Virus record (IMG/VR): IMGVR_UViG_3300031673_000004
Span: 1 to 64,000 of that record
Direction: 5' to 3' (one strand)
From: a virus
DNA: 64,000 bases
Shown: in pieces, positions 1 to 64,000 of the stretch
Numbering within the stretch: position 1 is the first letter of the stretch
Layout: every line of letters begins with the position of its first letter
Position numbers and translations under genes: made by a program
Notes under the pieces: model-generated
What the model was told of the DNA's origin: nothing
Database searches by the model: none
Seen by the model: the letters and a program-made list of their open reading frames with translations, nothing else

Positions 1-309
1 ATATGAGTCACCAGCGGTAGGTGCGGCTGCAGCACCTACCCAACTTATCGTATTTCCAATTAAACTATAATCAGTGCCCGCAATATAGCTAGCGATCCCT
101 GGCAAATCCCCAACGCTTACAATCTCATTGGCGGTTGTAACTGTCGGAAGCGGATCAGAACCGCCAGTTCCCCGTGTAAGTTTAGTAGTTACGATACGGT
201 ATGGGTCACCCTCACCGATAAGTACTGGATAACGCTCAAAAAGTGGCGGGGCGATAATGCCGTTATCATTGACAGTTCTTACGATAATTCCAGGAACTCT
301 AATCGCCAT
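1..309 (-). CDS. Probable contractile tail sheath protein, N-terminal part (runs off the window)
   Basis: Not in the ORF track. Manual translation MAIRVPGIIVRTVNDNG...YPVLIGEG with a GGAG RBS. The N-terminal 'PG+x+' start and its position after the neck genes are typical of sheath genes. Confidence 0.65.
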   Translation of the reverse strand, partial: MAIRVPGIIVRTVNDNGIIAPPLFERYPVLIGEGDPYRIVTTKLTRGTGGSDPLPTVTTANEIVSVGDLPGIASYIAGTDYSLIGNTISWVGAAAAPTAGDSY

Positions 310-342
310 GGAGGATCTCCATTTCTTATATTCGCTACAAAA

Positions 343-379
343 AGATTACCATTGAATGCTAATCAAGATTAAACTCCTG
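343..379 (-). promoter_or_regulatory. Putative late promoter (CAGGAGTTTAA box plus TAATCT)
   Basis: One of 7 copies of CRGDAGTT(T)AA with a TAnnnT hexamer starting at motif position 31-32. Confidence 0.6.
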
Positions 380-386
380 TTTTCTA

Positions 387-1052
387 TCAACTCACATCAA
401 ATCGTTTCAAATCATCCTCTAAAGCAAGCTCTTCCAATGTATATGTTTCAATAGCAGTAATTACATTCAGTAATCTATCATTCTCGTCCTTACTCCACTC
501 CTGCCATCTGGAAATTATTCGTATATTCATGGTCGTCTCAAATATGGGATGATCAATTCCTGTTTCGGAAACATCAGATTCAGAACCTAATTTAGGAGCT
601 TCTGGGAGTAACAAATACTGATTCTGAAAATAATCTTTAGTATCTGGATGTGCTAAGTAAATAGCTGTAATATCTACTAAATTATCTCTCTCTTCTACCG
701 TAGTAGCTCTTATATGTAACTGTATACTCACATCAAAATTACCGCCAACCGTTGCATAGGTATCTACAGTAACCCCATCGTCATTTAGTATCTGATCCGA
801 TTTCAATTTGTCCTTAGAAAAAGTAACATATGAAAGTCCCCCAGATGCCTTACCTATTAGAATTGCTGGAAGCACACGAGGGGTCCATGATGCCCGTTTA
901 ATCGCCTGTGGGGTGCTAGAAAATTTTATCTCTCTCGTACCATCAGTAAATATAATCTGACCTTTTTGGTTAGCCATAAAGAGATAATTCAGATACCTAA
1001 CTAAATAATCTTTAGCAAACCAAACCCCTCTGTAATACATATGTAGTGCCAT
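387..1052 (-). CDS. Putative neck / tail-completion protein
   Basis: 221 aa ORF between the head-completion genes and the sheath; call is by position. Confidence 0.5.
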   Translation of the reverse strand: MALHMYYRGVWFAKDYLVRYLNYLFMANQKGQIIFTDGTREIKFSSTPQAIKRASWTPRVLPAILIGKASGGLSYVTFSKDKLKSDQILNDDGVTVDTYATVGGNFDVSIQLHIRATTVEERDNLVDITAIYLAHPDTKDYFQNQYLLLPEAPKLGSESDVSETGIDHPIFETTMNIRIISRWQEWSKDENDRLLNVITAIETYTLEELALEDDLKRFDVS

Positions 1053-1054
1053 CG

Positions 1055-1969
1055 TTATTTACCTGTATCATAAGGTATTTGGTAGCAACTTGCCCGTGGA
1101 TCAAGTTCAACCATGTCAAATGTCTGGGAAACCAGTATATTCTCGATATAAATAGGTGTATAGTCTACAACCTGAAATCGCTGGCTAGTAAGTTCTCTTA
1201 TAACAACGTCATGCTCAACTACTGCAGGGCTATAAGGGGGTGGGTTCGTCCAGAAATCTCCACGAGTTTCCCTAAGCAAACCACCCTCAGTAATTGTAAA
1301 GTCAGATTTAATCCCAGGAAACGCTAACAAAAATGCGTTTGGTGCTGCCTTTTTTCGAATCTTAGGAAATGGGTTCAGCCATTGATCAAATCCAAATAAA
1401 CTGCGCTGATACCCGTCCTGGTTATCACGCATCGGTTGCATTGCGTTAAAATTAGTAAGCGGATTTATATTACCAAAAGTGTAGTAGACTGTATTGTCAG
1501 CAGTAAATGGAGGAGTATTGAATATCATATAGACTGCATCGGTTAGCCTATTGCCATCATTATCCAATTGATCCTGGAAGACATCAAACGCATACTCGTC
1601 TCTATCAGGGATAAACGAGTATTTGTCCACAGCAGCTTCCCAAACAGTAGTTCCCCCTGATGCTTGCACAGTAGCAGTCAGCGTTCCAATATCAGGGTAC
1701 GTAGATACTAAATCAGTAGATGCTGACCACATACAATATCGCAGCATCCCCGTATCAGGATCTATACTATAAGAATGAGAACTGGCGGTTTCTGTAAGCG
1801 TACTGACTTCTCTAGACTTCCGTTGAAATGTAGTATCTAGTCTAGATTTTCTTTTTAGTAGATAGCATGCCTCGCCACCGAGTTGCAGAAGCATGTTGTT
1901 TTGTCTAACCGCAAAGCTAAGTATCTTGTTAGATCTGCGAACTTTATATGCGGGCGTCCAGAAAGGCAT
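1055..1969 (-). CDS. Putative head-closure / head-tail joining protein
   Basis: 304 aa ORF; C-terminal WTxxxP...EHDVVI...RFQV pattern and position in the neck module. Confidence 0.5.
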   Translation of the reverse strand: MPFWTPAYKVRRSNKILSFAVRQNNMLLQLGGEACYLLKRKSRLDTTFQRKSREVSTLTETASSHSYSIDPDTGMLRYCMWSASTDLVSTYPDIGTLTATVQASGGTTVWEAAVDKYSFIPDRDEYAFDVFQDQLDNDGNRLTDAVYMIFNTPPFTADNTVYYTFGNINPLTNFNAMQPMRDNQDGYQRSLFGFDQWLNPFPKIRKKAAPNAFLLAFPGIKSDFTITEGGLLRETRGDFWTNPPPYSPAVVEHDVVIRELTSQRFQVVDYTPIYIENILVSQTFDMVELDPRASCYQIPYDTGK

Positions 1970-1976
1970 CGTTCAC

Positions 1977-2282
1977 TCATTGATATGCAGGATACAATCT
2001 AAATTTTACTGTGGCTCCAGGAAGTATCCAATCTGTAGTCTCAACAAACGCTTGTAAACTCCACCACCCTGCTTCATCCCAATCCCCCAATTTTACAGTA
2101 TAATTTATGGTAGTATAAACTCCGATTTTATTGAAGCTACCTAATTCGCCAGTCCATACAACTTCTTTTCCAGATGGTTTCTTGACTAGAAGGTTTAACG
2201 TAACAGCCTCAGATATATCAACATTCGTATCTACTTTAACTATCACGCCGATGCTTCCAACATAATATTTTTTATCATTCAT
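1977..2282 (-). CDS. Small virion protein, BppU N-terminal-like Ig fold
   Basis: DISEAVTLNLLVKKPSG...W...YTVKLGDWDEAGWWSLQAFV resembles BppU_N-type phage proteins. Confidence 0.55.
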   Translation of the reverse strand: MNDKKYYVGSIGVIVKVDTNVDISEAVTLNLLVKKPSGKEVVWTGELGSFNKIGVYTTINYTVKLGDWDEAGWWSLQAFVETTDWILPGATVKFRLYPAYQ

Positions 2283-2286
2283 ACTG

Positions 2287-2430
2287 TCATCCTGAAATTT
2301 CTGATTCCAAATTAAGATCTATAGTTATCTCAGAAACCAGTTCTAAAGTAGTACAGATCGTAGATGGATCTGTTTCCAATGCTAGGTCTATCTCCGAATT
2401 CAATTCCAATGTTTCTGTGCCACCAGACAT
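2287..2430 (-). CDS. Small acidic protein with internal LELxSEI repeats
   Basis: Manual translation MSGGTETLELNSEIDLALETDPSTICTTLELVSEITIDLNLESEISG (47 aa) with a GAGG RBS. Confidence 0.55.
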   Translation of the reverse strand: MSGGTETLELNSEIDLALETDPSTICTTLELVSEITIDLNLESEISG

Positions 2431-2449
2431 AGAAATACCTCTGACTGCT

Positions 2450-2485
2450 ATAGTAGACCATTTTGATAGGAAAGATTAACTTCTG
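2450..2485 (-). promoter_or_regulatory. Putative late promoter (CAGAAGTTAA plus TACTAT)
   Basis: Recurring bipartite motif. Confidence 0.6.
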
Positions 2486-2497
2486 ATCTTATACAGG

Positions 2498-4189
2498 CTA
2501 GGCAGTAGCTTGTGCTTCCTTCTTTTGATAATAACGTTCCATCCGTTTTCGTTTTATCTCCTCTTTATTAGCTTCATATCTTTGTTTATCATAGGCTTTC
2601 TCAGACTCCTTCGCGCCTTCCCGATATAAAGCATTCTTAGCAGCTATTTCTGCTCTATGGTCTTTCTTGTAAGCCCTTGCAGATGCTAGCTTTTTATCCT
2701 TGTTTCGCTCATAGGAAGCCTTTTCTTGCTCTCGAATCTTCTCATGATTAAGTTGCCTGAGCCGTTTGTGCTGTTCTGATCGTATTTCAGGATGTTCCTG
2801 ATTGTGGACACGCTTGTATTCATTGACTTTTTCAGGATTCTGTTGTCGCCATTGCTTTGTAGACTCCCGCCCTTTCTCGGGATTCTTTGCATAATTTTTT
2901 CTGCGGACCTCGTTCACATGTCCAATGTTTTCTTTTCTCCATTTGTCAGATGTTTTTCTGTGTTTCTTCTTCTGTCTCTCAGTCATTATATTTGTATTGT
3001 ATTCATGATTATAACAAACCTTGCACAATCCTTTTGTTCTTGCAGGAAAGCCACATCCAGGAGTTGCACAGATTTTATCTTTCTGAGATTCTAGTAATAG
3101 TTTATGTTTCTTTCCAATGATATAGTTCTCATACTTTCTCTGTAGAGTCACTGAGATATTCTTATAAACAAAATTTCCAATACTCACAGAGTCCGCATGA
3201 CCAAAATGAAGTTTATAAAAATCGGGATGTGTCTCTTCTATTGCTCCTCCTACTACAATTCCCAATCTTTTCAGTCTTTCATTAATCTGCTCCATCAAAT
3301 GTCTACTTGCACCGCAAATCGAGCAAAGCAGATAACCATGGTTTCCTTCTAAATCAAAAGAACCATCTCCATCAATAATGCCCCTGAGACAGGCATAGAA
3401 GATAGCATCCGTCACCCAGTCAGGAATGAACTCACTGCCAGTCTTCTTACCATCAGGAAAGCCCATAGCATCCATAGCGCGTCTGATTGGTCCTGAGTAA
3501 CGGATAATATGAGTTGGCTTTACGAGACTTCTATGTTCCTTTCCATTTACTATGAATATTTTTTCTTTTCTGTCTGTATATGACACCACATTTTCATAAT
3601 GAGTGTATTTTACGATATCGTAGATGACCTGCTTATCTATTAATTCAATACTTATTGTTCCATCCTGTTTGGATTTGTGGCCATCGGTAATGAACAATCC
3701 AATAAAATACCCGGCAAAGTCAGTTCGTTCATTGAGAAAGTCTGTATCATAATTGTGCTCTCTGGGACGTTGCTGCCAACAGGACTTTGAACAATAACTA
3801 GGGTACCTTTGCTGTCTTTTTGCTTTAGATACCTGTTCTTTTGAAATAGGCTTCGAACAAGTCTTGCAAAGATATTCTTTATCAATATTAATTTCTTCAG
3901 TACATCTACTTTTCAATAACAAAGTACGCTTAATAAAATAGGTTAAAATATCCAGTTGTAAATATATTCGGGGAGAATGCGCACCATTTTTCCAGCGTAA
4001 TAATATGTGAGAATTCAGATCGAATTTTTTTCGTAACATGAGGTTCGTTACACCTAAATATTCCATACACTGGTTTATTATCGAAGAAAACTTCTTTGCT
4101 TTTAATTTCTCTCCCTTTTTTCTCACACTCATTCTTATCTTAAGCAATTCAGCCCGTACCCTGATCAATTCTTCTTTTGACAATACCAT
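2498..4189 (-). CDS. Free-standing LAGLIDADG homing endonuclease with Zn-finger and basic helical C-terminus
   Basis: Two LAGLIDADG-like motifs (YFIGLFITDG, CLRGIIDGDG) and CxxC clusters; likely ATG at 4189 after GAGG. Confidence 0.8.
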   Translation of the reverse strand: MVLSKEELIRVRAELLKIRMSVRKKGEKLKAKKFSSIINQCMEYLGVTNLMLRKKFDLNSHILLRWKNGAHSPRIYLQLDILTYFIKRTLLLKSRCTEEINIDKEYLCKTCSKPISKEQVSKAKRQQRYPSYCSKSCWQQRPREHNYDTDFLNERTDFAGYFIGLFITDGHKSKQDGTISIELIDKQVIYDIVKYTHYENVVSYTDRKEKIFIVNGKEHRSLVKPTHIIRYSGPIRRAMDAMGFPDGKKTGSEFIPDWVTDAIFYACLRGIIDGDGSFDLEGNHGYLLCSICGASRHLMEQINERLKRLGIVVGGAIEETHPDFYKLHFGHADSVSIGNFVYKNISVTLQRKYENYIIGKKHKLLLESQKDKICATPGCGFPARTKGLCKVCYNHEYNTNIMTERQKKKHRKTSDKWRKENIGHVNEVRRKNYAKNPEKGRESTKQWRQQNPEKVNEYKRVHNQEHPEIRSEQHKRLRQLNHEKIREQEKASYERNKDKKLASARAYKKDHRAEIAAKNALYREGAKESEKAYDKQRYEANKEEIKRKRMERYYQKKEAQATA

Positions 4190-4233
4190 AACTATACCTC
4201 TCCTTTCCATTATACTTGGTTGCACACAAGAAG

Positions 4234-4261
4234 AGTATAACACAGAAATTCATGTTGTCAA
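4234..4261 (-). promoter_or_regulatory. Sigma70-type promoter of the LAGLIDADG gene
   Basis: TTGACA-N16-TATACT. Confidence 0.65.
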
Positions 4262-4307
4262 GGGTTTTCGGTCACTTTTTTGAGAAAAATTGTAAGTTGT
4301 TGATTTA

Positions 4308-5177
4308 TCAGACAAAAGCAGAGGAAAGCATGCGACTCCAGAAGCCGGACGGCATGGCTGACAACTGGCGAGCGGCCCTAACTCCTCCAGGCATCCACTG
4401 AAACATAACCATACCTTTTGATCTGAATTGCTGTTTAAATTGCATTACACTCTTATCGAATCTGCCGATTAAAATACCAAGCATACCAGAAATCTTTGAC
4501 CAGTGATCTATAACTAAGCTGTTTCCACCCAGTGAATAGTTATAATCAGTATCAATGGCGAAAATACCCTGCGACTCTAACGCAGCTATTACTGCGGAAT
4601 CAGTGAGTATCATTCCATATTGTGCCCACGGAAAGGTAACTGGATTGAACGCTGTATAGGGAGGAATAAGATTTATAAATTGTGCCCCGCGCTCAAGATA
4701 GTAAATAAGATGGGCATCTGTATATCCATAAAAAAACTTTACAGCAGGTTCAAACTCTGGCTTATCCATATTCTCAATATCATCAGATATGGATTTTCTT
4801 GCTTTATCGACCTGAACTCGCAACGCTGCGGCTCTTGCGAACAATTTAGACGGAGCGCTTTTTACAAATATATTGTTTGTAACTACCTCACCATTAAGCA
4901 CACATCTCCATGAGGCTATATATTCACCGGGATATGCACTAGTATCAAAAGAATACTGGTAAACTCCAGCAGACGCACGGGTAATCCCTATTCCCCCAGC
5001 AGCATTAAATGTAGTCGTGAATTTTACTACATCGCCTTCTATGTCAGTCAGGTTAAACGTACTGGTACCTACAACATCTACAAGCTCCTCAGTTTTTGGA
5101 TCTCGCACAAACGTTGTAAGTAACTCAGTAGTTCCTGTTCTCAATACATCAAAATCTGTGAATGAATTATTCGGCAA
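4308..5177 (-). CDS. Putative head-tail adaptor / head completion protein
   Basis: N-terminal Ig-like domain followed by a helical adaptor-like domain (YTDAHLIYYLE...DYNYSLGGNSL); downstream of the capsid genes. Confidence 0.5.
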   Translation of the reverse strand: MPNNSFTDFDVLRTGTTELLTTFVRDPKTEELVDVVGTSTFNLTDIEGDVVKFTTTFNAAGGIGITRASAGVYQYSFDTSAYPGEYIASWRCVLNGEVVTNNIFVKSAPSKLFARAAALRVQVDKARKSISDDIENMDKPEFEPAVKFFYGYTDAHLIYYLERGAQFINLIPPYTAFNPVTFPWAQYGMILTDSAVIAALESQGIFAIDTDYNYSLGGNSLVIDHWSKISGMLGILIGRFDKSVMQFKQQFRSKGMVMFQWMPGGVRAARQLSAMPSGFWSRMLSSAFV

Positions 5178-5180
5178 AGC

Positions 5181-5555
5181 CTACTCCTGCTGCAGAAATT
5201 CTGGTTCTTCTTCCTCTTCCTCATCGAGCATATATGGTTCCTCTTCGGGTTCTTCCTCCCATTCAAGGTTCTCTTCCATGAATTGTCCCATGGGATTTTC
5301 CACTTGCAATTCTTCTACTTCTTCTTCAATCCCCGTGCCATCCATGTACTGTATCAGTTCATAGTAGAAGTCATCAATTACATCATTCACGGCCTCTAAA
5401 ATTCCACCAAGTTCCCCAATCTCACGATTCTCTAATTCGGGTCCTAAATCATACACGACCCCCAACCGATGAGCTATATCTTCTGTTGTTTCCTGTAGAG
5501 AACCTAACATCTTAACAACCTCGTTAAGTTCATATGCTTTTACTCTTCTAGTCAT
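5181..5555 (-). CDS. Hypothetical acidic protein
   Basis: 124 aa ORF with Glu-rich C-terminus, packed tightly in the operon. Confidence 0.6.
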   Translation of the reverse strand: MTRRVKAYELNEVVKMLGSLQETTEDIAHRLGVVYDLGPELENREIGELGGILEAVNDVIDDFYYELIQYMDGTGIEEEVEELQVENPMGQFMEENLEWEEEPEEEPYMLDEEEEEEPEFLQQE

Positions 5556-5556
5556 T

Positions 5557-5784
5557 TTACACCCCGCTAAACATTATCTTTTTCAAATCACGAACTGCAG
5601 CATCAAACCTACGTGATTCAGAGTTTATATACTCCGCTTGCATACGTGGAGCGGTATGTTCTCCTAAGTCCAATGTAAACTTGTATGTCTTTCCTAGTTG
5701 TCTAGCATTAATCAATTTACAACCTCGCATAACAATATACGCCGTAAGACTCAAATCATTCGTGACAAACTGATTAATTTCCAT
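5557..5784 (-). CDS. DUF5659-like small protein
   Basis: TNDLSLTAYIVMRG...F...DLKKIMF pattern. Confidence 0.55.
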   Translation of the reverse strand: MEINQFVTNDLSLTAYIVMRGCKLINARQLGKTYKFTLDLGEHTAPRMQAEYINSESRRFDAAVRDLKKIMFSGV

Positions 5785-5797
5785 GTTAATTTTATTT

Positions 5798-6754
5798 CTA
5801 AAATGTTACTGTTTGTGTACCTGGGTGTCGCTGTTGCCACTGTTGTATAATTGTCTCACGCTGTGGAACTAAGTTTTGATTCTGTTGTGTTTGCTGCTCC
5901 AATGTATTAATAAATTCATTGTAATCTTCTATATTTAGCAGGCCATTTACATCTGGGTCTGTTGCTGTGTCTGTTGGGGCAGTTGTGTTCGTAGGAGGAG
6001 TCGGAGCAGTCGGTTGCCCCATAGGTATCTGCGCTACATTCCAGAAATCAGTAATAAATGCTATCTTTCCATTCTGATCCTGGGTTACGAGCATATTAAT
6101 CTTATCAGTATCATCCCGGACAATTTCTGTAATCCTGAATTCGTCGTCAGGAAATAAGGTATGATACACTGTGTCACCTGCTGCCAAAATATTGAGCGGG
6201 GAACACCCAATAGCAGCACTCTCTATATCATAAGCTTTCCTGTTTAACTCAGATGCAACACTTTTGATTTCACTCTTACCTTTAGTCTTCGATAAGATAA
6301 ACTCACTGTAAAGGAAAAATCCTAGATCCTTCACACGAGCATTTACAAATCCCACTGCTTGTCGAATATCTTTAATATCTGTGGCACGCTCCAACATAGC
6401 AATAAAATTAGTTTGTGTGATTCCTCTAACGGTATACCACTGCTTGTTCTTAGGGTTATTAAAGTGATTGTCTCGCACCTTTTGCAGGAAGGTACCAAAA
6501 GATGTATCTGCACCACACTTCAGGAGTTTTACATTCCCAGCAAAAGTTAGAAATAAAAATCTATGGAGACTTTCATACCACTCAGCGGGGCACTCGATGT
6601 CTGCCTTTTTTGCAAACTCTAATATCTTATCGAGGTCACCATCCATTTCTTTCCAGAACACCTGCCAACCAGCCCTATGCTCATCAGGAAAATGATAAAA
6701 ATTGTAGGGGGGTTGTTTAGTCCATTGGTGCTTCTCTGCCGTAAGCAATGGCAT
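5798..6754 (-). CDS. Hypothetical protein with Thr/Pro-rich linker (possible virion protein)
   Basis: 318 aa ORF with GAGGAG RBS; contains QPTAPTPPTNTTAPTDTATDP. Confidence 0.6.
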   Translation of the reverse strand: MPLLTAEKHQWTKQPPYNFYHFPDEHRAGWQVFWKEMDGDLDKILEFAKKADIECPAEWYESLHRFLFLTFAGNVKLLKCGADTSFGTFLQKVRDNHFNNPKNKQWYTVRGITQTNFIAMLERATDIKDIRQAVGFVNARVKDLGFFLYSEFILSKTKGKSEIKSVASELNRKAYDIESAAIGCSPLNILAAGDTVYHTLFPDDEFRITEIVRDDTDKINMLVTQDQNGKIAFITDFWNVAQIPMGQPTAPTPPTNTTAPTDTATDPDVNGLLNIEDYNEFINTLEQQTQQNQNLVPQRETIIQQWQQRHPGTQTVTF

Positions 6755-6779
6755 TTTACGCTCTCCTCGTTTTCAAACA

Positions 6780-6802
6780 GGAGGGGGATAAAATCCCCCT
6801 CC
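6780..6802 (-). terminator. GC-rich hairpin, possible terminator or mRNA-stabilising stem
   Basis: GGAGGGGGAT-AAA-ATCCCCCTCC perfect inverted repeat in the intergenic gap. Confidence 0.5.
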
Positions 6803-6814
6803 ATGCAATCAACT

Positions 6815-7480
6815 TTACTTATTCAGCGCTGCTTCCACTGGATCATTCTTATCCATATCGGCCATCTCAGTGTTTAAAAGTCTGGTCTGTTGAACTTTCG
6901 CCCAGCGTTTCACTCCATTATAAATACCATTCATCATCAGATAGTTATAATCATCCATTGTCAGCACCGCCTCCTGCTCCATGAGGCGCTCTAACGCTTC
7001 ATGCTCCGACATCGCAGCGTGCTTGGACTTCAAGCAAATATCTCCCAGCTTGGGATTGATCTGTACACTTGCCGATGATGCTTTTCTTGCCCGGGCATCA
7101 GGGGGTGTCATTTTAGTAAACTTGTTAATCTTGTCCTCTACAATAGCCTTACGAGACTTATTCTTCTTGTAATACTGTTCCGCATTTACAGGATCCAATA
7201 ATTCCAGAGCTTCTGATTTAACTAGTTTGAATAGGTCCATACAATCAGCTAGAAGCTTAGGGGTAACTTGGTCGGTCAGGCACACAGGATCTTTTCCAGG
7301 AGGAATAACAACCCAGTCTGTAATAGTCCCAGACCCTACCTGAAACACTATATTTCCGGATTCTCTCCCTGTGATCTCTCCAGATCTGTTGATTACCCAT
7401 ATCTCCGCACCTTCAGCGATGAGGTTCTGCAGGGTAAGTCTACGGGCGCGTGCTGTCACTTTCTTTTCCTTGGTAGCCAT
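6815..7480 (-). CDS. Hypothetical protein
   Basis: 221 aa ORF with AAGGAG RBS, downstream of a late-type promoter. Confidence 0.65.
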   Translation of the reverse strand: MATKEKKVTARARRLTLQNLIAEGAEIWVINRSGEITGRESGNIVFQVGSGTITDWVVIPPGKDPVCLTDQVTPKLLADCMDLFKLVKSEALELLDPVNAEQYYKKNKSRKAIVEDKINKFTKMTPPDARARKASSASVQINPKLGDICLKSKHAAMSEHEALERLMEQEAVLTMDDYNYLMMNGIYNGVKRWAKVQQTRLLNTEMADMDKNDPVEAALNK

Positions 7481-7545
7481 TTTACTTTCTCCTTTTCGTT
7501 TCGTGGTGGCGACCCACTATTAGATCACCATCCAATTTCTCTTAT

Positions 7546-7581
7546 ATTTTATTCTATACCAGCTAAAAAACTTAACTTCTG
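7546..7581 (-). promoter_or_regulatory. Putative late promoter (CAGAAGTTAA plus TAAAAT)
   Basis: Recurring bipartite motif. Confidence 0.6.
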
Positions 7582-7600
7582 TTACGACAACGTGTTTATA

Positions 7601-7635
7601 AAGAAGAAAGGCCGCGACTAATGTCGTGGCCTTCC
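7601..7635 (-). terminator. Rho-independent terminator
   Basis: Minus strand AAGGCCACGAC-ATTA-GTCGCGGCCTT followed by TCTTCTTT. Confidence 0.7.
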
Positions 7636-7671
7636 AAGTCACACTGCCCAACCCTGAGATAGACAGGAGAC

Positions 7672-8106
7672 TTACTTAGTCTTTGAAATTCGCTTCTGCC
7701 TAGAGTTCCTTCTCTCATCTTTTCCGCTTCTACGTGCCTGCCTGGCAGACCGTAAAGTTTCCAACTTTTCCATTGCCTGTTTTCTTTTGGCAACGATTGT
7801 TTTTAGGCGTCTCTTCAAGGTTTCTTTGCGAGCATCTGCTGAACGCCGTGAATGTAAAGTGGCAGCTTTTGCCTTAGCTGCTTTTGCGCTTGGTTGATCT
7901 TCCTGAAGCGTCGCTAGACGTTTCTTGGCTTCTTGCTGAATTCTGGAAAGTGCCCGCTTTACCAAGGGGATTTCGCTTGGGCTTGCTTGCACCAACCGAT
8001 AAGCATAGTAATCTACCTTTTCTGCTAAATCGGCAAACCCAGCGCCTTCCAATTCGTTTGCAGCTAAATCTAACTGACTCCGGGCTGCATTTCTATCAAA
8101 CTTCAT
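7672..8106 (-). CDS. Basic (Arg/Lys-rich) hypothetical protein, possible internal virion protein
   Basis: 144 aa ORF with AAAGGAG RBS directly after the capsid gene. Confidence 0.6.
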   Translation of the reverse strand: MKFDRNAARSQLDLAANELEGAGFADLAEKVDYYAYRLVQASPSEIPLVKRALSRIQQEAKKRLATLQEDQPSAKAAKAKAATLHSRRSADARKETLKRRLKTIVAKRKQAMEKLETLRSARQARRSGKDERRNSRQKRISKTK

Positions 8107-8138
8107 TTCAATCTCCTTTTCAGATGTTGTTTACGCAA

Positions 8139-8169
8139 GTAGACCACCTGGGAAACTCCAGGTGGCTAC
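8139..8169 (-). terminator. Hairpin downstream of the major capsid gene
   Basis: CCACCTGG-N6-CCAGGTGG inverted repeat about 30 nt after the stop codon. Confidence 0.55.
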
Positions 8170-8199
8170 ATGCTAAGCTATCGAATAACCGCTACCTGC

Positions 8200-9333
8200 T
8201 TACAGCTTCTGGCCGATTGCCACACCTGCAGGGTTCGCAAGCACCTGAGCAATCAGTTCGTACCAGAACCATCCCTGACGCGGACGACCTTCCATGAACG
8301 AGTTCACGGGCTCAGAGAACAACTCAACACGGATAGGCATACCACCCAGGTATTCTGGGGCAGTAACTGCCGTAACGCTACCAGGCTGCAGAATCTCAAA
8401 TGTCTGAGTACCTGCAGTTGTGATAATCATAGCATTCAGCACTGTACCGATATATCCTGCCATGATCAATTCACGCCGGGTTACAGGGTCCACCTGAGTT
8501 GACAGTGTATTCACCAAGTCAGATACTTCTTGACGGTGAATGATAAACTTATCACAGATCAGACGGTGCTGCTCAATCTGATAACGAATACCTTCCAGTG
8601 CCGCCAAGTTCAAAGTGGCGAAAAAGGTAGTCGTATTGACTGCATTAGCGCCTGCGGAGAGCAGACTCATAAGCGCCAAGTCCTCTTGATATTCGATGCT
8701 CATACGAGCACGGTCCTGCACACGAGCTAGAATATCATACTGCGCACGGTATTTGTCTTTGATTTCAATTGTAGGATATGCCGTCACTTCAAACTCAGGC
8801 GGATATATATAGCGACCTTCAACGGTAGACTGCGGAGTCTGTCCATCCTCTGCAATCACCCACGCTTTGATATATACATCCTTGTCATATCTCACAACTT
8901 CCCCGGCTTTTACTGTGCGGGGTGCAAAGACTTTCCGAGCAAGGCCCTCATAGTCGATAACCTCTTTGATTGGGTTCAAGAGGCCCTGACCGACCTGACG
9001 GAAGCCCTCACTGGATGGATCGGAAAAAGCTTCACGGAGAATAGCGTCATTCTCCATCCCACTCATTCCCTCACCAGCATACGATGCAGTACGTTCTACA
9101 TCGTAGGTACCATCAGCCATACCATCCAGGAGATGCTTGATCTTTTCAAGCACTTCGCCGTTGTTAGAGGCGTTAATTTGGCCTCGGTTGTCGAACATGT
9201 GCTCAGCGGCTGAAAGCTGCATACTGCCAGACTTACCAACTTTGCCCATGTTCATTGGGTTGAATTCTTGTCCGGTTTTACGATCTAACGTTGTACCGGA
9301 AGCTTTCTTGCTGTTGTACGGATTGAACTTCAT
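8200..9333 (-). CDS. Major capsid protein (HK97 fold)
   Basis: YEGLARKVF...VRYDKD...PPEFEVTAYPTI...GWFWYELIAQVLANPAGV pattern; follows the scaffold and decoration genes; GAGGAG RBS favours ATG 9333. Confidence 0.8.
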   Translation of the reverse strand: MKFNPYNSKKASGTTLDRKTGQEFNPMNMGKVGKSGSMQLSAAEHMFDNRGQINASNNGEVLEKIKHLLDGMADGTYDVERTASYAGEGMSGMENDAILREAFSDPSSEGFRQVGQGLLNPIKEVIDYEGLARKVFAPRTVKAGEVVRYDKDVYIKAWVIAEDGQTPQSTVEGRYIYPPEFEVTAYPTIEIKDKYRAQYDILARVQDRARMSIEYQEDLALMSLLSAGANAVNTTTFFATLNLAALEGIRYQIEQHRLICDKFIIHRQEVSDLVNTLSTQVDPVTRRELIMAGYIGTVLNAMIITTAGTQTFEILQPGSVTAVTAPEYLGGMPIRVELFSEPVNSFMEGRPRQGWFWYELIAQVLANPAGVAIGQKL

Positions 9334-9392
9334 AGTCATTCTCCTCAAACAAATGGTTAAATTAAGCCTTCCGGCTACGTTGCCTTATACAA

Positions 9393-10109
9393 CTACACCG
9401 TGAGTTGCTGTATCCCCAAGTACGGATCATTCGCAGATGGAACGCTGCGCACACGTCCGCACATAGGAGTTACACCAGCAATGGGGGTCCACAGACTAGC
9501 TGTATCTGAATATAACGCTGCATTCAGTGTGTAAGTCTGATTTACATCATACTGATCGGTGTATACCTTTGCATCACCTTCAGCGACTGTAATTTTACCA
9601 GAACCAAGGGTATCGTCAGGTTGCCTATCATAGTTCTGGCCTGCAGCAGTATAGCCTGTTGAAACATTGTCCCAATACACTTGTGTGGTCTGTAGATTGT
9701 ATGAATACCATACAAGCACGGTAGCTAGCGCAGCAATCGCGCCGCCACCCAACCGCGTAACAACTCCGTTTGTCGTTGATACGGTGTAATCAACTCCCTG
9801 GGTATATACTGTCGTACCAGCCGAATTTGTCACTTTGATAAATCCGGTGCCCACTACATTACCCTTCTTTAGATTGATTGTGCCACCGACATTAAACGTC
9901 CCGCTCTCGATAGCAGTGCGAATATAGGTCAGGGCACTATCTTTCCAGAAGGTTCCGATAGGAACGGTTCCACTAGCTGCAGTGGTCGCTACAATTAGCC
10001 CTGCAGCATTGGTTGTCAGGAAGGCAACCATACCTGCCCAAATCTGTACGTTAGTGTCTACATCATAGAACGGGCGATCATATGCATAGCCTCTTTTTTT
10101 GTCTAACAT
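9393..10109 (-). CDS. Putative capsid decoration / cement protein
   Basis: Thr/Gly-rich beta protein with DDTLGSGKITV motif, immediately upstream of the capsid gene. Confidence 0.55.
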   Translation of the reverse strand: MLDKKRGYAYDRPFYDVDTNVQIWAGMVAFLTTNAAGLIVATTAASGTVPIGTFWKDSALTYIRTAIESGTFNVGGTINLKKGNVVGTGFIKVTNSAGTTVYTQGVDYTVSTTNGVVTRLGGGAIAALATVLVWYSYNLQTTQVYWDNVSTGYTAAGQNYDRQPDDTLGSGKITVAEGDAKVYTDQYDVNQTYTLNAALYSDTASLWTPIAGVTPMCGRVRSVPSANDPYLGIQQLTV

Positions 10110-10167
10110 TTTACTGTCTCCTTTAGTTACTTTTTCCGTCTTTCCGGTTCGTTATAAAAACAAAAGT

Positions 10168-11880
10168 TTACATCAATCGATTTACTCCATGCAGCCTTGG
10201 TTTAGGCAATGCACTTTGAATCTGATCAGCAAAGTTCGTAGGATCTGCCGAACTAGCTGTAGAAAGCGGCAATGATGCATTATGGGCGCGTAAACGAAGT
10301 GCCGCAGCTTTCTCATGATACGTTTCTGTTTCTACTTCAGCAGCAGTTTTGGGTGGCTGTGTGCGTAACTCACCAATCTGTGCTTCCATTTCAACAAACG
10401 CTTCATCACTCATATCAAGAAACTCAGCAGTCTTGATGAGTGCAACTTCAAAATGCTCGGCTGCAGCACGTGCAAAGGTGGCTTCGATAACCTTCTCTGG
10501 GTTAGGAACATCCAGACTCTTGAGAGTTGCATACCACGCTGCTTTGAGTGGGTTATCAGTCAGATTCTTTTGCTGGGCAGACAATGCCAGTCTGAAAGCC
10601 CGAACAAATCTACGTTGAATATCTGATAACGAGGCAGTAGCTTCCTGCGATTCTTCGGCAGCTTCCTCTTCGACAGCCTCAGTCTCGATAGCCTCGGCAG
10701 CTTCAGTAGCCTCAGTCTCGACCGCTTCAGTTTCAACAGCTTCGCCTTCAGTGGATCCAGAATCCTCTTGTTCCTGTGCCTGCTTCGCAGACATCCCACA
10801 TGCCTCCTCGTCCATATCTCCTGGAAGCTCCTCTTTCTTTTTCTTGAGGAAAGGAGGCATTTTTTTGTCTTCTTTGGGCTTCATCTGCATTTTAGGCTTG
10901 GGCTTAAACCTGAGCTTATCCTTGCCCATGCCTAACCCCTCATCAGCAGCATCGCCGCCATCTTCTTCCTTCTTTTTCTTCAAAAACTCCATAGGAAGTG
11001 CCGCGTACTTATCCATGGCTGCTTCCAATCCTAATACACGGACATCGTTAATAACCGCTTCCGCAAATTCTCTCGTTGAAAAAATTTCCTTAGTGTCAGC
11101 AGTTGGTTTAATTGTGTAGAAAACTTGATCAGTGTGCTTGTCCACAACTGTCCACTCATCCCCAGATGCATTAAGATCCATCGCCATGTTGGATGCCTTC
11201 AGCCTATACTGTCCCCAATCTTCCGGCTCATCTTTTAGCTTAGTGATAGTTGGGGCGGGCACCTGTTGCTTATACTTTTTGTTGGGCATTTCCTTCAGTT
11301 CAAAGGTTAGTTCCTTTGCTTGCAGCCGATCTTTACGAGCTTTTCTAAGTTTTGCTTTATCAATGGACATTGTATGTCCCTCCTTACTTACGATAAGACT
11401 GTCGTCAGTGTTCCCTAAACCAAATTCAGAAGATGACAACCCATCTTCTTCATCTTTAACTTCATCAAGTTTCTTTTCAAAATCTGTTGGCTCCCCAGTA
11501 CCCTTCTGCATAGTATTGACTAACTTATTTATAGATTTAGTTAGCCCTTCCATTTGATCGCCAATGGCGGTTACTTTTTCATCTAAGTCATTAATCTTAG
11601 TTTCACTTTCCTTCTGTTTGCGAATATCCTTCTCAACGTCTTGTTCTATTTCTTCTTTGGGCTTAGGTGCTCCTGGAACACCAGGGGCACCGGGAGGTGC
11701 ACCCATTGGGGGCCTTCCAGGTGGCCGAGGAGCCATCGGTGCCCCTCCAGGGGCAGGAGGAGGTGCCCCAAGTGCTGGAGGGGCTGCAGGGGCTGGTGCA
11801 GGAGGGGCACCAGGGGGAACTGCTTGTGCTTTCACCAGCCTTGTAGCTTTTTTTGCTATACGAGCACGAAGTCCATGCAT
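10168..11880 (-). CDS. Putative capsid scaffolding protein
   Basis: Lies between protease and capsid genes; Pro-rich N-terminus, coiled-coil and acidic segments. Confidence 0.6.
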   Translation of the reverse strand: MHGLRARIAKKATRLVKAQAVPPGAPPAPAPAAPPALGAPPPAPGGAPMAPRPPGRPPMGAPPGAPGVPGAPKPKEEIEQDVEKDIRKQKESETKINDLDEKVTAIGDQMEGLTKSINKLVNTMQKGTGEPTDFEKKLDEVKDEEDGLSSSEFGLGNTDDSLIVSKEGHTMSIDKAKLRKARKDRLQAKELTFELKEMPNKKYKQQVPAPTITKLKDEPEDWGQYRLKASNMAMDLNASGDEWTVVDKHTDQVFYTIKPTADTKEIFSTREFAEAVINDVRVLGLEAAMDKYAALPMEFLKKKKEEDGGDAADEGLGMGKDKLRFKPKPKMQMKPKEDKKMPPFLKKKKEELPGDMDEEACGMSAKQAQEQEDSGSTEGEAVETEAVETEATEAAEAIETEAVEEEAAEESQEATASLSDIQRRFVRAFRLALSAQQKNLTDNPLKAAWYATLKSLDVPNPEKVIEATFARAAAEHFEVALIKTAEFLDMSDEAFVEMEAQIGELRTQPPKTAAEVETETYHEKAAALRLRAHNASLPLSTASSADPTNFADQIQSALPKPRLHGVNRLM

Positions 11881-11901
11881 TTCAACAACTCCTTATCTAT
11901 T

Positions 11902-11937
11902 AGGATATATTTCAAATGAAAAATTGTTAAACTTCTG
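11902..11937 (-). promoter_or_regulatory. Putative late promoter (CAGAAGTTTAA plus TATCCT)
   Basis: Recurring bipartite motif. Confidence 0.6.
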
Positions 11938-11950
11938 TTAGGGGGATAGT

Positions 11951-12841
11951 TTATAGTAATTTATCCGCTAATCTTAACATAGATTCAGGAAGCTTCCCAG
12001 CATTTTTACTAAAGAATCTAGCTACTTCAACTTGATCTGATTCAGTAATCAATGTAGAAAGTAAACTAAATGCAGCACGAGACTGCCCAATTTGGGCTTT
12101 TCTGGTTGCATATTTAAGCAGCGCTTGTGTTTTAGCTTTTGGGTCGGCTGGGTTACCTACAACCGATAGCTCTTGATATTCTACACCTAAACAATCTTCA
12201 TAGATAAGTTCTCCATCAATCGTAGACATCTTATACCACTTCAAATGATCGCACAAATCACGATCAGAATTTGCAATGGGATGAGCACATTTACTGTAGC
12301 TACATCTCACTTGATCACAAATACAGCCCATGGAAAATGTATCGATCTCACCACTGAGTAATCCTTCTGCTAAGGGCATATCCTTGGTAGTGTCCATTGC
12401 CACAATGGTCAGTACATGTTTATCTTTATCTCTGGATGTAACATAATGTGCATCAGGAATATATCCACGAGCAGTTTTAGGATCCTCTGCAGCGTGCTCT
12501 ACATGCAATGGATCATTCCGGAATGTCTGAAAGACTAAACAACGGTGGTTTGGGGAAAACCTAATAAGTTCATCATGCCTAAAATTATCCCCGTTATTGT
12601 TCGGTTCATCTGCAGTTACCGCCCGAGGAACTGGGAAGATATAATCATTAATGTTTTCAGATATATTATAAACTTTGGATACAGCCTTGAGTACATCCTT
12701 AGACAAGATGTTCAAAGCAGTTTTTACAGCCTCATCTTCCTGCTCCGTCATATCTGCATTTTGTGCTGCTCGTTTATTGAATCTTCCAGAAGCTTGGTAG
12801 ACACTAACAATGGGGGTTTGTGCAGTTTTATAAAAAGGCAT
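11951..12841 (-). CDS. Prohead (capsid maturation) protease
   Basis: NNNGDNF...LHVEH...FSMGC...CS...CDHL...QELSVVGNPADPKA, a herpes/HK97-type protease pattern with a Cys insert. Confidence 0.75.
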   Translation of the reverse strand: MPFYKTAQTPIVSVYQASGRFNKRAAQNADMTEQEDEAVKTALNILSKDVLKAVSKVYNISENINDYIFPVPRAVTADEPNNNGDNFRHDELIRFSPNHRCLVFQTFRNDPLHVEHAAEDPKTARGYIPDAHYVTSRDKDKHVLTIVAMDTTKDMPLAEGLLSGEIDTFSMGCICDQVRCSYSKCAHPIANSDRDLCDHLKWYKMSTIDGELIYEDCLGVEYQELSVVGNPADPKAKTQALLKYATRKAQIGQSRAAFSLLSTLITESDQVEVARFFSKNAGKLPESMLRLADKLL

Positions 12842-12884
12842 AATACTCTCCTATAACATAGGGCTGTACCCAGCGTTACAAGAG

Positions 12885-12921
12885 AGTATAGATTACGATT
12901 GCAATAACTATTTAACTACTG
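12885..12921 (-). promoter_or_regulatory. Putative late promoter (CAGTAGTTAA plus TATACT)
   Basis: Recurring bipartite motif. Confidence 0.6.
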
Positions 12922-13087
12922 ATTTTTCTGTTTTTTGGGGGGCAGTATCTTTTGGAGTGGTTTGCAGATTTTCAGGTACCAATGATTTCCCACACTGTGG
13001 GCATTTATGTATGTGCCCCTTAATATCGTGGCCACAGTTACATTTGACTTTTTCAATCGGAATTATGCCGGTCTTATGAAATGCCAT
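12908..13087 (-). CDS. Small zinc-ribbon protein
   Basis: Manual translation MAFHKTGIIPIEKVKCNCGHDIKGHIHKCPQCGKSL... (59 aa); AAGGA RBS; overlaps the upstream stop. Confidence 0.6.
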   Translation of the reverse strand: MAFHKTGIIPIEKVKCNCGHDIKGHIHKCPQCGKSLVPENLQTTPKDTAPQKTEKSVVK

Positions 13088-13874
13088 CGTTATTATCCTT
13101 TACACAATATTGTCTAAAATCGCACGAGTAACAATATTTATACTTAAAATTCTGCACGAATTGGCAATTATTCTTCAACTCCTGATTAACTTTTATGTAC
13201 TTTTCTTTTGCTTCATCCATCATTTCGTCAGAAATGTCGTAACTATGAATACCCTTTTTAGAATCTATATAACGTAAATAAAGATATTGTCCCTTGATCA
13301 CATCTGCATCAGGGAGCATTTGTCTCAACCAAATCCCATAGGAAGGAATCTGCACAGAAGCTAATTCAGCTTTTTTAGTAGCTGGTCTGCCTGATTTATA
13401 ATCAATAACCTTGTACGTATTCTCACCTAAATCATCTATTCTATCAGCTTTTAACCATACTACCACACCATCAAATGTAATCTTAGCCAATTTTTCCACT
13501 TCGAATACATTAGGAGTATCACTATTTTTCAAATACATCAGATATTTAGATAACATTATTTTTATAGCATACAAGTCATCTTTGGTAATTAAACCTTCGT
13601 CTACTTTCTTATATGCTTTATAAGTCCTAATTGCGGATTTAAAACATTTCCCCATTTCCTTTTTCCAGTTATACTCTGAACAACCCATTTGTTTCTTATG
13701 TAGATTTTCTAATACTTTATGGGCAATATTTCCAATAAGAAAATATTTATTCTCTTTAAAAATAAATGGGGGTGCCAGGTACTTATAAAGAAAAAGACGG
13801 CGGCAACCGTTAAACGTGTCAACTTTGCTAGGTGAAAGAGTCAAAGTAGCAGGATCTTTAATTAATTTACGCAC
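13074..13874 (-). CDS. PD-(D/E)XK nuclease, RecB/Cas4-like
   Basis: LSPSKV..F.GC, GNIAH, KADRID, IDYKSG, Q...Y and C-terminal CxxCxxxxxC. Confidence 0.85.
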   Translation of the reverse strand: MRKLIKDPATLTLSPSKVDTFNGCRRLFLYKYLAPPFIFKENKYFLIGNIAHKVLENLHKKQMGCSEYNWKKEMGKCFKSAIRTYKAYKKVDEGLITKDDLYAIKIMLSKYLMYLKNSDTPNVFEVEKLAKITFDGVVVWLKADRIDDLGENTYKVIDYKSGRPATKKAELASVQIPSYGIWLRQMLPDADVIKGQYLYLRYIDSKKGIHSYDISDEMMDEAKEKYIKVNQELKNNCQFVQNFKYKYCYSCDFRQYCVKDNNDGIS

Positions 13875-13887
13875 GTCTTCTCAGAAA

Positions 13888-14553
13888 TTATTGTAGTTGA
13901 GTAACCGCCCAAGTGTGGACTACATTGAACCCAGCATGTGTCTGGGGTAGCAAATCATACCTATTTATAAGCATATGTTTAACTTTATACTTGTTCCAGG
14001 ACATCCAATAGTACGCTTTATTAACAAAGCAGTCCTTAGTAAACATTGTGGCCTCTGCCTCTTTATTATACTTAGGATACAGAATAAGGTGTCGCATATA
14101 CATTGTCATCGCATATCCATTAGCCTCGATATATGTGCGCCATGGGGAGGGCCAGGGAACTAAAAACACAATTGATACTAGGAAAAGTAAAAACCACAAA
14201 TTTACGAATCCTAAGAATGCAAAAAAACTGAACAGCCCCCATATCTGGGGAGAAAGATACTTTAAAGAAAACAGATTATATCCGTGTGTCCTGTCCCACA
14301 TATGCGCAAATTCATGCGCAAGTACAATTAGAGCACCAGATGGATTGTCTTCCACCCAAGTATCCGTGGGTACATAAATAGTAGTTCCTATTACAGTAAT
14401 GTAATCACGCATAAAGGAAGGATTAAAAAATAAAACAACTCCTAAAATCCGCATGAACCAATTTTTATTTTTAACACATAGTTTAGCTTTAGGAAAATTC
14501 TTTAAAACTACATTTTCCCAAAAATGATCTACCTTTTCTTTGCTAATGATCAT
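13888..14553 (-). CDS. Membrane protein with HExxH zinc-metallopeptidase motif
   Basis: LAHEFAH followed by hydrophobic segments and EANGY; likely ATG at 14553. Confidence 0.6.
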   Translation of the reverse strand: MIISKEKVDHFWENVVLKNFPKAKLCVKNKNWFMRILGVVLFFNPSFMRDYITVIGTTIYVPTDTWVEDNPSGALIVLAHEFAHMWDRTHGYNLFSLKYLSPQIWGLFSFFAFLGFVNLWFLLFLVSIVFLVPWPSPWRTYIEANGYAMTMYMRHLILYPKYNKEAEATMFTKDCFVNKAYYWMSWNKYKVKHMLINRYDLLPQTHAGFNVVHTWAVTQLQ

Positions 14554-16099
14554 TACGTTCTTTCCACGCTTTGTACCACCACGCTTTGTACCACTCCGCT
14601 TCATTTTTCTTTTCCAAATTAACATAGTTCACGGCTCTTTGGTCTTCAATGCATCGTTGCAAACTATCTACACTGATAGTATCATACAAGAAATCCCGAA
14701 AGGCTGAAAGCGGAATGTTCGGGCAAGTTTTGTCCGTATTTGGATCTTCATAATGTCCCAGAACATCAGCTAAAGTGAGATTAAAATGTGCCGTCAAGAT
14801 CTTCAGTAACTCTTTCGCTGCTTCGAGTTGCTTATTTGTAAAGGTATTTCTACCTACTAAACAAATACCAATACTATCAGAATTACGCCCAGCAACATGT
14901 GCTCCAACTTCATCAGCAGTAAAGATAGGGTCATCATTGAGGTGTCTTCCAGGCTCGATCTGCCCGTCCAGAAAGTCCCAATAGACTACATCAGCATAGG
15001 GTCGCCCATTTAATACAATATAGTGATAACCTACCCCAGAATTGTGCGTAACAGAAACCATACCATTATGCCTAATCATAAGTAACTTGTTGCCTAGATC
15101 CACATCCCACGTAGGTTGACATCTGTAACTAATTGACCGTGTTCTAAGATCAAGAGTAACATTATCTTTATCCACAATACTAAGATGATACTTAGGATGG
15201 CGTGTAGGTTCAGTATTTTCAGTTTTCTTTAGCGTGGCACGTTTACCTGATGTCACCACCAGCGCTTGTAAGACATCTATATTTTGTTTTGAAGTAGAAT
15301 ACAACATACTATAATGATCTTTTACTCTGCCTTTCGCTGTATGTGTATTATTCCATCCATCTGATTCTGTGTACGCAGAAATAATAAATTCTCTAAAATT
15401 TAAAGGAAGGTGTAAGAGATTATAAGATAGCTGCTTGAATTTACCTAAAATATTAATGAAAGGTTGTACGCTTTTTTTGCATATTCTAAACCGATAATAG
15501 CCCCTCTTTTTCGGTTGTGTATAGGCAACTTTGGATTTATCTAATAAATTTTTTATATATTTAGCTTTTCGTTCTTTTTTAGTATCTATACCTATTCCAT
15601 TAATCTCACCATTTTTCTTATAATACCAACCATCAGCGGCAATAAACGCGGCTAATGCATAAATATATTTAGGATATAAACAATTATCGCTATTACTTTG
15701 ATATGTACCAGCAACTTTAACTACGTTATTGCCTTTTCGAGATTTAATTTCATCCCCCCATTTTCTAATCTTAAACGAGTTTTTCCCCCCAGTACTAGTA
15801 TAAACGCTATGATCTAGACTAAATTCAAAATCAGCATTTAATGATACTGCTCTGGCAGTTTCTTGTTGTTCATTAAATACAATTCTATGCGCATACTCAA
15901 ACGTAATTATTCCTTTTTTGTAAACAGCTACTTTATGCTGGATAAGATCAAATTGATGATAATCCTTCCATCCCTTATCTGTTAATACTTCCGTGTGCAA
16001 AGGAAAACACCAGCCACGTTTTTTATGCCACTCATCAAATATCAGAACATCCCCCCATGGGGAGGATGAGCAATGTACAAAAATATTTTTCAATTTCAT
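14543..16099 (-). CDS. N-acetylmuramoyl-L-alanine amidase (T7-lysozyme-like endolysin) containing an intein
   Basis: IFVHCS...WHKKRGW | SGVGYHY...GAHVAGRNSDSIGICLVG...GHYE...KTCP once the 323 aa insert is removed. Confidence 0.9.
   Translation of the reverse strand: MKLKNIFVHCSSSPWGDVLIFDEWHKKRGWCFPLHTEVLTDKGWKDYHQFDLIQHKVAVYKKGIITFEYAHRIVFNEQQETARAVSLNADFEFSLDHSVYTSTGGKNSFKIRKWGDEIKSRKGNNVVKVAGTYQSNSDNCLYPKYIYALAAFIAADGWYYKKNGEINGIGIDTKKERKAKYIKNLLDKSKVAYTQPKKRGYYRFRICKKSVQPFINILGKFKQLSYNLLHLPLNFREFIISAYTESDGWNNTHTAKGRVKDHYSMLYSTSKQNIDVLQALVVTSGKRATLKKTENTEPTRHPKYHLSIVDKDNVTLDLRTRSISYRCQPTWDVDLGNKLLMIRHNGMVSVTHNSGVGYHYIVLNGRPYADVVYWDFLDGQIEPGRHLNDDPIFTADEVGAHVAGRNSDSIGICLVGRNTFTNKQLEAAKELLKILTAHFNLTLADVLGHYEDPNTDKTCPNIPLSAFRDFLYDTISVDSLQRCIEDQRAVNYVNLEKKNEAEWYKAWWYKAWKERNDH
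15041..16009 (-). mobile_element. Intein with LAGLIDADG homing endonuclease
   Basis: Starts CFPLHTEVLTDKGW and ends IRHNGMVSVTHN before Ser; internal AAFIAADGW and SAYTESDGW motifs. Confidence 0.92.
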
Positions 16100-16102
16100 A
16101 GA

Positions 16103-17926
16103 CTATTTCCCAGAAAGGAAATCGTTTCCTATGATTGGCATGTCGTGCAGGAGAAGATCATCACGGCGATTCGACCCCTCTTCAAACTCTAAGTCATCAA
16201 TTGTTTCCAACACATCTCGAACATCTACTTTATTCTCCGTATCGGACATATCAGCTAATCTAGTTTCTAGTTCCTCTCGACTATTCTTCATGTAAGGATT
16301 CTTAGAACCATACTTATTTTGGTGTGCACTGGCTGCAGGCATTGGAAGAGGGGGAGGAACCCCTGGCTTCGCACCAGGGGCACCGGGGGCACCAGGCTTA
16401 CCAGGAACAGGAGCTTGTGGCGCTGGAACCCCATATATTTCAGGGTGTTCCTTCTTGTATGTTCGTTCCTCTGAGACATTCTTTCTTTCAGTATCTTGAT
16501 CCAGTCCTGCACCTGCTGCATAGGTACGCTCAGAAAGAATTCCTCGTTCCTTCAAATCTCTCCATATATTTAGAATAGCCACATCCTGTGTTGCTTCCAA
16601 ACTTTTATGCCATTTTATTTTAGGAATGATTAATTCTCTTTCTTCTACTGGACGCTTAATTCTGATTCTATGTTCTATCTCAGCATTTGACCTTTTGTAA
16701 AATTCATGGATTTCGGCAATCGGAGTGATTATCTTTTTTATAATCCAGTCATTCTCAAACCGCTCACGCAGTGATTGTAACCGTTGCATCAACGTTTGCA
16801 ACCCTGCAATACTACTGGCAAAACTTGACTCCCCGGTTAAGAAAGATTTAGATACTCCCAAGCCAAGTAATTTAACTCGTTCGATAAAATCCCATTCGCG
16901 GGAAATTAGCAGAACACGATCAGAAACTCCCACTAATTCTGCTGTAACATTATGGTGCATAATAATAGCAGCCAGTGGGTCAGCTTCTGCCATGGACAGC
17001 ATTTCTGCAAACGCTGCTTCATCATCCTCATCAGGTAACCAACCGCTATTTGGATCACCTAATTTGAATATGCGTAACGGAGCAGCATTTCTCTGGGCAA
17101 CTGCAAGACTAGCGTTTACAATAAAATCTTCATACATAATAACCCGGAACAGCCGGGTGTACAAGGATGTACCACGTATATCTGTAGAAGAGTTCAATCG
17201 TGGCAAATACGTAGTATTTAGTGCGTCTAGCGGGACTTCCCTATTCATCCTAAACGCATTTATAATTTCTTTTGGTATGACTTTTTGTAACCTTCTAATT
17301 CTAGGATCGGTCGAATTAATCAGCCTTTTAATTTCTGGAGTGGGCAGGAGTGATAGCAATGGCTGTTCAATTGCTAATCCTATTCCGTCTACCTTGACAT
17401 AATCGGGGTTATGTGGAATGGTGCGTTCCCATATTCCTTTGGTTGAATTAAAAATATTGTGGAGAACTAACTCTCCAGTTACCATATAGTCACGAGTAAA
17501 AGCAGCAAACTTAGGAACTAAGTTTAAAGCAGTGAACATATCTTCGTACACATGGCGAACGTACTTATCGTCAATTCCCATAAGATCGAACTGTGACCAT
17601 GGGAGTTCTGCATACATATCCGTTGCAGTAGCAACAGCCGGATCTCGTTTATACACTTCCCGCCAGATCGAATTTGCTACTACTCTGTTTTTCGGGAAGT
17701 AAAACTTATCCGGTGTAGACCATCTATAATCATAGTAGAGGGGCGACTGTGCCAAAGATTGCCCGCTACCACGAAGAGTAGACCCTGCACCAGAACTTCC
17801 CCCATAAGTTTGGGCTGTACGACGAATACGACCATGTGCCTTAGTCTGAATGGTATTCGGGCTATGAAGCATAGGTGCTATATACTTTTTACTTCTAGCT
17901 GCTTTCTTTTTTACTTTTCTAGCCAT
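16103..17926 (-). CDS. Portal protein
   Basis: 607 aa ORF; DPAVATATDMYAELP, RGTSLYTRLFR, GVSKSFLTGESSFA; lies between terminase and protease. Confidence 0.75.
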   Translation of the reverse strand: MARKVKKKAARSKKYIAPMLHSPNTIQTKAHGRIRRTAQTYGGSSGAGSTLRGSGQSLAQSPLYYDYRWSTPDKFYFPKNRVVANSIWREVYKRDPAVATATDMYAELPWSQFDLMGIDDKYVRHVYEDMFTALNLVPKFAAFTRDYMVTGELVLHNIFNSTKGIWERTIPHNPDYVKVDGIGLAIEQPLLSLLPTPEIKRLINSTDPRIRRLQKVIPKEIINAFRMNREVPLDALNTTYLPRLNSSTDIRGTSLYTRLFRVIMYEDFIVNASLAVAQRNAAPLRIFKLGDPNSGWLPDEDDEAAFAEMLSMAEADPLAAIIMHHNVTAELVGVSDRVLLISREWDFIERVKLLGLGVSKSFLTGESSFASSIAGLQTLMQRLQSLRERFENDWIIKKIITPIAEIHEFYKRSNAEIEHRIRIKRPVEERELIIPKIKWHKSLEATQDVAILNIWRDLKERGILSERTYAAGAGLDQDTERKNVSEERTYKKEHPEIYGVPAPQAPVPGKPGAPGAPGAKPGVPPPLPMPAASAHQNKYGSKNPYMKNSREELETRLADMSDTENKVDVRDVLETIDDLEFEEGSNRRDDLLLHDMPIIGNDFLSGK

Positions 17927-18138
17927 TAAGACAATCCGAATTTATCTGAGTTAAGTAGTAACCATATACATTCCGCATCAAACTCATTTGAAATACAATC
18001 TCTACAATCACTGTGACCCGAAAATGGGCAGACTCCATTTACAAATTTAACTATGTCTGTAATCTCACATGGGGGTGTGAATCCTACCCCCGCAGCACCA
18101 CCCGGATCAACCGACACTTTAGGGACATCAAGCCACAT
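17926..18138 (-). CDS. Small Cys-rich hypothetical protein
   Basis: Likely ATG at 18138, overlapping the upstream gene end; stop overlaps the portal start. Confidence 0.5.
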   Translation of the reverse strand: MWLDVPKVSVDPGGAAGVGFTPPCEITDIVKFVNGVCPFSGHSDCRDCISNEFDAECIWLLLNSDKFGLS

Positions 18139-18370
18139 TTCGGCGGAAGAACCTGCTTTCATTCCCAGCAATTCTCTGAATAATGGCAAGATCAACCGCA
18201 GCACCCATATTAAACATAGCTTGCAAAGCGGCCTCTCTGGCCTGTGATTCCGTAAGTCCGTATGATCGAAGCAGTACCAAGGCGTGAGTCATAGGCCCTA
18301 GAAATACAATGTTATCATCGCCTGCATCCAATGTGAACATCTTAGAGACTCTATCATAGTATAGATACAT
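18128..18370 (-). CDS. Hypothetical protein
   Basis: 80 aa ORF with GAGGG RBS. Confidence 0.55.
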   Translation of the reverse strand: MYLYYDRVSKMFTLDAGDDNIVFLGPMTHALVLLRSYGLTESQAREAALQAMFNMGAAVDLAIIQRIAGNESRFFRRNVA

Positions 18371-18391
18371 TGTACCCTCGTTTCTATTATA

Positions 18392-19537
18392 CTAAATAGT
18401 CCGTAAAGCAGCTTGAATCGCTTCTTTAGTTTGTTGACTATTTATAGTGCTAAAAAACGATGAGATAAGCTGGATGCCGTTTTTAATCTCTGGAGCTAGT
18501 AAGGTTTCCCATGTACTCATAAATTCCTTCGTAGTTGCCCAAGATGCTGTTGCCCACTGCACGGCAGTCTTTTTCCAATCTGCATCATACTTTCCAAATT
18601 TTGTAAATTGCTGCACATATTCCCTCGCTGCGGCATTACGCTGTTTAATCCCATAAAGATGCCCTTCTATCTTTGCCGCAATATCGGGAAATTGAGTATC
18701 TAAAAAATTAATAACATCTGCATCTGTAGTCGCGCCCTTACGTAACATGTCATCCAAAGCTGCAAGCGTATTGTACAGTTGGTTATGAAATAATTCCTTA
18801 ACCTCAGAGTCTAGTTGTTTCTCCCCAGCTAATGTTATATGCATATACTGCGCAAAAGTCTTTTCTTCCTCGGACTTAGGTTCCCATTTTTGTATACTAG
18901 CTTCCCAATTGGTATGAATTTGGGTTGCCTCACGTTTCACTTCATCGGTATTTTGCTTGATACTCTCCATTGTAGACAATGCTGTATCCACTGAGTGTAC
19001 AGCGGGTGTTACTGTTTGACTTTCCACTGAGATCTGCTCAAGCTGATCAGTAGAAAGTTTATAAAGCATATGTGCAGCCTTTATTCTTAGATAGTAGGCT
19101 TCCCGAAGTTTCTCAGTGTCTACAAGGTTTAACTGACTTGCATTGACATGTACTGTGCCAATGCCCCGTATAGCTACAGCAATACTATCTGCACATTTTT
19201 CTTCCAGTGTTCCAACTGATCCATTGATTAATTTTACACTTTGGCCAGTTTTCAATACAGAAAATGGCCCTTCATTCAATATTTTTTTGGCGTACTCTTT
19301 AGTTTCTTTTACTGCATAAGTAATTACATTTTTTGGATATTCGGAATCTTCTAACACAGATTCAATCTCATCCCAAGTCCACCCCATCATCCAATATGCT
19401 TGAGCTGATTGGGTTGCCTCGTCTTTAAGATCTACAGTAGCCTGCGCGATAATTATGTGATTATCTTTGCGTGCGTAGGCGTTACTCGCAAGGTTCTGCA
19501 CAAAAGCATCCCCATCCATTTTATTTGTAACTTTCAT
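18392..19537 (-). CDS. Hypothetical protein (possible virion protein)
   Basis: 381 aa ORF translationally coupled to the upstream gene. Confidence 0.65.
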   Translation of the reverse strand: MKVTNKMDGDAFVQNLASNAYARKDNHIIIAQATVDLKDEATQSAQAYWMMGWTWDEIESVLEDSEYPKNVITYAVKETKEYAKKILNEGPFSVLKTGQSVKLINGSVGTLEEKCADSIAVAIRGIGTVHVNASQLNLVDTEKLREAYYLRIKAAHMLYKLSTDQLEQISVESQTVTPAVHSVDTALSTMESIKQNTDEVKREATQIHTNWEASIQKWEPKSEEEKTFAQYMHITLAGEKQLDSEVKELFHNQLYNTLAALDDMLRKGATTDADVINFLDTQFPDIAAKIEGHLYGIKQRNAAAREYVQQFTKFGKYDADWKKTAVQWATASWATTKEFMSTWETLLAPEIKNGIQLISSFFSTINSQQTKEAIQAALRTI

Positions 19538-21186
19538 CAGAATTCCTCTTCTACAGGAGAATTTTCACTAATTATTTCCCTGATTTCAGGCAGCCATGAT
19601 CTAGCAATGCCCATATCCTGCTCTTGCTCATCAGCCATTTCGTTTTCTTCAGATATACCCATGGGCATATCTGCTGGGGCAACCTGCCCGGAAGGCCATC
19701 CTGGTATGTATTTACCCATACTGACATCTTCAAGCAAATCTTCTATGGCGTGCATTTCAGTTAATGAAATATTGTGTCGGCTTTCCCGACTTTGCACTGC
19801 ATAAATCGGATCGTCCTGTCCCTCATGATATTCACTCAGCAGTTTAAATAATTCAAAAATATCAGATTCTCCTGCATACTCAGGAAGATCTAGTCGGTAT
19901 TCAGAGGAAAGTTCTGCCGCTTCAACCCTTTTTGAAACGGCACATACTGTTCCGATCTTTAGGTCATGTTTCTTACACGCCCCACCAACAAGTTCTAACA
20001 CAGCACTGGTTGTAGGGTAAGACCACCAATCGGGAGATTTCGGTTGGATATTTGATACTATCTTTCCAATCTCTAGCCCATGTGGGGAATCCATCAAGAA
20101 TACAATATCGATTGGGAACTGCACAGACCCCATGTGGAAAGTAGCACTTCCTTCTTCTTCAAACGGAAAGAGCAAACCTTCAGTAGGATCTAGCGAGTCA
20201 AACACTTCTAACCCGGCTGCTTTCTGCATTGGTGTTGCTGCTATATAGGCAGAAATAGTAGTTCCATTATCAAACTTAACTCGCATACGGTCAGTGTTCG
20301 AATAACCAATTCTAGCAACTGTGGTTGCTATTTTAGTCATTTTTGCCTTCCTAACTGGCTTTACTCTGATAGATGCTGTTTCCAATCCAGATGGTCCTAG
20401 TTCTGGTTCTAGCATACGTGTGCCCGAGGGTAATGCTTCTGCAGGGGTCTGTGGTGTCTGGCTTTCAGGAATGGCCGGGTTCTTATCAAACCCGCTTTGG
20501 ATACCCCTGTATAATTCGCTGAATATTTCAGCTAGTACTTTGGGATCGAAAATCCTAGAAATTGCATTAGTTATACGCTGATTTATGGGAAGCTTTGCTT
20601 CAGGGTCAATTTTCAAAAATTCACTTTGTAGTACCGTGTTAGGCACATATGCATCTTCTGGAATCTCATTTGCATATGACTCTATAAGCTGCATAACTGA
20701 GCGCTGTGCCTGTTCGTAGTTGCTAAAATCCTGTGCGGTAAGATCCACTGATGCAAGAATTGCAAGGAATTCTAAATTAGTATTCAAGGACGCTTTCCAC
20801 TTTTTCCATGCAGGAAAAAACTCATCTTCAAATTCCTGCATCTCTTCAATAGTCTTGTTCAGATGAAATGAAGATTCCACTTCTTTTTTCTTTGACTTCT
20901 GAAATTTATTTTTGTTTTTATGTGTCCGATCCTTAGTATCTTTCACATCCTCTACGTTAGGATTCTTTACTTTTCGCATCACTTCTTGTTGGTATTGTTG
21001 TCCTATTCCTTTTACCAACCTATAGTTCTGTGCAATCAGCCATTCAGCTAACCGAGTCAGCATAGCTTTGTCGGTAATACCATGACAAGCTGTATGATAA
21101 TCATCCTCACTAATGTAGCCTTGAAATTTTTCCAAGGATGCAAAATGAGATTTAAGCGTAATAAGCCGCGCCATGGTACCCACCAT
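19537..21186 (-). CDS. DUF192-domain-containing protein
   Basis: AATPMQKAAGL...GLLFPF...FHMGSVQFPIDIVFL...AVLELVGG is a DUF192 signature within a 549 aa ORF. Confidence 0.75.
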   Translation of the reverse strand: MVGTMARLITLKSHFASLEKFQGYISEDDYHTACHGITDKAMLTRLAEWLIAQNYRLVKGIGQQYQQEVMRKVKNPNVEDVKDTKDRTHKNKNKFQKSKKKEVESSFHLNKTIEEMQEFEDEFFPAWKKWKASLNTNLEFLAILASVDLTAQDFSNYEQAQRSVMQLIESYANEIPEDAYVPNTVLQSEFLKIDPEAKLPINQRITNAISRIFDPKVLAEIFSELYRGIQSGFDKNPAIPESQTPQTPAEALPSGTRMLEPELGPSGLETASIRVKPVRKAKMTKIATTVARIGYSNTDRMRVKFDNGTTISAYIAATPMQKAAGLEVFDSLDPTEGLLFPFEEEGSATFHMGSVQFPIDIVFLMDSPHGLEIGKIVSNIQPKSPDWWSYPTTSAVLELVGGACKKHDLKIGTVCAVSKRVEAAELSSEYRLDLPEYAGESDIFELFKLLSEYHEGQDDPIYAVQSRESRHNISLTEMHAIEDLLEDVSMGKYIPGWPSGQVAPADMPMGISEENEMADEQEQDMGIARSWLPEIREIISENSPVEEEF

Positions 21187-21189
21187 TTC

Positions 21190-21732
21190 TTAAAAATCGT
21201 CTAGTTTTTCCGCACTATCTACTGGCTCTTCGTTAGCTGGCTCTTCTGGTTCTTTCTCTGTGCTACTCTTATAAGATTTTTTATGCCACTTGTTGGACTT
21301 CTTTTTATCCTTCTTATGATCTGTTTCAGCTAACAGTTTTTCAACTGGATCTTCCTTTTTTATCGTGGCCTTGGGTTTCTTATACATTTTTTCTGTAACA
21401 TCTTCTTTATCTTTTAGATCTATAACCCTTGGCTTCGCAAGAACTTTTGACTTTACAATCTTAGGAAGCGGTTTCTTAACAGCGCTAACAGCTACACGCT
21501 GGGCTATAGGTACTACTTTCTTAATCGGAACTTTGGGAATGGCTACCTCAGAATCATGGACCAGAATCAATGCATTGACACTAAACAACTTTTTCAGGAG
21601 GGGATTCGTCTTTATCCACTTCCTGGAGCAATGAGGATCTAAATCAAATGATTTTCCAGGGGTCAGGATAATACTCCCTACTTCCAAATCTACGGGTAAA
21701 TTTCCGGGCATGCAGTTTTGAATTTTGTACAT
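21190..21732 (-). CDS. Hypothetical Lys-rich protein
   Basis: 180 aa ORF with AAAGGAG RBS. Confidence 0.6.
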   Translation of the reverse strand: MYKIQNCMPGNLPVDLEVGSIILTPGKSFDLDPHCSRKWIKTNPLLKKLFSVNALILVHDSEVAIPKVPIKKVVPIAQRVAVSAVKKPLPKIVKSKVLAKPRVIDLKDKEDVTEKMYKKPKATIKKEDPVEKLLAETDHKKDKKKSNKWHKKSYKSSTEKEPEEPANEEPVDSAEKLDDF

Positions 21733-21756
21733 TGGTAAATCTCCTTTCTGAGAAAA

Positions 21757-21793
21757 ATCTTACATCGATATGCATCCTAATATTAAACTACCG
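21757..21793 (-). promoter_or_regulatory. Putative late promoter (CGGTAGTTTAA plus TAAGAT)
   Basis: Recurring bipartite motif. Confidence 0.6.
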
Positions 21794-23773
21794 TCTAGAT
21801 CCCTTGGGTTCCAAATGAACTACTCGTCCAATTTTTCTATTTCTACCACCGCGAATTCGCTGCTTCATCTGCACTTTTCGCAGTTCAGGTATAGAAATAA
21901 CCTCCTCGGAATGCAACAATAAACGATGTACCCCTACATAGCACTGAATCATATCGTTTGAGCCACCAGGTGGGTGATCCACTCGCACACCATCGTCATT
22001 TAGCTTGCGTAACTCCCACAAGGCTTTTGAACATGGTAAATTCCTAGCGATAGATGGATCCATGAAATCATTCTCTCTAGCCGGAAAACTTACTTTCATT
22101 TCCCCCATAGAGTTCACAAACCGTACATGGTCATCTCTATTTATATCTTTCTGGAAAGCTAATATTCCAGCAGTTCTCAACATATGTATCTGTTCGGTGG
22201 AGTTCCAACGGTCATAGGACATGTACCTGATTGATAACATCCTATTCAATTTCAAGATAATTTCAGTCATAGCAGGAAAGTAAACTTCGCGTGGGGGCAA
22301 GCCCTGCTTATTATTTTTGTGAATTGGGCGGCACTCTATGGCTCCATCGATAATTGCTACATCATCCGGGCTTAAATGTCCAATTGCTAAACAAAAACTA
22401 TCCTGTCGTTGACCAGGGTCACAATGAATCACGTATTCTATTAAGTGTTTATACTTAACCTCCACAACCTCTGGCTTTATATAACTGAACTTGTACTGAT
22501 CTAATCTCTCATCGAAAAATACTTCACGGGTAGTCAAACTGGAAGATCTATTTTTATCCACACAGATCTCTATAATAGCAGTATTCGGAATTAGTGGATT
22601 TTCTGCACCGGGAGGATTCGCCCCATAATCTCGTTCAGCGCCGAGTGGATCAGATGCAAATTCATCTGCAAGATCCTCTTTGCTAATATCTGGATTGAAT
22701 TCCCATGTTGATCTATGAAACGCAAACATCTTCTCGGATTTACCTGCCTGTTTCAGGAGAAGCATCGCCTTGTCATCTTCAAACATGGGGGAGGAGATAC
22801 AGAACATTCGAGCATCCGGGATATCATAAATACCTTGTTTATGTAACCGTTCCACAGATGCTTTAATTGTAATCAACGAGCGCTTCAACACACGGTAAAC
22901 CTCTGTAGCACTGCGCTTGCTATCACCTGTATCCATTCGGCTGATTTCATCTATAACTGCAAAAATTCTAGTTTTTCCGGCGATGGAACTTGAGTTTGAA
23001 GTCAGAGATTTAATTCTAATGTGCTTTTCTTTAAAATGGATAGATTTCTCAGTTTGCCAATAAAGTGTGCCTCTCCGCAGGGTATTATCCAGAATCTCTA
23101 AATCTAGTAGTGCCTTCCTGTAGTTCTGAAACCAGGGAGAGTTATCGTAAAGGCCTCTAAAGTGCCCATAGATTGTTTCACTAGCCTGCTCACCAGATGC
23201 TGCTACAAAGGCAGCATCAATCTCCTGACTCTTTACTAACCCCAGTTTTTCCTGAAGTTTATCTACCTGCAGCAACTCATGTATGATTGCAGCAGACATA
23301 CAGGCTACTAGCACGGACTTACCTCCGCGCATCCCAACAACACCAATTAGCTCATTAAAATTATTGAACACACGGGGGTTCTGCAGTTTAGTAAACCCAC
23401 ATTTTGGACAAACATTATACCTAAATAATATCTGTTTATCTCTATATTTTTTTGCTTTAGTATCTGAGGCCCCCATCATCTTAGGGTCTACCGTAGAGTA
23501 GACTTCTTCAAGATTGTTACACGTAGGGCATAGCAGTTCAAAGAAGTCACGGACCACAGCAAACTGCGGGTAATGTAACTGTGGACCATCTAAAAATTTA
23601 GGCGACTCGATAAATTCCAATTGATTGGGAGCAAGCTCTAACTGTACTCTCCCCTTACTTCTTGGCCTTGCCTGTATGCAACCATCCAATAGCCCTGAAA
23701 TGCCATCGAAGATATTACTTTCCTTATCTTCGCTTTTTGGGCCAATCTGCATTGAAACAAGATCTTTAGTCAT
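21788..23773 (-). CDS. terL: Terminase large subunit
   Basis: Walker A VGMRGGKS, Walker B AVIDE, motif III CISSP, and RNase H-like HCDPG...DSF, YDRWNS, HPPGGSND. Confidence 0.88.
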   Translation of the reverse strand: MTKDLVSMQIGPKSEDKESNIFDGISGLLDGCIQARPRSKGRVQLELAPNQLEFIESPKFLDGPQLHYPQFAVVRDFFELLCPTCNNLEEVYSTVDPKMMGASDTKAKKYRDKQILFRYNVCPKCGFTKLQNPRVFNNFNELIGVVGMRGGKSVLVACMSAAIIHELLQVDKLQEKLGLVKSQEIDAAFVAASGEQASETIYGHFRGLYDNSPWFQNYRKALLDLEILDNTLRRGTLYWQTEKSIHFKEKHIRIKSLTSNSSSIAGKTRIFAVIDEISRMDTGDSKRSATEVYRVLKRSLITIKASVERLHKQGIYDIPDARMFCISSPMFEDDKAMLLLKQAGKSEKMFAFHRSTWEFNPDISKEDLADEFASDPLGAERDYGANPPGAENPLIPNTAIIEICVDKNRSSSLTTREVFFDERLDQYKFSYIKPEVVEVKYKHLIEYVIHCDPGQRQDSFCLAIGHLSPDDVAIIDGAIECRPIHKNNKQGLPPREVYFPAMTEIILKLNRMLSIRYMSYDRWNSTEQIHMLRTAGILAFQKDINRDDHVRFVNSMGEMKVSFPARENDFMDPSIARNLPCSKALWELRKLNDDGVRVDHPPGGSNDMIQCYVGVHRLLLHSEEVISIPELRKVQMKQRIRGGRNRKIGRVVHLEPKGSRR

Positions 23774-24329
23774 CTTTTAATTTGTCCTCGATAGGGTAAC
23801 GAGGCTTATACATATATGGCTGTTCTCCCACATATGACATGTTTTTAATCTTAAACGTTCTAATACCCCCACTTTCTAAATCATATGCAAATAAAATTAT
23901 TTCTCCATTTCTGTGAGTAATCTTGTACGGTTCTACATTTCTGGAAGATTTTTTATTATCCGAGGCTACGTAATCAAAACTTACAACGGATGTACTAGAC
24001 ATAGCCTTCCGCACCACGTTCAAAGTCGTGCTGGCAGACTCTTTTTTTGAGGTATTTAGCAGGGTCTTTGGTGGGGTCTGCGTACCGTGCTCGGTAGTAT
24101 GATCTCTGAGAGTAATCGCTGACATTTTTTTTACAGGTTCTTTCCCAGATCTTTTAGTATTTGGTAGTTCAGTAAATGTACTTATCACCCCACATTTTTG
24201 ACAGGTAAATGTAGTTCTATCCTTCCCAGGCTCCGTAAGCACCATCTTGTTAGACTTACAACTCGGGCATACTTTTCCGGTTTGTGCTAAGATTTGCCGG
24301 TTCTTTGATCGTTTGTTATAAATGTACAC
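23766..24329 (-). CDS. Zinc-ribbon plus WYL-domain protein
   Basis: CPSC...CQKC, then FDY...RNVEPYKI...LFAYD...IRTFKI; start uncertain (GTG at 24329 assumed). Confidence 0.75.
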   Translation of the reverse strand: MYIYNKRSKNRQILAQTGKVCPSCKSNKMVLTEPGKDRTTFTCQKCGVISTFTELPNTKRSGKEPVKKMSAITLRDHTTEHGTQTPPKTLLNTSKKESASTTLNVVRKAMSSTSVVSFDYVASDNKKSSRNVEPYKITHRNGEIILFAYDLESGGIRTFKIKNMSYVGEQPYMYKPRYPIEDKLKDD

Positions 24330-24346
24330 AACTACTTTCGTTTCGG

Positions 24347-24766
24347 TTACTTTACACAATAAACAACTGTAATTACTGTAGCTGTTCCTAACACCAACCC
24401 TACACAAAATGCAAAGTAAGGGTTGCGATACCAAGCATTCCTATTATCCAATTCTTTTTGTAACCTAATATTTTCTACAACTAAAAACTTCTTTTCATCT
24501 AAAAGCGTTGTATTTGCCGAAGTTAGCGTTGCAATCTGCAGTTGATTATTTTTTATTTTGTTATCCTGTTGTTCGATCTTTAATTGTAGCTTAGGATTAT
24601 CCATGCGGTATTGTAGGAGAGTCTGCGCATCCTTTTCCAGAAATCCAACGTAGGTAATTTCTCCCAATTGAAATTTATGAATATCTAGTTCTGCAGGAGG
24701 AGTATCGGCAAAGGCAATGCAGGACATACACATGCAAACACAAATTATGGGCAACTTCCTATACAT
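24347..24766 (-). CDS. Secreted coiled-coil protein with C-terminal TM helix (spanin-like)
   Basis: Cys-containing signal-like N-terminus, heptad repeats, hydrophobic C-terminus. Confidence 0.5.
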   Translation of the reverse strand: MYRKLPIICVCMCMSCIAFADTPPAELDIHKFQLGEITYVGFLEKDAQTLLQYRMDNPKLQLKIEQQDNKIKNNQLQIATLTSANTTLLDEKKFLVVENIRLQKELDNRNAWYRNPYFAFCVGLVLGTATVITVVYCVK

Positions 24767-25125
24767 TAGCGTATTCCAATTTCCTTGAATTTGGCAATAA
24801 TTTCATCAGCAGTCATGCTGGGAGTTAACTTTTCTTCCAATGATTTTTCTACTTTTGCGATATCTTCATCTATTTTCTTGTCTGTTTCTTTTAGCTTTGC
24901 AAGATCTTTCATATCTGCATCATATTTTATTTCTAATCCCTGTAGTTTTAATCGTGCGTTTAGAATAGCAAGGCTATTCTCCAATGCGCGGATTTTAGCA
25001 TTCTTTCTTCCCCACCAAAAAATTAGAATAGAAAATACTATCACGCAAACAATTAGCAGAAATAGTTTTAGATGGTTACTAATCCATTTGAACGCTTTCT
25101 GGACAAATGCCCATACAGTACTCAT
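24766..25125 (-). CDS. i-spanin-like protein (N-terminal TM plus coiled coil)
   Basis: LFLLIVCVIVFSILIFWW followed by a helical charged domain. Confidence 0.5.
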   Translation of the reverse strand: MSTVWAFVQKAFKWISNHLKLFLLIVCVIVFSILIFWWGRKNAKIRALENSLAILNARLKLQGLEIKYDADMKDLAKLKETDKKIDEDIAKVEKSLEEKLTPSMTADEIIAKFKEIGIR

Positions 25126-25135
25126 GTGATCTCCG

Positions 25136-25702
25136 TCACTTGTTTTTCTTTACAATGTAAGGATTATCTAGATGTTTACTATAAAAGCTTTTAGCAGAAA
25201 AATTCTTCAATAAATTTGAGAGCACCTTATGCCAAAACCCATCAGGTATTCTTTTAGATCCAGTTACCATTTCTTGGTTATTCTTTTTGTCTAATTTGGC
25301 AAATCCATTTGGAAAATATTTCTTTTCTATATCGCTCCAAGTTAGTGATCCATCGGGTGCCGCTTCGAATGTTTCAGCACGCCCGTAATCATCAATATAC
25401 CTTACCACTACTGGATAAATTACAATTCTAGCGTCCGAGACATCCGTGGCGGGTTGTACATAGATAGAATACAACTCTCCGGTTGCTAAATCGGCCACTG
25501 TAAGCTCATTTCCCGCAAGAGTCCCAGATTGGTTGATATAATCATCCCATGCAACTTCCAGAGTCCCTACAGGTTTAGGAGTGGGTTGCTGTGCAACTTC
25601 TTGTTCAAGTTCCTCAAATTCTTCATTAGACATGGGAAGAGTTGTATTCTCAGATGTATAAGGATCTTCCAGAGGAACATCTGCAATATGTCTTTTTTGC
25701 AT
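25136..25702 (-). CDS. Hypothetical protein
   Basis: 188 aa ORF with AAGGTG RBS, downstream of a late-type promoter. Confidence 0.6.
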   Translation of the reverse strand: MQKRHIADVPLEDPYTSENTTLPMSNEEFEELEQEVAQQPTPKPVGTLEVAWDDYINQSGTLAGNELTVADLATGELYSIYVQPATDVSDARIVIYPVVVRYIDDYGRAETFEAAPDGSLTWSDIEKKYFPNGFAKLDKKNNQEMVTGSKRIPDGFWHKVLSNLLKNFSAKSFYSKHLDNPYIVKKNK

Positions 25703-25729
25703 GAAGACACCTTTCCATAAAGATGCCTC

Positions 25730-25766
25730 ATGATATGATATAATTAAAGACTATGTTTAACTTCCG
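25730..25766 (-). promoter_or_regulatory. Putative late promoter (CGGAAGTTAA plus TATCAT)
   Basis: Recurring bipartite motif. Confidence 0.6.
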
Positions 25767-25772
25767 TCAAGA

Positions 25773-25943
25773 TTAATGGCGCACGATGGGTGTTGCAGCA
25801 TCTTCCCCCAACTGGAGCATCAGACACTCTACACGTTCCTGCAATTCTGCAATGGTGCGCTTCAGTTCGCGGATTTCCTTTTTCAATGCTTCATTTTCTT
25901 TGTGCTTGGTCACAAGACTCAATCCAAGATTAATGCCTTCCAT
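25773..25943 (-). CDS. Small coiled-coil protein
   Basis: Manual translation MEGINLGLSLVTKHKENEALKKEIRELKRTIAELQERVECL... (56 aa); GAGGAG RBS; has its own promoter. Confidence 0.65.
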   Translation of the reverse strand: MEGINLGLSLVTKHKENEALKKEIRELKRTIAELQERVECLMLQLGEDAATPIVRH

Positions 25944-25961
25944 GAGTTTCTCCTCACTAAT

Positions 25962-25990
25962 ACTGTAGGCACGGAGGAAAGGATTGTCAA
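25962..25990 (-). promoter_or_regulatory. Sigma70-type promoter
   Basis: TTGACA-N17-TACAGT. Confidence 0.7.
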
Positions 25991-26052
25991 GTAATTCTTT
26001 AGAAATTACTTTATAAGTTTGATTTAACTGAGGAAAACCTGATGTGCTGGAG

Positions 26053-26493
26053 TTACTTTACGTTCTTACGCGCTATTGCATCCGGAAGGGCATCAACCGT
26101 ATTGGCACCTAGATAAATAATTAGGCACCATTTCAAACCAGACAGCCACTCGGCTGTAGGTAGGAATCCACCGGATTCTCCCTTTGGGATAAAAAAGGCA
26201 ACTGTAAGAGTTACAATAAACAGTAACGCCAAAAACATTTTTCTGCCACCAAAAAATTCAAACAGTGCATTTGTTCCGTTATTATCTTCTAATTCTGTAT
26301 CAGTCCTGTAAAACACATCAGGAAGTGCTTTGATTGTATTGGTTCCAAGATAAATAGCTAAGCACCATTCTAATGCCTGGACCCAACTTTCTGGAGTAAT
26401 CCAAGCAATAAAAAATCCAACAGTTGCAAATACATAAAAGAAAAGAGCAAGAAAATATTTTCTACCACCAAAAATATTGAATACTTTAGTCAT
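26053..26493 (-). CDS. Holin-like membrane protein with internal duplication
   Basis: Two copies of FGGRKxFLAL...WCLxIYLGxNTxxALPD; about 4 TM helices. Confidence 0.6.
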   Translation of the reverse strand: MTKVFNIFGGRKYFLALFFYVFATVGFFIAWITPESWVQALEWCLAIYLGTNTIKALPDVFYRTDTELEDNNGTNALFEFFGGRKMFLALLFIVTLTVAFFIPKGESGGFLPTAEWLSGLKWCLIIYLGANTVDALPDAIARKNVK

Positions 26494-26568
26494 GAAAGCC
26501 CTCCAAAATTAGGTTATCCAAAGATGTAAGGAGTGTATGACAGATTTATTTTTAATATTTAAGTAATG

Positions 26569-27429
26569 TTAGGGTTTAAAACCGATGCACTTAGGCTTAT
26601 ATTGCTTTAGGCGTTCTGCAGATATTCTTACAGCATCCTTGTTATTGTCTATCATAATGAATTTACGCCCCAGGAGCGCTGCAGCTTCCCCGGAGGTAGA
26701 TGCCCCAGCGAAGAAGTCAAGCACGGTGTCTCCGGGCTTTGAATGGACGCTGACGATACGTCTGAGAACCCCCAAGGGCTTTTGGGTTGGGTATCCAGTA
26801 CGCTCTTTTCCATTGGTCGGGACAATTGTGTGCCACCAGGAATCTGTAATCGTCTTCCCACGAGCAGCTTTCTCTTTTCCAACTAGTCCAGGAGCCATGT
26901 ACGGGATTCTTTCAATTACATCAAAATTGAACGTATACTCTTTCGGGTTCTTAGTGTACCACAAAATATTATCATGTTTTGCAGAATACCGTTTCTTTGA
27001 CCTACCACCGTAATCGTATATCCAAAGGATTTCATTTTGGAAACATTCTCTTCCGAAAATTCCGTCAAGTAAAATTTTTACATAATGAACTTCTCGATAA
27101 TCCAAATGTACGAATAAAGATCCTGTCTCCTTCAATAAAATATAAGCATTGGTTAGTCTGGGCTCTAGAAATGAAAGATAGTCAGAAAAAGAGTCCTCAT
27201 ACGCCATAGTTCCATTTTTTACAGTTTGATAACGTTTTCCACCAAAGCCGATACGATCCCCTAGCATACTCTGTGTAGTTTTTAATCTGGTATGTTTTCT
27301 TAGTTTTTTTGTATTGAACGGCGGATCTATATAAATAAGATCAATAGATCCTGCTTTCATACCTCGCAGAATCTTAAGATTGTCTGCAAGATAAATCTTA
27401 TTTGTTCCAGAGTTTTTTTGCTTCTTCAT
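26569..27429 (-). CDS. Orphan DNA methyltransferase (N4-C/N6-A, beta class)
   Basis: IDLIYIDPPF precedes YPTQKP and VLDFFAG; likely ATG at 27429. Confidence 0.92.
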   Translation of the reverse strand: MKKQKNSGTNKIYLADNLKILRGMKAGSIDLIYIDPPFNTKKLRKHTRLKTTQSMLGDRIGFGGKRYQTVKNGTMAYEDSFSDYLSFLEPRLTNAYILLKETGSLFVHLDYREVHYVKILLDGIFGRECFQNEILWIYDYGGRSKKRYSAKHDNILWYTKNPKEYTFNFDVIERIPYMAPGLVGKEKAARGKTITDSWWHTIVPTNGKERTGYPTQKPLGVLRRIVSVHSKPGDTVLDFFAGASTSGEAAALLGRKFIMIDNNKDAVRISAERLKQYKPKCIGFKP

Positions 27430-27763
27430 CGATAGGCTCGTTAGTTCTTCGAAATATATTATTTTTACACGGATAAAATTCTCCTGCAATTCCTTTTATA
27501 ATCCAGTCACTTGGGCAAACACGATGGCCGTTCTCCAGTGTATCAATCCAGCCATGCTCGTGAAATCGCACGCCACATTCAGAACAAAGACTCTCCCCAT
27601 CTATATCAGGGTGTCGAAAGTATCTTACAATTTTTCCCCCACCCAAGAATGGCTTACCGTCTGATCCTGTGAATGTATCGCAGTTATCGTCAGGGTGGTC
27701 GCCATTTTTGAACCACTGCACAGCGTCAATTTCTACCGGGAGTTTTCTAAACTTAGCCATCAC
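27398..27763 (-). CDS. Conserved phage hypothetical protein
   Basis: KFRKLPVEIDAVQW...IDTLE...DWIIKG..GEFYPCK motif common in phages. Confidence 0.75.
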   Translation of the reverse strand: MMAKFRKLPVEIDAVQWFKNGDHPDDNCDTFTGSDGKPFLGGGKIVRYFRHPDIDGESLCSECGVRFHEHGWIDTLENGHRVCPSDWIIKGIAGEFYPCKNNIFRRTNEPIDEEAKKLWNK

Positions 27764-28467
27764 GCCTCATCCCCAATAAACTCATCGTCGTCTTCGTCTT
27801 CATCAAAAACATCGCTCTCTTCCTCTTCCTCTTCCTCTTCCTCTTCCTCTTCCTCTTCCTCTACAGGCTTAGCCTTCTTCTTAGTTTTCTTTGTAGCTTT
27901 CTTTGTACTCTTTTTCTTTGGTTTCTCTTCTTCTTCCTCTTCCTCTTCAACACTTTCCTTGGGGTTACCAATCTTTTTTACTATAGTTTTCTTTTCCAGA
28001 TTCTCCAATGCATCTTCAACTACATGCCCAATACGGACGAGATTTGTAGTGTATAACCCGTGGCGTTTGATAATTGAACCAAATTCTTCAACATCGTGGG
28101 GGAGGATAGAATACTTAGGTTCCCCTGTCTTTTCATCGTCTTCCACGAAACAATGTTCCAGTTCATGATCTACCACAGCCAGCTTTTGTTTATCCGAAAG
28201 CTCTTTCCAAGTTGGGTAAGCTGTTGTAATCAAAAAGTGATACCCAGAAAGCGCATGGTGCTTTTTACTAATTTTCTCAGCAGTTGCTGCAACTTCCACA
28301 CCCTTGGAAGTTATAGCCTTATTTTTGAAAAGCCATGCTATACGGCACTGAATCAAATGGCTATGATATTTAGGAATCAGTTGTTTGCCAATCTTCTCTA
28401 CTTCATCCGCAGGGTCAAACTGGGTTGGAACTGCCTTAGTCGCGTTGCCTTTATTAGTTTTCGCCAT
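27760..28467 (-). CDS. Putative phage metallopeptidase with Lys-rich and acidic tail
   Basis: VVDHELEHC...PHDVEEF..IIKRHG; likely start MAKTNK at 28467. Confidence 0.8.
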   Translation of the reverse strand: MAKTNKGNATKAVPTQFDPADEVEKIGKQLIPKYHSHLIQCRIAWLFKNKAITSKGVEVAATAEKISKKHHALSGYHFLITTAYPTWKELSDKQKLAVVDHELEHCFVEDDEKTGEPKYSILPHDVEEFGSIIKRHGLYTTNLVRIGHVVEDALENLEKKTIVKKIGNPKESVEEEEEEEEKPKKKSTKKATKKTKKKAKPVEEEEEEEEEEEEEEESDVFDEDEDDDEFIGDEA

Positions 28468-28528
28468 AGCAATTTTTCCTTTCCCAAATATTATACTCAG
28501 AAAAAAATTAATTTGGAAGAAAATTTTT

Positions 28529-29093
28529 CTATAACGTGAGGGCAAGGAACCAATCAGGTAGTATCTCGTTTACGTGTGCTGATTCATTGGAGAGCCAATT
28601 TCTGCCTGCTCTGATTCTGTGTAGTTCGAAATGATGGTAATGGCATAACCAGATAATCTCGTAAACCTTATTGTAATTTTGGTGATGTCCTTCCAGCCTT
28701 CCTTTGCAAAAGCCATTGGCAATCAAGCATGTGTCAGGGCGAACTAGCTTCCCCAATTTTATTGCCTGGTATGCTTTACTGCGTACTAGTGCCCTTTCTC
28801 TTCCACCGTTTTTGTATCTCTCCCTCGCTTTTTTTCTATATTCTTCTGTTTTCCCTCTGAGTCTCTGACGTTCATTTGTACACTTTCGTTTTTCGGGGTC
28901 TGCATAATATTTTCTCCGAACTTCTTTTATATGCTTTCGTACCTTCACAGTGGTAGCAGCATATATTGTCATTGATTTTATTGTAGCAATCTACGCAAAT
29001 TGACTGAAGACCATCAGGAGACGTACTTAGCCAATAAAAAGGCCAAATACTTCCACATTTCGTGCATCTTTTCATCTCAAACTCACAAAACAC
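28529..29093 (-). pseudogene. HNH endonuclease split by a frameshift
   Basis: N-part (KRCTKC...DGLQSICVDC) and C-part (LEGHHQNYNK..IIWLCHYHH) lie in different frames and join near 28970-28985. Confidence 0.6.
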
Positions 29094-29175
29094 TACTTCC
29101 CAGCCAGCGGAGTCTAGCGAGAAACGCTAACCAGGAAGCAGGATATTGTTTTATGAGCCGCTAGACTCTAGGAAT

Positions 29176-29204
29176 AGAATGGCACAGTCGGAACTACTTG
29201 TCAA
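29176..29204 (-). promoter_or_regulatory. Sigma70-type leftward promoter
   Basis: TTGACA-N17-CATTCT. Confidence 0.5.
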
Positions 29205-29568
29205 CACTTTTTTACCTGCTATGTGTCAAACTCCCTCTCTCCCTGCAAATTTGAGATAACCTACACCTGCTCGCTACGCTCGCCCCCAGGAGACACAATC
29301 CCACGGGTATGGGAAAAGCTAGGTGGTAAAAAATAATAACGGGTATGCCGCGCTTCACAGCGGTGTACCTGTTCGGGCAGCAGCGGTTTTTGCTGGTGTC
29401 CCGAACAACAGATTATTGTTTATATAAATTTCAACGGGCACATTTGTTCTCGGAGATCCCCTGAAGCTTCTGAACGTAGTGAAGAAGTTTCTGAATATAC
29501 TATAACTGTAAATTATAAACAGAAACTATAACTATAACAGTTAAGTTAAGTTAAAGGACGCGCTTAAG

Positions 29569-29604
29569 CGGCCCCTTAATCGTCCCCTTACTCGGCCCCT
29601 TAAG
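29569..29604. repeat. Three tandem 12-bp repeats (iteron-like)
   Basis: CGGCCCCTTAAT / CGTCCCCTTACT / CGGCCCCTTAAG. Confidence 0.8.
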
Positions 29605-29638
29605 AGGCAAGAGTTATAGATTAGTTTTTACAAAGAAG

Positions 29639-29660
29639 TCAACCCCCTTAAGGGGGTTGA
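29639..29660. repeat. Perfect 22-bp palindrome
   Basis: TCAACCCCCTTAAGGGGGTTGA; shares the CCCCTTA core with the tandem repeats. Confidence 0.9.
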
Positions 29661-29861
29661 ACAGCAACGGTAATCGAACTGGATATTTTCCGTAACAAAA
29701 TTATGTGTGTGGTATCGTGTGAAGGAACTTACCTATTATTTAGTATGGAATAAATTAACAAGTTGTAAATAACAGTATCGCTTAACTAAAGATTATCTTG
29801 GAAAAGTAATTATTACCAATTAATAAACTAAACAACCCCGAGAAGTTATATGAAAAATATT

Positions 29862-29890
29862 TTGTTAATTATCATTCTTTTTTGTATAAT
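29862..29890 (+). promoter_or_regulatory. Rightward sigma70-type promoter
   Basis: TTGTTA-N17-TATAAT; predicted start about 29897, followed by an orphaned AGGAG RBS at 29906. Confidence 0.65.
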
Positions 29891-29896
29891 AGATCT

Positions 29897-30170
29897 GGAT
29901 AGCCTAGGAGAACTAAGCGTCAACTACCGTCGCCTAAAGACGACGGCTTGCAAGGAGTAGCAAGGCCAATGCGAAACAAGCAAGAGAAAACAGGAGACTA
30001 GAGTGGGTAAGGTCAAGATTTATTACTTGGCTGCTCGAAGCCAACTGAGCCAACTGCCCGTGGCAGGGCATAGCATGTCTGAGATGCTCCCCAAGTCCCA
30101 GACCCCTGCGTTGGCCAGTCTCGATGGGGGTAATTGCTCGATCCGTAAGGATCGGAGTGGGAGAGGTAAC
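29897..30170 (+). ncRNA. Putative omegaRNA (5' guide about 29897-29918 plus scaffold)
   Basis: About 250 nt structured leader upstream of a PLMP-domain gene, starting with the GTCAACTACC hairpin; boundaries inferred. Confidence 0.7.
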
Positions 30171-31214
30171 TCTCTGTTGTTTGTTCCAGTTATTTCGTCC
30201 GTTGGAAAGCCGTTAATGCCAAGTCATCCTGCCAGGGCAAGAGAATTGGTTCGGAAAGGAAAAGCAGTTCGTAGATTCATTAAGGGGATTTTCTACATTG
30301 AGTTGCTGCAAAGAAAAGATGGAGATACTCAACCAGTAGCAGTCGGAATTGATCCTGGTTCCAAGAAGGAGGGTTTTACGGTCAAGTCAGCAGAACATAC
30401 ATACTTAAACATTCAAGCTAACGCTGTTACTTGGGTAAAGGATGCCGTGGAAACAAAAAGAAATATGCGAAGAACACGACGTGCTAGAAAAACTCCTTGC
30501 CGACAAAACCGCATCAATCGTAAGCGTGGAGGTATTCCACCATCAACTAAGGCTCGTTGGCAGTGGAAACTAAACATTGCGAAAGTACTTTCCAGACTAT
30601 TCCCGGTTGAGTGTTTCGTAGTAGAAGACATCAAAGCCAAGACAACTGGTAAACGCAGGTGGGACGTGTCTTTTAGCCCGCTAGAAGTAGGTAAGAAGTG
30701 GTTTTATTCTGAACTACGCAAACTTGGTCAGGTAGACACTAAACAGGGGTTCGATACGTTCGGAATGCATAACCAATTTGGGCTTAAGAAGTCCAAAAGC
30801 AAGCTGGGTAATAGCTTTGAAGCACACTGTGTAGACAGTTGGGTTCTTGCTAATTCTTGGGTAGGTGGTCATACTGTACCAGACAACAGGAGTTTGATTT
30901 TGATTGCACCAATCCAATTGCACCGGAGACAATTACATGTTTTACAACCGGGCAAGAATGGTGTAAGAAAGTCTTACGGGAGCACCAAGAGTCTGAGGTT
31001 CAAACGGGGAAGTCTGATAAAACACAAAAAATATGGTGTTGTATATGTTGGCGGAACAAGTAAAAATAGAATTAGTTTGCATTCCATTCAGAACGGAAAG
31101 CGTCTATGTCAAAATGCAAGAACAGAAGAGTGTCAATTTCTAGCCTATAATGCATGGAGGATGGGCAATTCCTCTGCCGCCTGAAGGTGACAGTCTCCTT
31201 GCCCGGAACTACAC
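29919..31214 (+). mobile_element. IS200/IS605-superfamily OMEGA element (isrB, non-autonomous)
   Basis: Left end GTCAACTACCGTCGCCTAAAGACGACGGCTTGC hairpin; right end AATTCCTCTGCCGCCTGAAGGTGACAGTCTCC; no tnpA in the element. Confidence 0.8.
30177..31184 (+). CDS. isrB: IsrB RNA-guided nickase (PLMP/RRXRR plus split RuvC, no HNH)
   Basis: GKPLMPSHPARAR, GIDPGSK, RRTRRARK, VEDI, HCVDS; about 335 aa from TTG 30177; no HNH insert. Confidence 0.85.
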   Translation: MFVPVISSVGKPLMPSHPARARELVRKGKAVRRFIKGIFYIELLQRKDGDTQPVAVGIDPGSKKEGFTVKSAEHTYLNIQANAVTWVKDAVETKRNMRRTRRARKTPCRQNRINRKRGGIPPSTKARWQWKLNIAKVLSRLFPVECFVVEDIKAKTTGKRRWDVSFSPLEVGKKWFYSELRKLGQVDTKQGFDTFGMHNQFGLKKSKSKLGNSFEAHCVDSWVLANSWVGGHTVPDNRSLILIAPIQLHRRQLHVLQPGKNGVRKSYGSTKSLRFKRGSLIKHKKYGVVYVGGTSKNRISLHSIQNGKRLCQNARTEECQFLAYNAWRMGNSSAA

Positions 31215-32375
31215 ATGAGCATACCTGAAAAGTCAAAGATAATATTATTCGTTCAAGGTGGTGCAGGTGATGTTTTAAGCCATACGCCTGCTATTCGCTA
31301 TTTTAAACATAAGTACCCTAATGATGAAATCATCGTTCTTTCTACCTATTCACAGCTTTTAGAGCACAATCCTAATATAGACAAACTAATTTCACTCAAA
31401 GATCCAAAAGATTTTTACAATGAACATGTATTAGGAAAAAACATTAGATTTTTCAAAAAGCATTTTGTGTACGACGGAATTATGGATGAACCAGCGATGG
31501 ACTGTAAATGCCTTCCAGAGTTTATATGTAAGATGTACGACGCTGAATACGATGAGCAGCCCCTTGATTATAAGCTTACAGATTATGAATTACGAGCGGC
31601 ACAAACATTCATAGGACAATATAAGTTCCTCAATCGCCCAATAGTTCTACTGCACTGTACTGGAGCGATTCCTTCAGATGGAGCATTCAACAAAACAAAT
31701 AGTCTCAAAGATCTAAACATTGAATTAGCGAAACAGCTAGTAGCAAAATATAAAGAAAAAATATTATTTATTCATATTGGTTTGGAAGGGGAGCCAAAGG
31801 TAGACGGTGCTATAGATGCATTAGGAATGCAAATGCGAGAGGCTATTGCACTTTTGCCATTGGCTGATAGCTACATCCTTATAGAAAGTCTATTCGCACA
31901 CTGTACAAATGCATTAGGAACTAAGGGAATTGTTGTATTCCAGAACACTGATCCCAAGTTCTTCGGTTACTCTAATAATTATAATGTTTCATGGACTGGT
32001 GGATGTAAAGATTGGCCATGTAATCGCCCAGTAGGTGCACTACTAGATTTGCATCCAGGCTATAGAAATCCGAAAACACGGCAACAACTCTTATGGGAAT
32101 GCCCTAATCAAGTCTGCGCACAAATTCCGCTAGAGAATTTGGAAAAGGCACTATTGGACTCTTTAGCAGAAAAAAAGAAAAGAGGAAATCCTGCATTAGA
32201 CGCAGCCCGTGCAGGCACTCCCCCACAACAAAAATTTAGCGTGGCAGAATCTCCTTCATATGGAAAAACAATTGCAGGAGATACGAATATTGCAACTATA
32301 CCTAAAGCAGACTTAGTAGAAGAAATAGAAGTGAAACCTGTAAAGAAGAAGAAGAAAAAGGCAAAGAGAAAATAA
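31215..32375 (+). CDS. Glycosyltransferase, GT9 (heptosyltransferase)-like
   Basis: GGAGDVLSHTPAIRYFKHKYP...ESLFAHCTNALG. Confidence 0.75.
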   Translation: MSIPEKSKIILFVQGGAGDVLSHTPAIRYFKHKYPNDEIIVLSTYSQLLEHNPNIDKLISLKDPKDFYNEHVLGKNIRFFKKHFVYDGIMDEPAMDCKCLPEFICKMYDAEYDEQPLDYKLTDYELRAAQTFIGQYKFLNRPIVLLHCTGAIPSDGAFNKTNSLKDLNIELAKQLVAKYKEKILFIHIGLEGEPKVDGAIDALGMQMREAIALLPLADSYILIESLFAHCTNALGTKGIVVFQNTDPKFFGYSNNYNVSWTGGCKDWPCNRPVGALLDLHPGYRNPKTRQQLLWECPNQVCAQIPLENLEKALLDSLAEKKKRGNPALDAARAGTPPQQKFSVAESPSYGKTIAGDTNIATIPKADLVEEIEVKPVKKKKKKAKRK

Positions 32376-32399
32376 CCGTTATCTTTGAAAGGAATTATC

Positions 32400-33050
32400 A
32401 TGAGAATAGAACAACCATCCATAAAAGTCCTTTTTCATTATCCTATAACTGATGACGGAGAAATACTACAACCTGAAGTCTTTCTTGAAATGGTAGGTAG
32501 AACGTGTTATAAGTCTGAAGGTAAGATTACAGAAACAAGTGCTAGGGATTTCATTAGAATGTTGAATGATCGCGGACACGCAGCGATGTTGGAACACTGT
32601 GTAGCTTCTGCACATATTGTATGTAATCGTGGGCTTACACATGAACTTGTTAGGCATAGAATAGCGTCGTATGGTCAGGAAAGCACACGGTTTTGTAATT
32701 ATTCCAAAGATCAGTTTGATCATACTATCGGTGTTATTATGCCTCCATTCGCTACTACTGATGGCAGGGCTGAAATTGAATGGCGACAGGCTATGGTTGA
32801 CGCTGAGAAGCATTATTTTAATCTTATTGGGATAGGCGAACCAGCACAAATTGCAAGGGGTGTACTCCCGATAGATCTCAAAACGGAAATATGGATTACG
32901 ACTAATCTGCGTGAATGGCAGCATATCTTTAGTTTGCGTTGTTCGAATAAAGCACACCCACAAATCAGGCAGACATTCCGTAGCGCACTTCCCATTTTTG
33001 CTAAAAATGTTCCATCGATGTTTTCAAAACTGAATTCAAAGTTTTCTTAG
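32400..33050 (+). CDS. thyX: Flavin-dependent thymidylate synthase
   Basis: GHAAMLEH, THELVRHRIASYGQESTR, ARGVLP, NLREW, AHPQIR. Confidence 0.95.
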   Translation: MRIEQPSIKVLFHYPITDDGEILQPEVFLEMVGRTCYKSEGKITETSARDFIRMLNDRGHAAMLEHCVASAHIVCNRGLTHELVRHRIASYGQESTRFCNYSKDQFDHTIGVIMPPFATTDGRAEIEWRQAMVDAEKHYFNLIGIGEPAQIARGVLPIDLKTEIWITTNLREWQHIFSLRCSNKAHPQIRQTFRSALPIFAKNVPSMFSKLNSKFS

Positions 33051-33058
33051 GGGGCATT

Positions 33059-34315
33059 ATGAAAAAAGGAAACAATGTAGATCATCCTGAGCACTATAAT
33101 AAACACCCTGCTGGGATTGAATGTATTGATGTAATCGAGCACTTTGGTTGTAATATAGCCAATGCTATGAAGTATCTATGGCGAGCAGGGCTTAAACCAA
33201 GTTCCGATTTAATTGAAGATTTAGAAAAGGCCAATTGGTACATTTTGCGTGAAATCGCACGGAAGAAAAAATATAAGGGAGTAAAAAAAATGACTGAACC
33301 CACAAAACTTATATGCTATAAAGGCGACCGTAGTGCCTGTTGGCTGTACCGCCTTCACGCTCCCATGGTGCACCTTGCCCGAAATAACCCAAAAGGATTT
33401 CACATTACAGTAGCAGGATCTATAGGAGAAGACCAAGTAGGAAAGTATGATTTAGCAATCCTCCAGCGGCAGTATAAACTGGATGTGTTTCAATATATTC
33501 TCCAGATGAAAAAAAAAGGAACAAAATTGGTCTATGAAATAGATGACGACTTATTTCATGTGCCCAAATGGAATCCGTCATATCAAGTTCTAGGAAAGAA
33601 AAAAGTACAGGATGGTATTAAATATTTCGTATCTGAAGTTGATGCAATGTTTGTAACAACCGAAGCATTAAAATCAGTCTACGAAAATTATTGCAAACAT
33701 ATTTATGTGTTACCAAATTCGATTGACTTTGATTTTATATTTCCGCTAGATAATCCTAGAGAAAATACATCTAAACCAGTAGTCTGTTGGCAGGGATCTA
33801 TGACGCATGAACATGATCTTGCTGTTGCCAAAAGAGAATTTATAAAACTAGCAAAGGATAAAGATATATTATTTAAAATGTGGTGTGGGTTGGATCGGGT
33901 AACCAGAAAACCAAATTTTGATATACCGGGGGCACAAACAATTCAACTTACCCCTTTCGAAGGCTTTTTTCAGATGTTCGGTCAATTAGGGGTTTATATT
34001 GGCTTAGCCCCCTTAGCAGCAACACAATTCAATAGAAGTAAATCAAACTTGAAGTTTTTGGAGTATACAGTGTATAATGCAGTCACTGTGGCATCTGACT
34101 TTGGACCATATAAAGATACCATAGAAGATGGCGTCACAGGAATTTTGGTTGCAAATAACAATGATTGGTATAATAAGGTAAAGGAACTATTGGACAATGA
34201 AGATTTATATACTTCTATATTGACAAATGCAAAGAAATTGGTAGCTGAAAAATTTGATATAAACAAGAATTACATTTACTGGGAACAGGCAATCAAACAA
34301 ATTTTAGGAGAGTGA
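33059..34315 (+). CDS. DUF3310 (T7 gp1.7 nucleotide kinase-like) domain in frame with a GT-B glycosyltransferase
   Basis: VDHPEHY...IECIDVI...KYLWRAG..EDLEKA, then YEIDDDL...APL...FNRSKSNLKFLEY; internal RBS and ATG at 33290. Confidence 0.8.
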   Translation: MKKGNNVDHPEHYNKHPAGIECIDVIEHFGCNIANAMKYLWRAGLKPSSDLIEDLEKANWYILREIARKKKYKGVKKMTEPTKLICYKGDRSACWLYRLHAPMVHLARNNPKGFHITVAGSIGEDQVGKYDLAILQRQYKLDVFQYILQMKKKGTKLVYEIDDDLFHVPKWNPSYQVLGKKKVQDGIKYFVSEVDAMFVTTEALKSVYENYCKHIYVLPNSIDFDFIFPLDNPRENTSKPVVCWQGSMTHEHDLAVAKREFIKLAKDKDILFKMWCGLDRVTRKPNFDIPGAQTIQLTPFEGFFQMFGQLGVYIGLAPLAATQFNRSKSNLKFLEYTVYNAVTVASDFGPYKDTIEDGVTGILVANNNDWYNKVKELLDNEDLYTSILTNAKKLVAEKFDINKNYIYWEQAIKQILGE

Positions 34316-34316
34316 T

Positions 34317-34745
34317 ATGTCACCAACAGTCTATTTCGTTTTTATAACTTGTCAGTTCGGTATCTGGCTAGGATGGGTAGAGGAGTCTGAATATAACATA
34401 TGGAAAACTGAGAAATGTGCCTTGACGCTGCATGATGTTCGCGGCTACATTTTTCAGCCCGTACCAGGATCCAACGATAGAATGGCTGTAACAATTGGCC
34501 CGCCATATCCTGGGGATACAAAGCAGCTAGAGATCGCATTGTTCCCACATTCAGTAGAAATCATCGGAGAAATTCGTACTGAAAAGGGAGTTAAAATATG
34601 CACAGGAAGTCCTACCCTCTACACTCGCTATACAGAAGCCTTGGATAAGTGGCGTGCAGCATTGTCAAACATTCACACACCTACCCCCTCTGATATTGCA
34701 AATTTATCAAAGATGAAGAATGTGACAAAGTTCCCCGGAAGATAA
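34317..34745 (+). CDS. Hypothetical protein
   Basis: 142 aa ORF with AGGAG RBS. Confidence 0.6.
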   Translation: MSPTVYFVFITCQFGIWLGWVEESEYNIWKTEKCALTLHDVRGYIFQPVPGSNDRMAVTIGPPYPGDTKQLEIALFPHSVEIIGEIRTEKGVKICTGSPTLYTRYTEALDKWRAALSNIHTPTPSDIANLSKMKNVTKFPGR

Positions 34746-34746
34746 C

Positions 34747-35106
34747 ATGAAAGCAAAAAAAGAAAGTTTTATACTAGGAAACCTGGATAAAAAGACCAGG
34801 TTAGATGCTACACAGCATGCGTTTGTAATTAAAGAGAAAACTAAAGCGACTGATGGGACAATTAGCTGGACTAGTAAATATTATTATTCAGAGATTGGTG
34901 ACGCAATTCGTGGATATGCACGCCATGTACTGCGTCGTCCTAGCATGGCCAAACATTTAGATGGTGACATAAAGACTTTGATAGAACTTATCAGCAAACT
35001 CGAAAAAACAATTAAAAAGATGGGTGATAAATTAAATTTACAATTCGACAGGCAACTGCAAGATCCTGTAGAATCTCATCTATTTAATTCTGAGGATTCA
35101 AAATGA
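34747..35106 (+). CDS. Hypothetical protein
   Basis: 119 aa ORF, tightly packed. Confidence 0.6.
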   Translation: MKAKKESFILGNLDKKTRLDATQHAFVIKEKTKATDGTISWTSKYYYSEIGDAIRGYARHVLRRPSMAKHLDGDIKTLIELISKLEKTIKKMGDKLNLQFDRQLQDPVESHLFNSEDSK

Positions 35107-35726
35107 ATCATAAAGTAAATACTGCAGATTACTACATTGGGAAGATAACTAAGAAATATATCATTGATTTTCTCAATGCTTTGTTATTTTCTAATTCAGT
35201 TCTTTGGGATGGTAACGACCAATTTAATGAACTGCCAATATTTAAGACTACTGTAGAAGATGGAGTTCATAAGGAACAACGCGGTGCACTGTTTGTAAAC
35301 AGTAAAAGCTCCAAAGCACTGCGGTTATCTATAATAGCCATAGAGACTACTATTCAGCAAGTGTGCTATAGACTTTGCGGATTGAACGAACCACTCAGGA
35401 TCGATGAGGGTAAACGACTATATTACCCGTTAGATGGGATCGTTATTGATGTATCTATTGCAGATCTAAATTTAGGCAGCAGTGAACCTGCTTCCTACTC
35501 GTTCTCAGATAATACGAACAACACAGGAAAACTTAACAATAAAAAATTATTTACTATTCTTAATTATCTGCTTACTTCAACATTTATTACAATAGAAGAT
35601 CCTGAAATTTTTGCGGATTTGACAGAAGATCATTTGAGTTCACCTCCTATCCCTTCCGATCCACATTTTAGGCCAGTATTCGGAGTCCGAGATGTCATCG
35701 ATACCGTTGATAATAGCAGGCATTGA
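35103..35726 (+). CDS. Hypothetical protein
   Basis: 207 aa ORF with ATGA overlap. Confidence 0.6.
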   Translation: MNHKVNTADYYIGKITKKYIIDFLNALLFSNSVLWDGNDQFNELPIFKTTVEDGVHKEQRGALFVNSKSSKALRLSIIAIETTIQQVCYRLCGLNEPLRIDEGKRLYYPLDGIVIDVSIADLNLGSSEPASYSFSDNTNNTGKLNNKKLFTILNYLLTSTFITIEDPEIFADLTEDHLSSPPIPSDPHFRPVFGVRDVIDTVDNSRH

Positions 35727-35749
35727 CCTGTAGTGGTAAAAATAGAATA

Positions 35750-37324
35750 ATGAAAAAAAAGACACAAAAAATTCTTTTAGGAAAACATTTTGGAAAATTA
35801 GTTGTTATAAGGGCTAGTAAAAAAATAAAAAGAGGAGATATTGTCTGGGAGTGTTTATGTGAGTGTGGTAATACAATTATGCTTCCCACGTATCGATTAC
35901 TATACAAAAGTGGAACACGGAGTTGTGGGTGCTTAGTGGGAAGTAAAAGAAAAGAATTAACAGGTAAGCGTTTTGGGAAATTAGTCGCCCTCGAACCAAC
36001 AAGTATAGTAAAAGGTAAAAGTATTGTTTGGCGGTGTATCTGTGACTGTGGAAACGAAGTACTTGTAAAAAGTGGCCATTTACTTAGTAGGGGACAAAAA
36101 GGTACGAACAGTTGTGGATGTTTAAAAGGAAATAAACTTAATTTAATAGGAAAAAAATTTGGGGAACTTACTGTTCTCCGGGAAACCCCACAACGGAGGA
36201 CAACTTCTACAGAATGGGAATGTTCTTGTAGTTGTGGAGAGTATATTACCGTTCCTGCTACTTATCTAGTAAGAAAAAGTAAAAAACCGAAACATTGTGG
36301 CTGTTTAAATAAAAAGTTTGGTGAAGATGCTGCCTTTAATGTATTGTATCAGTCATATAAAAAAAGAGCAGAAAAAAATGGATTAATATTTACATTAACT
36401 AGAAAGGAATTTAGAACATTAACAAAACAACCTTGTGTTTATTGCGCTTCTAAACCATTTCAAGTTCAGTATATCGGAGGAAACAATCGAAAAAGACATG
36501 AATATATTTACAGTGGAATTGATCGTATAGATAGTTCTAAGGGTTATACTTTAGATAATTGCAGTCCTTGTTGTAAGATCTGCAATTTTGCTAAAAGTAA
36601 TATGAATGTAGGAGAGTTTTTACTTCATATAACTAAAATAATAAAAAATAATAAAAAAATAATTTTAACATTACAGAATAAACACATAATTTCTACTACA
36701 AATGCCATAAATATTACAAAACATATTAAGAAGATAAATAATAAGGAGAATACTATGAAACATTTTAAAAGTACTTATGTAGGATTAGATTTAAGTCTAA
36801 CTAATACGGGTATCTGTGTATTAGGAACTAATAATAGAATTATACATTTAGATGTAATAGCTACAAAAAAATTAAGAGGGGGTGATAGATTAATTTTCAT
36901 AAAAGAAGCTATCAAAAATATTCTTAATAAATATGAAGATACAATATTAAATATTTTTGTGGAAGGATACTCATATGGAAGCAGAGGTCGCGCCGTGTTT
37001 AATATCGGGGAACTTGGAGGTGTTATCTCTGTTATGTTATTAGAAAATAAACATAGCTACTTTATTGTGCCACCCAAAACATTAAAACTGTTTATATGCA
37101 ATTCAGGGAATGCCCCAAAAAGTATTATGTTTGAACAAGTCTATCGAAAATATAAAATTGGTTCAGAACATCTTTTACACGGAAATGACAATGCGTTAGA
37201 TGCTTTTTGTTTGGCTAAATTTGGGGAAAGTTATACGCAATGGATGTTAGGAAATATTAATTATTTAAATTATGAATTAAGATCATTCAAAAAGATTAAA
37301 GACAGAATAACTTTCCAAGGATGA
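35750..37324 (+). CDS. ruvC: HNH-type homing endonuclease in frame with a RuvC-like Holliday junction resolvase
   Basis: Three GKxFGxL...WxCxCxCG repeats and IDRIDSSKGYTLDNCSPCCKICN; then VGLDLSLTNTG, VEGYS, GELGG, DNALDA from an internal ATG at 36755 with AAGGAG RBS. Confidence 0.8.
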   Translation: MKKKTQKILLGKHFGKLVVIRASKKIKRGDIVWECLCECGNTIMLPTYRLLYKSGTRSCGCLVGSKRKELTGKRFGKLVALEPTSIVKGKSIVWRCICDCGNEVLVKSGHLLSRGQKGTNSCGCLKGNKLNLIGKKFGELTVLRETPQRRTTSTEWECSCSCGEYITVPATYLVRKSKKPKHCGCLNKKFGEDAAFNVLYQSYKKRAEKNGLIFTLTRKEFRTLTKQPCVYCASKPFQVQYIGGNNRKRHEYIYSGIDRIDSSKGYTLDNCSPCCKICNFAKSNMNVGEFLLHITKIIKNNKKIILTLQNKHIISTTNAINITKHIKKINNKENTMKHFKSTYVGLDLSLTNTGICVLGTNNRIIHLDVIATKKLRGGDRLIFIKEAIKNILNKYEDTILNIFVEGYSYGSRGRAVFNIGELGGVISVMLLENKHSYFIVPPKTLKLFICNSGNAPKSIMFEQVYRKYKIGSEHLLHGNDNALDAFCLAKFGESYTQWMLGNINYLNYELRSFKKIKDRITFQG

Positions 37325-37400
37325 GATTGCTACACTCAAAGGAATGAACCCTAAATGCACACTGTAAATTAACGTAAAGTAGGTATAAGAAAATATTCTC

Positions 37401-38036
37401 ATGTTAGCTAATCTTGTAAATATAATAGTCGTAGGGTATGGACCAAAGGTAAAACATTTGGATAAAGCGTGCTTAAATAGTATACTTTTTAATACTAGCC
37501 ACCCTTATATTATTACATATTTTGACAACTATGCTTCTGGAATGTCTTTAACCGCAGTTTGGAATAAATTAGTTAAGTTCAGTGATACAAAATTTATTTG
37601 TTTATTGAATAATGACACGCGAGTAACAGAAAATTGGCTAGGAAAACTTGTTGATACATTAACCACCGATGAGCGTATTGGATTTGTTGGTCCATCTGGT
37701 AATTGCCACTCGGTACAATCTTCAGTTGTATCTGAGGAACACGCGCAAAAGCACATTGGAAAAGTAGTTATGTTAAAAGATCCACCCAGCGGTTTTTGTT
37801 TATTGTTCAGAAAAAAAATATGGGATGAAATAAACGGATTTAATGAACAGTATAATCTTTATGGAAGCGAAAGCGATTTTTGTGATCGTGCTACAAAAGT
37901 TGGGTATAAGTATGCTTGGAGAAAAGACGTATTTATACACCATTTAGGCGAAAGTAGCTCAAAAGCCTATGCAATTGATACGATAAAAGAAAGAGAAAAA
38001 GCAAAAAAATTGTATTGGGAATCCCGTGATAAATAA
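37401..38036 (+). CDS. GT2 family glycosyltransferase
   Basis: CLLNNDT, GFCLLFRK, ESDFCDRA, FIHHLG. Confidence 0.88.
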   Translation: MLANLVNIIVVGYGPKVKHLDKACLNSILFNTSHPYIITYFDNYASGMSLTAVWNKLVKFSDTKFICLLNNDTRVTENWLGKLVDTLTTDERIGFVGPSGNCHSVQSSVVSEEHAQKHIGKVVMLKDPPSGFCLLFRKKIWDEINGFNEQYNLYGSESDFCDRATKVGYKYAWRKDVFIHHLGESSSKAYAIDTIKEREKAKKLYWESRDK

Positions 38037-39309
38037 TAAAAAACTATGGAGTAACGAAGATATTATATTTTTAAAGAAACACTATGCAACTAATGGTGCC
38101 CTTTTTATCCATGAACAATTAGGTAGAAGCATACATGCTATTCATAATAAGGCATCCTTGTTATCCTTAACGTATAGTAAGCCTAAAGCTAAAAAAATAT
38201 GTGTAGCTGCAGGATGTACTAGCCCTGTATGTGCTTTGGATTTATGCACCAGGCATTATCAACAACAAAATATTAAAAAAACAAGGGCAAATGGGTGCAC
38301 ACGTAGGGTTTGTTTGCACAAATGGACAGAGGCTGAATTGGCTATACTAAGAACGCAATTTCCTATAGGTGGAAAAAATTTAGTCGCATCCATTCTGCAA
38401 ATAAGTAAAAATGTAATAAAATATAAAGCACACAAATTATGTCTTCGGTATACAAAAGTAAAACAATTATGTGCAATGCCTCTTTGTAACAATCCTGCAA
38501 TATATCGTGGTTATTGTTCAGTTTGCCGTGGTTTAGCTGAAAAGCATTCAATTACGCTTATACAATATTTAGCATTACTTAATTTACAAAACAATAAATG
38601 TGGGATTTGTGGAAAGGTAGAAACGAAACAACAATGCGGAAAAGTACAAAATTTGTGCGTTGATCATGACCATAATACATCAGCTATTCGTGGGCTTTTA
38701 TGCCATAATTGTAATGCAGGGTTAGGTTTATTAGGGGATGACTTAATAGTTATTCAAAAGAATTTGACAGCATATATAAATAATTCCTTTAAATTTAGGA
38801 TTATGGAAAGAAAGTCATATGTGGATAAAGCTAAACGTAGGAAAGATTATCCATTGTATGCGTCATTCAAAATTAATTTAGAGGAATATATATTTATGCT
38901 TGCGCAACAACATAATGTATGTGGGTGCTGTGGTCAAAAAGAAAATATTAAAAACGCGGGTAAACTAAGTGATCAACTCTCCATAGATCATGTACATAAT
39001 AATTGGATTTGTAGAATATGTGGTGTTTCTATGCAGACACACAGTCGTCCTGATAAATGTTTTGGTTGCTCTGCACACTCTAAATTTATTCGTCCAGTAA
39101 TACGTGGGTTATTATGCGGTAGATGTAATAGGGGTATAGGAAAATTAGGAGATAATCCCCCAGTCATTTTACAAAATATTGCAATCTATCAGGAAAATAT
39201 TAATAAAGTGCAATATGTATTAGAAGAAGCCAGTGTAAAAGCATCAGGAATGGACGGAGAGGCTGCCCGTACAGAAGCTAAGAAGCTCTATTGGAGCACC
39301 AGAAAATGA
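38026..39309 (+). CDS. Endonuclease VII-family homing endonuclease (two EndoVII domains plus Myb-like repeats)
   Basis: CGICG...VDHDH...IRGLLCHNCNAGLG pattern occurs twice; WSNEDIIFLKKHY and WTEAELAILR repeats. Confidence 0.85.
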   Translation: MINNKKLWSNEDIIFLKKHYATNGALFIHEQLGRSIHAIHNKASLLSLTYSKPKAKKICVAAGCTSPVCALDLCTRHYQQQNIKKTRANGCTRRVCLHKWTEAELAILRTQFPIGGKNLVASILQISKNVIKYKAHKLCLRYTKVKQLCAMPLCNNPAIYRGYCSVCRGLAEKHSITLIQYLALLNLQNNKCGICGKVETKQQCGKVQNLCVDHDHNTSAIRGLLCHNCNAGLGLLGDDLIVIQKNLTAYINNSFKFRIMERKSYVDKAKRRKDYPLYASFKINLEEYIFMLAQQHNVCGCCGQKENIKNAGKLSDQLSIDHVHNNWICRICGVSMQTHSRPDKCFGCSAHSKFIRPVIRGLLCGRCNRGIGKLGDNPPVILQNIAIYQENINKVQYVLEEASVKASGMDGEAARTEAKKLYWSTRK

Positions 39310-40367
39310 CCATGCATGTATGTATTGCTACGCCGCATACCCGAGTCGCAGGAGGAACAAAGGTACTTTTGCGGCTGGCCCAATTATTACGATCATTCGA
39401 TATTACAGTTACTGTCCTTACACAGTCTCTTTCCAGTATAGAGTGGCTGGGAAAACCTCCACAATTTGAAATTAAACAGGTTGATAATATTTCAAAGTAT
39501 ACGGTTCCACCAAGTTGTACACATCTGATTACCTACGGTGATGGTCAATCATTTGGGCCAATGCCGGATATTCCTATAGTACTTTATCTGCAGGGATTTG
39601 GAACTAGTCAGTATGAACGAGAATGTATAAATTTGATGTATCCGTATAATGCAGTTATTACCACGTCTAAATGGTTGGCAAATATCGCTGAGAAGCAATT
39701 CAAACATAAAAATGTAAGGATAATTCCTCCAGGGATTGATCCTATTTTCATTCCTAGGGAAAGACTGCGATCCCTTGCAGATTTAAAAATTGACCCTTAT
39801 TGGAGTTGGGATATTAAAGAACCAGAAAAAGTAGATACAGATTCTATGCTTACGATTGGCTGCCTCTATCATCATGCCGGTTCAAAAAATATGGAAGAGT
39901 TTTTCAATGCCATGAATGCCGTTCACAAGGACCAAGAGATCCGGGTACTGCTTTTATCTGCCAAGGAAGTACATAAAGACGTATTCAAAAATGCCAAATG
40001 TCCCTATTATGTTTATGTAAATCCTCCTCAAGATAGAATTCCTTATCTATATTATCTTTCCAATATATGGGTTGCCCCCAGCAAGAATGAAGGTTTTGGG
40101 CTATGCCCCTTGGAAGCAATGGCATGTGGCACACCTGCAGTAATTAAACCTTCGTTTGGATTGGATGAATACTTAATTGATAATCATAATTGTCTATTAT
40201 TCAACAATTCAATGGAACGAAGCAATATGGCACTACGTACTGGACTTCTTCTAAGAGATAAAGAACTACAAACAAAACTTATAAAAAATGGGATTGAGTT
40301 AGCAGGGAAGTTTACGTGGGACAAGTTCATAAAGTCTTTTTTGAGGGTACTTGAAGATACAAAATGA
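39306..40367 (+). CDS. GT4 family glycosyltransferase
   Basis: GGTKV, IPPGID, EGFGLCPLEAMACGTP. Confidence 0.9.
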   Translation: MTMHVCIATPHTRVAGGTKVLLRLAQLLRSFDITVTVLTQSLSSIEWLGKPPQFEIKQVDNISKYTVPPSCTHLITYGDGQSFGPMPDIPIVLYLQGFGTSQYERECINLMYPYNAVITTSKWLANIAEKQFKHKNVRIIPPGIDPIFIPRERLRSLADLKIDPYWSWDIKEPEKVDTDSMLTIGCLYHHAGSKNMEEFFNAMNAVHKDQEIRVLLLSAKEVHKDVFKNAKCPYYVYVNPPQDRIPYLYYLSNIWVAPSKNEGFGLCPLEAMACGTPAVIKPSFGLDEYLIDNHNCLLFNNSMERSNMALRTGLLLRDKELQTKLIKNGIELAGKFTWDKFIKSFLRVLEDTK

Positions 40368-41287
40368 ATATAGGATTCATAGAACCCGGATTACACGTCT
40401 GTGGCGGTATTAGGCGAATAATGGAAGTATCCAATCGTCTGGTTGGATTAGGTCACAATGTTACGCTTCTCACACCAACGGGAAGTCCGTGCGTGTGGTT
40501 GCCCACTAAGGCTGAAGTTATTAAACTTGACAAAATAGCAAATAAACAATTTGATGTAATAATTTTTAATTTAGCTGAACAGTATAAGCATGCAAAGATA
40601 GCAAAAGCTGCAAAAAAGATATTTTGGGTGTTGGCACCGGAGGCATTATATAAAAATCCGGAAATACCAATTCGAGCACTTAACCAAGGATTCTATTTAA
40701 TTGCCAATTCAACATTCACAAAACAATATATAACAAAGCATGTCACTAACAAATTAGATTATGACATTCCAATAGTTCCTGGAGGTATTAATCCAGAACA
40801 TTTTAAATATGATTCGACAATTCCTACACAATACCATGCCATGTACTATGGTTCAAAGCGCCCATGGAAGGGGACAAGCATTATAGAGACAGGATTACAT
40901 AGCACTAAATATAGTAACTTTCTAAAGATGGAGGGATTGAATACACCCCAAGATCAATTGTATAAATTATATAATAGTTCAACTGTGTATATTTCAGCAG
41001 GGCAAGCCGAGGGATTTAATTTCAATATTTTAGAGGCTTTTGCATGTGGTTGTCCAGTAATTTGTACTGATGATGGTGGTAACAGGGATTTTGTTAGAGA
41101 TGGAAAGAACGCACTTGTGGTACGCAGGAATTCACAAGATATAGCTAATGCAGTAAACAAATTATTGGATAATAAACAATTACAACGAGAATTACGGAAC
41201 GAATGTTTAAAAACTGCAAGAAATGTAAAGTATGATTGGGATGTTGTAACTAAGAAATTTGAGAGTATTGTAGGTACGTTGATATGA
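40364..41287 (+). CDS. GT4 family glycosyltransferase
   Basis: CGGIR, VPGGIN, EGFNFNILEAFACGCPV. Confidence 0.9.
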   Translation: MNIGFIEPGLHVCGGIRRIMEVSNRLVGLGHNVTLLTPTGSPCVWLPTKAEVIKLDKIANKQFDVIIFNLAEQYKHAKIAKAAKKIFWVLAPEALYKNPEIPIRALNQGFYLIANSTFTKQYITKHVTNKLDYDIPIVPGGINPEHFKYDSTIPTQYHAMYYGSKRPWKGTSIIETGLHSTKYSNFLKMEGLNTPQDQLYKLYNSSTVYISAGQAEGFNFNILEAFACGCPVICTDDGGNRDFVRDGKNALVVRRNSQDIANAVNKLLDNKQLQRELRNECLKTARNVKYDWDVVTKKFESIVGTLI

Positions 41288-41958
41288 ACATATACGATTA
41301 TTATGATTTCGGTACTGCATCTGGTGGCAGCTTTAACTTCGGGAAAAAGTTTAGCGGTAAGTCTGGTCTTGGGGTTGAAATACTGAAGCATAGAGTTGAC
41401 AAATTACACATTAAAGGTATACCGTGCCTTCTAGCGGATATTGCTAAGCATGATTTTGGCAGTGAAAAAGTAAAATTTATACTCATGTGTCATTTTTTAG
41501 AGCATTTGAATGATAAAAAAATGGTTAAGCATGTTATTGAAACAGCTTCAAAAACGGCTACTGATTTTATGTATATAGAGGGTCCATCTTTTGATTTTGA
41601 TAGTTATTTGAAGGGTTTGGGTTTTAAATTTTTCTGGTTGGATGGGTGTGGTCATAAGATAAGAGTTACTATTAATTTATTGAAAACGATTTTTTCTGAA
41701 TTGGGACTCAAAGACTTTACGTTTCAAACCGAACGACCTTATGTAGTTGATTCGACATCGCGTGATATTTTTCCGTATAATTACCCAACTACTCACACAT
41801 ATTTTGATTCTAAAATTCACGGATCTAAACGTATAGTTAAGTTTAGTGATGGCGTTTTTAGATCATTTAATGTGTTTATTTGGCTTAACAAAAATGTTGA
41901 TAAAAATAGAAGACAGACTTTATTAAATAAAAGAAAAATATTCTCAGTATATAAATAA
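41284..41958 (+). CDS. Class I SAM-dependent methyltransferase-like protein
   Basis: DFGTASGGS, GLGVE, HFLEHL. Confidence 0.65.
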   Translation: MNIYDYYDFGTASGGSFNFGKKFSGKSGLGVEILKHRVDKLHIKGIPCLLADIAKHDFGSEKVKFILMCHFLEHLNDKKMVKHVIETASKTATDFMYIEGPSFDFDSYLKGLGFKFFWLDGCGHKIRVTINLLKTIFSELGLKDFTFQTERPYVVDSTSRDIFPYNYPTTHTYFDSKIHGSKRIVKFSDGVFRSFNVFIWLNKNVDKNRRQTLLNKRKIFSVYK

Positions 41959-41983
41959 CTACAATTGGTACGAGAGGTTAATA

Positions 41984-42733
41984 GTGAATCTTTCAGTAAT
42001 AATAACATGCAAAGATAGACTAGAAAATTTAAAGTTTTGCCTTGCTTCTATCCGTGCATGTGGTCCAAGACCAAGAACAATAGTAGTGGATTTTGGGAGT
42101 AATCAGCCGTTGGCATTTCCGGAGTACAAAAGCTGGGTTCGTATCATACGAGTGGATAGATCTACAAAAATGTTTCATAAAGCGCGTGCAATAAATATTG
42201 GAATTAGGAATGTTACTACACGCTTTTTGTGTATTACTGATGCAGATCAAATTTTCCAACCTAATTTTTTTGGTGTCGTAAAGCAGACGCTACAAAAAAA
42301 TACAAACGCTTTTGTAATGTGCAAGTCTTATTTTTTGACAACGACACCAGCACTTATTCCGTTTTCTTGCAATGGAAAAGAGTATTATAAATTTTTAGAA
42401 AGAGCAAAACAAAGTGGTATAATCCTTCACGGAGATGGATGTTGTAATGGCGTTTCTACACAATGGGCAATAAATGTTCACGGCTATGACGAAACATATG
42501 TTAGATACAGAGCACAAGATTCTGATTTTGCTCTACGAGCTGTGCGAGGAGGTCTTACTAAAGTATGGATTCATGGTAAGACTAGTATGATTCATTTACC
42601 GCATTTACGTCAGGGTGCATATTACGAAGGTGATATAAAGGTTTATAACAAAGCCAAGTACAAACAAAAAACAAAAATGCCAACGAAAGCGATCCTTGTC
42701 GCTAACCACAATAAGGAGTGGGGAAAACTGTGA
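41984..42733 (+). CDS. GT2/GT7-like glycosyltransferase
   Basis: LSVIIT, VVDFGS, FHKARAINIG, TDAD, GYDE...QDSDF. Confidence 0.85.
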   Translation: MNLSVIITCKDRLENLKFCLASIRACGPRPRTIVVDFGSNQPLAFPEYKSWVRIIRVDRSTKMFHKARAINIGIRNVTTRFLCITDADQIFQPNFFGVVKQTLQKNTNAFVMCKSYFLTTTPALIPFSCNGKEYYKFLERAKQSGIILHGDGCCNGVSTQWAINVHGYDETYVRYRAQDSDFALRAVRGGLTKVWIHGKTSMIHLPHLRQGAYYEGDIKVYNKAKYKQKTKMPTKAILVANHNKEWGKL

Positions 42734-43647
42734 AAATATTTTGTTTAAGGAAATATTTTTTTATTGAGATGGCAGCAACGTCTAATGTACACGTTGTATC
42801 GCACGGATTGGCGCGGCCAATTCAATTCAAACACCACTTAGTTGAGTTTACTGACCATTTTGTTGCTGAACAACCTGATTTTTTCTATTTTTGGAAAGAT
42901 GAGCAGCTTACTAGGGATATCCTTATAAAATTAAAAGCAGCGAGTCCACACACAAAATTTGTAATGTATTATGCAGACCAACGCGGGGGTGTTCCTCCAC
43001 TAATCGCAGAGAGACGTGGCCTATTAGACGTATTGTTTATAAATAATGAAGACCCTACACAATTTAAGATGTACAAAAAGATTGGTATACCTAAAGTGTT
43101 TACATTGCACCACTGTGTTCCCACAAATGAATTTAAAGATTTTGACGTTCCCATTACCCATGATGTATTTTTTGGGGGAAACAACTTTAACCATAAAAAA
43201 TTTCCTCTAGGAAAATTTAGGTATGATTTGATTATGCGAGTACATGGATTGTTCAAGACAGTTGTTTATGGGAATGGTTGGCCCTTTGGTACTGAAAAGC
43301 GGGTTCCCCGACAGCAATATGCAAGAGTTCTACGTAGAGCCAATGTAAATCTAGGATCAAATCATTATGACGTTTTGCGGTACTATGATAGACGCTTATT
43401 TGAATGTATGGCTTCTGGCAGAGCGCATATAACTAGATATGTTCCTGGTATGGAGAAGCATTTCGAAAACGGAAAACATTTGGTTTGGTTTCGTTCAATT
43501 AAAGAAGGGTTAAACGCTATTCAAAATTTGTTAAAGTACCCGGAAAAAAGAGAAGCAATTGCTGCCGCTGGTAAAAAGCTCGTTTTTGAACAGCACAGTT
43601 TTGAGGTACGTGCTAACCAGTTACAACAGATTTTGGAATCGATATGA
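42730..43647 (+). CDS. CgeB/YkvP-like glycosyltransferase
   Basis: RRLFECMASG...FENGKHLVWF...REAIAAAG...HSFEVR. Confidence 0.8.
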   Translation: MKIFCLRKYFFIEMAATSNVHVVSHGLARPIQFKHHLVEFTDHFVAEQPDFFYFWKDEQLTRDILIKLKAASPHTKFVMYYADQRGGVPPLIAERRGLLDVLFINNEDPTQFKMYKKIGIPKVFTLHHCVPTNEFKDFDVPITHDVFFGGNNFNHKKFPLGKFRYDLIMRVHGLFKTVVYGNGWPFGTEKRVPRQQYARVLRRANVNLGSNHYDVLRYYDRRLFECMASGRAHITRYVPGMEKHFENGKHLVWFRSIKEGLNAIQNLLKYPEKREAIAAAGKKLVFEQHSFEVRANQLQQILESI

Positions 43648-44630
43648 TATTAACTGTTGCCGCTATTTTAGATGAATTTTCAGAGACTTGTTTTTCTCAT
43701 GAATGCCACCTCATTCCTGTTAGGAGTACTGATTACTTATCGAGATTGAGAAAATCTGGAAAGATAGATTTATTGCTAGTTGAATCAGTGTGGCGTGGTC
43801 CCGGAAATAGTTGGAGTCACTACTTAGTTAATAATAGAAAGCACCCAGTCCCTTCTGGTCTGCCCATTTTAATGAAATTAATTAAAGAATGTAAAAGACT
43901 GCAGATACCTACATTGTTTTGGGCCAAAGAGGACCCTGTTCATTTTAAGCATTTCATAATATCAGCCGGTGTGTTTGATTGGATTGCTACAACAGATGTG
44001 AATTGTATGCAACAGTATAAAAATAAATTTGGGCATAATCGGGTATTTGCTCTGCCCTTCGCTGCCCAAACTGCCATACACATTCCTAAAGGCATAGAGG
44101 GAAGGATTTCGCTGGCTTGTTTTGCTGGGGCTTGTAGAAATAAACAATACCCAAATAGAGCCGCTGCAATGGATTTCGTGCTAAAACCGGCGATAAAATA
44201 CGGTTTACACATCTATGATAGGCACAAAGTAGGTAGTAGCGGGGAAGATTTTCCGGCTATTTATAAAGATTGCGTACAGGGTGGAGTTCCATATACTCAA
44301 ATGTTAGAAAAGTATACACAGTATAAAGTATTTTTAAATGTAAACTCGATTGATACTTCTCCAACAATGTTTTCGCGTAGAGTATTTGAACTGCTCGCCT
44401 GTGGTACTCCTGTGATCAGTTCTCCATCCACTGGAATTGAGAAAATGTTGCCAGAGGTACTGATTTCTCATAATAAAAAAGAAACTGAACAACACTTGCA
44501 GAGACTTTTGAATGACGATAAGTATTGGAAACAGATTTCTACGGCGGGGATAGCTAGAGTGAAAAGTGGGCATACATATGCTCATAGATTAAAAACTATC
44601 TGTGAAACTATTGGTATAACTGAAAAATAA
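43644..44630 (+). CDS. CgeB/YkvP-like glycosyltransferase
   Basis: AILDEFS, FWAKEDPVHF, SPTMFSRRVFELLACGTP, HTYAHRL. Confidence 0.85.
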   Translation: MILTVAAILDEFSETCFSHECHLIPVRSTDYLSRLRKSGKIDLLLVESVWRGPGNSWSHYLVNNRKHPVPSGLPILMKLIKECKRLQIPTLFWAKEDPVHFKHFIISAGVFDWIATTDVNCMQQYKNKFGHNRVFALPFAAQTAIHIPKGIEGRISLACFAGACRNKQYPNRAAAMDFVLKPAIKYGLHIYDRHKVGSSGEDFPAIYKDCVQGGVPYTQMLEKYTQYKVFLNVNSIDTSPTMFSRRVFELLACGTPVISSPSTGIEKMLPEVLISHNKKETEQHLQRLLNDDKYWKQISTAGIARVKSGHTYAHRLKTICETIGITEK

Positions 44631-44632
44631 CT

Positions 44633-45244
44633 ATGATAGTAGAAGCGTTTAAAAAATATGAAGAGCAAATCTTGTCTAAACTTAGACTTGAATATTGTGG
44701 ACTTATATGGTGTGAGTTAGGCAACCAACGTTATTGTGGGAAACCTGCCAAGGGAATGTATGAATTAAAGGGAGTAAAGCACACTTCCATTGACATAAAT
44801 GGGCTTGGAGGAGCAGTACCTATCGATTTAGATTCTCCTATTCCTAGTAACATGGAAAATAAGTTTGATGTAGTAACCAATTATGGTACATCTGACCACG
44901 TAAATAATCAATATTCTGTGTTCAAGAATGTCCATTTGATGTGCAAACTTAATGGCATTATGTTGCATGGAGTGCCATTGATTGGTAATTGGGTTAAACA
45001 CTGTAGATATTACTATTCTAAACAATTTTTTGAGGGATTGTCTATTAAATGTGGGTACAGAATAATTGATTTAAAGGTGCTTAACTCTGGTTTTTATCGC
45101 CATCCTAAGAATTTGGTAGTAGGGGTGCTTCAAAGGGTAGAAAATGTTGCTTTTGTTTCTCAAAGACAGTTTATTGGGATTTCTGGAATTAACGACTCAA
45201 AAAATCTGAATCGTACTGGTAATTACTCTATTAAAAGAAAGTAA
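44633..45244 (+). CDS. Class I SAM-dependent methyltransferase-like protein
   Basis: ELGNQ, SIDING, FDVVTNYGTSDHV, GIMLH. Confidence 0.7.
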   Translation: MIVEAFKKYEEQILSKLRLEYCGLIWCELGNQRYCGKPAKGMYELKGVKHTSIDINGLGGAVPIDLDSPIPSNMENKFDVVTNYGTSDHVNNQYSVFKNVHLMCKLNGIMLHGVPLIGNWVKHCRYYYSKQFFEGLSIKCGYRIIDLKVLNSGFYRHPKNLVVGVLQRVENVAFVSQRQFIGISGINDSKNLNRTGNYSIKRK

Positions 45245-45253
45245 TATACGTCG

Positions 45254-45925
45254 ATGTTAAACACCTTAATAAAAAGAAACACGATGCTAAATGCTAGAAA
45301 ATTAGACCATTTAGTAAATCAAATAAAATATATAATCTCAAATAATATAGAAGGAGATGTAGTTCAATGTGGTGTATGGATGGGAGGTAGTGCAGTATTA
45401 ATGGCAAAAACAATGCAGAATTTAGGATCTACTAGAACCCTGCGTTTGTTTGATTCGTTTGCCGATCCCCATGAGCCATTGCCAATTGATGGCAAATATC
45501 TAGTAAAGGAATTAGGGGGAAAGCAACGGGCTAAGGGCCGACTACAAACAATAGATGGGTACTATAAAAGGGTAACAAGGGGAATAGGTCCAGGAAATAG
45601 TAAGCATGTTTATAATCTACTTGCAAATGTTATTGCCTACCCTAAAGATAAGATAAAAATATACAAAGGATGGTTTCAACATACACTCGCTCCGTATAGT
45701 AAGCGAATTGATAAAATAGCTTTGTTGATGTTGGATTGTGATTTGTATGCACCAACCAAACTTTGTATGCGGTATTTGTACACGAAAGTAGCCAAAAATG
45801 GAGTGGTCATTGTAGATGATTATTTAACACTTGATGGGTGTCATGCAGCAATAACTGAAACGGTAGAAAGTAACATAGTGCCAATACAAGTTGCTAATAC
45901 TGGGTGTGTCTATTGGGAAAAATAA
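45254..45925 (+). CDS. TylF/MycF/NovP-family sugar O-methyltransferase
   Basis: GDVVQCGVWMGGS, LFDSF, KGWFQHTL, LDCDLY, VDDY. Confidence 0.88.
   Translation: MLNTLIKRNTMLNARKLDHLVNQIKYIISNNIEGDVVQCGVWMGGSAVLMAKTMQNLGSTRTLRLFDSFADPHEPLPIDGKYLVKELGGKQRAKGRLQTIDGYYKRVTRGIGPGNSKHVYNLLANVIAYPKDKIKIYKGWFQHTLAPYSKRIDKIALLMLDCDLYAPTKLCMRYLYTKVAKNGVVIVDDYLTLDGCHAAITETVESNIVPIQVANTGCVYWEK
45654..45747 (+). repeat. 94-bp exact direct repeat, copy 1
   Basis: Identical to 46342-46435. Confidence 0.9.
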
Positions 45926-45935
45926 AGGAGATAGT

Positions 45936-46619
45936 ATGATAAAACAAGAAATAGATGCTGTAATAAAAAAGAGTACAATGAATCAAACAGGCTTAGCGTT
46001 TATTCAAAGTAAGGTAATTGAGTTAGTGAACAAAAAAGTGCAAGGTGATATAGTAGAATGTGGTGTTTGGATGGGGGGCACCTCAGCTAAAATCGCACAA
46101 ATGTTATTGGAATACAAGGACGACAGAGTAATTCGGTTATTTGATTCTTTTGATGATATCTGTGAGCCACTACCGCTTGACGGAGCACGCTTAATAAAGC
46201 AGGTTGGTGGTTCTAAAAACGCACAGGGGCGGTTGCAGCCAGTTAAGGGCTTTTATAGAAAACGTAAGTTATCTGGTCCCGGAAATGCCAAATATGTATA
46301 TAATCTTATGACTAAGGTAGTTGGTTATCCGAAAAACAGAGTAAAAATATACAAAGGATGGTTTCAACATACACTCGCTCCGTATAGTAAGCGAATTGAT
46401 AAAATAGCTTTGTTGATGTTGGATTGTGATTTGTACGTTTCTATCAAGATTTGCTTGGAACATTTGTATAAAAAGCTAGTTCCTGGAGGTATAATAATTA
46501 TTGATGACTATTATTACTATGATGGAGCGAAATTAGCAGTAGATGAGTATATAAAGGATTACAAGGTTAATGTTACTATTCCGAAGCTTGGTAAGTATGT
46601 GTGCTGGACAAAACAATAG
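45936..46619 (+). CDS. TylF/MycF/NovP-family sugar O-methyltransferase (paralog)
   Basis: GDIVECGVWMGGT, LFDSF, LDCDLY, IDDY; AAGGAG RBS before ATG 45936. Confidence 0.88.
   Translation: MIKQEIDAVIKKSTMNQTGLAFIQSKVIELVNKKVQGDIVECGVWMGGTSAKIAQMLLEYKDDRVIRLFDSFDDICEPLPLDGARLIKQVGGSKNAQGRLQPVKGFYRKRKLSGPGNAKYVYNLMTKVVGYPKNRVKIYKGWFQHTLAPYSKRIDKIALLMLDCDLYVSIKICLEHLYKKLVPGGIIIIDDYYYYDGAKLAVDEYIKDYKVNVTIPKLGKYVCWTKQ
46342..46435 (+). repeat. 94-bp exact direct repeat, copy 2
   Basis: Identical to 45654-45747. Confidence 0.9.
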
Positions 46620-46628
46620 GTAACACCT

Positions 46629-47726
46629 ATGGTAAAGATTCTTCATATAGGACATACTAACACACCGCATGTTCATGATGTAATTCAGCAAATTGATGAA
46701 CATACAGATTTTCAAAACGCGCTTCTAAGCTGTCAAACTGAAGAGTTTGTACCTTATGAACTTTTTAAACGTATACCTGTATATGTCTATAACTATTTAG
46801 ATTTCGTAGATACACCAGCAATGCGGTCTGCTGTTGATAACGTCTTGAAAGCAGAAAAACCTGACTTGATTATTGGGCACTCGTTTTCACAAGTGGCTGT
46901 GATTATGAACTATGTGTTGAGTGTAACCAACGTTCCAGCTATGTCTTTTATTTGGGGATCTTCTGATTGTGTAAAAAGCTTTAAGAATGCAATATTTACA
47001 AGGATATACTATAATAATTTAACCGTTTTGAAAAAAATAAATTACTTAGTATGCACAAATAGATGGTTAAATTTACAGGCAGTTAATAGCTATGGCATTA
47101 CATTAGATGATTTCGTTGAAGCTGGTCCTCCAGTTAATCTGGCACAGTATACAAATCATATACCAGATACATCCAAACCAAGGTTATTTTTAGCCAAGCC
47201 ACGGTGTGAAAAGTACATATACGCGTGTTTGCCCGCCGCATTTAAACAATTTCCTAAACTAGAGGTTCATGCCTTCCGAGTTCCTAAAAGCATTGTCCTC
47301 GCTAAGAAAGTTGGTGTGCATAACCAAGTACGTTTTCATAATTACCCACAAACTCAAGAAAATTTTGCCAATATGATAAAATATGTTAACATTGTTCACA
47401 CAATTACACCAGACCCAGGAACAGGAGGGACGGCAGTTCAGGCAACATACGCGGGGTGTGTAAATCTGATGCGGCAGTGTCAATCAAGCAAATGGATGAT
47501 TGAGGACGGAATAAATGCGGTAATGTGTCGTTTAAATGTACCCGATGTAATGCAAAAGTTATTCTATAGTGTGCAAAATATGCCTAAATTATGTCAAAGA
47601 TTTAGAGAAAATAGCAGACATTTAATTAGGTTTGACAGAGAAAATACATGGAAGAATCTGCATAAAGCAATTCTAAATTGTTTAGAAGGAAAGAAAGGTA
47701 GGATTACTCCAATGGTTACTGTATAA
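46629..47726 (+). CDS. Divergent GT-B (GT4-like) glycosyltransferase, paralog 1
   Basis: KILHIG..TPHV, EKPDLIIGH, QATYAG. Confidence 0.65.
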   Translation: MVKILHIGHTNTPHVHDVIQQIDEHTDFQNALLSCQTEEFVPYELFKRIPVYVYNYLDFVDTPAMRSAVDNVLKAEKPDLIIGHSFSQVAVIMNYVLSVTNVPAMSFIWGSSDCVKSFKNAIFTRIYYNNLTVLKKINYLVCTNRWLNLQAVNSYGITLDDFVEAGPPVNLAQYTNHIPDTSKPRLFLAKPRCEKYIYACLPAAFKQFPKLEVHAFRVPKSIVLAKKVGVHNQVRFHNYPQTQENFANMIKYVNIVHTITPDPGTGGTAVQATYAGCVNLMRQCQSSKWMIEDGINAVMCRLNVPDVMQKLFYSVQNMPKLCQRFRENSRHLIRFDRENTWKNLHKAILNCLEGKKGRITPMVTV

Positions 47727-48850
47727 TGACTATAAAAAAACCAAAAATACTTCATATTGGAGGATCACACTCTGTTCACGTTGCAGATTTGGTTTCAGAG
47801 TTACACGCACAAGGCTATCCTCAGTGTGTACTAAGCTATAAGCGCGGGAACTTACTTCCTAAGCGGGTTCCCACATACTTTTATCCATATAATAAATTCT
47901 ATCCCAATAACACACTTCCTAAAGATGAAGAGTATCTAAAGCGTTATATTTCGAGTATTTTGCAGAAAGAGAAACCAAATATAATCCATGGACACTTTTT
48001 GGCATTTAGTTGCGTAGCGATTAATCTGGCGAGTGGTTTATCTGGACTTCCACTGTATTTGACACCTTGGTCTTCTAGAGCTTGGATTAAGGATAAGGTG
48101 CTGTTTAGTAGGATCAATTATGGAATATCTCGTGCAAAATATTTTCTGTTAGACCAGCGGTGGGTATTTGATATATTCAAGAGTTACTATAAGCATACGT
48201 TAAAAGACAGTATGCATGTACCTTGGAGGATGCCACTGTACCTATCTACACACCATGATTTTACCAAAGAACAAAAGGATACATCTAGGCCAAAGTTGTT
48301 ATCTGCTAGAGTAATGCAGGATAGAAATCATCAGGAATTGTTTGTTCAGGCACTTCCAATTATATTTGAGAAACATCCTGATGCTACTGCTACACTTATG
48401 ATTGGGCAGTCTGCTGCACAAGGAAACAAGTATTTTAATTTGATGGTTGCTTTAGCTAAAAAATTAGGCATTTTCAATAGATGTCATTTTATAAACAGAG
48501 CACTTTCCCAAGTAGAATTCTCTAAGCTGATTAAAGAACACAATATTGTATATTCCGTATCAGAGAGTGATATGGGAGGATCTCAAACTACATATCAATC
48601 TATGTACGCAGGTGCTATTACTATAGTAAAAACTTCTTCATACGGGTACCTGCCACTAGTTCCAAATAAGAATTCCCTCGTGACTGATTTAACTAAGGAA
48701 GCAGTGCAAAAGGTGTTACTATACGCTGCTGATCATGTTAAAGAGTTATGTGGTAAATTTTTTGACAACAGCAGAACGTTACGTCTGGCAAGTAATGAGT
48801 ATATGCTCCCGATTTTAACCAAATTATACGATAAGGAAGTAGTTAAATAG
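47726..48850 (+). CDS. Divergent GT-B (GT4-like) glycosyltransferase, paralog 2
   Basis: KILHIGGSHSVHV, EKPNIIHGH, LLSAR, QSMYAG. Confidence 0.7.
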   Translation: MTIKKPKILHIGGSHSVHVADLVSELHAQGYPQCVLSYKRGNLLPKRVPTYFYPYNKFYPNNTLPKDEEYLKRYISSILQKEKPNIIHGHFLAFSCVAINLASGLSGLPLYLTPWSSRAWIKDKVLFSRINYGISRAKYFLLDQRWVFDIFKSYYKHTLKDSMHVPWRMPLYLSTHHDFTKEQKDTSRPKLLSARVMQDRNHQELFVQALPIIFEKHPDATATLMIGQSAAQGNKYFNLMVALAKKLGIFNRCHFINRALSQVEFSKLIKEHNIVYSVSESDMGGSQTTYQSMYAGAITIVKTSSYGYLPLVPNKNSLVTDLTKEAVQKVLLYAADHVKELCGKFFDNSRTLRLASNEYMLPILTKLYDKEVVK

Positions 48851-48951
48851 ATATGTGCTGCACTAGAAGTATTTGCTAACTGTTGGTGTGGGAAACCTCT
48901 TATCTATTTTGGTAAATAAATTGCTTGGCGCTTAACACAAGGATACAAACC

Positions 48952-49734
48952 ATGAAAATTCAAAAAATAAAAAATCATTGGAATGAATTAGCTGCAGCAG
49001 CGGAACATTCTTATAAGGCATCCTGGGATGATTATTATATGTTGCAGAAAGAAATAGCTGAAATAAGTAATAACATACAGTGTACGGCTTCTATTTGTGA
49101 TATGGGCTGTAACAATGGCTATTGTGATTTCGAGCTTTTAAAAAGACATGACAAACTACGTATTACTGGAATTGATTTCTCAGAGAAAGCAATAGAACAG
49201 GCAAATAAAATCCGTGACGATAGTCCTTACAAGGAACGCTGTACCTTTTTAGTAGGAAATATTTTAGATGTAAACAGTTACCCAGCAGATAAATTTGATA
49301 CCATTATTGTAAAGCGTACTCTAATAAATCTAATAAGTGATGAGGCACAACTACAAGCCGTACATAACTTGTTTTCTATGGTATGGTGTGGCGGGAACGT
49401 AATTATAATGGAAGCTGTTGAGGAAAATTTGCAGAGACTAAACAAGTTACGGGCAGCGTTTGATTTACCAGATCTGGTACAGCCTTGGCACAATCGATAT
49501 CTTAGTAAATCGGTCGTTAATAAACTATCTTTAGATTTTTGTGTGTCACATGACGACGACTATTCTAGTTCGTATTATGTTTTGTCTAGGGTAGTTTACC
49601 CTTGGATTGCTAAGATAACCAATAGTAATGTAGAATATCTAAATGAAATAAACAGAGTCGCAATGTTGCTTCCTAATTTTGGGGACTATGGTATACAGCG
49701 CATATTTATCCTATATAGAAATGGTGAAATTTGA
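48952..49734 (+). CDS. Class I SAM-dependent methyltransferase
   Basis: ICDMGCNNG, ITGIDFS, FDTII.KRTLINL. Confidence 0.88.
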   Translation: MKIQKIKNHWNELAAAAEHSYKASWDDYYMLQKEIAEISNNIQCTASICDMGCNNGYCDFELLKRHDKLRITGIDFSEKAIEQANKIRDDSPYKERCTFLVGNILDVNSYPADKFDTIIVKRTLINLISDEAQLQAVHNLFSMVWCGGNVIIMEAVEENLQRLNKLRAAFDLPDLVQPWHNRYLSKSVVNKLSLDFCVSHDDDYSSSYYVLSRVVYPWIAKITNSNVEYLNEINRVAMLLPNFGDYGIQRIFILYRNGEI

Positions 49735-50801
49735 CAAAGATTTTGCACATAGGTGGTGTGAACTCCCCCCACGTAACTGGGATTTTGGAACAAATTAAAC
49801 AATATACTAACTTTGAGCAGTGTGTAATAAGTTATCCAACTACAATAAAAGATTATGATAAAAAACTTTTTATGGGTATTTCAACATATTACTATAACTA
49901 TCCATTATTTTTCAAAAATAAACCAATTAATGCAGTAGAAAGTAAAAAACTAGAGAAATTTATTGCTAAGGTTATCGCAGCGGAACATCCAGATATAATT
50001 CATGGACACTACTTATCCAAGTGTGCTATGCCTATGTACTACGCAATAGTGTACAGCAACAAGCCAGGAATAGTTGTTCCTTGGTCTATATGGGATATAG
50101 CACAGAACTCACATATGTTTAGTAGAATTAAAGCATGTCTAAATGCTTGTTCTTACGTAATGTGCAACAATACAAAATTTTTGAATGTACTATTAGATGC
50201 ATATAGTCAAAGTAGATCCAAGGGAATATTTTCGTTTCCCCCTGTGCGGTTATACCTATATAAGAACGCTGTACCTAATACGCATGTACCCCGATTGCTA
50301 ATTACACGTACACATTATCAAGCTGCATTCTTTAGTATACTTCCTAAAATAATAAAAATGTTTCCTAACATAGAAATAACTTCTTTATCTCCAGGAAATA
50401 TAGTTCAGTTGTCAAAAAAATTAGGTATATATAATAAAATAACGTTTTTACCAAGTATGCTTACTCAGGAGGACTTTGCTAAAACGGTACAAAACCACAA
50501 TATTGTTAGATCTATGGCACCAGATCATGGAACATCTAGTACAACTATTCAAGCCGCCTACTCTGGGGCGGTTGTTTTGTCACATAAAAGTTCTTGGTCT
50601 TACCTAAAAAATAATGTTAATATTATTGAATGTGATTTAACTGTAGAAGATATTCAAAATAAACTTATTTATGCAATAAAAAATTTGAAAACTCTTTGCC
50701 CTATGTTTAAGAAAAATAACGCTTTCCTTAAAGGTTGGGATGCAGACGTTACTTGGAAAAATTTACTTACAGCATATAGTACGATGCTAAAAGGGAGATA
50801 A
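49731..50801 (+). CDS. Divergent GT-B (GT4-like) glycosyltransferase, paralog 3
   Basis: KILHIGGVNSPHV, EHPDIIHGH, QAAYSG. Confidence 0.65.
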   Translation: MTKILHIGGVNSPHVTGILEQIKQYTNFEQCVISYPTTIKDYDKKLFMGISTYYYNYPLFFKNKPINAVESKKLEKFIAKVIAAEHPDIIHGHYLSKCAMPMYYAIVYSNKPGIVVPWSIWDIAQNSHMFSRIKACLNACSYVMCNNTKFLNVLLDAYSQSRSKGIFSFPPVRLYLYKNAVPNTHVPRLLITRTHYQAAFFSILPKIIKMFPNIEITSLSPGNIVQLSKKLGIYNKITFLPSMLTQEDFAKTVQNHNIVRSMAPDHGTSSTTIQAAYSGAVVLSHKSSWSYLKNNVNIIECDLTVEDIQNKLIYAIKNLKTLCPMFKKNNAFLKGWDADVTWKNLLTAYSTMLKGR

Positions 50802-50802
50802 T

Positions 50803-51831
50803 ATGAAAACTATTTTGATCACAGGTGGCGCAGGCTTCATTGGTTCCAATTTTGTAAAATATATTATGAATAAGTATCCAAAATACAAAATTTTGATATT
50901 GGATGCATTAACTTATGCTGGTTCAGTAGATAATCTTCCACAGCTACTTATAGGAAATGCGTCTGATCGTGGTGAATTTTGGTATGGTAACATTACAAAC
51001 GCTAATTTAGTAGACACCTTAGTACGTAGATCTACTATTATTGTTCATTTTGCAGCGGAGACACATGTAACAAGATCTATTTACGATAATACTTTATTCT
51101 TTCATACAGATGTCTTAGGTACTCAAACCATTGCTAATGCCGTATGTAAGCACAAAAACACTATTGAGCGTTTTATCCATATTTCTACATCGGAAGTTTA
51201 TGGAACAGCACTAACAGAATCAATGGATGAAAATCACCCATTGAACCCGAGCAGCCCATATGCAGCAGCAAAAGTTGGAGCAGATAGGTTGGTTTATTCT
51301 TATTGGAATACATATAAAATTCCTGCAATTATTATTCGACCATTTAACAATTATGGACCAAGACAGCATCTTGAAAAAGTTATTCCTCGTTTTATTACCA
51401 GTAGTATACTAAAAGAACCTATGCGTATTCATGGAGATGGATCTGCGAAAAGAGACTTTGTTTATGTTGAAGATGTATGTAGTGCACTTGATGTTGTTAT
51501 GCACGCTGATCTTAACAAAGTTATCGGAGAGGTATTTAATGTTGGAAGCGGAAAAGATATTTCTATTGGAGATATTGCTAAGACTATAACAAGGGTAATG
51601 CAGAGCAGTAGTAGCACAACTATAGTGGATAGACCAGGACAAGTTATTAGACATACGGCAAATATTAATAAAATACAAAACGTTTTAGGATGGAAACCTG
51701 AAACATCGTGGGTTGACGGCCTCAATAAAACAATTGCCTGGTATAATGCTAATAAGCGTCTTTGGGAGAAACAACTATGGTTGCGTGATATCCCCATTGT
51801 TACTGCCGAGGGAGTAAAAGCATGGCATTAA
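50803..51831 (+). CDS. rmlB: dTDP-glucose 4,6-dehydratase-like NDP-sugar dehydratase
   Basis: ITGGAGFIGSNF, DALTYAG, HFAAETHV, STSEVYG, PYAAAK, NNYGP. Confidence 0.88.
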   Translation: MKTILITGGAGFIGSNFVKYIMNKYPKYKILILDALTYAGSVDNLPQLLIGNASDRGEFWYGNITNANLVDTLVRRSTIIVHFAAETHVTRSIYDNTLFFHTDVLGTQTIANAVCKHKNTIERFIHISTSEVYGTALTESMDENHPLNPSSPYAAAKVGADRLVYSYWNTYKIPAIIIRPFNNYGPRQHLEKVIPRFITSSILKEPMRIHGDGSAKRDFVYVEDVCSALDVVMHADLNKVIGEVFNVGSGKDISIGDIAKTITRVMQSSSSTTIVDRPGQVIRHTANINKIQNVLGWKPETSWVDGLNKTIAWYNANKRLWEKQLWLRDIPIVTAEGVKAWH

Positions 51832-52014
51832 AATCTTTATTGAGACTAATACTTAGTGATTTATCTCGATATAAAGAAACTTATCACATCAGACAAGGTA
51901 GTAAGAATTTTTTCTTGATATGCTTAGAATCAGTTTTATTTAAATATCGTACAAGACATTCCACCTTCTTCGCGTATTTTATCTGCAGATATTGGAATAA
52001 TTCATGAAGATTGA
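51822..52014 (+). pseudogene. Internally deleted CysE/WcaB-like acetyltransferase remnant
   Basis: N-terminus ILSDLSRY...LESVLFK is joined out of frame to NIVQDIPPSSRIL (51943-52014), which resembles a hexapeptide-acetyltransferase C-terminus. Confidence 0.45.
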
Positions 52015-53131
52015 ATTCTACAAACATAACATTGGACTTAGAGAAAAGATAAGCATATGGAAATGCTTAAATTCTACTTTTTTAACTACAGGAGAACATG
52101 TTGTCAAGTTTGAAAGGGATCTTGCAAGGTACTTAACTGTGCAACAGGGCATTGGAGTAACAAGTTGCACTGCTGCGTTACATTTGTCCCTATTAGCTTT
52201 AGGTATTGGTTCTGGAGATGAAGTTATTACCACACCAATGACATTTGCAGCAACTGCATTAGCAATTATACAATGCGGTGCAACCCCTGTTTTTGTTGAT
52301 GTTGAAAAAACAACTGGCAATATGGATACTAATTTAATAAAAAAAGCGATCACAGATAAAACAAAAGCAATAGTTCCAGTACATTTATATGGCCAAATGT
52401 GCAACATGCTAGAAATAAAAAGAATAGCAGACAAGCACAACTTGTTTATTATAGAAGATGCGGCGCACGCATTAGAAAGTTATCGGGACTTTATTAAGCC
52501 TGGGCAAGTATCAACTACTGCATGTTTCAGTTTTTATACTACTAAGAGCATAACATGTGGTGAGGGTGGTGCAATTGTTACAAATTCAGATAGTCTTGCA
52601 AAGAAGATTAGATTACTTAGAACGCATGGATTATCACAAGATGCTGCAAATAGGTATGAAAAATTTAAGCATTGGGATATTGTAGATTTTGGTTGGAAAT
52701 ATAATATGAGCAATATTCAAGCCAGCTTACTTATTCCACAATTGAAAAACGTAGAAAATTATTGGAAAAAAAGAGAAAAATGCTTTAATATATATGTGCA
52801 GGAACTACAGGGCATAGGGGGCGTTCGCATACTCAGTAAAGTACCGAATGCGAAGCATGGGTGTCATTTATTTACTGTACTTGTCGCACCGGACAAGCGG
52901 GATTTGATTGTTAAAAAGTTGCAGAGTGTTGGGATTAACACAACAGTTAATTACAGACCAGTGCATTTATTAAAAAAATTTAGAGAAGTATATGGATATG
53001 ATTGTGGAGATTTTCCAAACGCTGAAGAAATTGGTGCATCAACGATTTCTTTGCCGTTATATCCAAAACTAAAAAATAAAGAAACGCTGTATGTAATAAA
53101 GACTGTTAAAAATATTGTTGGAAGTGTGTAA
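52004..53131 (+). CDS. DegT/DnrJ/EryC1/StrS sugar aminotransferase
   Basis: SCTAALHL, PVHLYG, IEDAAHA, FSFYTTKSITCGEGG, SLPLYP. Confidence 0.95.
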   Translation: MKIEFYKHNIGLREKISIWKCLNSTFLTTGEHVVKFERDLARYLTVQQGIGVTSCTAALHLSLLALGIGSGDEVITTPMTFAATALAIIQCGATPVFVDVEKTTGNMDTNLIKKAITDKTKAIVPVHLYGQMCNMLEIKRIADKHNLFIIEDAAHALESYRDFIKPGQVSTTACFSFYTTKSITCGEGGAIVTNSDSLAKKIRLLRTHGLSQDAANRYEKFKHWDIVDFGWKYNMSNIQASLLIPQLKNVENYWKKREKCFNIYVQELQGIGGVRILSKVPNAKHGCHLFTVLVAPDKRDLIVKKLQSVGINTTVNYRPVHLLKKFREVYGYDCGDFPNAEEIGASTISLPLYPKLKNKETLYVIKTVKNIVGSV

Positions 53132-53149
53132 CTGTAGTAGGGTAATTAA

Positions 53150-54211
53150 ATGAATAACATTTTTCTGATTGTTGGAGCACGTCCTAACTTTATAAAAGCT
53201 GCGGCAATACTTGTAGCGGCAAAAAAGCAGAACGTGGTCATTGACCTAATTCATACAGGCCAACATTATGACGCTACTATGAGTGATATCTTCTTTCAGG
53301 AGTTACATATTGACCCGCCATTGGTTAACTTAGGGATCGCTACTTTAGCTACTTATGGGGAATTTTTATACAAGTGTAAAACGAGATTTATAGAACTGTT
53401 TTCAGTATATAAACCGAAGATTGTAATAGTAGTTGGTGATGTCATAAGTTCGTTAGCTGCAGCATTGGCCGCAAATATCACTAAAACGACGTTAATTCAT
53501 GTTGAAGCTGGTTTAAGGTCATTTGATTATACGATGCCGGAAGAACTTAACAGAATACTAATAGATTCTGTAAGCGATTTTTTCTTTGTCACAGAGCCTG
53601 CTGGAGTTGAAAATCTGAAAAAAGAGGGCAAAGAGCATAATGTATACCTTGTTGGTAACACAATGATTGATACGCTATATGCTAACCTAGCTGCAATAAA
53701 CCATAGAAAATACTGCAGAGAATTACATTTAAAAGAAGATGAATACGTTGTTATGACTATTCACAGACCAAGTAATGTTGGGAGTAATTTAATAGACATT
53801 CTCAAGAACATTAACAAAATAGGCTGTGATCTTCCGATAATTTTTCCGGTTCATCCAAAGATTGGGAGTAACTTAGCGCATTTGAACTTGAAAAATGTTA
53901 AATTGATATCGCCTTTGGGTTATTTTGAGTTTTTATCGTTAGTATTAGATTGCAAATTTGTAATAACGGATTCAGGGGGATTGCAGGAGGAAACAAGCGC
54001 ACTCGGTATTCCCTGCTTGACATTAAGAAATAATACGGAAAGACCTATTACTATTGAAAGAGGAACAAATACACTAGTTGGACAAGATTATCCTGCCTTA
54101 TTGCGTGCAGTTAATAATATTATGGCTAACGAATGTGTAAAACTGGCAGAACTTATTTGGGATGGCAAGGCTGGTAGTAGAATAATTAGTACTCTAAGAA
54201 CCATACTATGA
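53150..54211 (+). CDS. wecB: UDP-N-acetylglucosamine 2-epimerase (non-hydrolysing)
   Basis: GARPNFIK, HTGQHYD, HVEAGLRS, PEELNR, TDSGGLQEE, TERP. Confidence 0.95.
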   Translation: MNNIFLIVGARPNFIKAAAILVAAKKQNVVIDLIHTGQHYDATMSDIFFQELHIDPPLVNLGIATLATYGEFLYKCKTRFIELFSVYKPKIVIVVGDVISSLAAALAANITKTTLIHVEAGLRSFDYTMPEELNRILIDSVSDFFFVTEPAGVENLKKEGKEHNVYLVGNTMIDTLYANLAAINHRKYCRELHLKEDEYVVMTIHRPSNVGSNLIDILKNINKIGCDLPIIFPVHPKIGSNLAHLNLKNVKLISPLGYFEFLSLVLDCKFVITDSGGLQEETSALGIPCLTLRNNTERPITIERGTNTLVGQDYPALLRAVNNIMANECVKLAELIWDGKAGSRIISTLRTIL

Positions 54212-54504
54212 AGAGACTCCATGAAAATAATAATTTAGGTCCACGCGCTCGCATACTAAATTTACAATGGAAAAACTCAAAAACTAAACGTGGGAATAAG
54301 AAAAAGAAAGTACAATCTCACCCAAAAAGACAAAAGAAAGATATAAATAAGCATGATCCTAGAACTAAATCTATAAACTACTCAAACGTAGAACGTAAAT
54401 CAATTAATGAAGGATTATGGCAACAACCTATACAGTTAATGAAAACAGCAATCGAAACACCAGACATTATAATCTACGAAGTAGAATATTTGGATAATGA
54501 ATGA
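54208..54504 (+). CDS. Basic hypothetical protein
   Basis: 98 aa ORF coupled to both neighbours by ATGA overlaps. Confidence 0.5.
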   Translation: MKRLHENNNLGPRARILNLQWKNSKTKRGNKKKKVQSHPKRQKKDINKHDPRTKSINYSNVERKSINEGLWQQPIQLMKTAIETPDIIIYEVEYLDNE

Positions 54505-55256
54505 AACCTAAAGTTTCCATACTAGTTCTCACGTATAATCGTGTTGACCTATCTAGTCGATATATTCCATTATTGCTCGCACATGCGGGTAATGTCCCAC
54601 TAGAAATGCTTATTTGGGACAATGGATCAGACGATGGATCCTATGATTGGGCGTCTGCATTTGGACGAGCAGATTGCAGGGTATCCAAGGTAGTTGGGCA
54701 TGCCAGAAATATTGGCATGGAAGCGTTTAATTACCTTGCAAAAGAGGCAAAAGGGGAGTACATCATCAAGGTAGACGATGATATCGATGTACCGCTATGC
54801 TACGCAGAACGCCTTGTGGGGGCATACGAGTGGGTAGGTGAAGAACAATTGCTTTTTTTGGGTTGGGATATGCCTTGGGCCAGGGGGCCTAAATCAGGGG
54901 GTGATACCTTCGCAACACGGTCAGGAATGAATTTATATCGAGGCACCCGTGGTAAAATTGTCAAAGTAAATGATAAAGACTCAGTTCTTATTCATTATGA
55001 CGCTTCAGAATTCATGATAAACGGAGTATGTAGATTGTCCCCAAGAAACAGATTTTTAGAAATTGGTGGTCACCCAAAGGGGATAATATATGGTGTCGAT
55101 AAACATATAAGTGCCCGTGCTGCAGCACATGGCTATTGGATTGGGTACTTATCTTCTCAGGATCTAGTGTATCATCGAGGGGCAGATGACAAACCCGAGT
55201 ATAGGGCAATGAAAGACAATGAACTACGCAGGGTGAATAGCCCTAAAGATGTATAA
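54501..55256 (+). CDS. GT2 family glycosyltransferase
   Basis: VSILVLTYNR, WDNGSDDGS, KVDDD. Confidence 0.88.
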   Translation: MKPKVSILVLTYNRVDLSSRYIPLLLAHAGNVPLEMLIWDNGSDDGSYDWASAFGRADCRVSKVVGHARNIGMEAFNYLAKEAKGEYIIKVDDDIDVPLCYAERLVGAYEWVGEEQLLFLGWDMPWARGPKSGGDTFATRSGMNLYRGTRGKIVKVNDKDSVLIHYDASEFMINGVCRLSPRNRFLEIGGHPKGIIYGVDKHISARAAAHGYWIGYLSSQDLVYHRGADDKPEYRAMKDNELRRVNSPKDV

Positions 55257-56085
55257 AATGCATAGAGACGGATATAAACCAAAAGTGAGTATTATTATCC
55301 CTGTTCACAATGAGTCAGCAAAGACAGTTCGCTGTTTGGCAAGTATTCGTGCTAATACTAAACTTCCATACGAAATAGTCTGGGTAGATAATAACTCCAA
55401 TGATGATAATTTTGGATTGATAAGAAGGCAGGCCACTAGACCTAATGTACATACAAAACTGATAAAATTGAAACAAAATGTAGGTTTTGTAAAAGCAACA
55501 AATATTGGAATAAAAGAGGCAGAATCGAGCAGTAAGTACATTATTCTTTTGAACAATGATACTGAAGTGAGTAGATATTGGGCTACAAAATTAGTAACAC
55601 CACTGCGAAAAGACGCAACTGTTGGTGCAGTAGGACCAATTACTCAGAGTAGCATATCTTGGCAAGAAGCCACCAATCTCAACCGAAGATGGGATTTGAA
55701 GATTCCAAAGTTTACAAAAGGTGGGGATAACACAAAAAATATCCACAAATATAACGAGATAATATCCCGTAAATTCAAAGATAAATATATGGATATTGGT
55801 GCATTACCTTTGTCATTCTTTTGTGTTGCACTAAGGAAAGAAACATTTGATCAAATTGGATTGTTAGATGAAGATTTTGGTATTGGACTGGGGGATGATG
55901 ATGAATATTGTTTTAGGTTACGTGCGCATAATCTAACGTTGGTTTTAAGTTTGGAAACATTTGTATACCACCACCACAGAACAACTTTCAAAGCGCTAAA
56001 ATTACCTGTAGATTCTATTAGAAGAAAGAACATACGGGTACTCAGAGAAAAAAAGAAAGCGGTCATGCGAGAAGTAAATGGGTAA
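55249..56085 (+). CDS. GT2 family glycosyltransferase
   Basis: VSIIIPVHN, GFVKATNIG, LLNNDT, GLGDDDEYC. Confidence 0.9.
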   Translation: MYKMHRDGYKPKVSIIIPVHNESAKTVRCLASIRANTKLPYEIVWVDNNSNDDNFGLIRRQATRPNVHTKLIKLKQNVGFVKATNIGIKEAESSSKYIILLNNDTEVSRYWATKLVTPLRKDATVGAVGPITQSSISWQEATNLNRRWDLKIPKFTKGGDNTKNIHKYNEIISRKFKDKYMDIGALPLSFFCVALRKETFDQIGLLDEDFGIGLGDDDEYCFRLRAHNLTLVLSLETFVYHHHRTTFKALKLPVDSIRRKNIRVLREKKKAVMREVNG

Positions 56086-56884
56086 TCCAGTCATAAGCAT
56101 TGTAGTTCCGGTCCTAGATCAGCCGGATATGACTGTAAAATGTTTTCATTCTATTCGTACAGTTACTAAACTGCCTTTCGAGGTCATCTGGATAGACAAT
56201 GCATCCATAAAAGACAGTCGGAAAATAATAGCTAGGCAGGCTGATTTATTCAAGGGTAAATGTATCCTGATAAAAAACGATGAGAATAAAGGATTTATCA
56301 AAGCAACCAATCAAGGAATTCAAGCTGCTCGCGGTGAATATATCATTCTGCTAAATAATGATACAGAGGTATTTCCTGATTGGGAAAGCAATCTGATCAA
56401 ACCTCTGTATCATCATGCTAATGTTGGTGTAGTTGGACCTATTACCCAAAGCAAGCTATCGTGGCAAACAAACAAATATTTGAATTATCGTTGGGAAGTT
56501 GGAATTCCCCCGTACAATGATTCTATCAAATTGCATTACTGGATGAAATTAAAAAAAATGCACAAAGATAAATACTTAGATGTCACGGGAATGCCCATTT
56601 CATTTTTCTGTGCTGCGATGCACCGATCACTATTTGATAAAATAGGAGCGCTCTGTGAAGAAATGAGCATAGGTTTAGGAGACGATGACGAGTTCTGCAT
56701 GCGCATGAGGGCTCATGGATATAAACAATGGCTAAGTCTAGGAACATTTGTTTACCATAATCACCGAACAACCTTCAAAGCACTCAACCTGGGAGTGGAG
56801 TCTCTCCAGAGGTACAATATGTGCATATTCAAAAAGAAAGAACGAGAATTACGTAAAAATCCACCAGAACATAGTTTTCAGTAG
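56078..56884 (+). CDS. GT2 family glycosyltransferase (paralog of the upstream gene)
   Basis: GFIKATNQG, LLNNDT, GLGDDDEFC, HRTTFKAL. Confidence 0.9.
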   Translation: MGNPVISIVVPVLDQPDMTVKCFHSIRTVTKLPFEVIWIDNASIKDSRKIIARQADLFKGKCILIKNDENKGFIKATNQGIQAARGEYIILLNNDTEVFPDWESNLIKPLYHHANVGVVGPITQSKLSWQTNKYLNYRWEVGIPPYNDSIKLHYWMKLKKMHKDKYLDVTGMPISFFCAAMHRSLFDKIGALCEEMSIGLGDDDEFCMRMRAHGYKQWLSLGTFVYHNHRTTFKALNLGVESLQRYNMCIFKKKERELRKNPPEHSFQ

Positions 56885-56898
56885 AGTATAATACTCGT

Positions 56899-58368
56899 AT
56901 GGATGTACAAATCGAAGTAGGTCCAGTGCGGCTTAAAGTCACAACACGGCTACCCCTTGAGGACACACGATTGCTGCGTAAGCACCTTACATATACAGTA
57001 AATAATTATCAGTATACTACCCAGTATAAACTTTATGGTTGGGATGGCAGAAAAACACTAATATATAAAGATCAAACTGCACCTGCAGGGTGTCTTTACA
57101 GAATACGTACTTTCCTAGAGGAAAAACTGCACTATAATGTAGAAGTTATTTATAAGAATAATTACGAACCTTGCGGAACTAGCGATATTTATGGGTTCAA
57201 ATTAGAAACATTTCAAAAACAAGCTGTCAAACGGATTCTGAAATACCGCCGTGGAATAATAAGTGCTCCAGTCAGATCGGGAAAGACTGCAATTGCAGCA
57301 GCAGCAATTAAAAATATTGGACATTATTCTGCTTGGGTAGTTACATACGGAAAAGATTTAGTGCGTCAAACAAAAAAAGATTTAGAATACCATTTACAAA
57401 TACCAGTCGGGATATTCTCTGAAGGTGTATACGTGCAGGGTAAAGTAATGGTAACAAGCTATCAAGCAATTACCCGTGCGCTTTCCGCAGTAAAAGGCAA
57501 AGAAGAGAACGTAACATTAAAGGAAGAAACTCAGCAAAGAAATCTAGCATTATTAAGATTGGTTCGTAATGTAAAGGTTGTTATATTTGATGAATGTCAT
57601 CATGCACTTGCCCCAAAAAATAATATCTTATTAAATGAATTACTCTCTGCGGGTTATGTTATCGGATTGTCAGGAACACCCAAGCCAGACAATACACATT
57701 ATCTGGAACTAGAAGCAGCAATTGGTGCTATCATTTTTAAGGTGCAATACAAAACACTAATTAACCATGGACGGATTGCTCGGCCTATGATTGTCCTGTA
57801 TCAACTTCCATATCGATGGTACACTACTGGACTTAAAGAGTTTCCAGACATTTATGCTACCAATATAGTACAGAACATGTATAGGAATAAATTTATTGCT
57901 GACATAGTTAAAAACTTGTACAAATCAAATAAGACTGCGTTTGTAATGATAAGGAACTTACTTCATGGCCCAATCTTACGGGCACTCATCCCTGGAAGTG
58001 TCTTTGTTAAGGGAAAAATTTCTAGTGAAATTAGAGAAGGATTATACAAAGCCCTTAATGATAAAACAATTCAATGTATTATTGCTACTGTCGGAAAGGA
58101 AGGCTTGAACATCCGTGGACTGGATGCAATGATAAACGCAGAAGGATACAAGTCCTCGGTTACGACGATGCAAAAACTAAGGTCACTTACAGCAACCAAG
58201 GATAAAAAATATGGCATTATTGTAGACTTTATGGATCGAGGTAAATTTTTGAGTGCTCATAGCAAGCGGCGTGCAGCATTGTATAAACGAATGGGAGCTA
58301 TAAAATTAAAAGTAAAACAGGTTCCGGTTGATCTTTATAAAGAGGAGTCTCCTTCATGGACACAGTAA
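56899..58368 (+). CDS. Superfamily 2 helicase (UvsW/ResIII-like)
   Basis: PVRSGKT, FDECHH, GLSGTP, EGLNI. Confidence 0.9.
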   Translation: MDVQIEVGPVRLKVTTRLPLEDTRLLRKHLTYTVNNYQYTTQYKLYGWDGRKTLIYKDQTAPAGCLYRIRTFLEEKLHYNVEVIYKNNYEPCGTSDIYGFKLETFQKQAVKRILKYRRGIISAPVRSGKTAIAAAAIKNIGHYSAWVVTYGKDLVRQTKKDLEYHLQIPVGIFSEGVYVQGKVMVTSYQAITRALSAVKGKEENVTLKEETQQRNLALLRLVRNVKVVIFDECHHALAPKNNILLNELLSAGYVIGLSGTPKPDNTHYLELEAAIGAIIFKVQYKTLINHGRIARPMIVLYQLPYRWYTTGLKEFPDIYATNIVQNMYRNKFIADIVKNLYKSNKTAFVMIRNLLHGPILRALIPGSVFVKGKISSEIREGLYKALNDKTIQCIIATVGKEGLNIRGLDAMINAEGYKSSVTTMQKLRSLTATKDKKYGIIVDFMDRGKFLSAHSKRRAALYKRMGAIKLKVKQVPVDLYKEESPSWTQ

Positions 58369-58889
58369 GCGTAGAAGATCTAATGATTAATAGTGCACTG
58401 GCTGGGAAAGCACAAAGAGATCCAGTGGAAAGAAGCATTATCAAAAAGTTAATACGATTGAAGCATCAAAATAAGCGTTTGCGGGATCACATTGAAAAGA
58501 CAGGTGCATGGGCACATTTAAAAGAAGTAGTTCTTTGGAAGCCGTTTGATTTTTACCACTATTTTTGTACTAAGTATCATGAAAAATACCGTAGTGAGTA
58601 TCGCCAAGTAGGCAATATTGTACGAGCGTACCAAAGGATAGATTCATTTCAACTAGGTAATCATATTGACAAGAAGGAATATAAACAGTTCATCGACCGC
58701 GCTTTTGAGAGATACTTTACAAACATTAGTAAACCGACAATCGCACACATTTGTACGCCTACTTTGTATAATTACTTAATGAAGGAAGATGCCCAGTTTG
58801 CAACACCAGCAGATTATCATAGACTGGATCAAGTGCTAGCAGAAGAGAATGAAAAGTTCGAGAGCTATGTGCAGCAGTTTGATAGCTAA
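58356..58889 (+). CDS. Hypothetical protein (possible replication initiator or accessory factor)
   Basis: 177 aa ORF with GAGGAG RBS just upstream of the loader ATPase; function is by position only. Confidence 0.55.
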   Translation: MDTVSVEDLMINSALAGKAQRDPVERSIIKKLIRLKHQNKRLRDHIEKTGAWAHLKEVVLWKPFDFYHYFCTKYHEKYRSEYRQVGNIVRAYQRIDSFQLGNHIDKKEYKQFIDRAFERYFTNISKPTIAHICTPTLYNYLMKEDAQFATPADYHRLDQVLAEENEKFESYVQQFDS

Positions 58890-58896
58890 GGTAACT

Positions 58897-59637
58897 ATGT
58901 ATCAAATAGATCAAAAAGAGTTTAACCGACTACAGAGAATACGAGAAAATTGTCCTGTTTGTGGGGGATTGGGCTATTCTGAAACACGGAAATTAGATGG
59001 TAAGATTAATCTGACAGATTGTATCTGTGTTCAGAATATAAGCTACGAATTAAAAATGATAGAGGCAAATATTCCAACACAATATAGACATTGGACATTC
59101 AAACAGTTAGATAAAAAAATAATTAAGGACAATAAAAAATCAATTGAAAAAATAAAGGACTATATTGAAAATCTCAAGGACAATATAATTAACGGGAAAG
59201 GGTTGTGGTTTCATGCTCCCCCCGGATTGGCCAAGAGTTCGCTGATATGTAATATCTTGAGGAAAGCAATAGATAGAGGATTCAAGCCCTACTTTGGGAG
59301 GGCATCACATTTTATTTCATTAAAATTTCAAATTGCAAGAAATGATCCTGATGCTAAGGCCCTCTTACAGCATATTTTCAATTCAGTAGATATATTAGCA
59401 ATAGAGGAATTAGATAAGGTATATTTGACTACTAAGCCGAATTCCTTCGGACGAGAACTTTTTTATGAACTATTATCAGATTTGTATGATGCTAGAATAG
59501 CATTGTTGGTAAGTTCAAACGTTATACGGAATGAATGTGAACCAAAATTTCCAACGTTCATTCGAGATAGATTCCGGTATCTAGAAGATATTCCGATATT
59601 TGGTGAATCAGGACGGAAAAATTTGAAGAAAAAATAA
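58897..59637 (+). CDS. DnaC/IstB-like helicase loader ATPase
   Basis: CPVC...CIC, degenerate Walker A APPGLAKS, Walker B LAIEEL, VSSN. Confidence 0.8.
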   Translation: MYQIDQKEFNRLQRIRENCPVCGGLGYSETRKLDGKINLTDCICVQNISYELKMIEANIPTQYRHWTFKQLDKKIIKDNKKSIEKIKDYIENLKDNIINGKGLWFHAPPGLAKSSLICNILRKAIDRGFKPYFGRASHFISLKFQIARNDPDAKALLQHIFNSVDILAIEELDKVYLTTKPNSFGRELFYELLSDLYDARIALLVSSNVIRNECEPKFPTFIRDRFRYLEDIPIFGESGRKNLKKK

Positions 59638-61044
59638 ATGCCAAGTCTCAGTTCAAAAGCTAATGAGCGCAGGCTTCTTGCGCTCCTCCTACAGTCCCCC
59701 ACGCATATGCGGGCAATCCGCCTGAATTTAGATATTTTTGTGAATCCGAAATATAGAAAAGCTGCTGAACTTATAAAAAAATATGTAAAGAGATACAAGT
59801 CTCCACCAAGTAAAAATGCACTTAAAAGATTTTCAAGTAAAGTAGTAAAACCAAGCATAAAAGAGGCAGAAGACATTGTAGATGCGTTAAATGTACTAGA
59901 TAAACTTCCAAAAGTTGTTCAGACCGATGCTGAATTCGAGTTTGAGCAAGCAGAAAATTACAGAACTGGCCGAGTGCTACTCGATGTAGTGGAGCATATT
60001 AAAAATAAATTTGAAGAAGGTGACACGGACTACATAGATATGCGTAAAAAAATGATTTCTGAATTATTAGCATTTGGAAATGGTAACGACGCAATCGTTC
60101 GTGGAAAGATATATGACAGGATAAAAGAAAGATTTGAAGAATATGAATCTGCTGAACGGGGAGATGTAGGTAGTATTATTCCTTTTGGGATTAAACCTTT
60201 TGATGATAATTTAGGTGGTATGCACAAATCTTTTGTAACATTAATCTATTCTAAGACTGGGGGTGGAAAAACCCGCACAGCCGTAAATGTGGCATACAAT
60301 GCAGCAATAGCTGGGTATAATGTAATGTATTTTTCGTTAGAAATGGCATTTAACTTACTGGCCAGTTGCTTTGATTCAAGAATGGCCTGGGTAGACGGAG
60401 ATAAAATAATATTTGGAAAACTAGACAAAATAAATAAACGAAGATATGCACATGCCCTGAAAAAACAATTGAAGGAAAAATTAAACGTGTGGATAGTTGA
60501 TATTGCAATGGGGGCATCATCTTCTATGATTTTAGAAGAGATCGAAGTATATCGTGCCGCAAATGGGGTAAACCCAGATTTAGTCGTTATTGACTACGCT
60601 AATCTTATGGAACCGATGAAGCGGTACAATGGGAGGTCTGAAAAATACGATTTTCTTTTCAAGGAGTATCATGAGATAGCAAAATATTGTAACGTAGCAA
60701 TCCTTACTGCTACACAAGAAAGTAGGGATGCATCTAAAGCAGACATCGATGCTAAGTATAAGAAACAGGAAGTGGAACAAGGCGTCCATAATATCGGGCT
60801 GTCTAATTTTATGGCCCCGCACTGCGAAAGTGTGGTTAGACTAAAACAGGACAGTAAAGATTTACTACAAAATAGGCTGTGGTCAATTATTGATAAAAAT
60901 AGATATGGAACACACGGGAAAGAAATTCCATTAATGGCTATATGGGAAAAGAATTACGTTGGGGATAGAGTAATTACCGGGATGAAAGTCTATAAGCTCA
61001 AAAAGCGCTACTCGTACCAAGATAGTAAGGAAGATGCTGCTTGA
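59638..61044 (+). CDS. dnaB: Replicative DnaB-like helicase
   Basis: SKTGGGKT, YFSLEM, VVIDYANL, TATQ, KNRYG. Confidence 0.9.
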   Translation: MPSLSSKANERRLLALLLQSPTHMRAIRLNLDIFVNPKYRKAAELIKKYVKRYKSPPSKNALKRFSSKVVKPSIKEAEDIVDALNVLDKLPKVVQTDAEFEFEQAENYRTGRVLLDVVEHIKNKFEEGDTDYIDMRKKMISELLAFGNGNDAIVRGKIYDRIKERFEEYESAERGDVGSIIPFGIKPFDDNLGGMHKSFVTLIYSKTGGGKTRTAVNVAYNAAIAGYNVMYFSLEMAFNLLASCFDSRMAWVDGDKIIFGKLDKINKRRYAHALKKQLKEKLNVWIVDIAMGASSSMILEEIEVYRAANGVNPDLVVIDYANLMEPMKRYNGRSEKYDFLFKEYHEIAKYCNVAILTATQESRDASKADIDAKYKKQEVEQGVHNIGLSNFMAPHCESVVRLKQDSKDLLQNRLWSIIDKNRYGTHGKEIPLMAIWEKNYVGDRVITGMKVYKLKKRYSYQDSKEDAA

Positions 61045-61508
61045 ACATTGAATCCTTCTACAGAGAAGCTGGAATAGTCCTAGAGCCATTCGGGGGACGT
61101 TGGCGTGCACGGTGCCCCTTTCACAATGAGAAAACCCCTTCATTTGTTGTTTATGAGGATGCAAGTTACCATTGCTTTGGCTGCAGAGCACATGGTACCG
61201 CTAAAGATATTCAAGAAAGATTCAATGTAGATTATCGACCTTTTCCAGATTTGTGTGCAACTAAAGATCCAATAATAACTAATTTTATTCAATTTAAATC
61301 AAAGATGGACGACGAATTAAATTTACTTGTAATTGACTTGGATAATGATATAAGATTCAAGGCTTATGACATGTTTGATGCACTCATGATCGATACAAAA
61401 GCATTAACAGATTGTCTTGAAATAAGCTTGTTGGATTTAATTGCCTTTACAAAAAGAGGGTTTACAGACATCGAAAAAATAGTAGCCGAAAATCACTGCA
61501 GACAGTAA
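61041..61508 (+). CDS. CHC2 zinc-finger protein (primase N-terminal domain)
   Basis: CPFHNEKTPSF...YHCFGC; no TOPRIM domain in this ORF. Confidence 0.85.
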   Translation: MNIESFYREAGIVLEPFGGRWRARCPFHNEKTPSFVVYEDASYHCFGCRAHGTAKDIQERFNVDYRPFPDLCATKDPIITNFIQFKSKMDDELNLLVIDLDNDIRFKAYDMFDALMIDTKALTDCLEISLLDLIAFTKRGFTDIEKIVAENHCRQ

Positions 61509-61516
61509 CTTTTAAC

Positions 61517-61544
61517 TTGACTTTTTGGAGTTTATGCCTATGAT
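61517..61544 (+). promoter_or_regulatory. Sigma70-type promoter
   Basis: TTGACT-N16-TATGAT. Confidence 0.55.
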
Positions 61545-61584
61545 GCACAGGTGCCTCATACATCCCCAAAAAAGGAAAACTTCA

Positions 61585-63300
<1,716 letters not shown>

Positions 63301-63365
63301 CTGCTTCCCTAGTATTATATCTGTAGCACTAATTATTATAAATTCTGTATTTGTTAGGAACGTCT

Positions 63366-64000
63366 ATGGGTGACCCCCGTAAGCACTGCTCTATAAAATG
63401 TCCACGATTAAATTTAGACATTGGATCTCCTCGACTTAGGGGTAAAGGATCACGCAAAGCAAAAATACTACTTGTGGGGGAAGCCCCTGGACAATCTGAA
63501 GATATAGATGGAACTCCATTTGTAGGGAGTTCCGGGGAGCTATTAGACGATGTTCTCACAGAATTAGATATTAATCGTAAAGATATTTACATCACTAATG
63601 CTGTAAAATGTGCCACACCAGTTGAAAATAAAAAACCAGGAAAAAAAGAAATTACAGCATGTAGGAGGTATCTCCTAAAGGAAATAGAAGTAATAAAGCC
63701 TAACGTGATAGGTTGCTTGGGAGCGATTGCTCTCGAAGCAGTGCTTAAACGCAAAGGAATAACTAAACTACAAAATAACGTGTTTCAAAGTGAGGAGCTA
63801 CAAACAAAGGTAGTTCCTGTTCTGCATCCAGCGTACATCCTGCGCAATCCTGGAGAGTACGACAACCTGTTAAAAGGGATGCTGCTCATTAAACAGGAAT
63901 CTAGAGCAAGAGAAAGAGTAGTATTAGCTAAAACAAAAACAAAATGGATAGACGCAGATACTCCAAAAAAAATAGATAAAGTACTTGAGCAATTAGAAAA
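63366..64000 (+). CDS. Family-4 uracil-DNA glycosylase domain, partial; the ORF continues (possibly fused to a DNA polymerase)
   Basis: Not in the ORF track. Manual translation LLVGEAPGQSED..GTPFVGSSG...YITNAVKC...VLHPAYILRNP; frame stays open to the window end. Confidence 0.85.
   Translation, partial: MGDPRKHCSIKCPRLNLDIGSPRLRGKGSRKAKILLVGEAPGQSEDIDGTPFVGSSGELLDDVLTELDINRKDIYITNAVKCATPVENKKPGKKEITACRRYLLKEIEVIKPNVIGCLGAIALEAVLKRKGITKLQNNVFQSEELQTKVVPVLHPAYILRNPGEYDNLLKGMLLIKQESRARERVVLAKTKTKWIDADTPKKIDKVLEQLE

Follow-up and report, generated by a model that had tools for sequence, protein, structure and literature searches.

A putative glycan-building locus with conserved ends and a hypervariable middle in an uncultured lineage of large phages

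We have found that large phages of an uncultured lineage from soil and water carry a swappable middle section enclosed by conserved genes for soluble, sugar-adding enzymes. This arrangement of conserved ends and hypervariable middle in a phage glycan locus is newly found here. The locus occupies positions 31215-56884 of the window, that is, the whole 64,000-nucleotide stretch analysed, and we consider that it most likely encodes a cytoplasmic, strain-variable glycan assembly line.

Results

Gene content

The locus comprises 29 ORFs, all on the + strand, which mostly overlap or lie within 25 nt of each other; wider gaps occur only three times (76, 74 and 172 nt), so the co-orientation and tight coupling given in a preliminary description hold. 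Also listed there were 14 glycosyltransferases (GTs), five methyltransferases and three sugar-nucleotide enzymes (RmlB-like dehydratase, DegT aminotransferase, WecB epimerase). Pfam, NCBIfam, paralogy and structure confirmed this content, with weak support for one of the methyltransferases. The other seven ORFs are non-glycan genes: ThyX 32385, unknowns 34317, 34747, 35103 and 54208, RuvC-like 35723 and EndoVII 38026. The features are as follows.

27760..28545, - strand: phage metallopeptidase, left phage flank, divergent from the locus (PF18894, 107 bits)
31215..32375, + strand: GT9-like GT, conserved 5' end (PF01075, fold comparison)
32385..33050, + strand: ThyX, window-specific non-glycan insertion (PF02511, 151 bits)
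33059..34315, + strand: GT-B with N-terminal DUF3310, conserved 5' end (Glycos_transf_1, 28.5 bits)
34317..37324, + strand: four conserved non-GT genes, namely unknowns of 142 aa, 119 aa (phrog_154) and 207 aa, and RuvC-like
37401..38036, + strand: short GT2-type GT, GT2short (sub-threshold GT2 matches)
38026..39309, + strand: Endonuclease VII ORF (homing-type nuclease), window-specific insertion (PF02945, 85 bits, 2 stretches)
39291..41287, + strand: two GT4 enzymes, GT4a and GT4b (Glycos_transf_1, 61.5 and 74.1 bits)
41284..54504, + strand: variable cassette, differing in content among relatives (Pfam, NCBIfam, paralogy, Atlas)
Cassette GTs, + strand: GT2a 41984; CgeB-like 42718 and 43644; GT-B paralogues 46629, 47726 and 49731
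Cassette methyltransferases, + strand: 41284; probable 44633; TylF 45254 and 45891; Methyltransf_31 48925
Cassette sugar enzymes, + strand: RmlB-like 50803, DegT 52004, WecB 53150; also unknown 54208
54501..56884, + strand: GT2b, GT2c and GT2d, conserved 3' end abutting UvsW (PF00535; 37.3, 87.1 and 98.2 bits)
56899..58368, + strand: UvsW-like helicase, right phage flank (ResIII, UvsW_N)

GT family matches (Pfam, E<=0.01) were graded against the curated cut-offs. They were obtained for 13 of the 29 ORFs, with ten above the cut-off (33059, 39291, 40364, 41984, 42718, 43644, 47726, 54501, 55249 and 56078) and three below it (31215, GT9 at 21.0 versus 22 bits; 37401; 46629). GT 49731, negative by Pfam, was recognised as a GT through its paralogues 46629 (blastp 9e-65) and 47726 (8e-45). 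Pfam and paralogy together reproduce exactly the breakdown proposed earlier: one GT9-like, five GT2, two GT4, two CgeB-like, three divergent GT-B and one DUF3310-GT. GT2short is related to GT2c (blastp 3.5e-15) and measures 208-213 aa in relatives, and GT4b is 51-56% identical in G005, G007, G008 and G010. The DUF3310 of the GT-B at 33059 spans residues 7-62; since homologues are shorter (334-360 aa) and their alignments (335-347 aa) start at about query residue 80, the GT-B of the relatives is without the DUF3310 part.

The AF2 model of the GT9-like protein (pLDDT 83) matched GT9 3tov with a VIA Z of 24.1, TibC and WaaF with 21.2 and WaaC with 19.4, and the next fold reached 11.7. We retain the GT9-like assignment because these fold matches back the sub-cut-off PF01075 score. 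Homologues form 87 clusters, metagenomic without exception. Cysteines C264, C269, C296 and C301 are invariant; this cluster at first seemed TibC-like, but 5 of 8 ordinary bacterial GT9 genes share it, and we therefore do not take it as a pointer to a protein acceptor.

Among the methyltransferases, Pfam matched two TylF and Methyltransf_31, Atlas features (0.98) and structure (TM 0.93) place 41284 with the class I SAM methyltransferases, and 44633 had weak PDB methyltransferase matches only (E 0.02-0.09). WecB exceeded its NCBIfam cut-off (293.9 versus 210), and the RmlB-like enzyme (322.7 versus 365) and DegT (330.9 versus 423.5) fell below theirs and are family-level matches only. These enzymes support the O-methyl and amino-sugar chemistry suggested previously.

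ThyX has no homologue at the same site in relatives, G004 carrying a copy elsewhere (24233), and the EndoVII ORF is missing from the corresponding site. The four non-GT genes keep their order in G003, G007, G008 and G010; the phrog_154 match of the 119-aa protein has E 3.6e-8 and the RuvC match E 1.2e-6. The conserved 207-aa protein (model pLDDT 88) is without a fold match, its weak top matches being lipid-transfer proteins (Z 5.1 or less, not significant).

Conserved ends and exchanged middle

A survey of related phages, which the preliminary description had called for, showed that the locus recurs in G003, G004, G007, G008 and G010 with conserved ends and a hypervariable middle. The GT9-like protein and GT-B form one end; GT2b and GT2c lie at the other and adjoin UvsW in all six loci with both ends (the window and these five relatives). 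GT2short, GT4a and GT4b are often present too. The distance from GT9 to UvsW ranges over 8-26 kb: 25.7 kb in the window, 20 kb in G008, 16 kb in G004, 14.3 kb in G007, about 14 kb in G003 and 8.2 kb in G010. Cassette ORFs without a blastp match to window ORFs number 6 of 9 in G007, 9 of 15 in G008 and 6 of 8 in G003. Of these ORFs without a counterpart in the window, ten of ten that were scanned had Pfam matches, namely to NeuB, CTP_transf_3, PS_pyruv_trans, sulfotransferase, radical SAM and FkbM. The window's set of CgeB, TylF, GT-B paralogue, RmlB and DegT is shared by the distant G004 (TerL 47% identical) but not by the closer G003 (TerL 69% identical), which argues for cassette exchange.

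Phage origin and contiguity

The locus is flanked by TerL, portal and MCP on the left and by UvsW, DnaB and primase on the right, in agreement with the earlier assignment to phage DNA. We give next to no credence to an assembly artefact in which a bacterial polysaccharide locus was misjoined to phage DNA. On the one hand, the genes look bacterial and the GC of the locus (0.31-0.39) is slightly under that of the virion arm (0.36-0.48). On the other hand, the replication genes to the right are equal in GC (0.36-0.385), read depth in X1 is even at about 17x, and the gene order is matched in five independent IMG/VR contigs, one with terminal repeats (G003, G004, G007, G008, G010); in G003, G004 and G007 the metallopeptidase also adjoins the GT9-like gene. 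Contigs from three further soil metagenomes (runs X4, X5 and X6) bridge the GT2d/UvsW junction (56884/56899) with 0 differences. Taken together, the contigs across the junctions are X1 records 1 and 8, X4 record 15, X5 record 24 and X6 record 32. Synteny and bridging contigs thus answer the earlier concern about contiguity: the assembly is not chimeric, and we rejected the misassembly reading.

Membrane proteins and export genes

Using the 19-residue Kyte-Doolittle mean, a crude scan, we found a strong hydrophobic segment in none of the 29 ORFs (highest mean <=1.99); means of at least 1.6 were confined to three globular enzymes, namely the GT9-like protein, DegT and WecB. Neither Pfam nor hydrophobicity pointed to a priming phosphoglycosyltransferase, a flippase, a polymerase, a ligase or an ABC permease in the window. 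In the complete 184-kb relative G004 we found no polytopic membrane protein: none of 271 ORFs had more than 3 hydrophobic segments, and two (131 and 171 aa) had 3. The claim of a soluble enzyme set without export genes thus stands in the window and in G004.

Discussion

In the mechanism that we propose, soluble or peripheral enzymes only would build a complex glycan in the host cytoplasm. Phage enzymes would convert host nucleotide-sugars, the GTs would lengthen the glycan one step at a time on an acceptor facing the cytoplasm, and methyl, pyruvyl or sulfate groups may cap it. The cassette, exchanged among phages, codes for donor-sugar synthesis and decoration: in the window, a 4-keto-6-deoxy/amino-sugar route (RmlB-like, DegT), UDP-ManNAc (WecB), seven further GTs and up to five methyltransferases; in relatives, nonulosonic acid (NeuB and cytidylyltransferase), pyruvyl, sulfo and other methyl groups.

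The preferred acceptor would be a virion surface protein, and we hold a virion protein to be the acceptor only tentatively, at a little under an even chance. CgeB is linked to the spore crust, and the CgeB-like GTs point weakly to a protein or particle acceptor, as do a Maf/MptE-like match beside NeuB in G007 (27 bits, below the Pfam cut-off of 34.6) and the Megavirinae precedent. The preliminary description had proposed capsid or tail proteins, or DNA, as the soluble acceptor, and neither proposal was borne out. For the virion, conservation was not seen for the PT-rich (Thr-rich) tail of ORF 5798, which among seven homologues is present in the window and partly in G001. The locus belongs to the replication arm, where it runs in the same direction as UvsW, DnaB and primase. 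Of the putative late-promoter boxes, 7 fall on the virion strand; the locus is devoid of them apart from 1 inside RmlB, against 1.77 expected by chance, and in relatives it is likewise devoid of them. For DNA, the known hydroxylated-base enzymes were not found in relatives.

Remodelling of the host envelope is possible but rather unlikely. Phage GTs would modify lipid-linked host intermediates (lipid A-core or undecaprenyl-linked sugars) at the inner membrane face, and host flippases or ABC exporters would bring the altered glycan to the surface, blocking superinfection or changing receptors. GT9, GT4, GT2, WecB, RmlB and DegT are typical LPS/capsule enzymes, the GT9-like fold is closest to LPS heptosyltransferase relatives, and LPS and O-antigen synthesis, too, relies as a rule on GTs that are peripheral and soluble. 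The non-late position, the resemblance of conserved ends and variable middle to O-antigen loci, spanin-like genes (24347, 24766) suggestive of a diderm host, and the cyanophage 'LPS' clusters, as far as PMC7824862 describes them, point the same way. However, the export and priming functions sought in the window and polytopic proteins in G004 are absent, and a swappable cassette would demand host exporters tolerant of very different glycans. Moreover, we know of no lytic phage that rebuilds host glycan with soluble GTs. It seems improbable that the locus serves takeover or competition through a different soluble product, such as a glycosylated small molecule or glycolipid, or by glycosylating proteins of the host cytoplasm. 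Natural-product pathways, too, contain methyltransferases (of the TylF family and others), radical SAM enzymes and sulfotransferases, the 207-aa protein is without a known fold beyond its non-significant lipid-transfer matches, and for another cyanophage cluster, the second, Iyer et al. weigh secondary metabolism as an interpretation (available text of PMC7824862); yet aglycone-forming enzymes (PKS, NRPS, terpene synthases) are absent among the 29 ORFs, and so many GTs would rather be expected for an oligo- or polysaccharide.

DNA hypermodification, in which some or all GTs would glycosylate a hydroxylated base for restriction evasion, as in T-even and 5hmC/5hoC glycan pathways, is very improbable. 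In every relative the locus lies amid replication/recombination genes (RuvC-like, phrog_154, UvsW, DnaB). The portions available of two studies (Pyle et al., 10.1101/2023.12.21.572611; Lee et al. 2026, PMC13326640) describe clusters that are likewise near replication genes, sometimes with sugar-nucleotide genes, and whose GT-A and GT-B enzymes derive from LPS and teichoic-acid enzymes; the former reports mono- to tri-saccharides, including heptose, on 5hmC and the latter poly-arabinosyl 5hoC. Those clusters, however, add 1-3 sugars and have as neighbour either a C5 methylase with 5mYOX or a ThyA homologue. Neither a C5 methylase nor a ThyA homologue was found in complete G004; across five relatives, ThyA was found in none (control positive in 10 of 14 genomes) and the C5 methylase in one, in the variable region of G005. 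Tet_JBP was found in none of the five, its control being likewise silent. The window's DNA methylase is of N6/N4 type, T4-type DNA GTs are not among the Pfam matches of the locus ORFs, and 8-14 GTs with pyruvyl, sulfo and NeuB chemistry go far beyond DNA glycans in the literature examined.

Returning to the proposed cytoplasmic assembly line, we consider its relation to known systems. 'Undescribed system', the earlier wording, is overstated: the available part of Iyer et al. 2021 (PMC7824862) already covers a glycan cluster of 15 genes from cyanophage P-SSM2, along with smaller ones from further jumbo phages, and interprets them as modifying the host surface. Such cyanophage 'LPS/capsular polysaccharide' clusters resemble our locus in that they belong to a large lytic phage, hold numerous paralogous GTs from several families together with NAD-dependent dehydratases/epimerases and O-methyltransferases, vary in content among related phages and have a predicted function. 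Unlike them, our locus has a fixed position between virion arm and UvsW, conserved ends, no sugar kinase or nucleotidyltransferase and more GTs (14), and comes from soil rather than marine samples. The core GTs are not related in sequence to those of cyanophages, as tblastn searches with the GT9-like protein, GT4b and GT2c gave no cyanophage; the RmlB-like enzyme alone has Synechococcus-phage homologues (59 of 232 records). Conserved flanks, a hypervariable centre, GT2/GT4/GT9, RmlB, DegT, WecB and methyl and pyruvyl capping recall bacterial O-antigen/capsule loci, but a priming transferase, Wzx, Wzy, Wzz and an ABC exporter are missing. In mycobacteriophages, soluble phage GTs decorate capsid and tail-tube subunits (Freeman et al. 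2023, as cited in the accessible part of PMC12619734); that system has, according to an announcement, about two GTs adjoining structural genes, whereas ours has 8-14 in the replication arm, and among the ORF 5798 homologues we found no conserved Ser/Thr-rich C-terminal extension. The uncultured large moraphages (Perez-Hernandez et al. 2025, PMC12619734) carry four core GT orthogroups, heat-shock genes in all, and PolB, for which trees were built. In contrast, HSP70 and DNA_pol_B were each absent from five of five relatives, including complete G004 (controls positive in 12 and 5 of 14 genomes), so we regard our phages as a separate lineage.

The giant-virus parallel drawn earlier is apt. As the available text of Notaro et al. 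2022 (PMC10117803) describes, Megavirinae glycosylation clusters hold 6-33 genes, are clade-specific, and combine virus-encoded nucleotide-sugar pathways for bacterial-type amino sugars with GTs that work without the host secretory route. Megavirinae, however, are eukaryotic giant viruses with known acceptors, the fibril proteins.

In summary, large glycan clusters are already known from cyanophages and giant viruses. The conserved block of soluble enzymes around a swappable middle indicates that these phages probably produce a sugar coat that varies between strains. If a virion protein is the acceptor, this would give phage 'serotypes', as with giant-virus fibrils and chlorovirus capsids.

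Architecture of the phage contig and the glycan locus

The window is a single phage contig with two divergent arms, and its large terminase (TerL) shares about 30% identity with jumbo-phage terminases, for example those of PaBG and Rctr197k. The main features are listed below.

1-29000, minus strand: arm with terminase, portal, head, amidase, DNA N6/N4 methylase and phage metallopeptidase genes
21788-23773, minus strand: large terminase (TerL)
16103-17926, minus strand: portal
8200-9348, minus strand: major head protein
from 30003, plus strand: arm with, 3' of the glycan locus, UvsW-like helicase, IstB-like loader, DnaB-like helicase, primase zinc finger and UDG genes

The glycan locus (31215-56884) comprises 29 ORFs, all on the plus strand. 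Most of them overlap or lie at most 25 nt apart, and only three inter-ORF gaps are larger (76, 74 and 172 nt), which agrees with the preliminary description of co-oriented and tightly coupled genes. Seven of the 29 are non-glycan ORFs, namely ThyX, three unknowns, a RuvC-like ORF, an endonuclease VII ORF and a 98-aa unknown. Scans for sigma-70 promoters and terminators gave matches at chance level only.

An ORF with an RRXRR domain (PF14239, 114.6 bits) at 30003-31184 separates the divergent control region from the GT9-like gene (ORF 31215). None of the five relatives compared has a homologue, and no ORF of equal size stands before the GT9-like gene in the related contigs G003, G004 and G007; the ORF looks like a mobile insertion specific to the window. 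At 32385-34315, ThyX and DUF3310 lie between the GT9-like and GT-B (ORF 33059) genes in the window phage only, and DUF3310 is fused in frame to the GT-B, so that the product has 418 aa, compared with 334-360 aa in relatives. This fusion may be a by-product of an insertion and not a functional domain pairing; among the papers listed for DUF3310, none gave it a function. The RuvC-like ORF (35723-37324) encodes 533 aa with the RuvC domain at residues 353-480, and its counterparts in G003, G007 and G010 have 184-189 aa. The additional N-terminal stretch, about 350 aa long, matches no Pfam family and falls in the lowest-GC bin of the window (0.308). The endonuclease VII ORF (38026-39309) contains two Pfam stretches and is absent at the same position in all relatives. 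Since the short GT2 gene (GT2short, ORF 37401) is full length in relatives (208-213 aa), the endonuclease VII insertion did not truncate it.

On the minus strand, 24347-25125 holds a spanin-like pair, consisting of a 119-aa protein with an N-terminal TM segment and a coiled coil and a 139-aa protein whose N-terminus is Cys-rich and lipobox-like and whose C-terminus carries a TM segment. This pair (24347 and 24766) suggests a diderm host.

Phage origin and contiguity of the locus

IMG/VR contigs were retrieved by the terminase and by a GT9-like profile, and ten records were compared using tblastn and blastp. Both ends of the locus were found on five contigs (G003, G004, G007, G008 and G010), and all five show a common order. 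On the left, the metallopeptidase or another left flank is followed by the GT9-like gene, the GT-B gene, three small unknowns, the RuvC-like gene and more GTs. On the right, the GT2 genes GT2b and GT2c (ORFs 54501 and 55249) are followed by UvsW, a 177-aa unknown, the IstB-like gene and DnaB. The relative G004 (183,765 bp) has direct terminal repeats and is rated 100% complete. Window positions 50000-59000 were present in six soil-metagenome runs. Contigs of the likely source run (X1) tile 38000-57999 at an even depth of about 17x and break at two places only, at a 94-bp TylF repeat and near 50500-50720, and the junction between GT2d (ORF 56078) and UvsW is bridged by contigs of three further samples with 0 differences. 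Because of the synteny in five contigs, including the complete G004, together with the even depth and the bridged junction, we rejected a chimeric assembly; the contiguity of the cluster with the phage genes, which the preliminary description had asked to be confirmed, was borne out.

The 94-bp patch is common to both TylF genes (45654-45747 and 46342-46435). It forms a separate Logan contig with a depth of 30.4 against 17 at the site of the X1 assembly break, as would be expected of an exact repeat present in two copies.

Conserved ends and an exchangeable cassette

Across relatives, the GT9-like and GT-B genes show 43-75% identity, and GT2b and GT2c, which adjoin UvsW, show 39-60%. GT2short and the two GT4 genes, GT4a and GT4b (ORFs 39291 and 40364), occur in most relatives; G003 is without GT4b and G004 is without all three. 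The middle of the locus (41284-54504), which we call the cassette, is hypervariable between these conserved flanks, the arrangement that characterizes surface-polysaccharide loci. The span from GT9 to UvsW is longest in the window, at 25.7 kb, and measures 20 (G008), 16 (G004), 14.3 (G007), about 14 (G003) and 8.2 kb (G010) in the relatives; G010 has seven GTs and no sugar-nucleotide genes. By blastp, 6 of 9 cassette ORFs in G007, 9 of 15 in G008 and 6 of 8 in G003 had no match to any window ORF, and glycan-type Pfam matches were found in all ten such ORFs scanned. The G007 cassette encodes NeuB (191 bits), a cytidylyltransferase, a polysaccharide pyruvyl transferase, a methyltransferase and a Maf/MptE-like domain that scores below the cut-off (27 against 34.6 bits). 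That of G008 encodes a sulfotransferase, a radical SAM enzyme, a pyruvyl transferase and methyltransferases of the FkbM and Methyltransf_24 families.

On the one hand, G004, whose TerL is 47% identical, has the CgeB, TylF, GT-B-paralogue, RmlB and DegT set of the window at 35-63% identity. On the other hand, G003, whose TerL is 69% identical, is without this set. Judged from these identities, cassette kinship does not track phage kinship, so the locus amounts to an exchangeable cassette in a fixed slot, in the manner of O-antigen loci.

Low-depth contigs (about 2x) join window positions 41941 to 45643 in X1 and 43896 to 50672 in another soil run (X4), and are too thin to count; they may represent co-occurring strains with other cassette versions in the same soils.

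Enzymes of the locus

In Pfam, 13 of the 29 ORFs matched a GT family with E<=0.01, ten over the curated cut-off and three under it. ORF 49731 has no Pfam match and is a paralogue of ORFs 46629 (blastp 9e-65) and 47726 (8e-45). With this paralogue, the count agrees exactly with the 14 GTs of the preliminary description in number and in family split (one GT9-like, five GT2-type, two GT4, two CgeB-like, three divergent GT-B and one DUF3310-GT). The GT9-like protein was the weakest case, with 21.0 bits to PF01075 against a gathering cut-off of 22, over profile positions 172-229 only. A profile of 33 homologues matched 3tov at E 0.0018. The AlphaFold model built from these homologues (pLDDT 83) superposed on 3tov with a Z of 24.1 (rmsd 3.2, 277 aligned) and also resembled TibC (21.2), WaaF (21.2) and WaaC (19.4), against 11.7 for the next unrelated GT-B. 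The predicted fold thus confirmed a GT-B enzyme nearest to GT9 structures, as had been proposed.

Four cysteines are invariant in the GT9-like family and fall, by alignment offset, near the iron finger of TibC (Cys339, 342, 358 and 370). This finger helps TibC to grip its protein substrate (PMC4358343). The C-terminal part alone gave chance-level matches only against PDB sequences. A CxxC...C...C tail was present in five of eight bacterial GT9 genes read from four bacterial genomes; therefore, we regard the cluster as a generic GT9 feature that carries no information on the acceptor, and dropped it as a sign of a protein acceptor. It does not discriminate as to an ADP-heptose donor or a lipid A-Kdo (or autotransporter) acceptor.

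Five methyltransferases had been proposed, of which four stood: two of the TylF family and one Methyltransf_31 are clear in Pfam, and Atlas identifies ORF 41284, which has no sequence match in the PDB, as a class I SAM methyltransferase (features 0.98; structure TM 0.93). The fifth, ORF 44633, has weak PDB matches to methyltransferases (E 0.02-0.09). Among the proposed sugar-nucleotide enzymes, WecB (ORF 53150) exceeded the NCBIfam equivalog cut-off, and the RmlB-like dehydratase (ORF 50803) and the DegT aminotransferase (ORF 52004) held at family level only. The nearest cellular relatives of WecB among the matches listed (80 loci) are from Desulfobacterales (46-49% identity) and Bacteroidota (41-43%). 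Naming a host from this kinship was dropped, the nearest being only 46-49% identical.

A 207-aa protein (35103-35726) is conserved in the locus across the lineage and falls in 60 clusters, all metagenomic. Its structure is modelled with confidence (pLDDT 88, pTM 0.86). Atlas assigned the protein to no named family, and neither a PDB profile search (0 matches) nor Foldseek against PDB and BFVD at E<=0.001 found a relative. In a wide VIA search, the top rows were lipid-transfer-type proteins, the best Z of 5.1 being not significant. Complex prediction of this protein with the GT9-like protein scored 0.00 (mark 0.32), which speaks neither for nor against a contact.

The GT9-like protein occurs in 87 protein clusters, all metagenomic, on contigs that, across this set and the 207-aa set, reach 249 kb. 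No close homologue of the GT9-like protein, DUF3310-GT, GT2c or GT4b was found by tblastn in 50,697 deposited phage records, and megablast of the locus gave no match. The GT-B part of DUF3310-GT has weak matches (26-28%) to GTs of rV5/phi92-like coliphages and some Streptomyces phages. Going by these searches, the lineage is well populated but uncultured.

Export machinery

The locus had been described as lacking a flippase, polymerase, exporter, priming enzyme or membrane protein, and this held for all 29 ORFs. None of them matched a Pfam family of priming phosphoglycosyltransferases, flippases, polymerases or ABC permeases, and the hydropathy scan found no convincing transmembrane segment in any, the top 19-residue value being 1.99 in WecB. 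Export genes elsewhere in the genome were considered in the complete G004. None of its 271 ORFs of at least 70 aa has more than three hydrophobic segments, so none is polytopic; two ORFs, of 131 and 171 aa, have three. The scan is crude, but proteins of the Wzx, Wzy, WecA or WbaP type would be conspicuous in it.

The acceptor of the glycan

Glycan clusters encoded by phages have been on record since the cyanophage genomes appeared, with no established target known to us. For the present locus, we tentatively prefer a virion protein as the acceptor, at slightly below an even chance. The locus would act as an assembly line of soluble enzymes throughout, adding capping groups and differing in content from clade to clade, like giant-virus fibril clusters. 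Glycosylation of flagellin and of spore surfaces is similar. As pointers to a virion acceptor, the CgeB-like GTs and the Maf-like match are no more than suggestive. Among the candidate proteins, ORF 5798 has a PT-rich tail in the window and partly in G001, of seven homologues, so this tail is, on sequence comparison, not a conserved acceptor. ORF 9393 is a Thr-rich Ig-like protein (phrog_807) without a PT-rich tail, and no conserved Ser/Thr-rich tail was found in the homologues of either ORF.

Expression of the locus is also relevant here. A putative late box, CRGDAGTTWA, has 8 matches in the window against 1.77 expected, a number reached by 0 of 100 shuffles. Seven are on the minus strand (370, 2476, 7572, 11928, 12912, 21784 and 25757), all upstream of virion-arm genes, and the box recurs upstream of the homologous virion genes, and only these, in G001, G002, G003 and G007. 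The sole plus-strand copy is inside RmlB, with none in the intergenic positions of the glycan arm. Given this distribution, the locus is probably expressed together with the replication genes, which is compatible with virion glycosylation but does not favour it.

A host-envelope glycan as the acceptor is somewhat unlikely in our estimation, although it fits the enzyme families, the non-late position of the locus and a host that is likely diderm, given the spanin-like 24347 and 24766, and cyanophage clusters have been read in this way (PMC7824862). However, the locus provides neither a primer transferase nor an exporter, and the exporters of the host would need to tolerate widely differing glycans. 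We give a small chance to other soluble products.

DNA is a very improbable acceptor. Genes for replication and recombination are interspersed with those of the locus, and published phage DNA glycan pathways involve LPS-like GT-A/GT-B enzymes and up to tri-saccharides, heptose included (bioRxiv 10.1101/2023.12.21.572611); poly-arabinose on 5hoC of phage DNA has also been described (PMC13326640). These pathways require a ThyA homologue, or a C5 methylase with a TET-like oxygenase (5mYOX). Of these defining partner enzymes, ThyA (PF00303) was found in none of the five relatives, including the complete G004 (control positive in 10 of 14 genomes), and the C5 methylase (PF00145) was found in only one of the five (G005) and not in the complete G004. 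Tet_JBP (PF12851) had no match in the five relatives, and its control was also without a match. Within the window, the analysis showed only ThyX and the N6/N4 methylase. Moreover, pyruvyl, sulfate and nonulosonic chemistry with 8-14 GTs far exceeds the known DNA glycans. The C5 DNA methylase of G005 (G005:C1:55135-55647, 109.9 bits) lies inside the variable glycan region and is the sole hint of a DNA-directed branch in the lineage.

Returning to the virion protein as the acceptor, we propose, more guardedly, that the virions of these phages may bear a coat of their own making, a long and capped heteroglycan produced wholly in the cytoplasm. The middle of the locus would then be an exchangeable serotype cassette, by which related phages would differ in surface sugar, with methylated amino-sugars in the window and nonulosonic acid, pyruvate or sulfate in relatives.

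Relation to known systems and implications

The locus combines nucleotide-sugar enzymes and multiple GTs in one clade-variable cluster, as giant-virus loci do. It works like the Megavirinae fibril clusters of 6-33 genes, whose acceptor is known, in line with the giant-virus scale first suggested (PMC10117803); the comparison shows alikeness of working and not homology. Cyanophage glycan clusters also work alike (PMC7824862), but their core GTs have no kinship to those of the window. Mycobacteriophage virion glycosylation reportedly involves far fewer GTs, which adjoin the structural genes, unlike the present locus, which lies on the opposite strand in the replication arm. Moraphages, which have four core GT orthogroups (PMC12619734), are another lineage; HSP70 and PolB were found in none of the five relatives, with positive controls. 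In the open-access literature searched, we found neither this lineage nor a locus of such architecture described. The lineage could be listed in the data of Pyle et al. (about 25,000 contigs with GTs), in the orthogroup tables for moraphages or in the supplementary data of Iyer et al. Three aspects seem to be new. One is the scale, with 14 GTs; another is that the slot is fixed and its ends are conserved around a cassette that can be exchanged; the third is that a complete relative genome is without an exporter, a ThyA homologue or a C5 DNA methylase.

With a fixed slot, two conserved ends and a cassette that swaps chemistry, the lineage offers a clean case for expression and comparative work. 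If the product were on the host, it would represent a route by which a lytic phage rewrites envelope glycans without a membrane enzyme of its own. If it is on virions, as we tentatively prefer, these would be phages with glycan serotypes, a counterpart of O-antigen diversity and of giant-virus fibril glycans, and the glycan would bear on adsorption, environmental stability, grazing and immune recognition.
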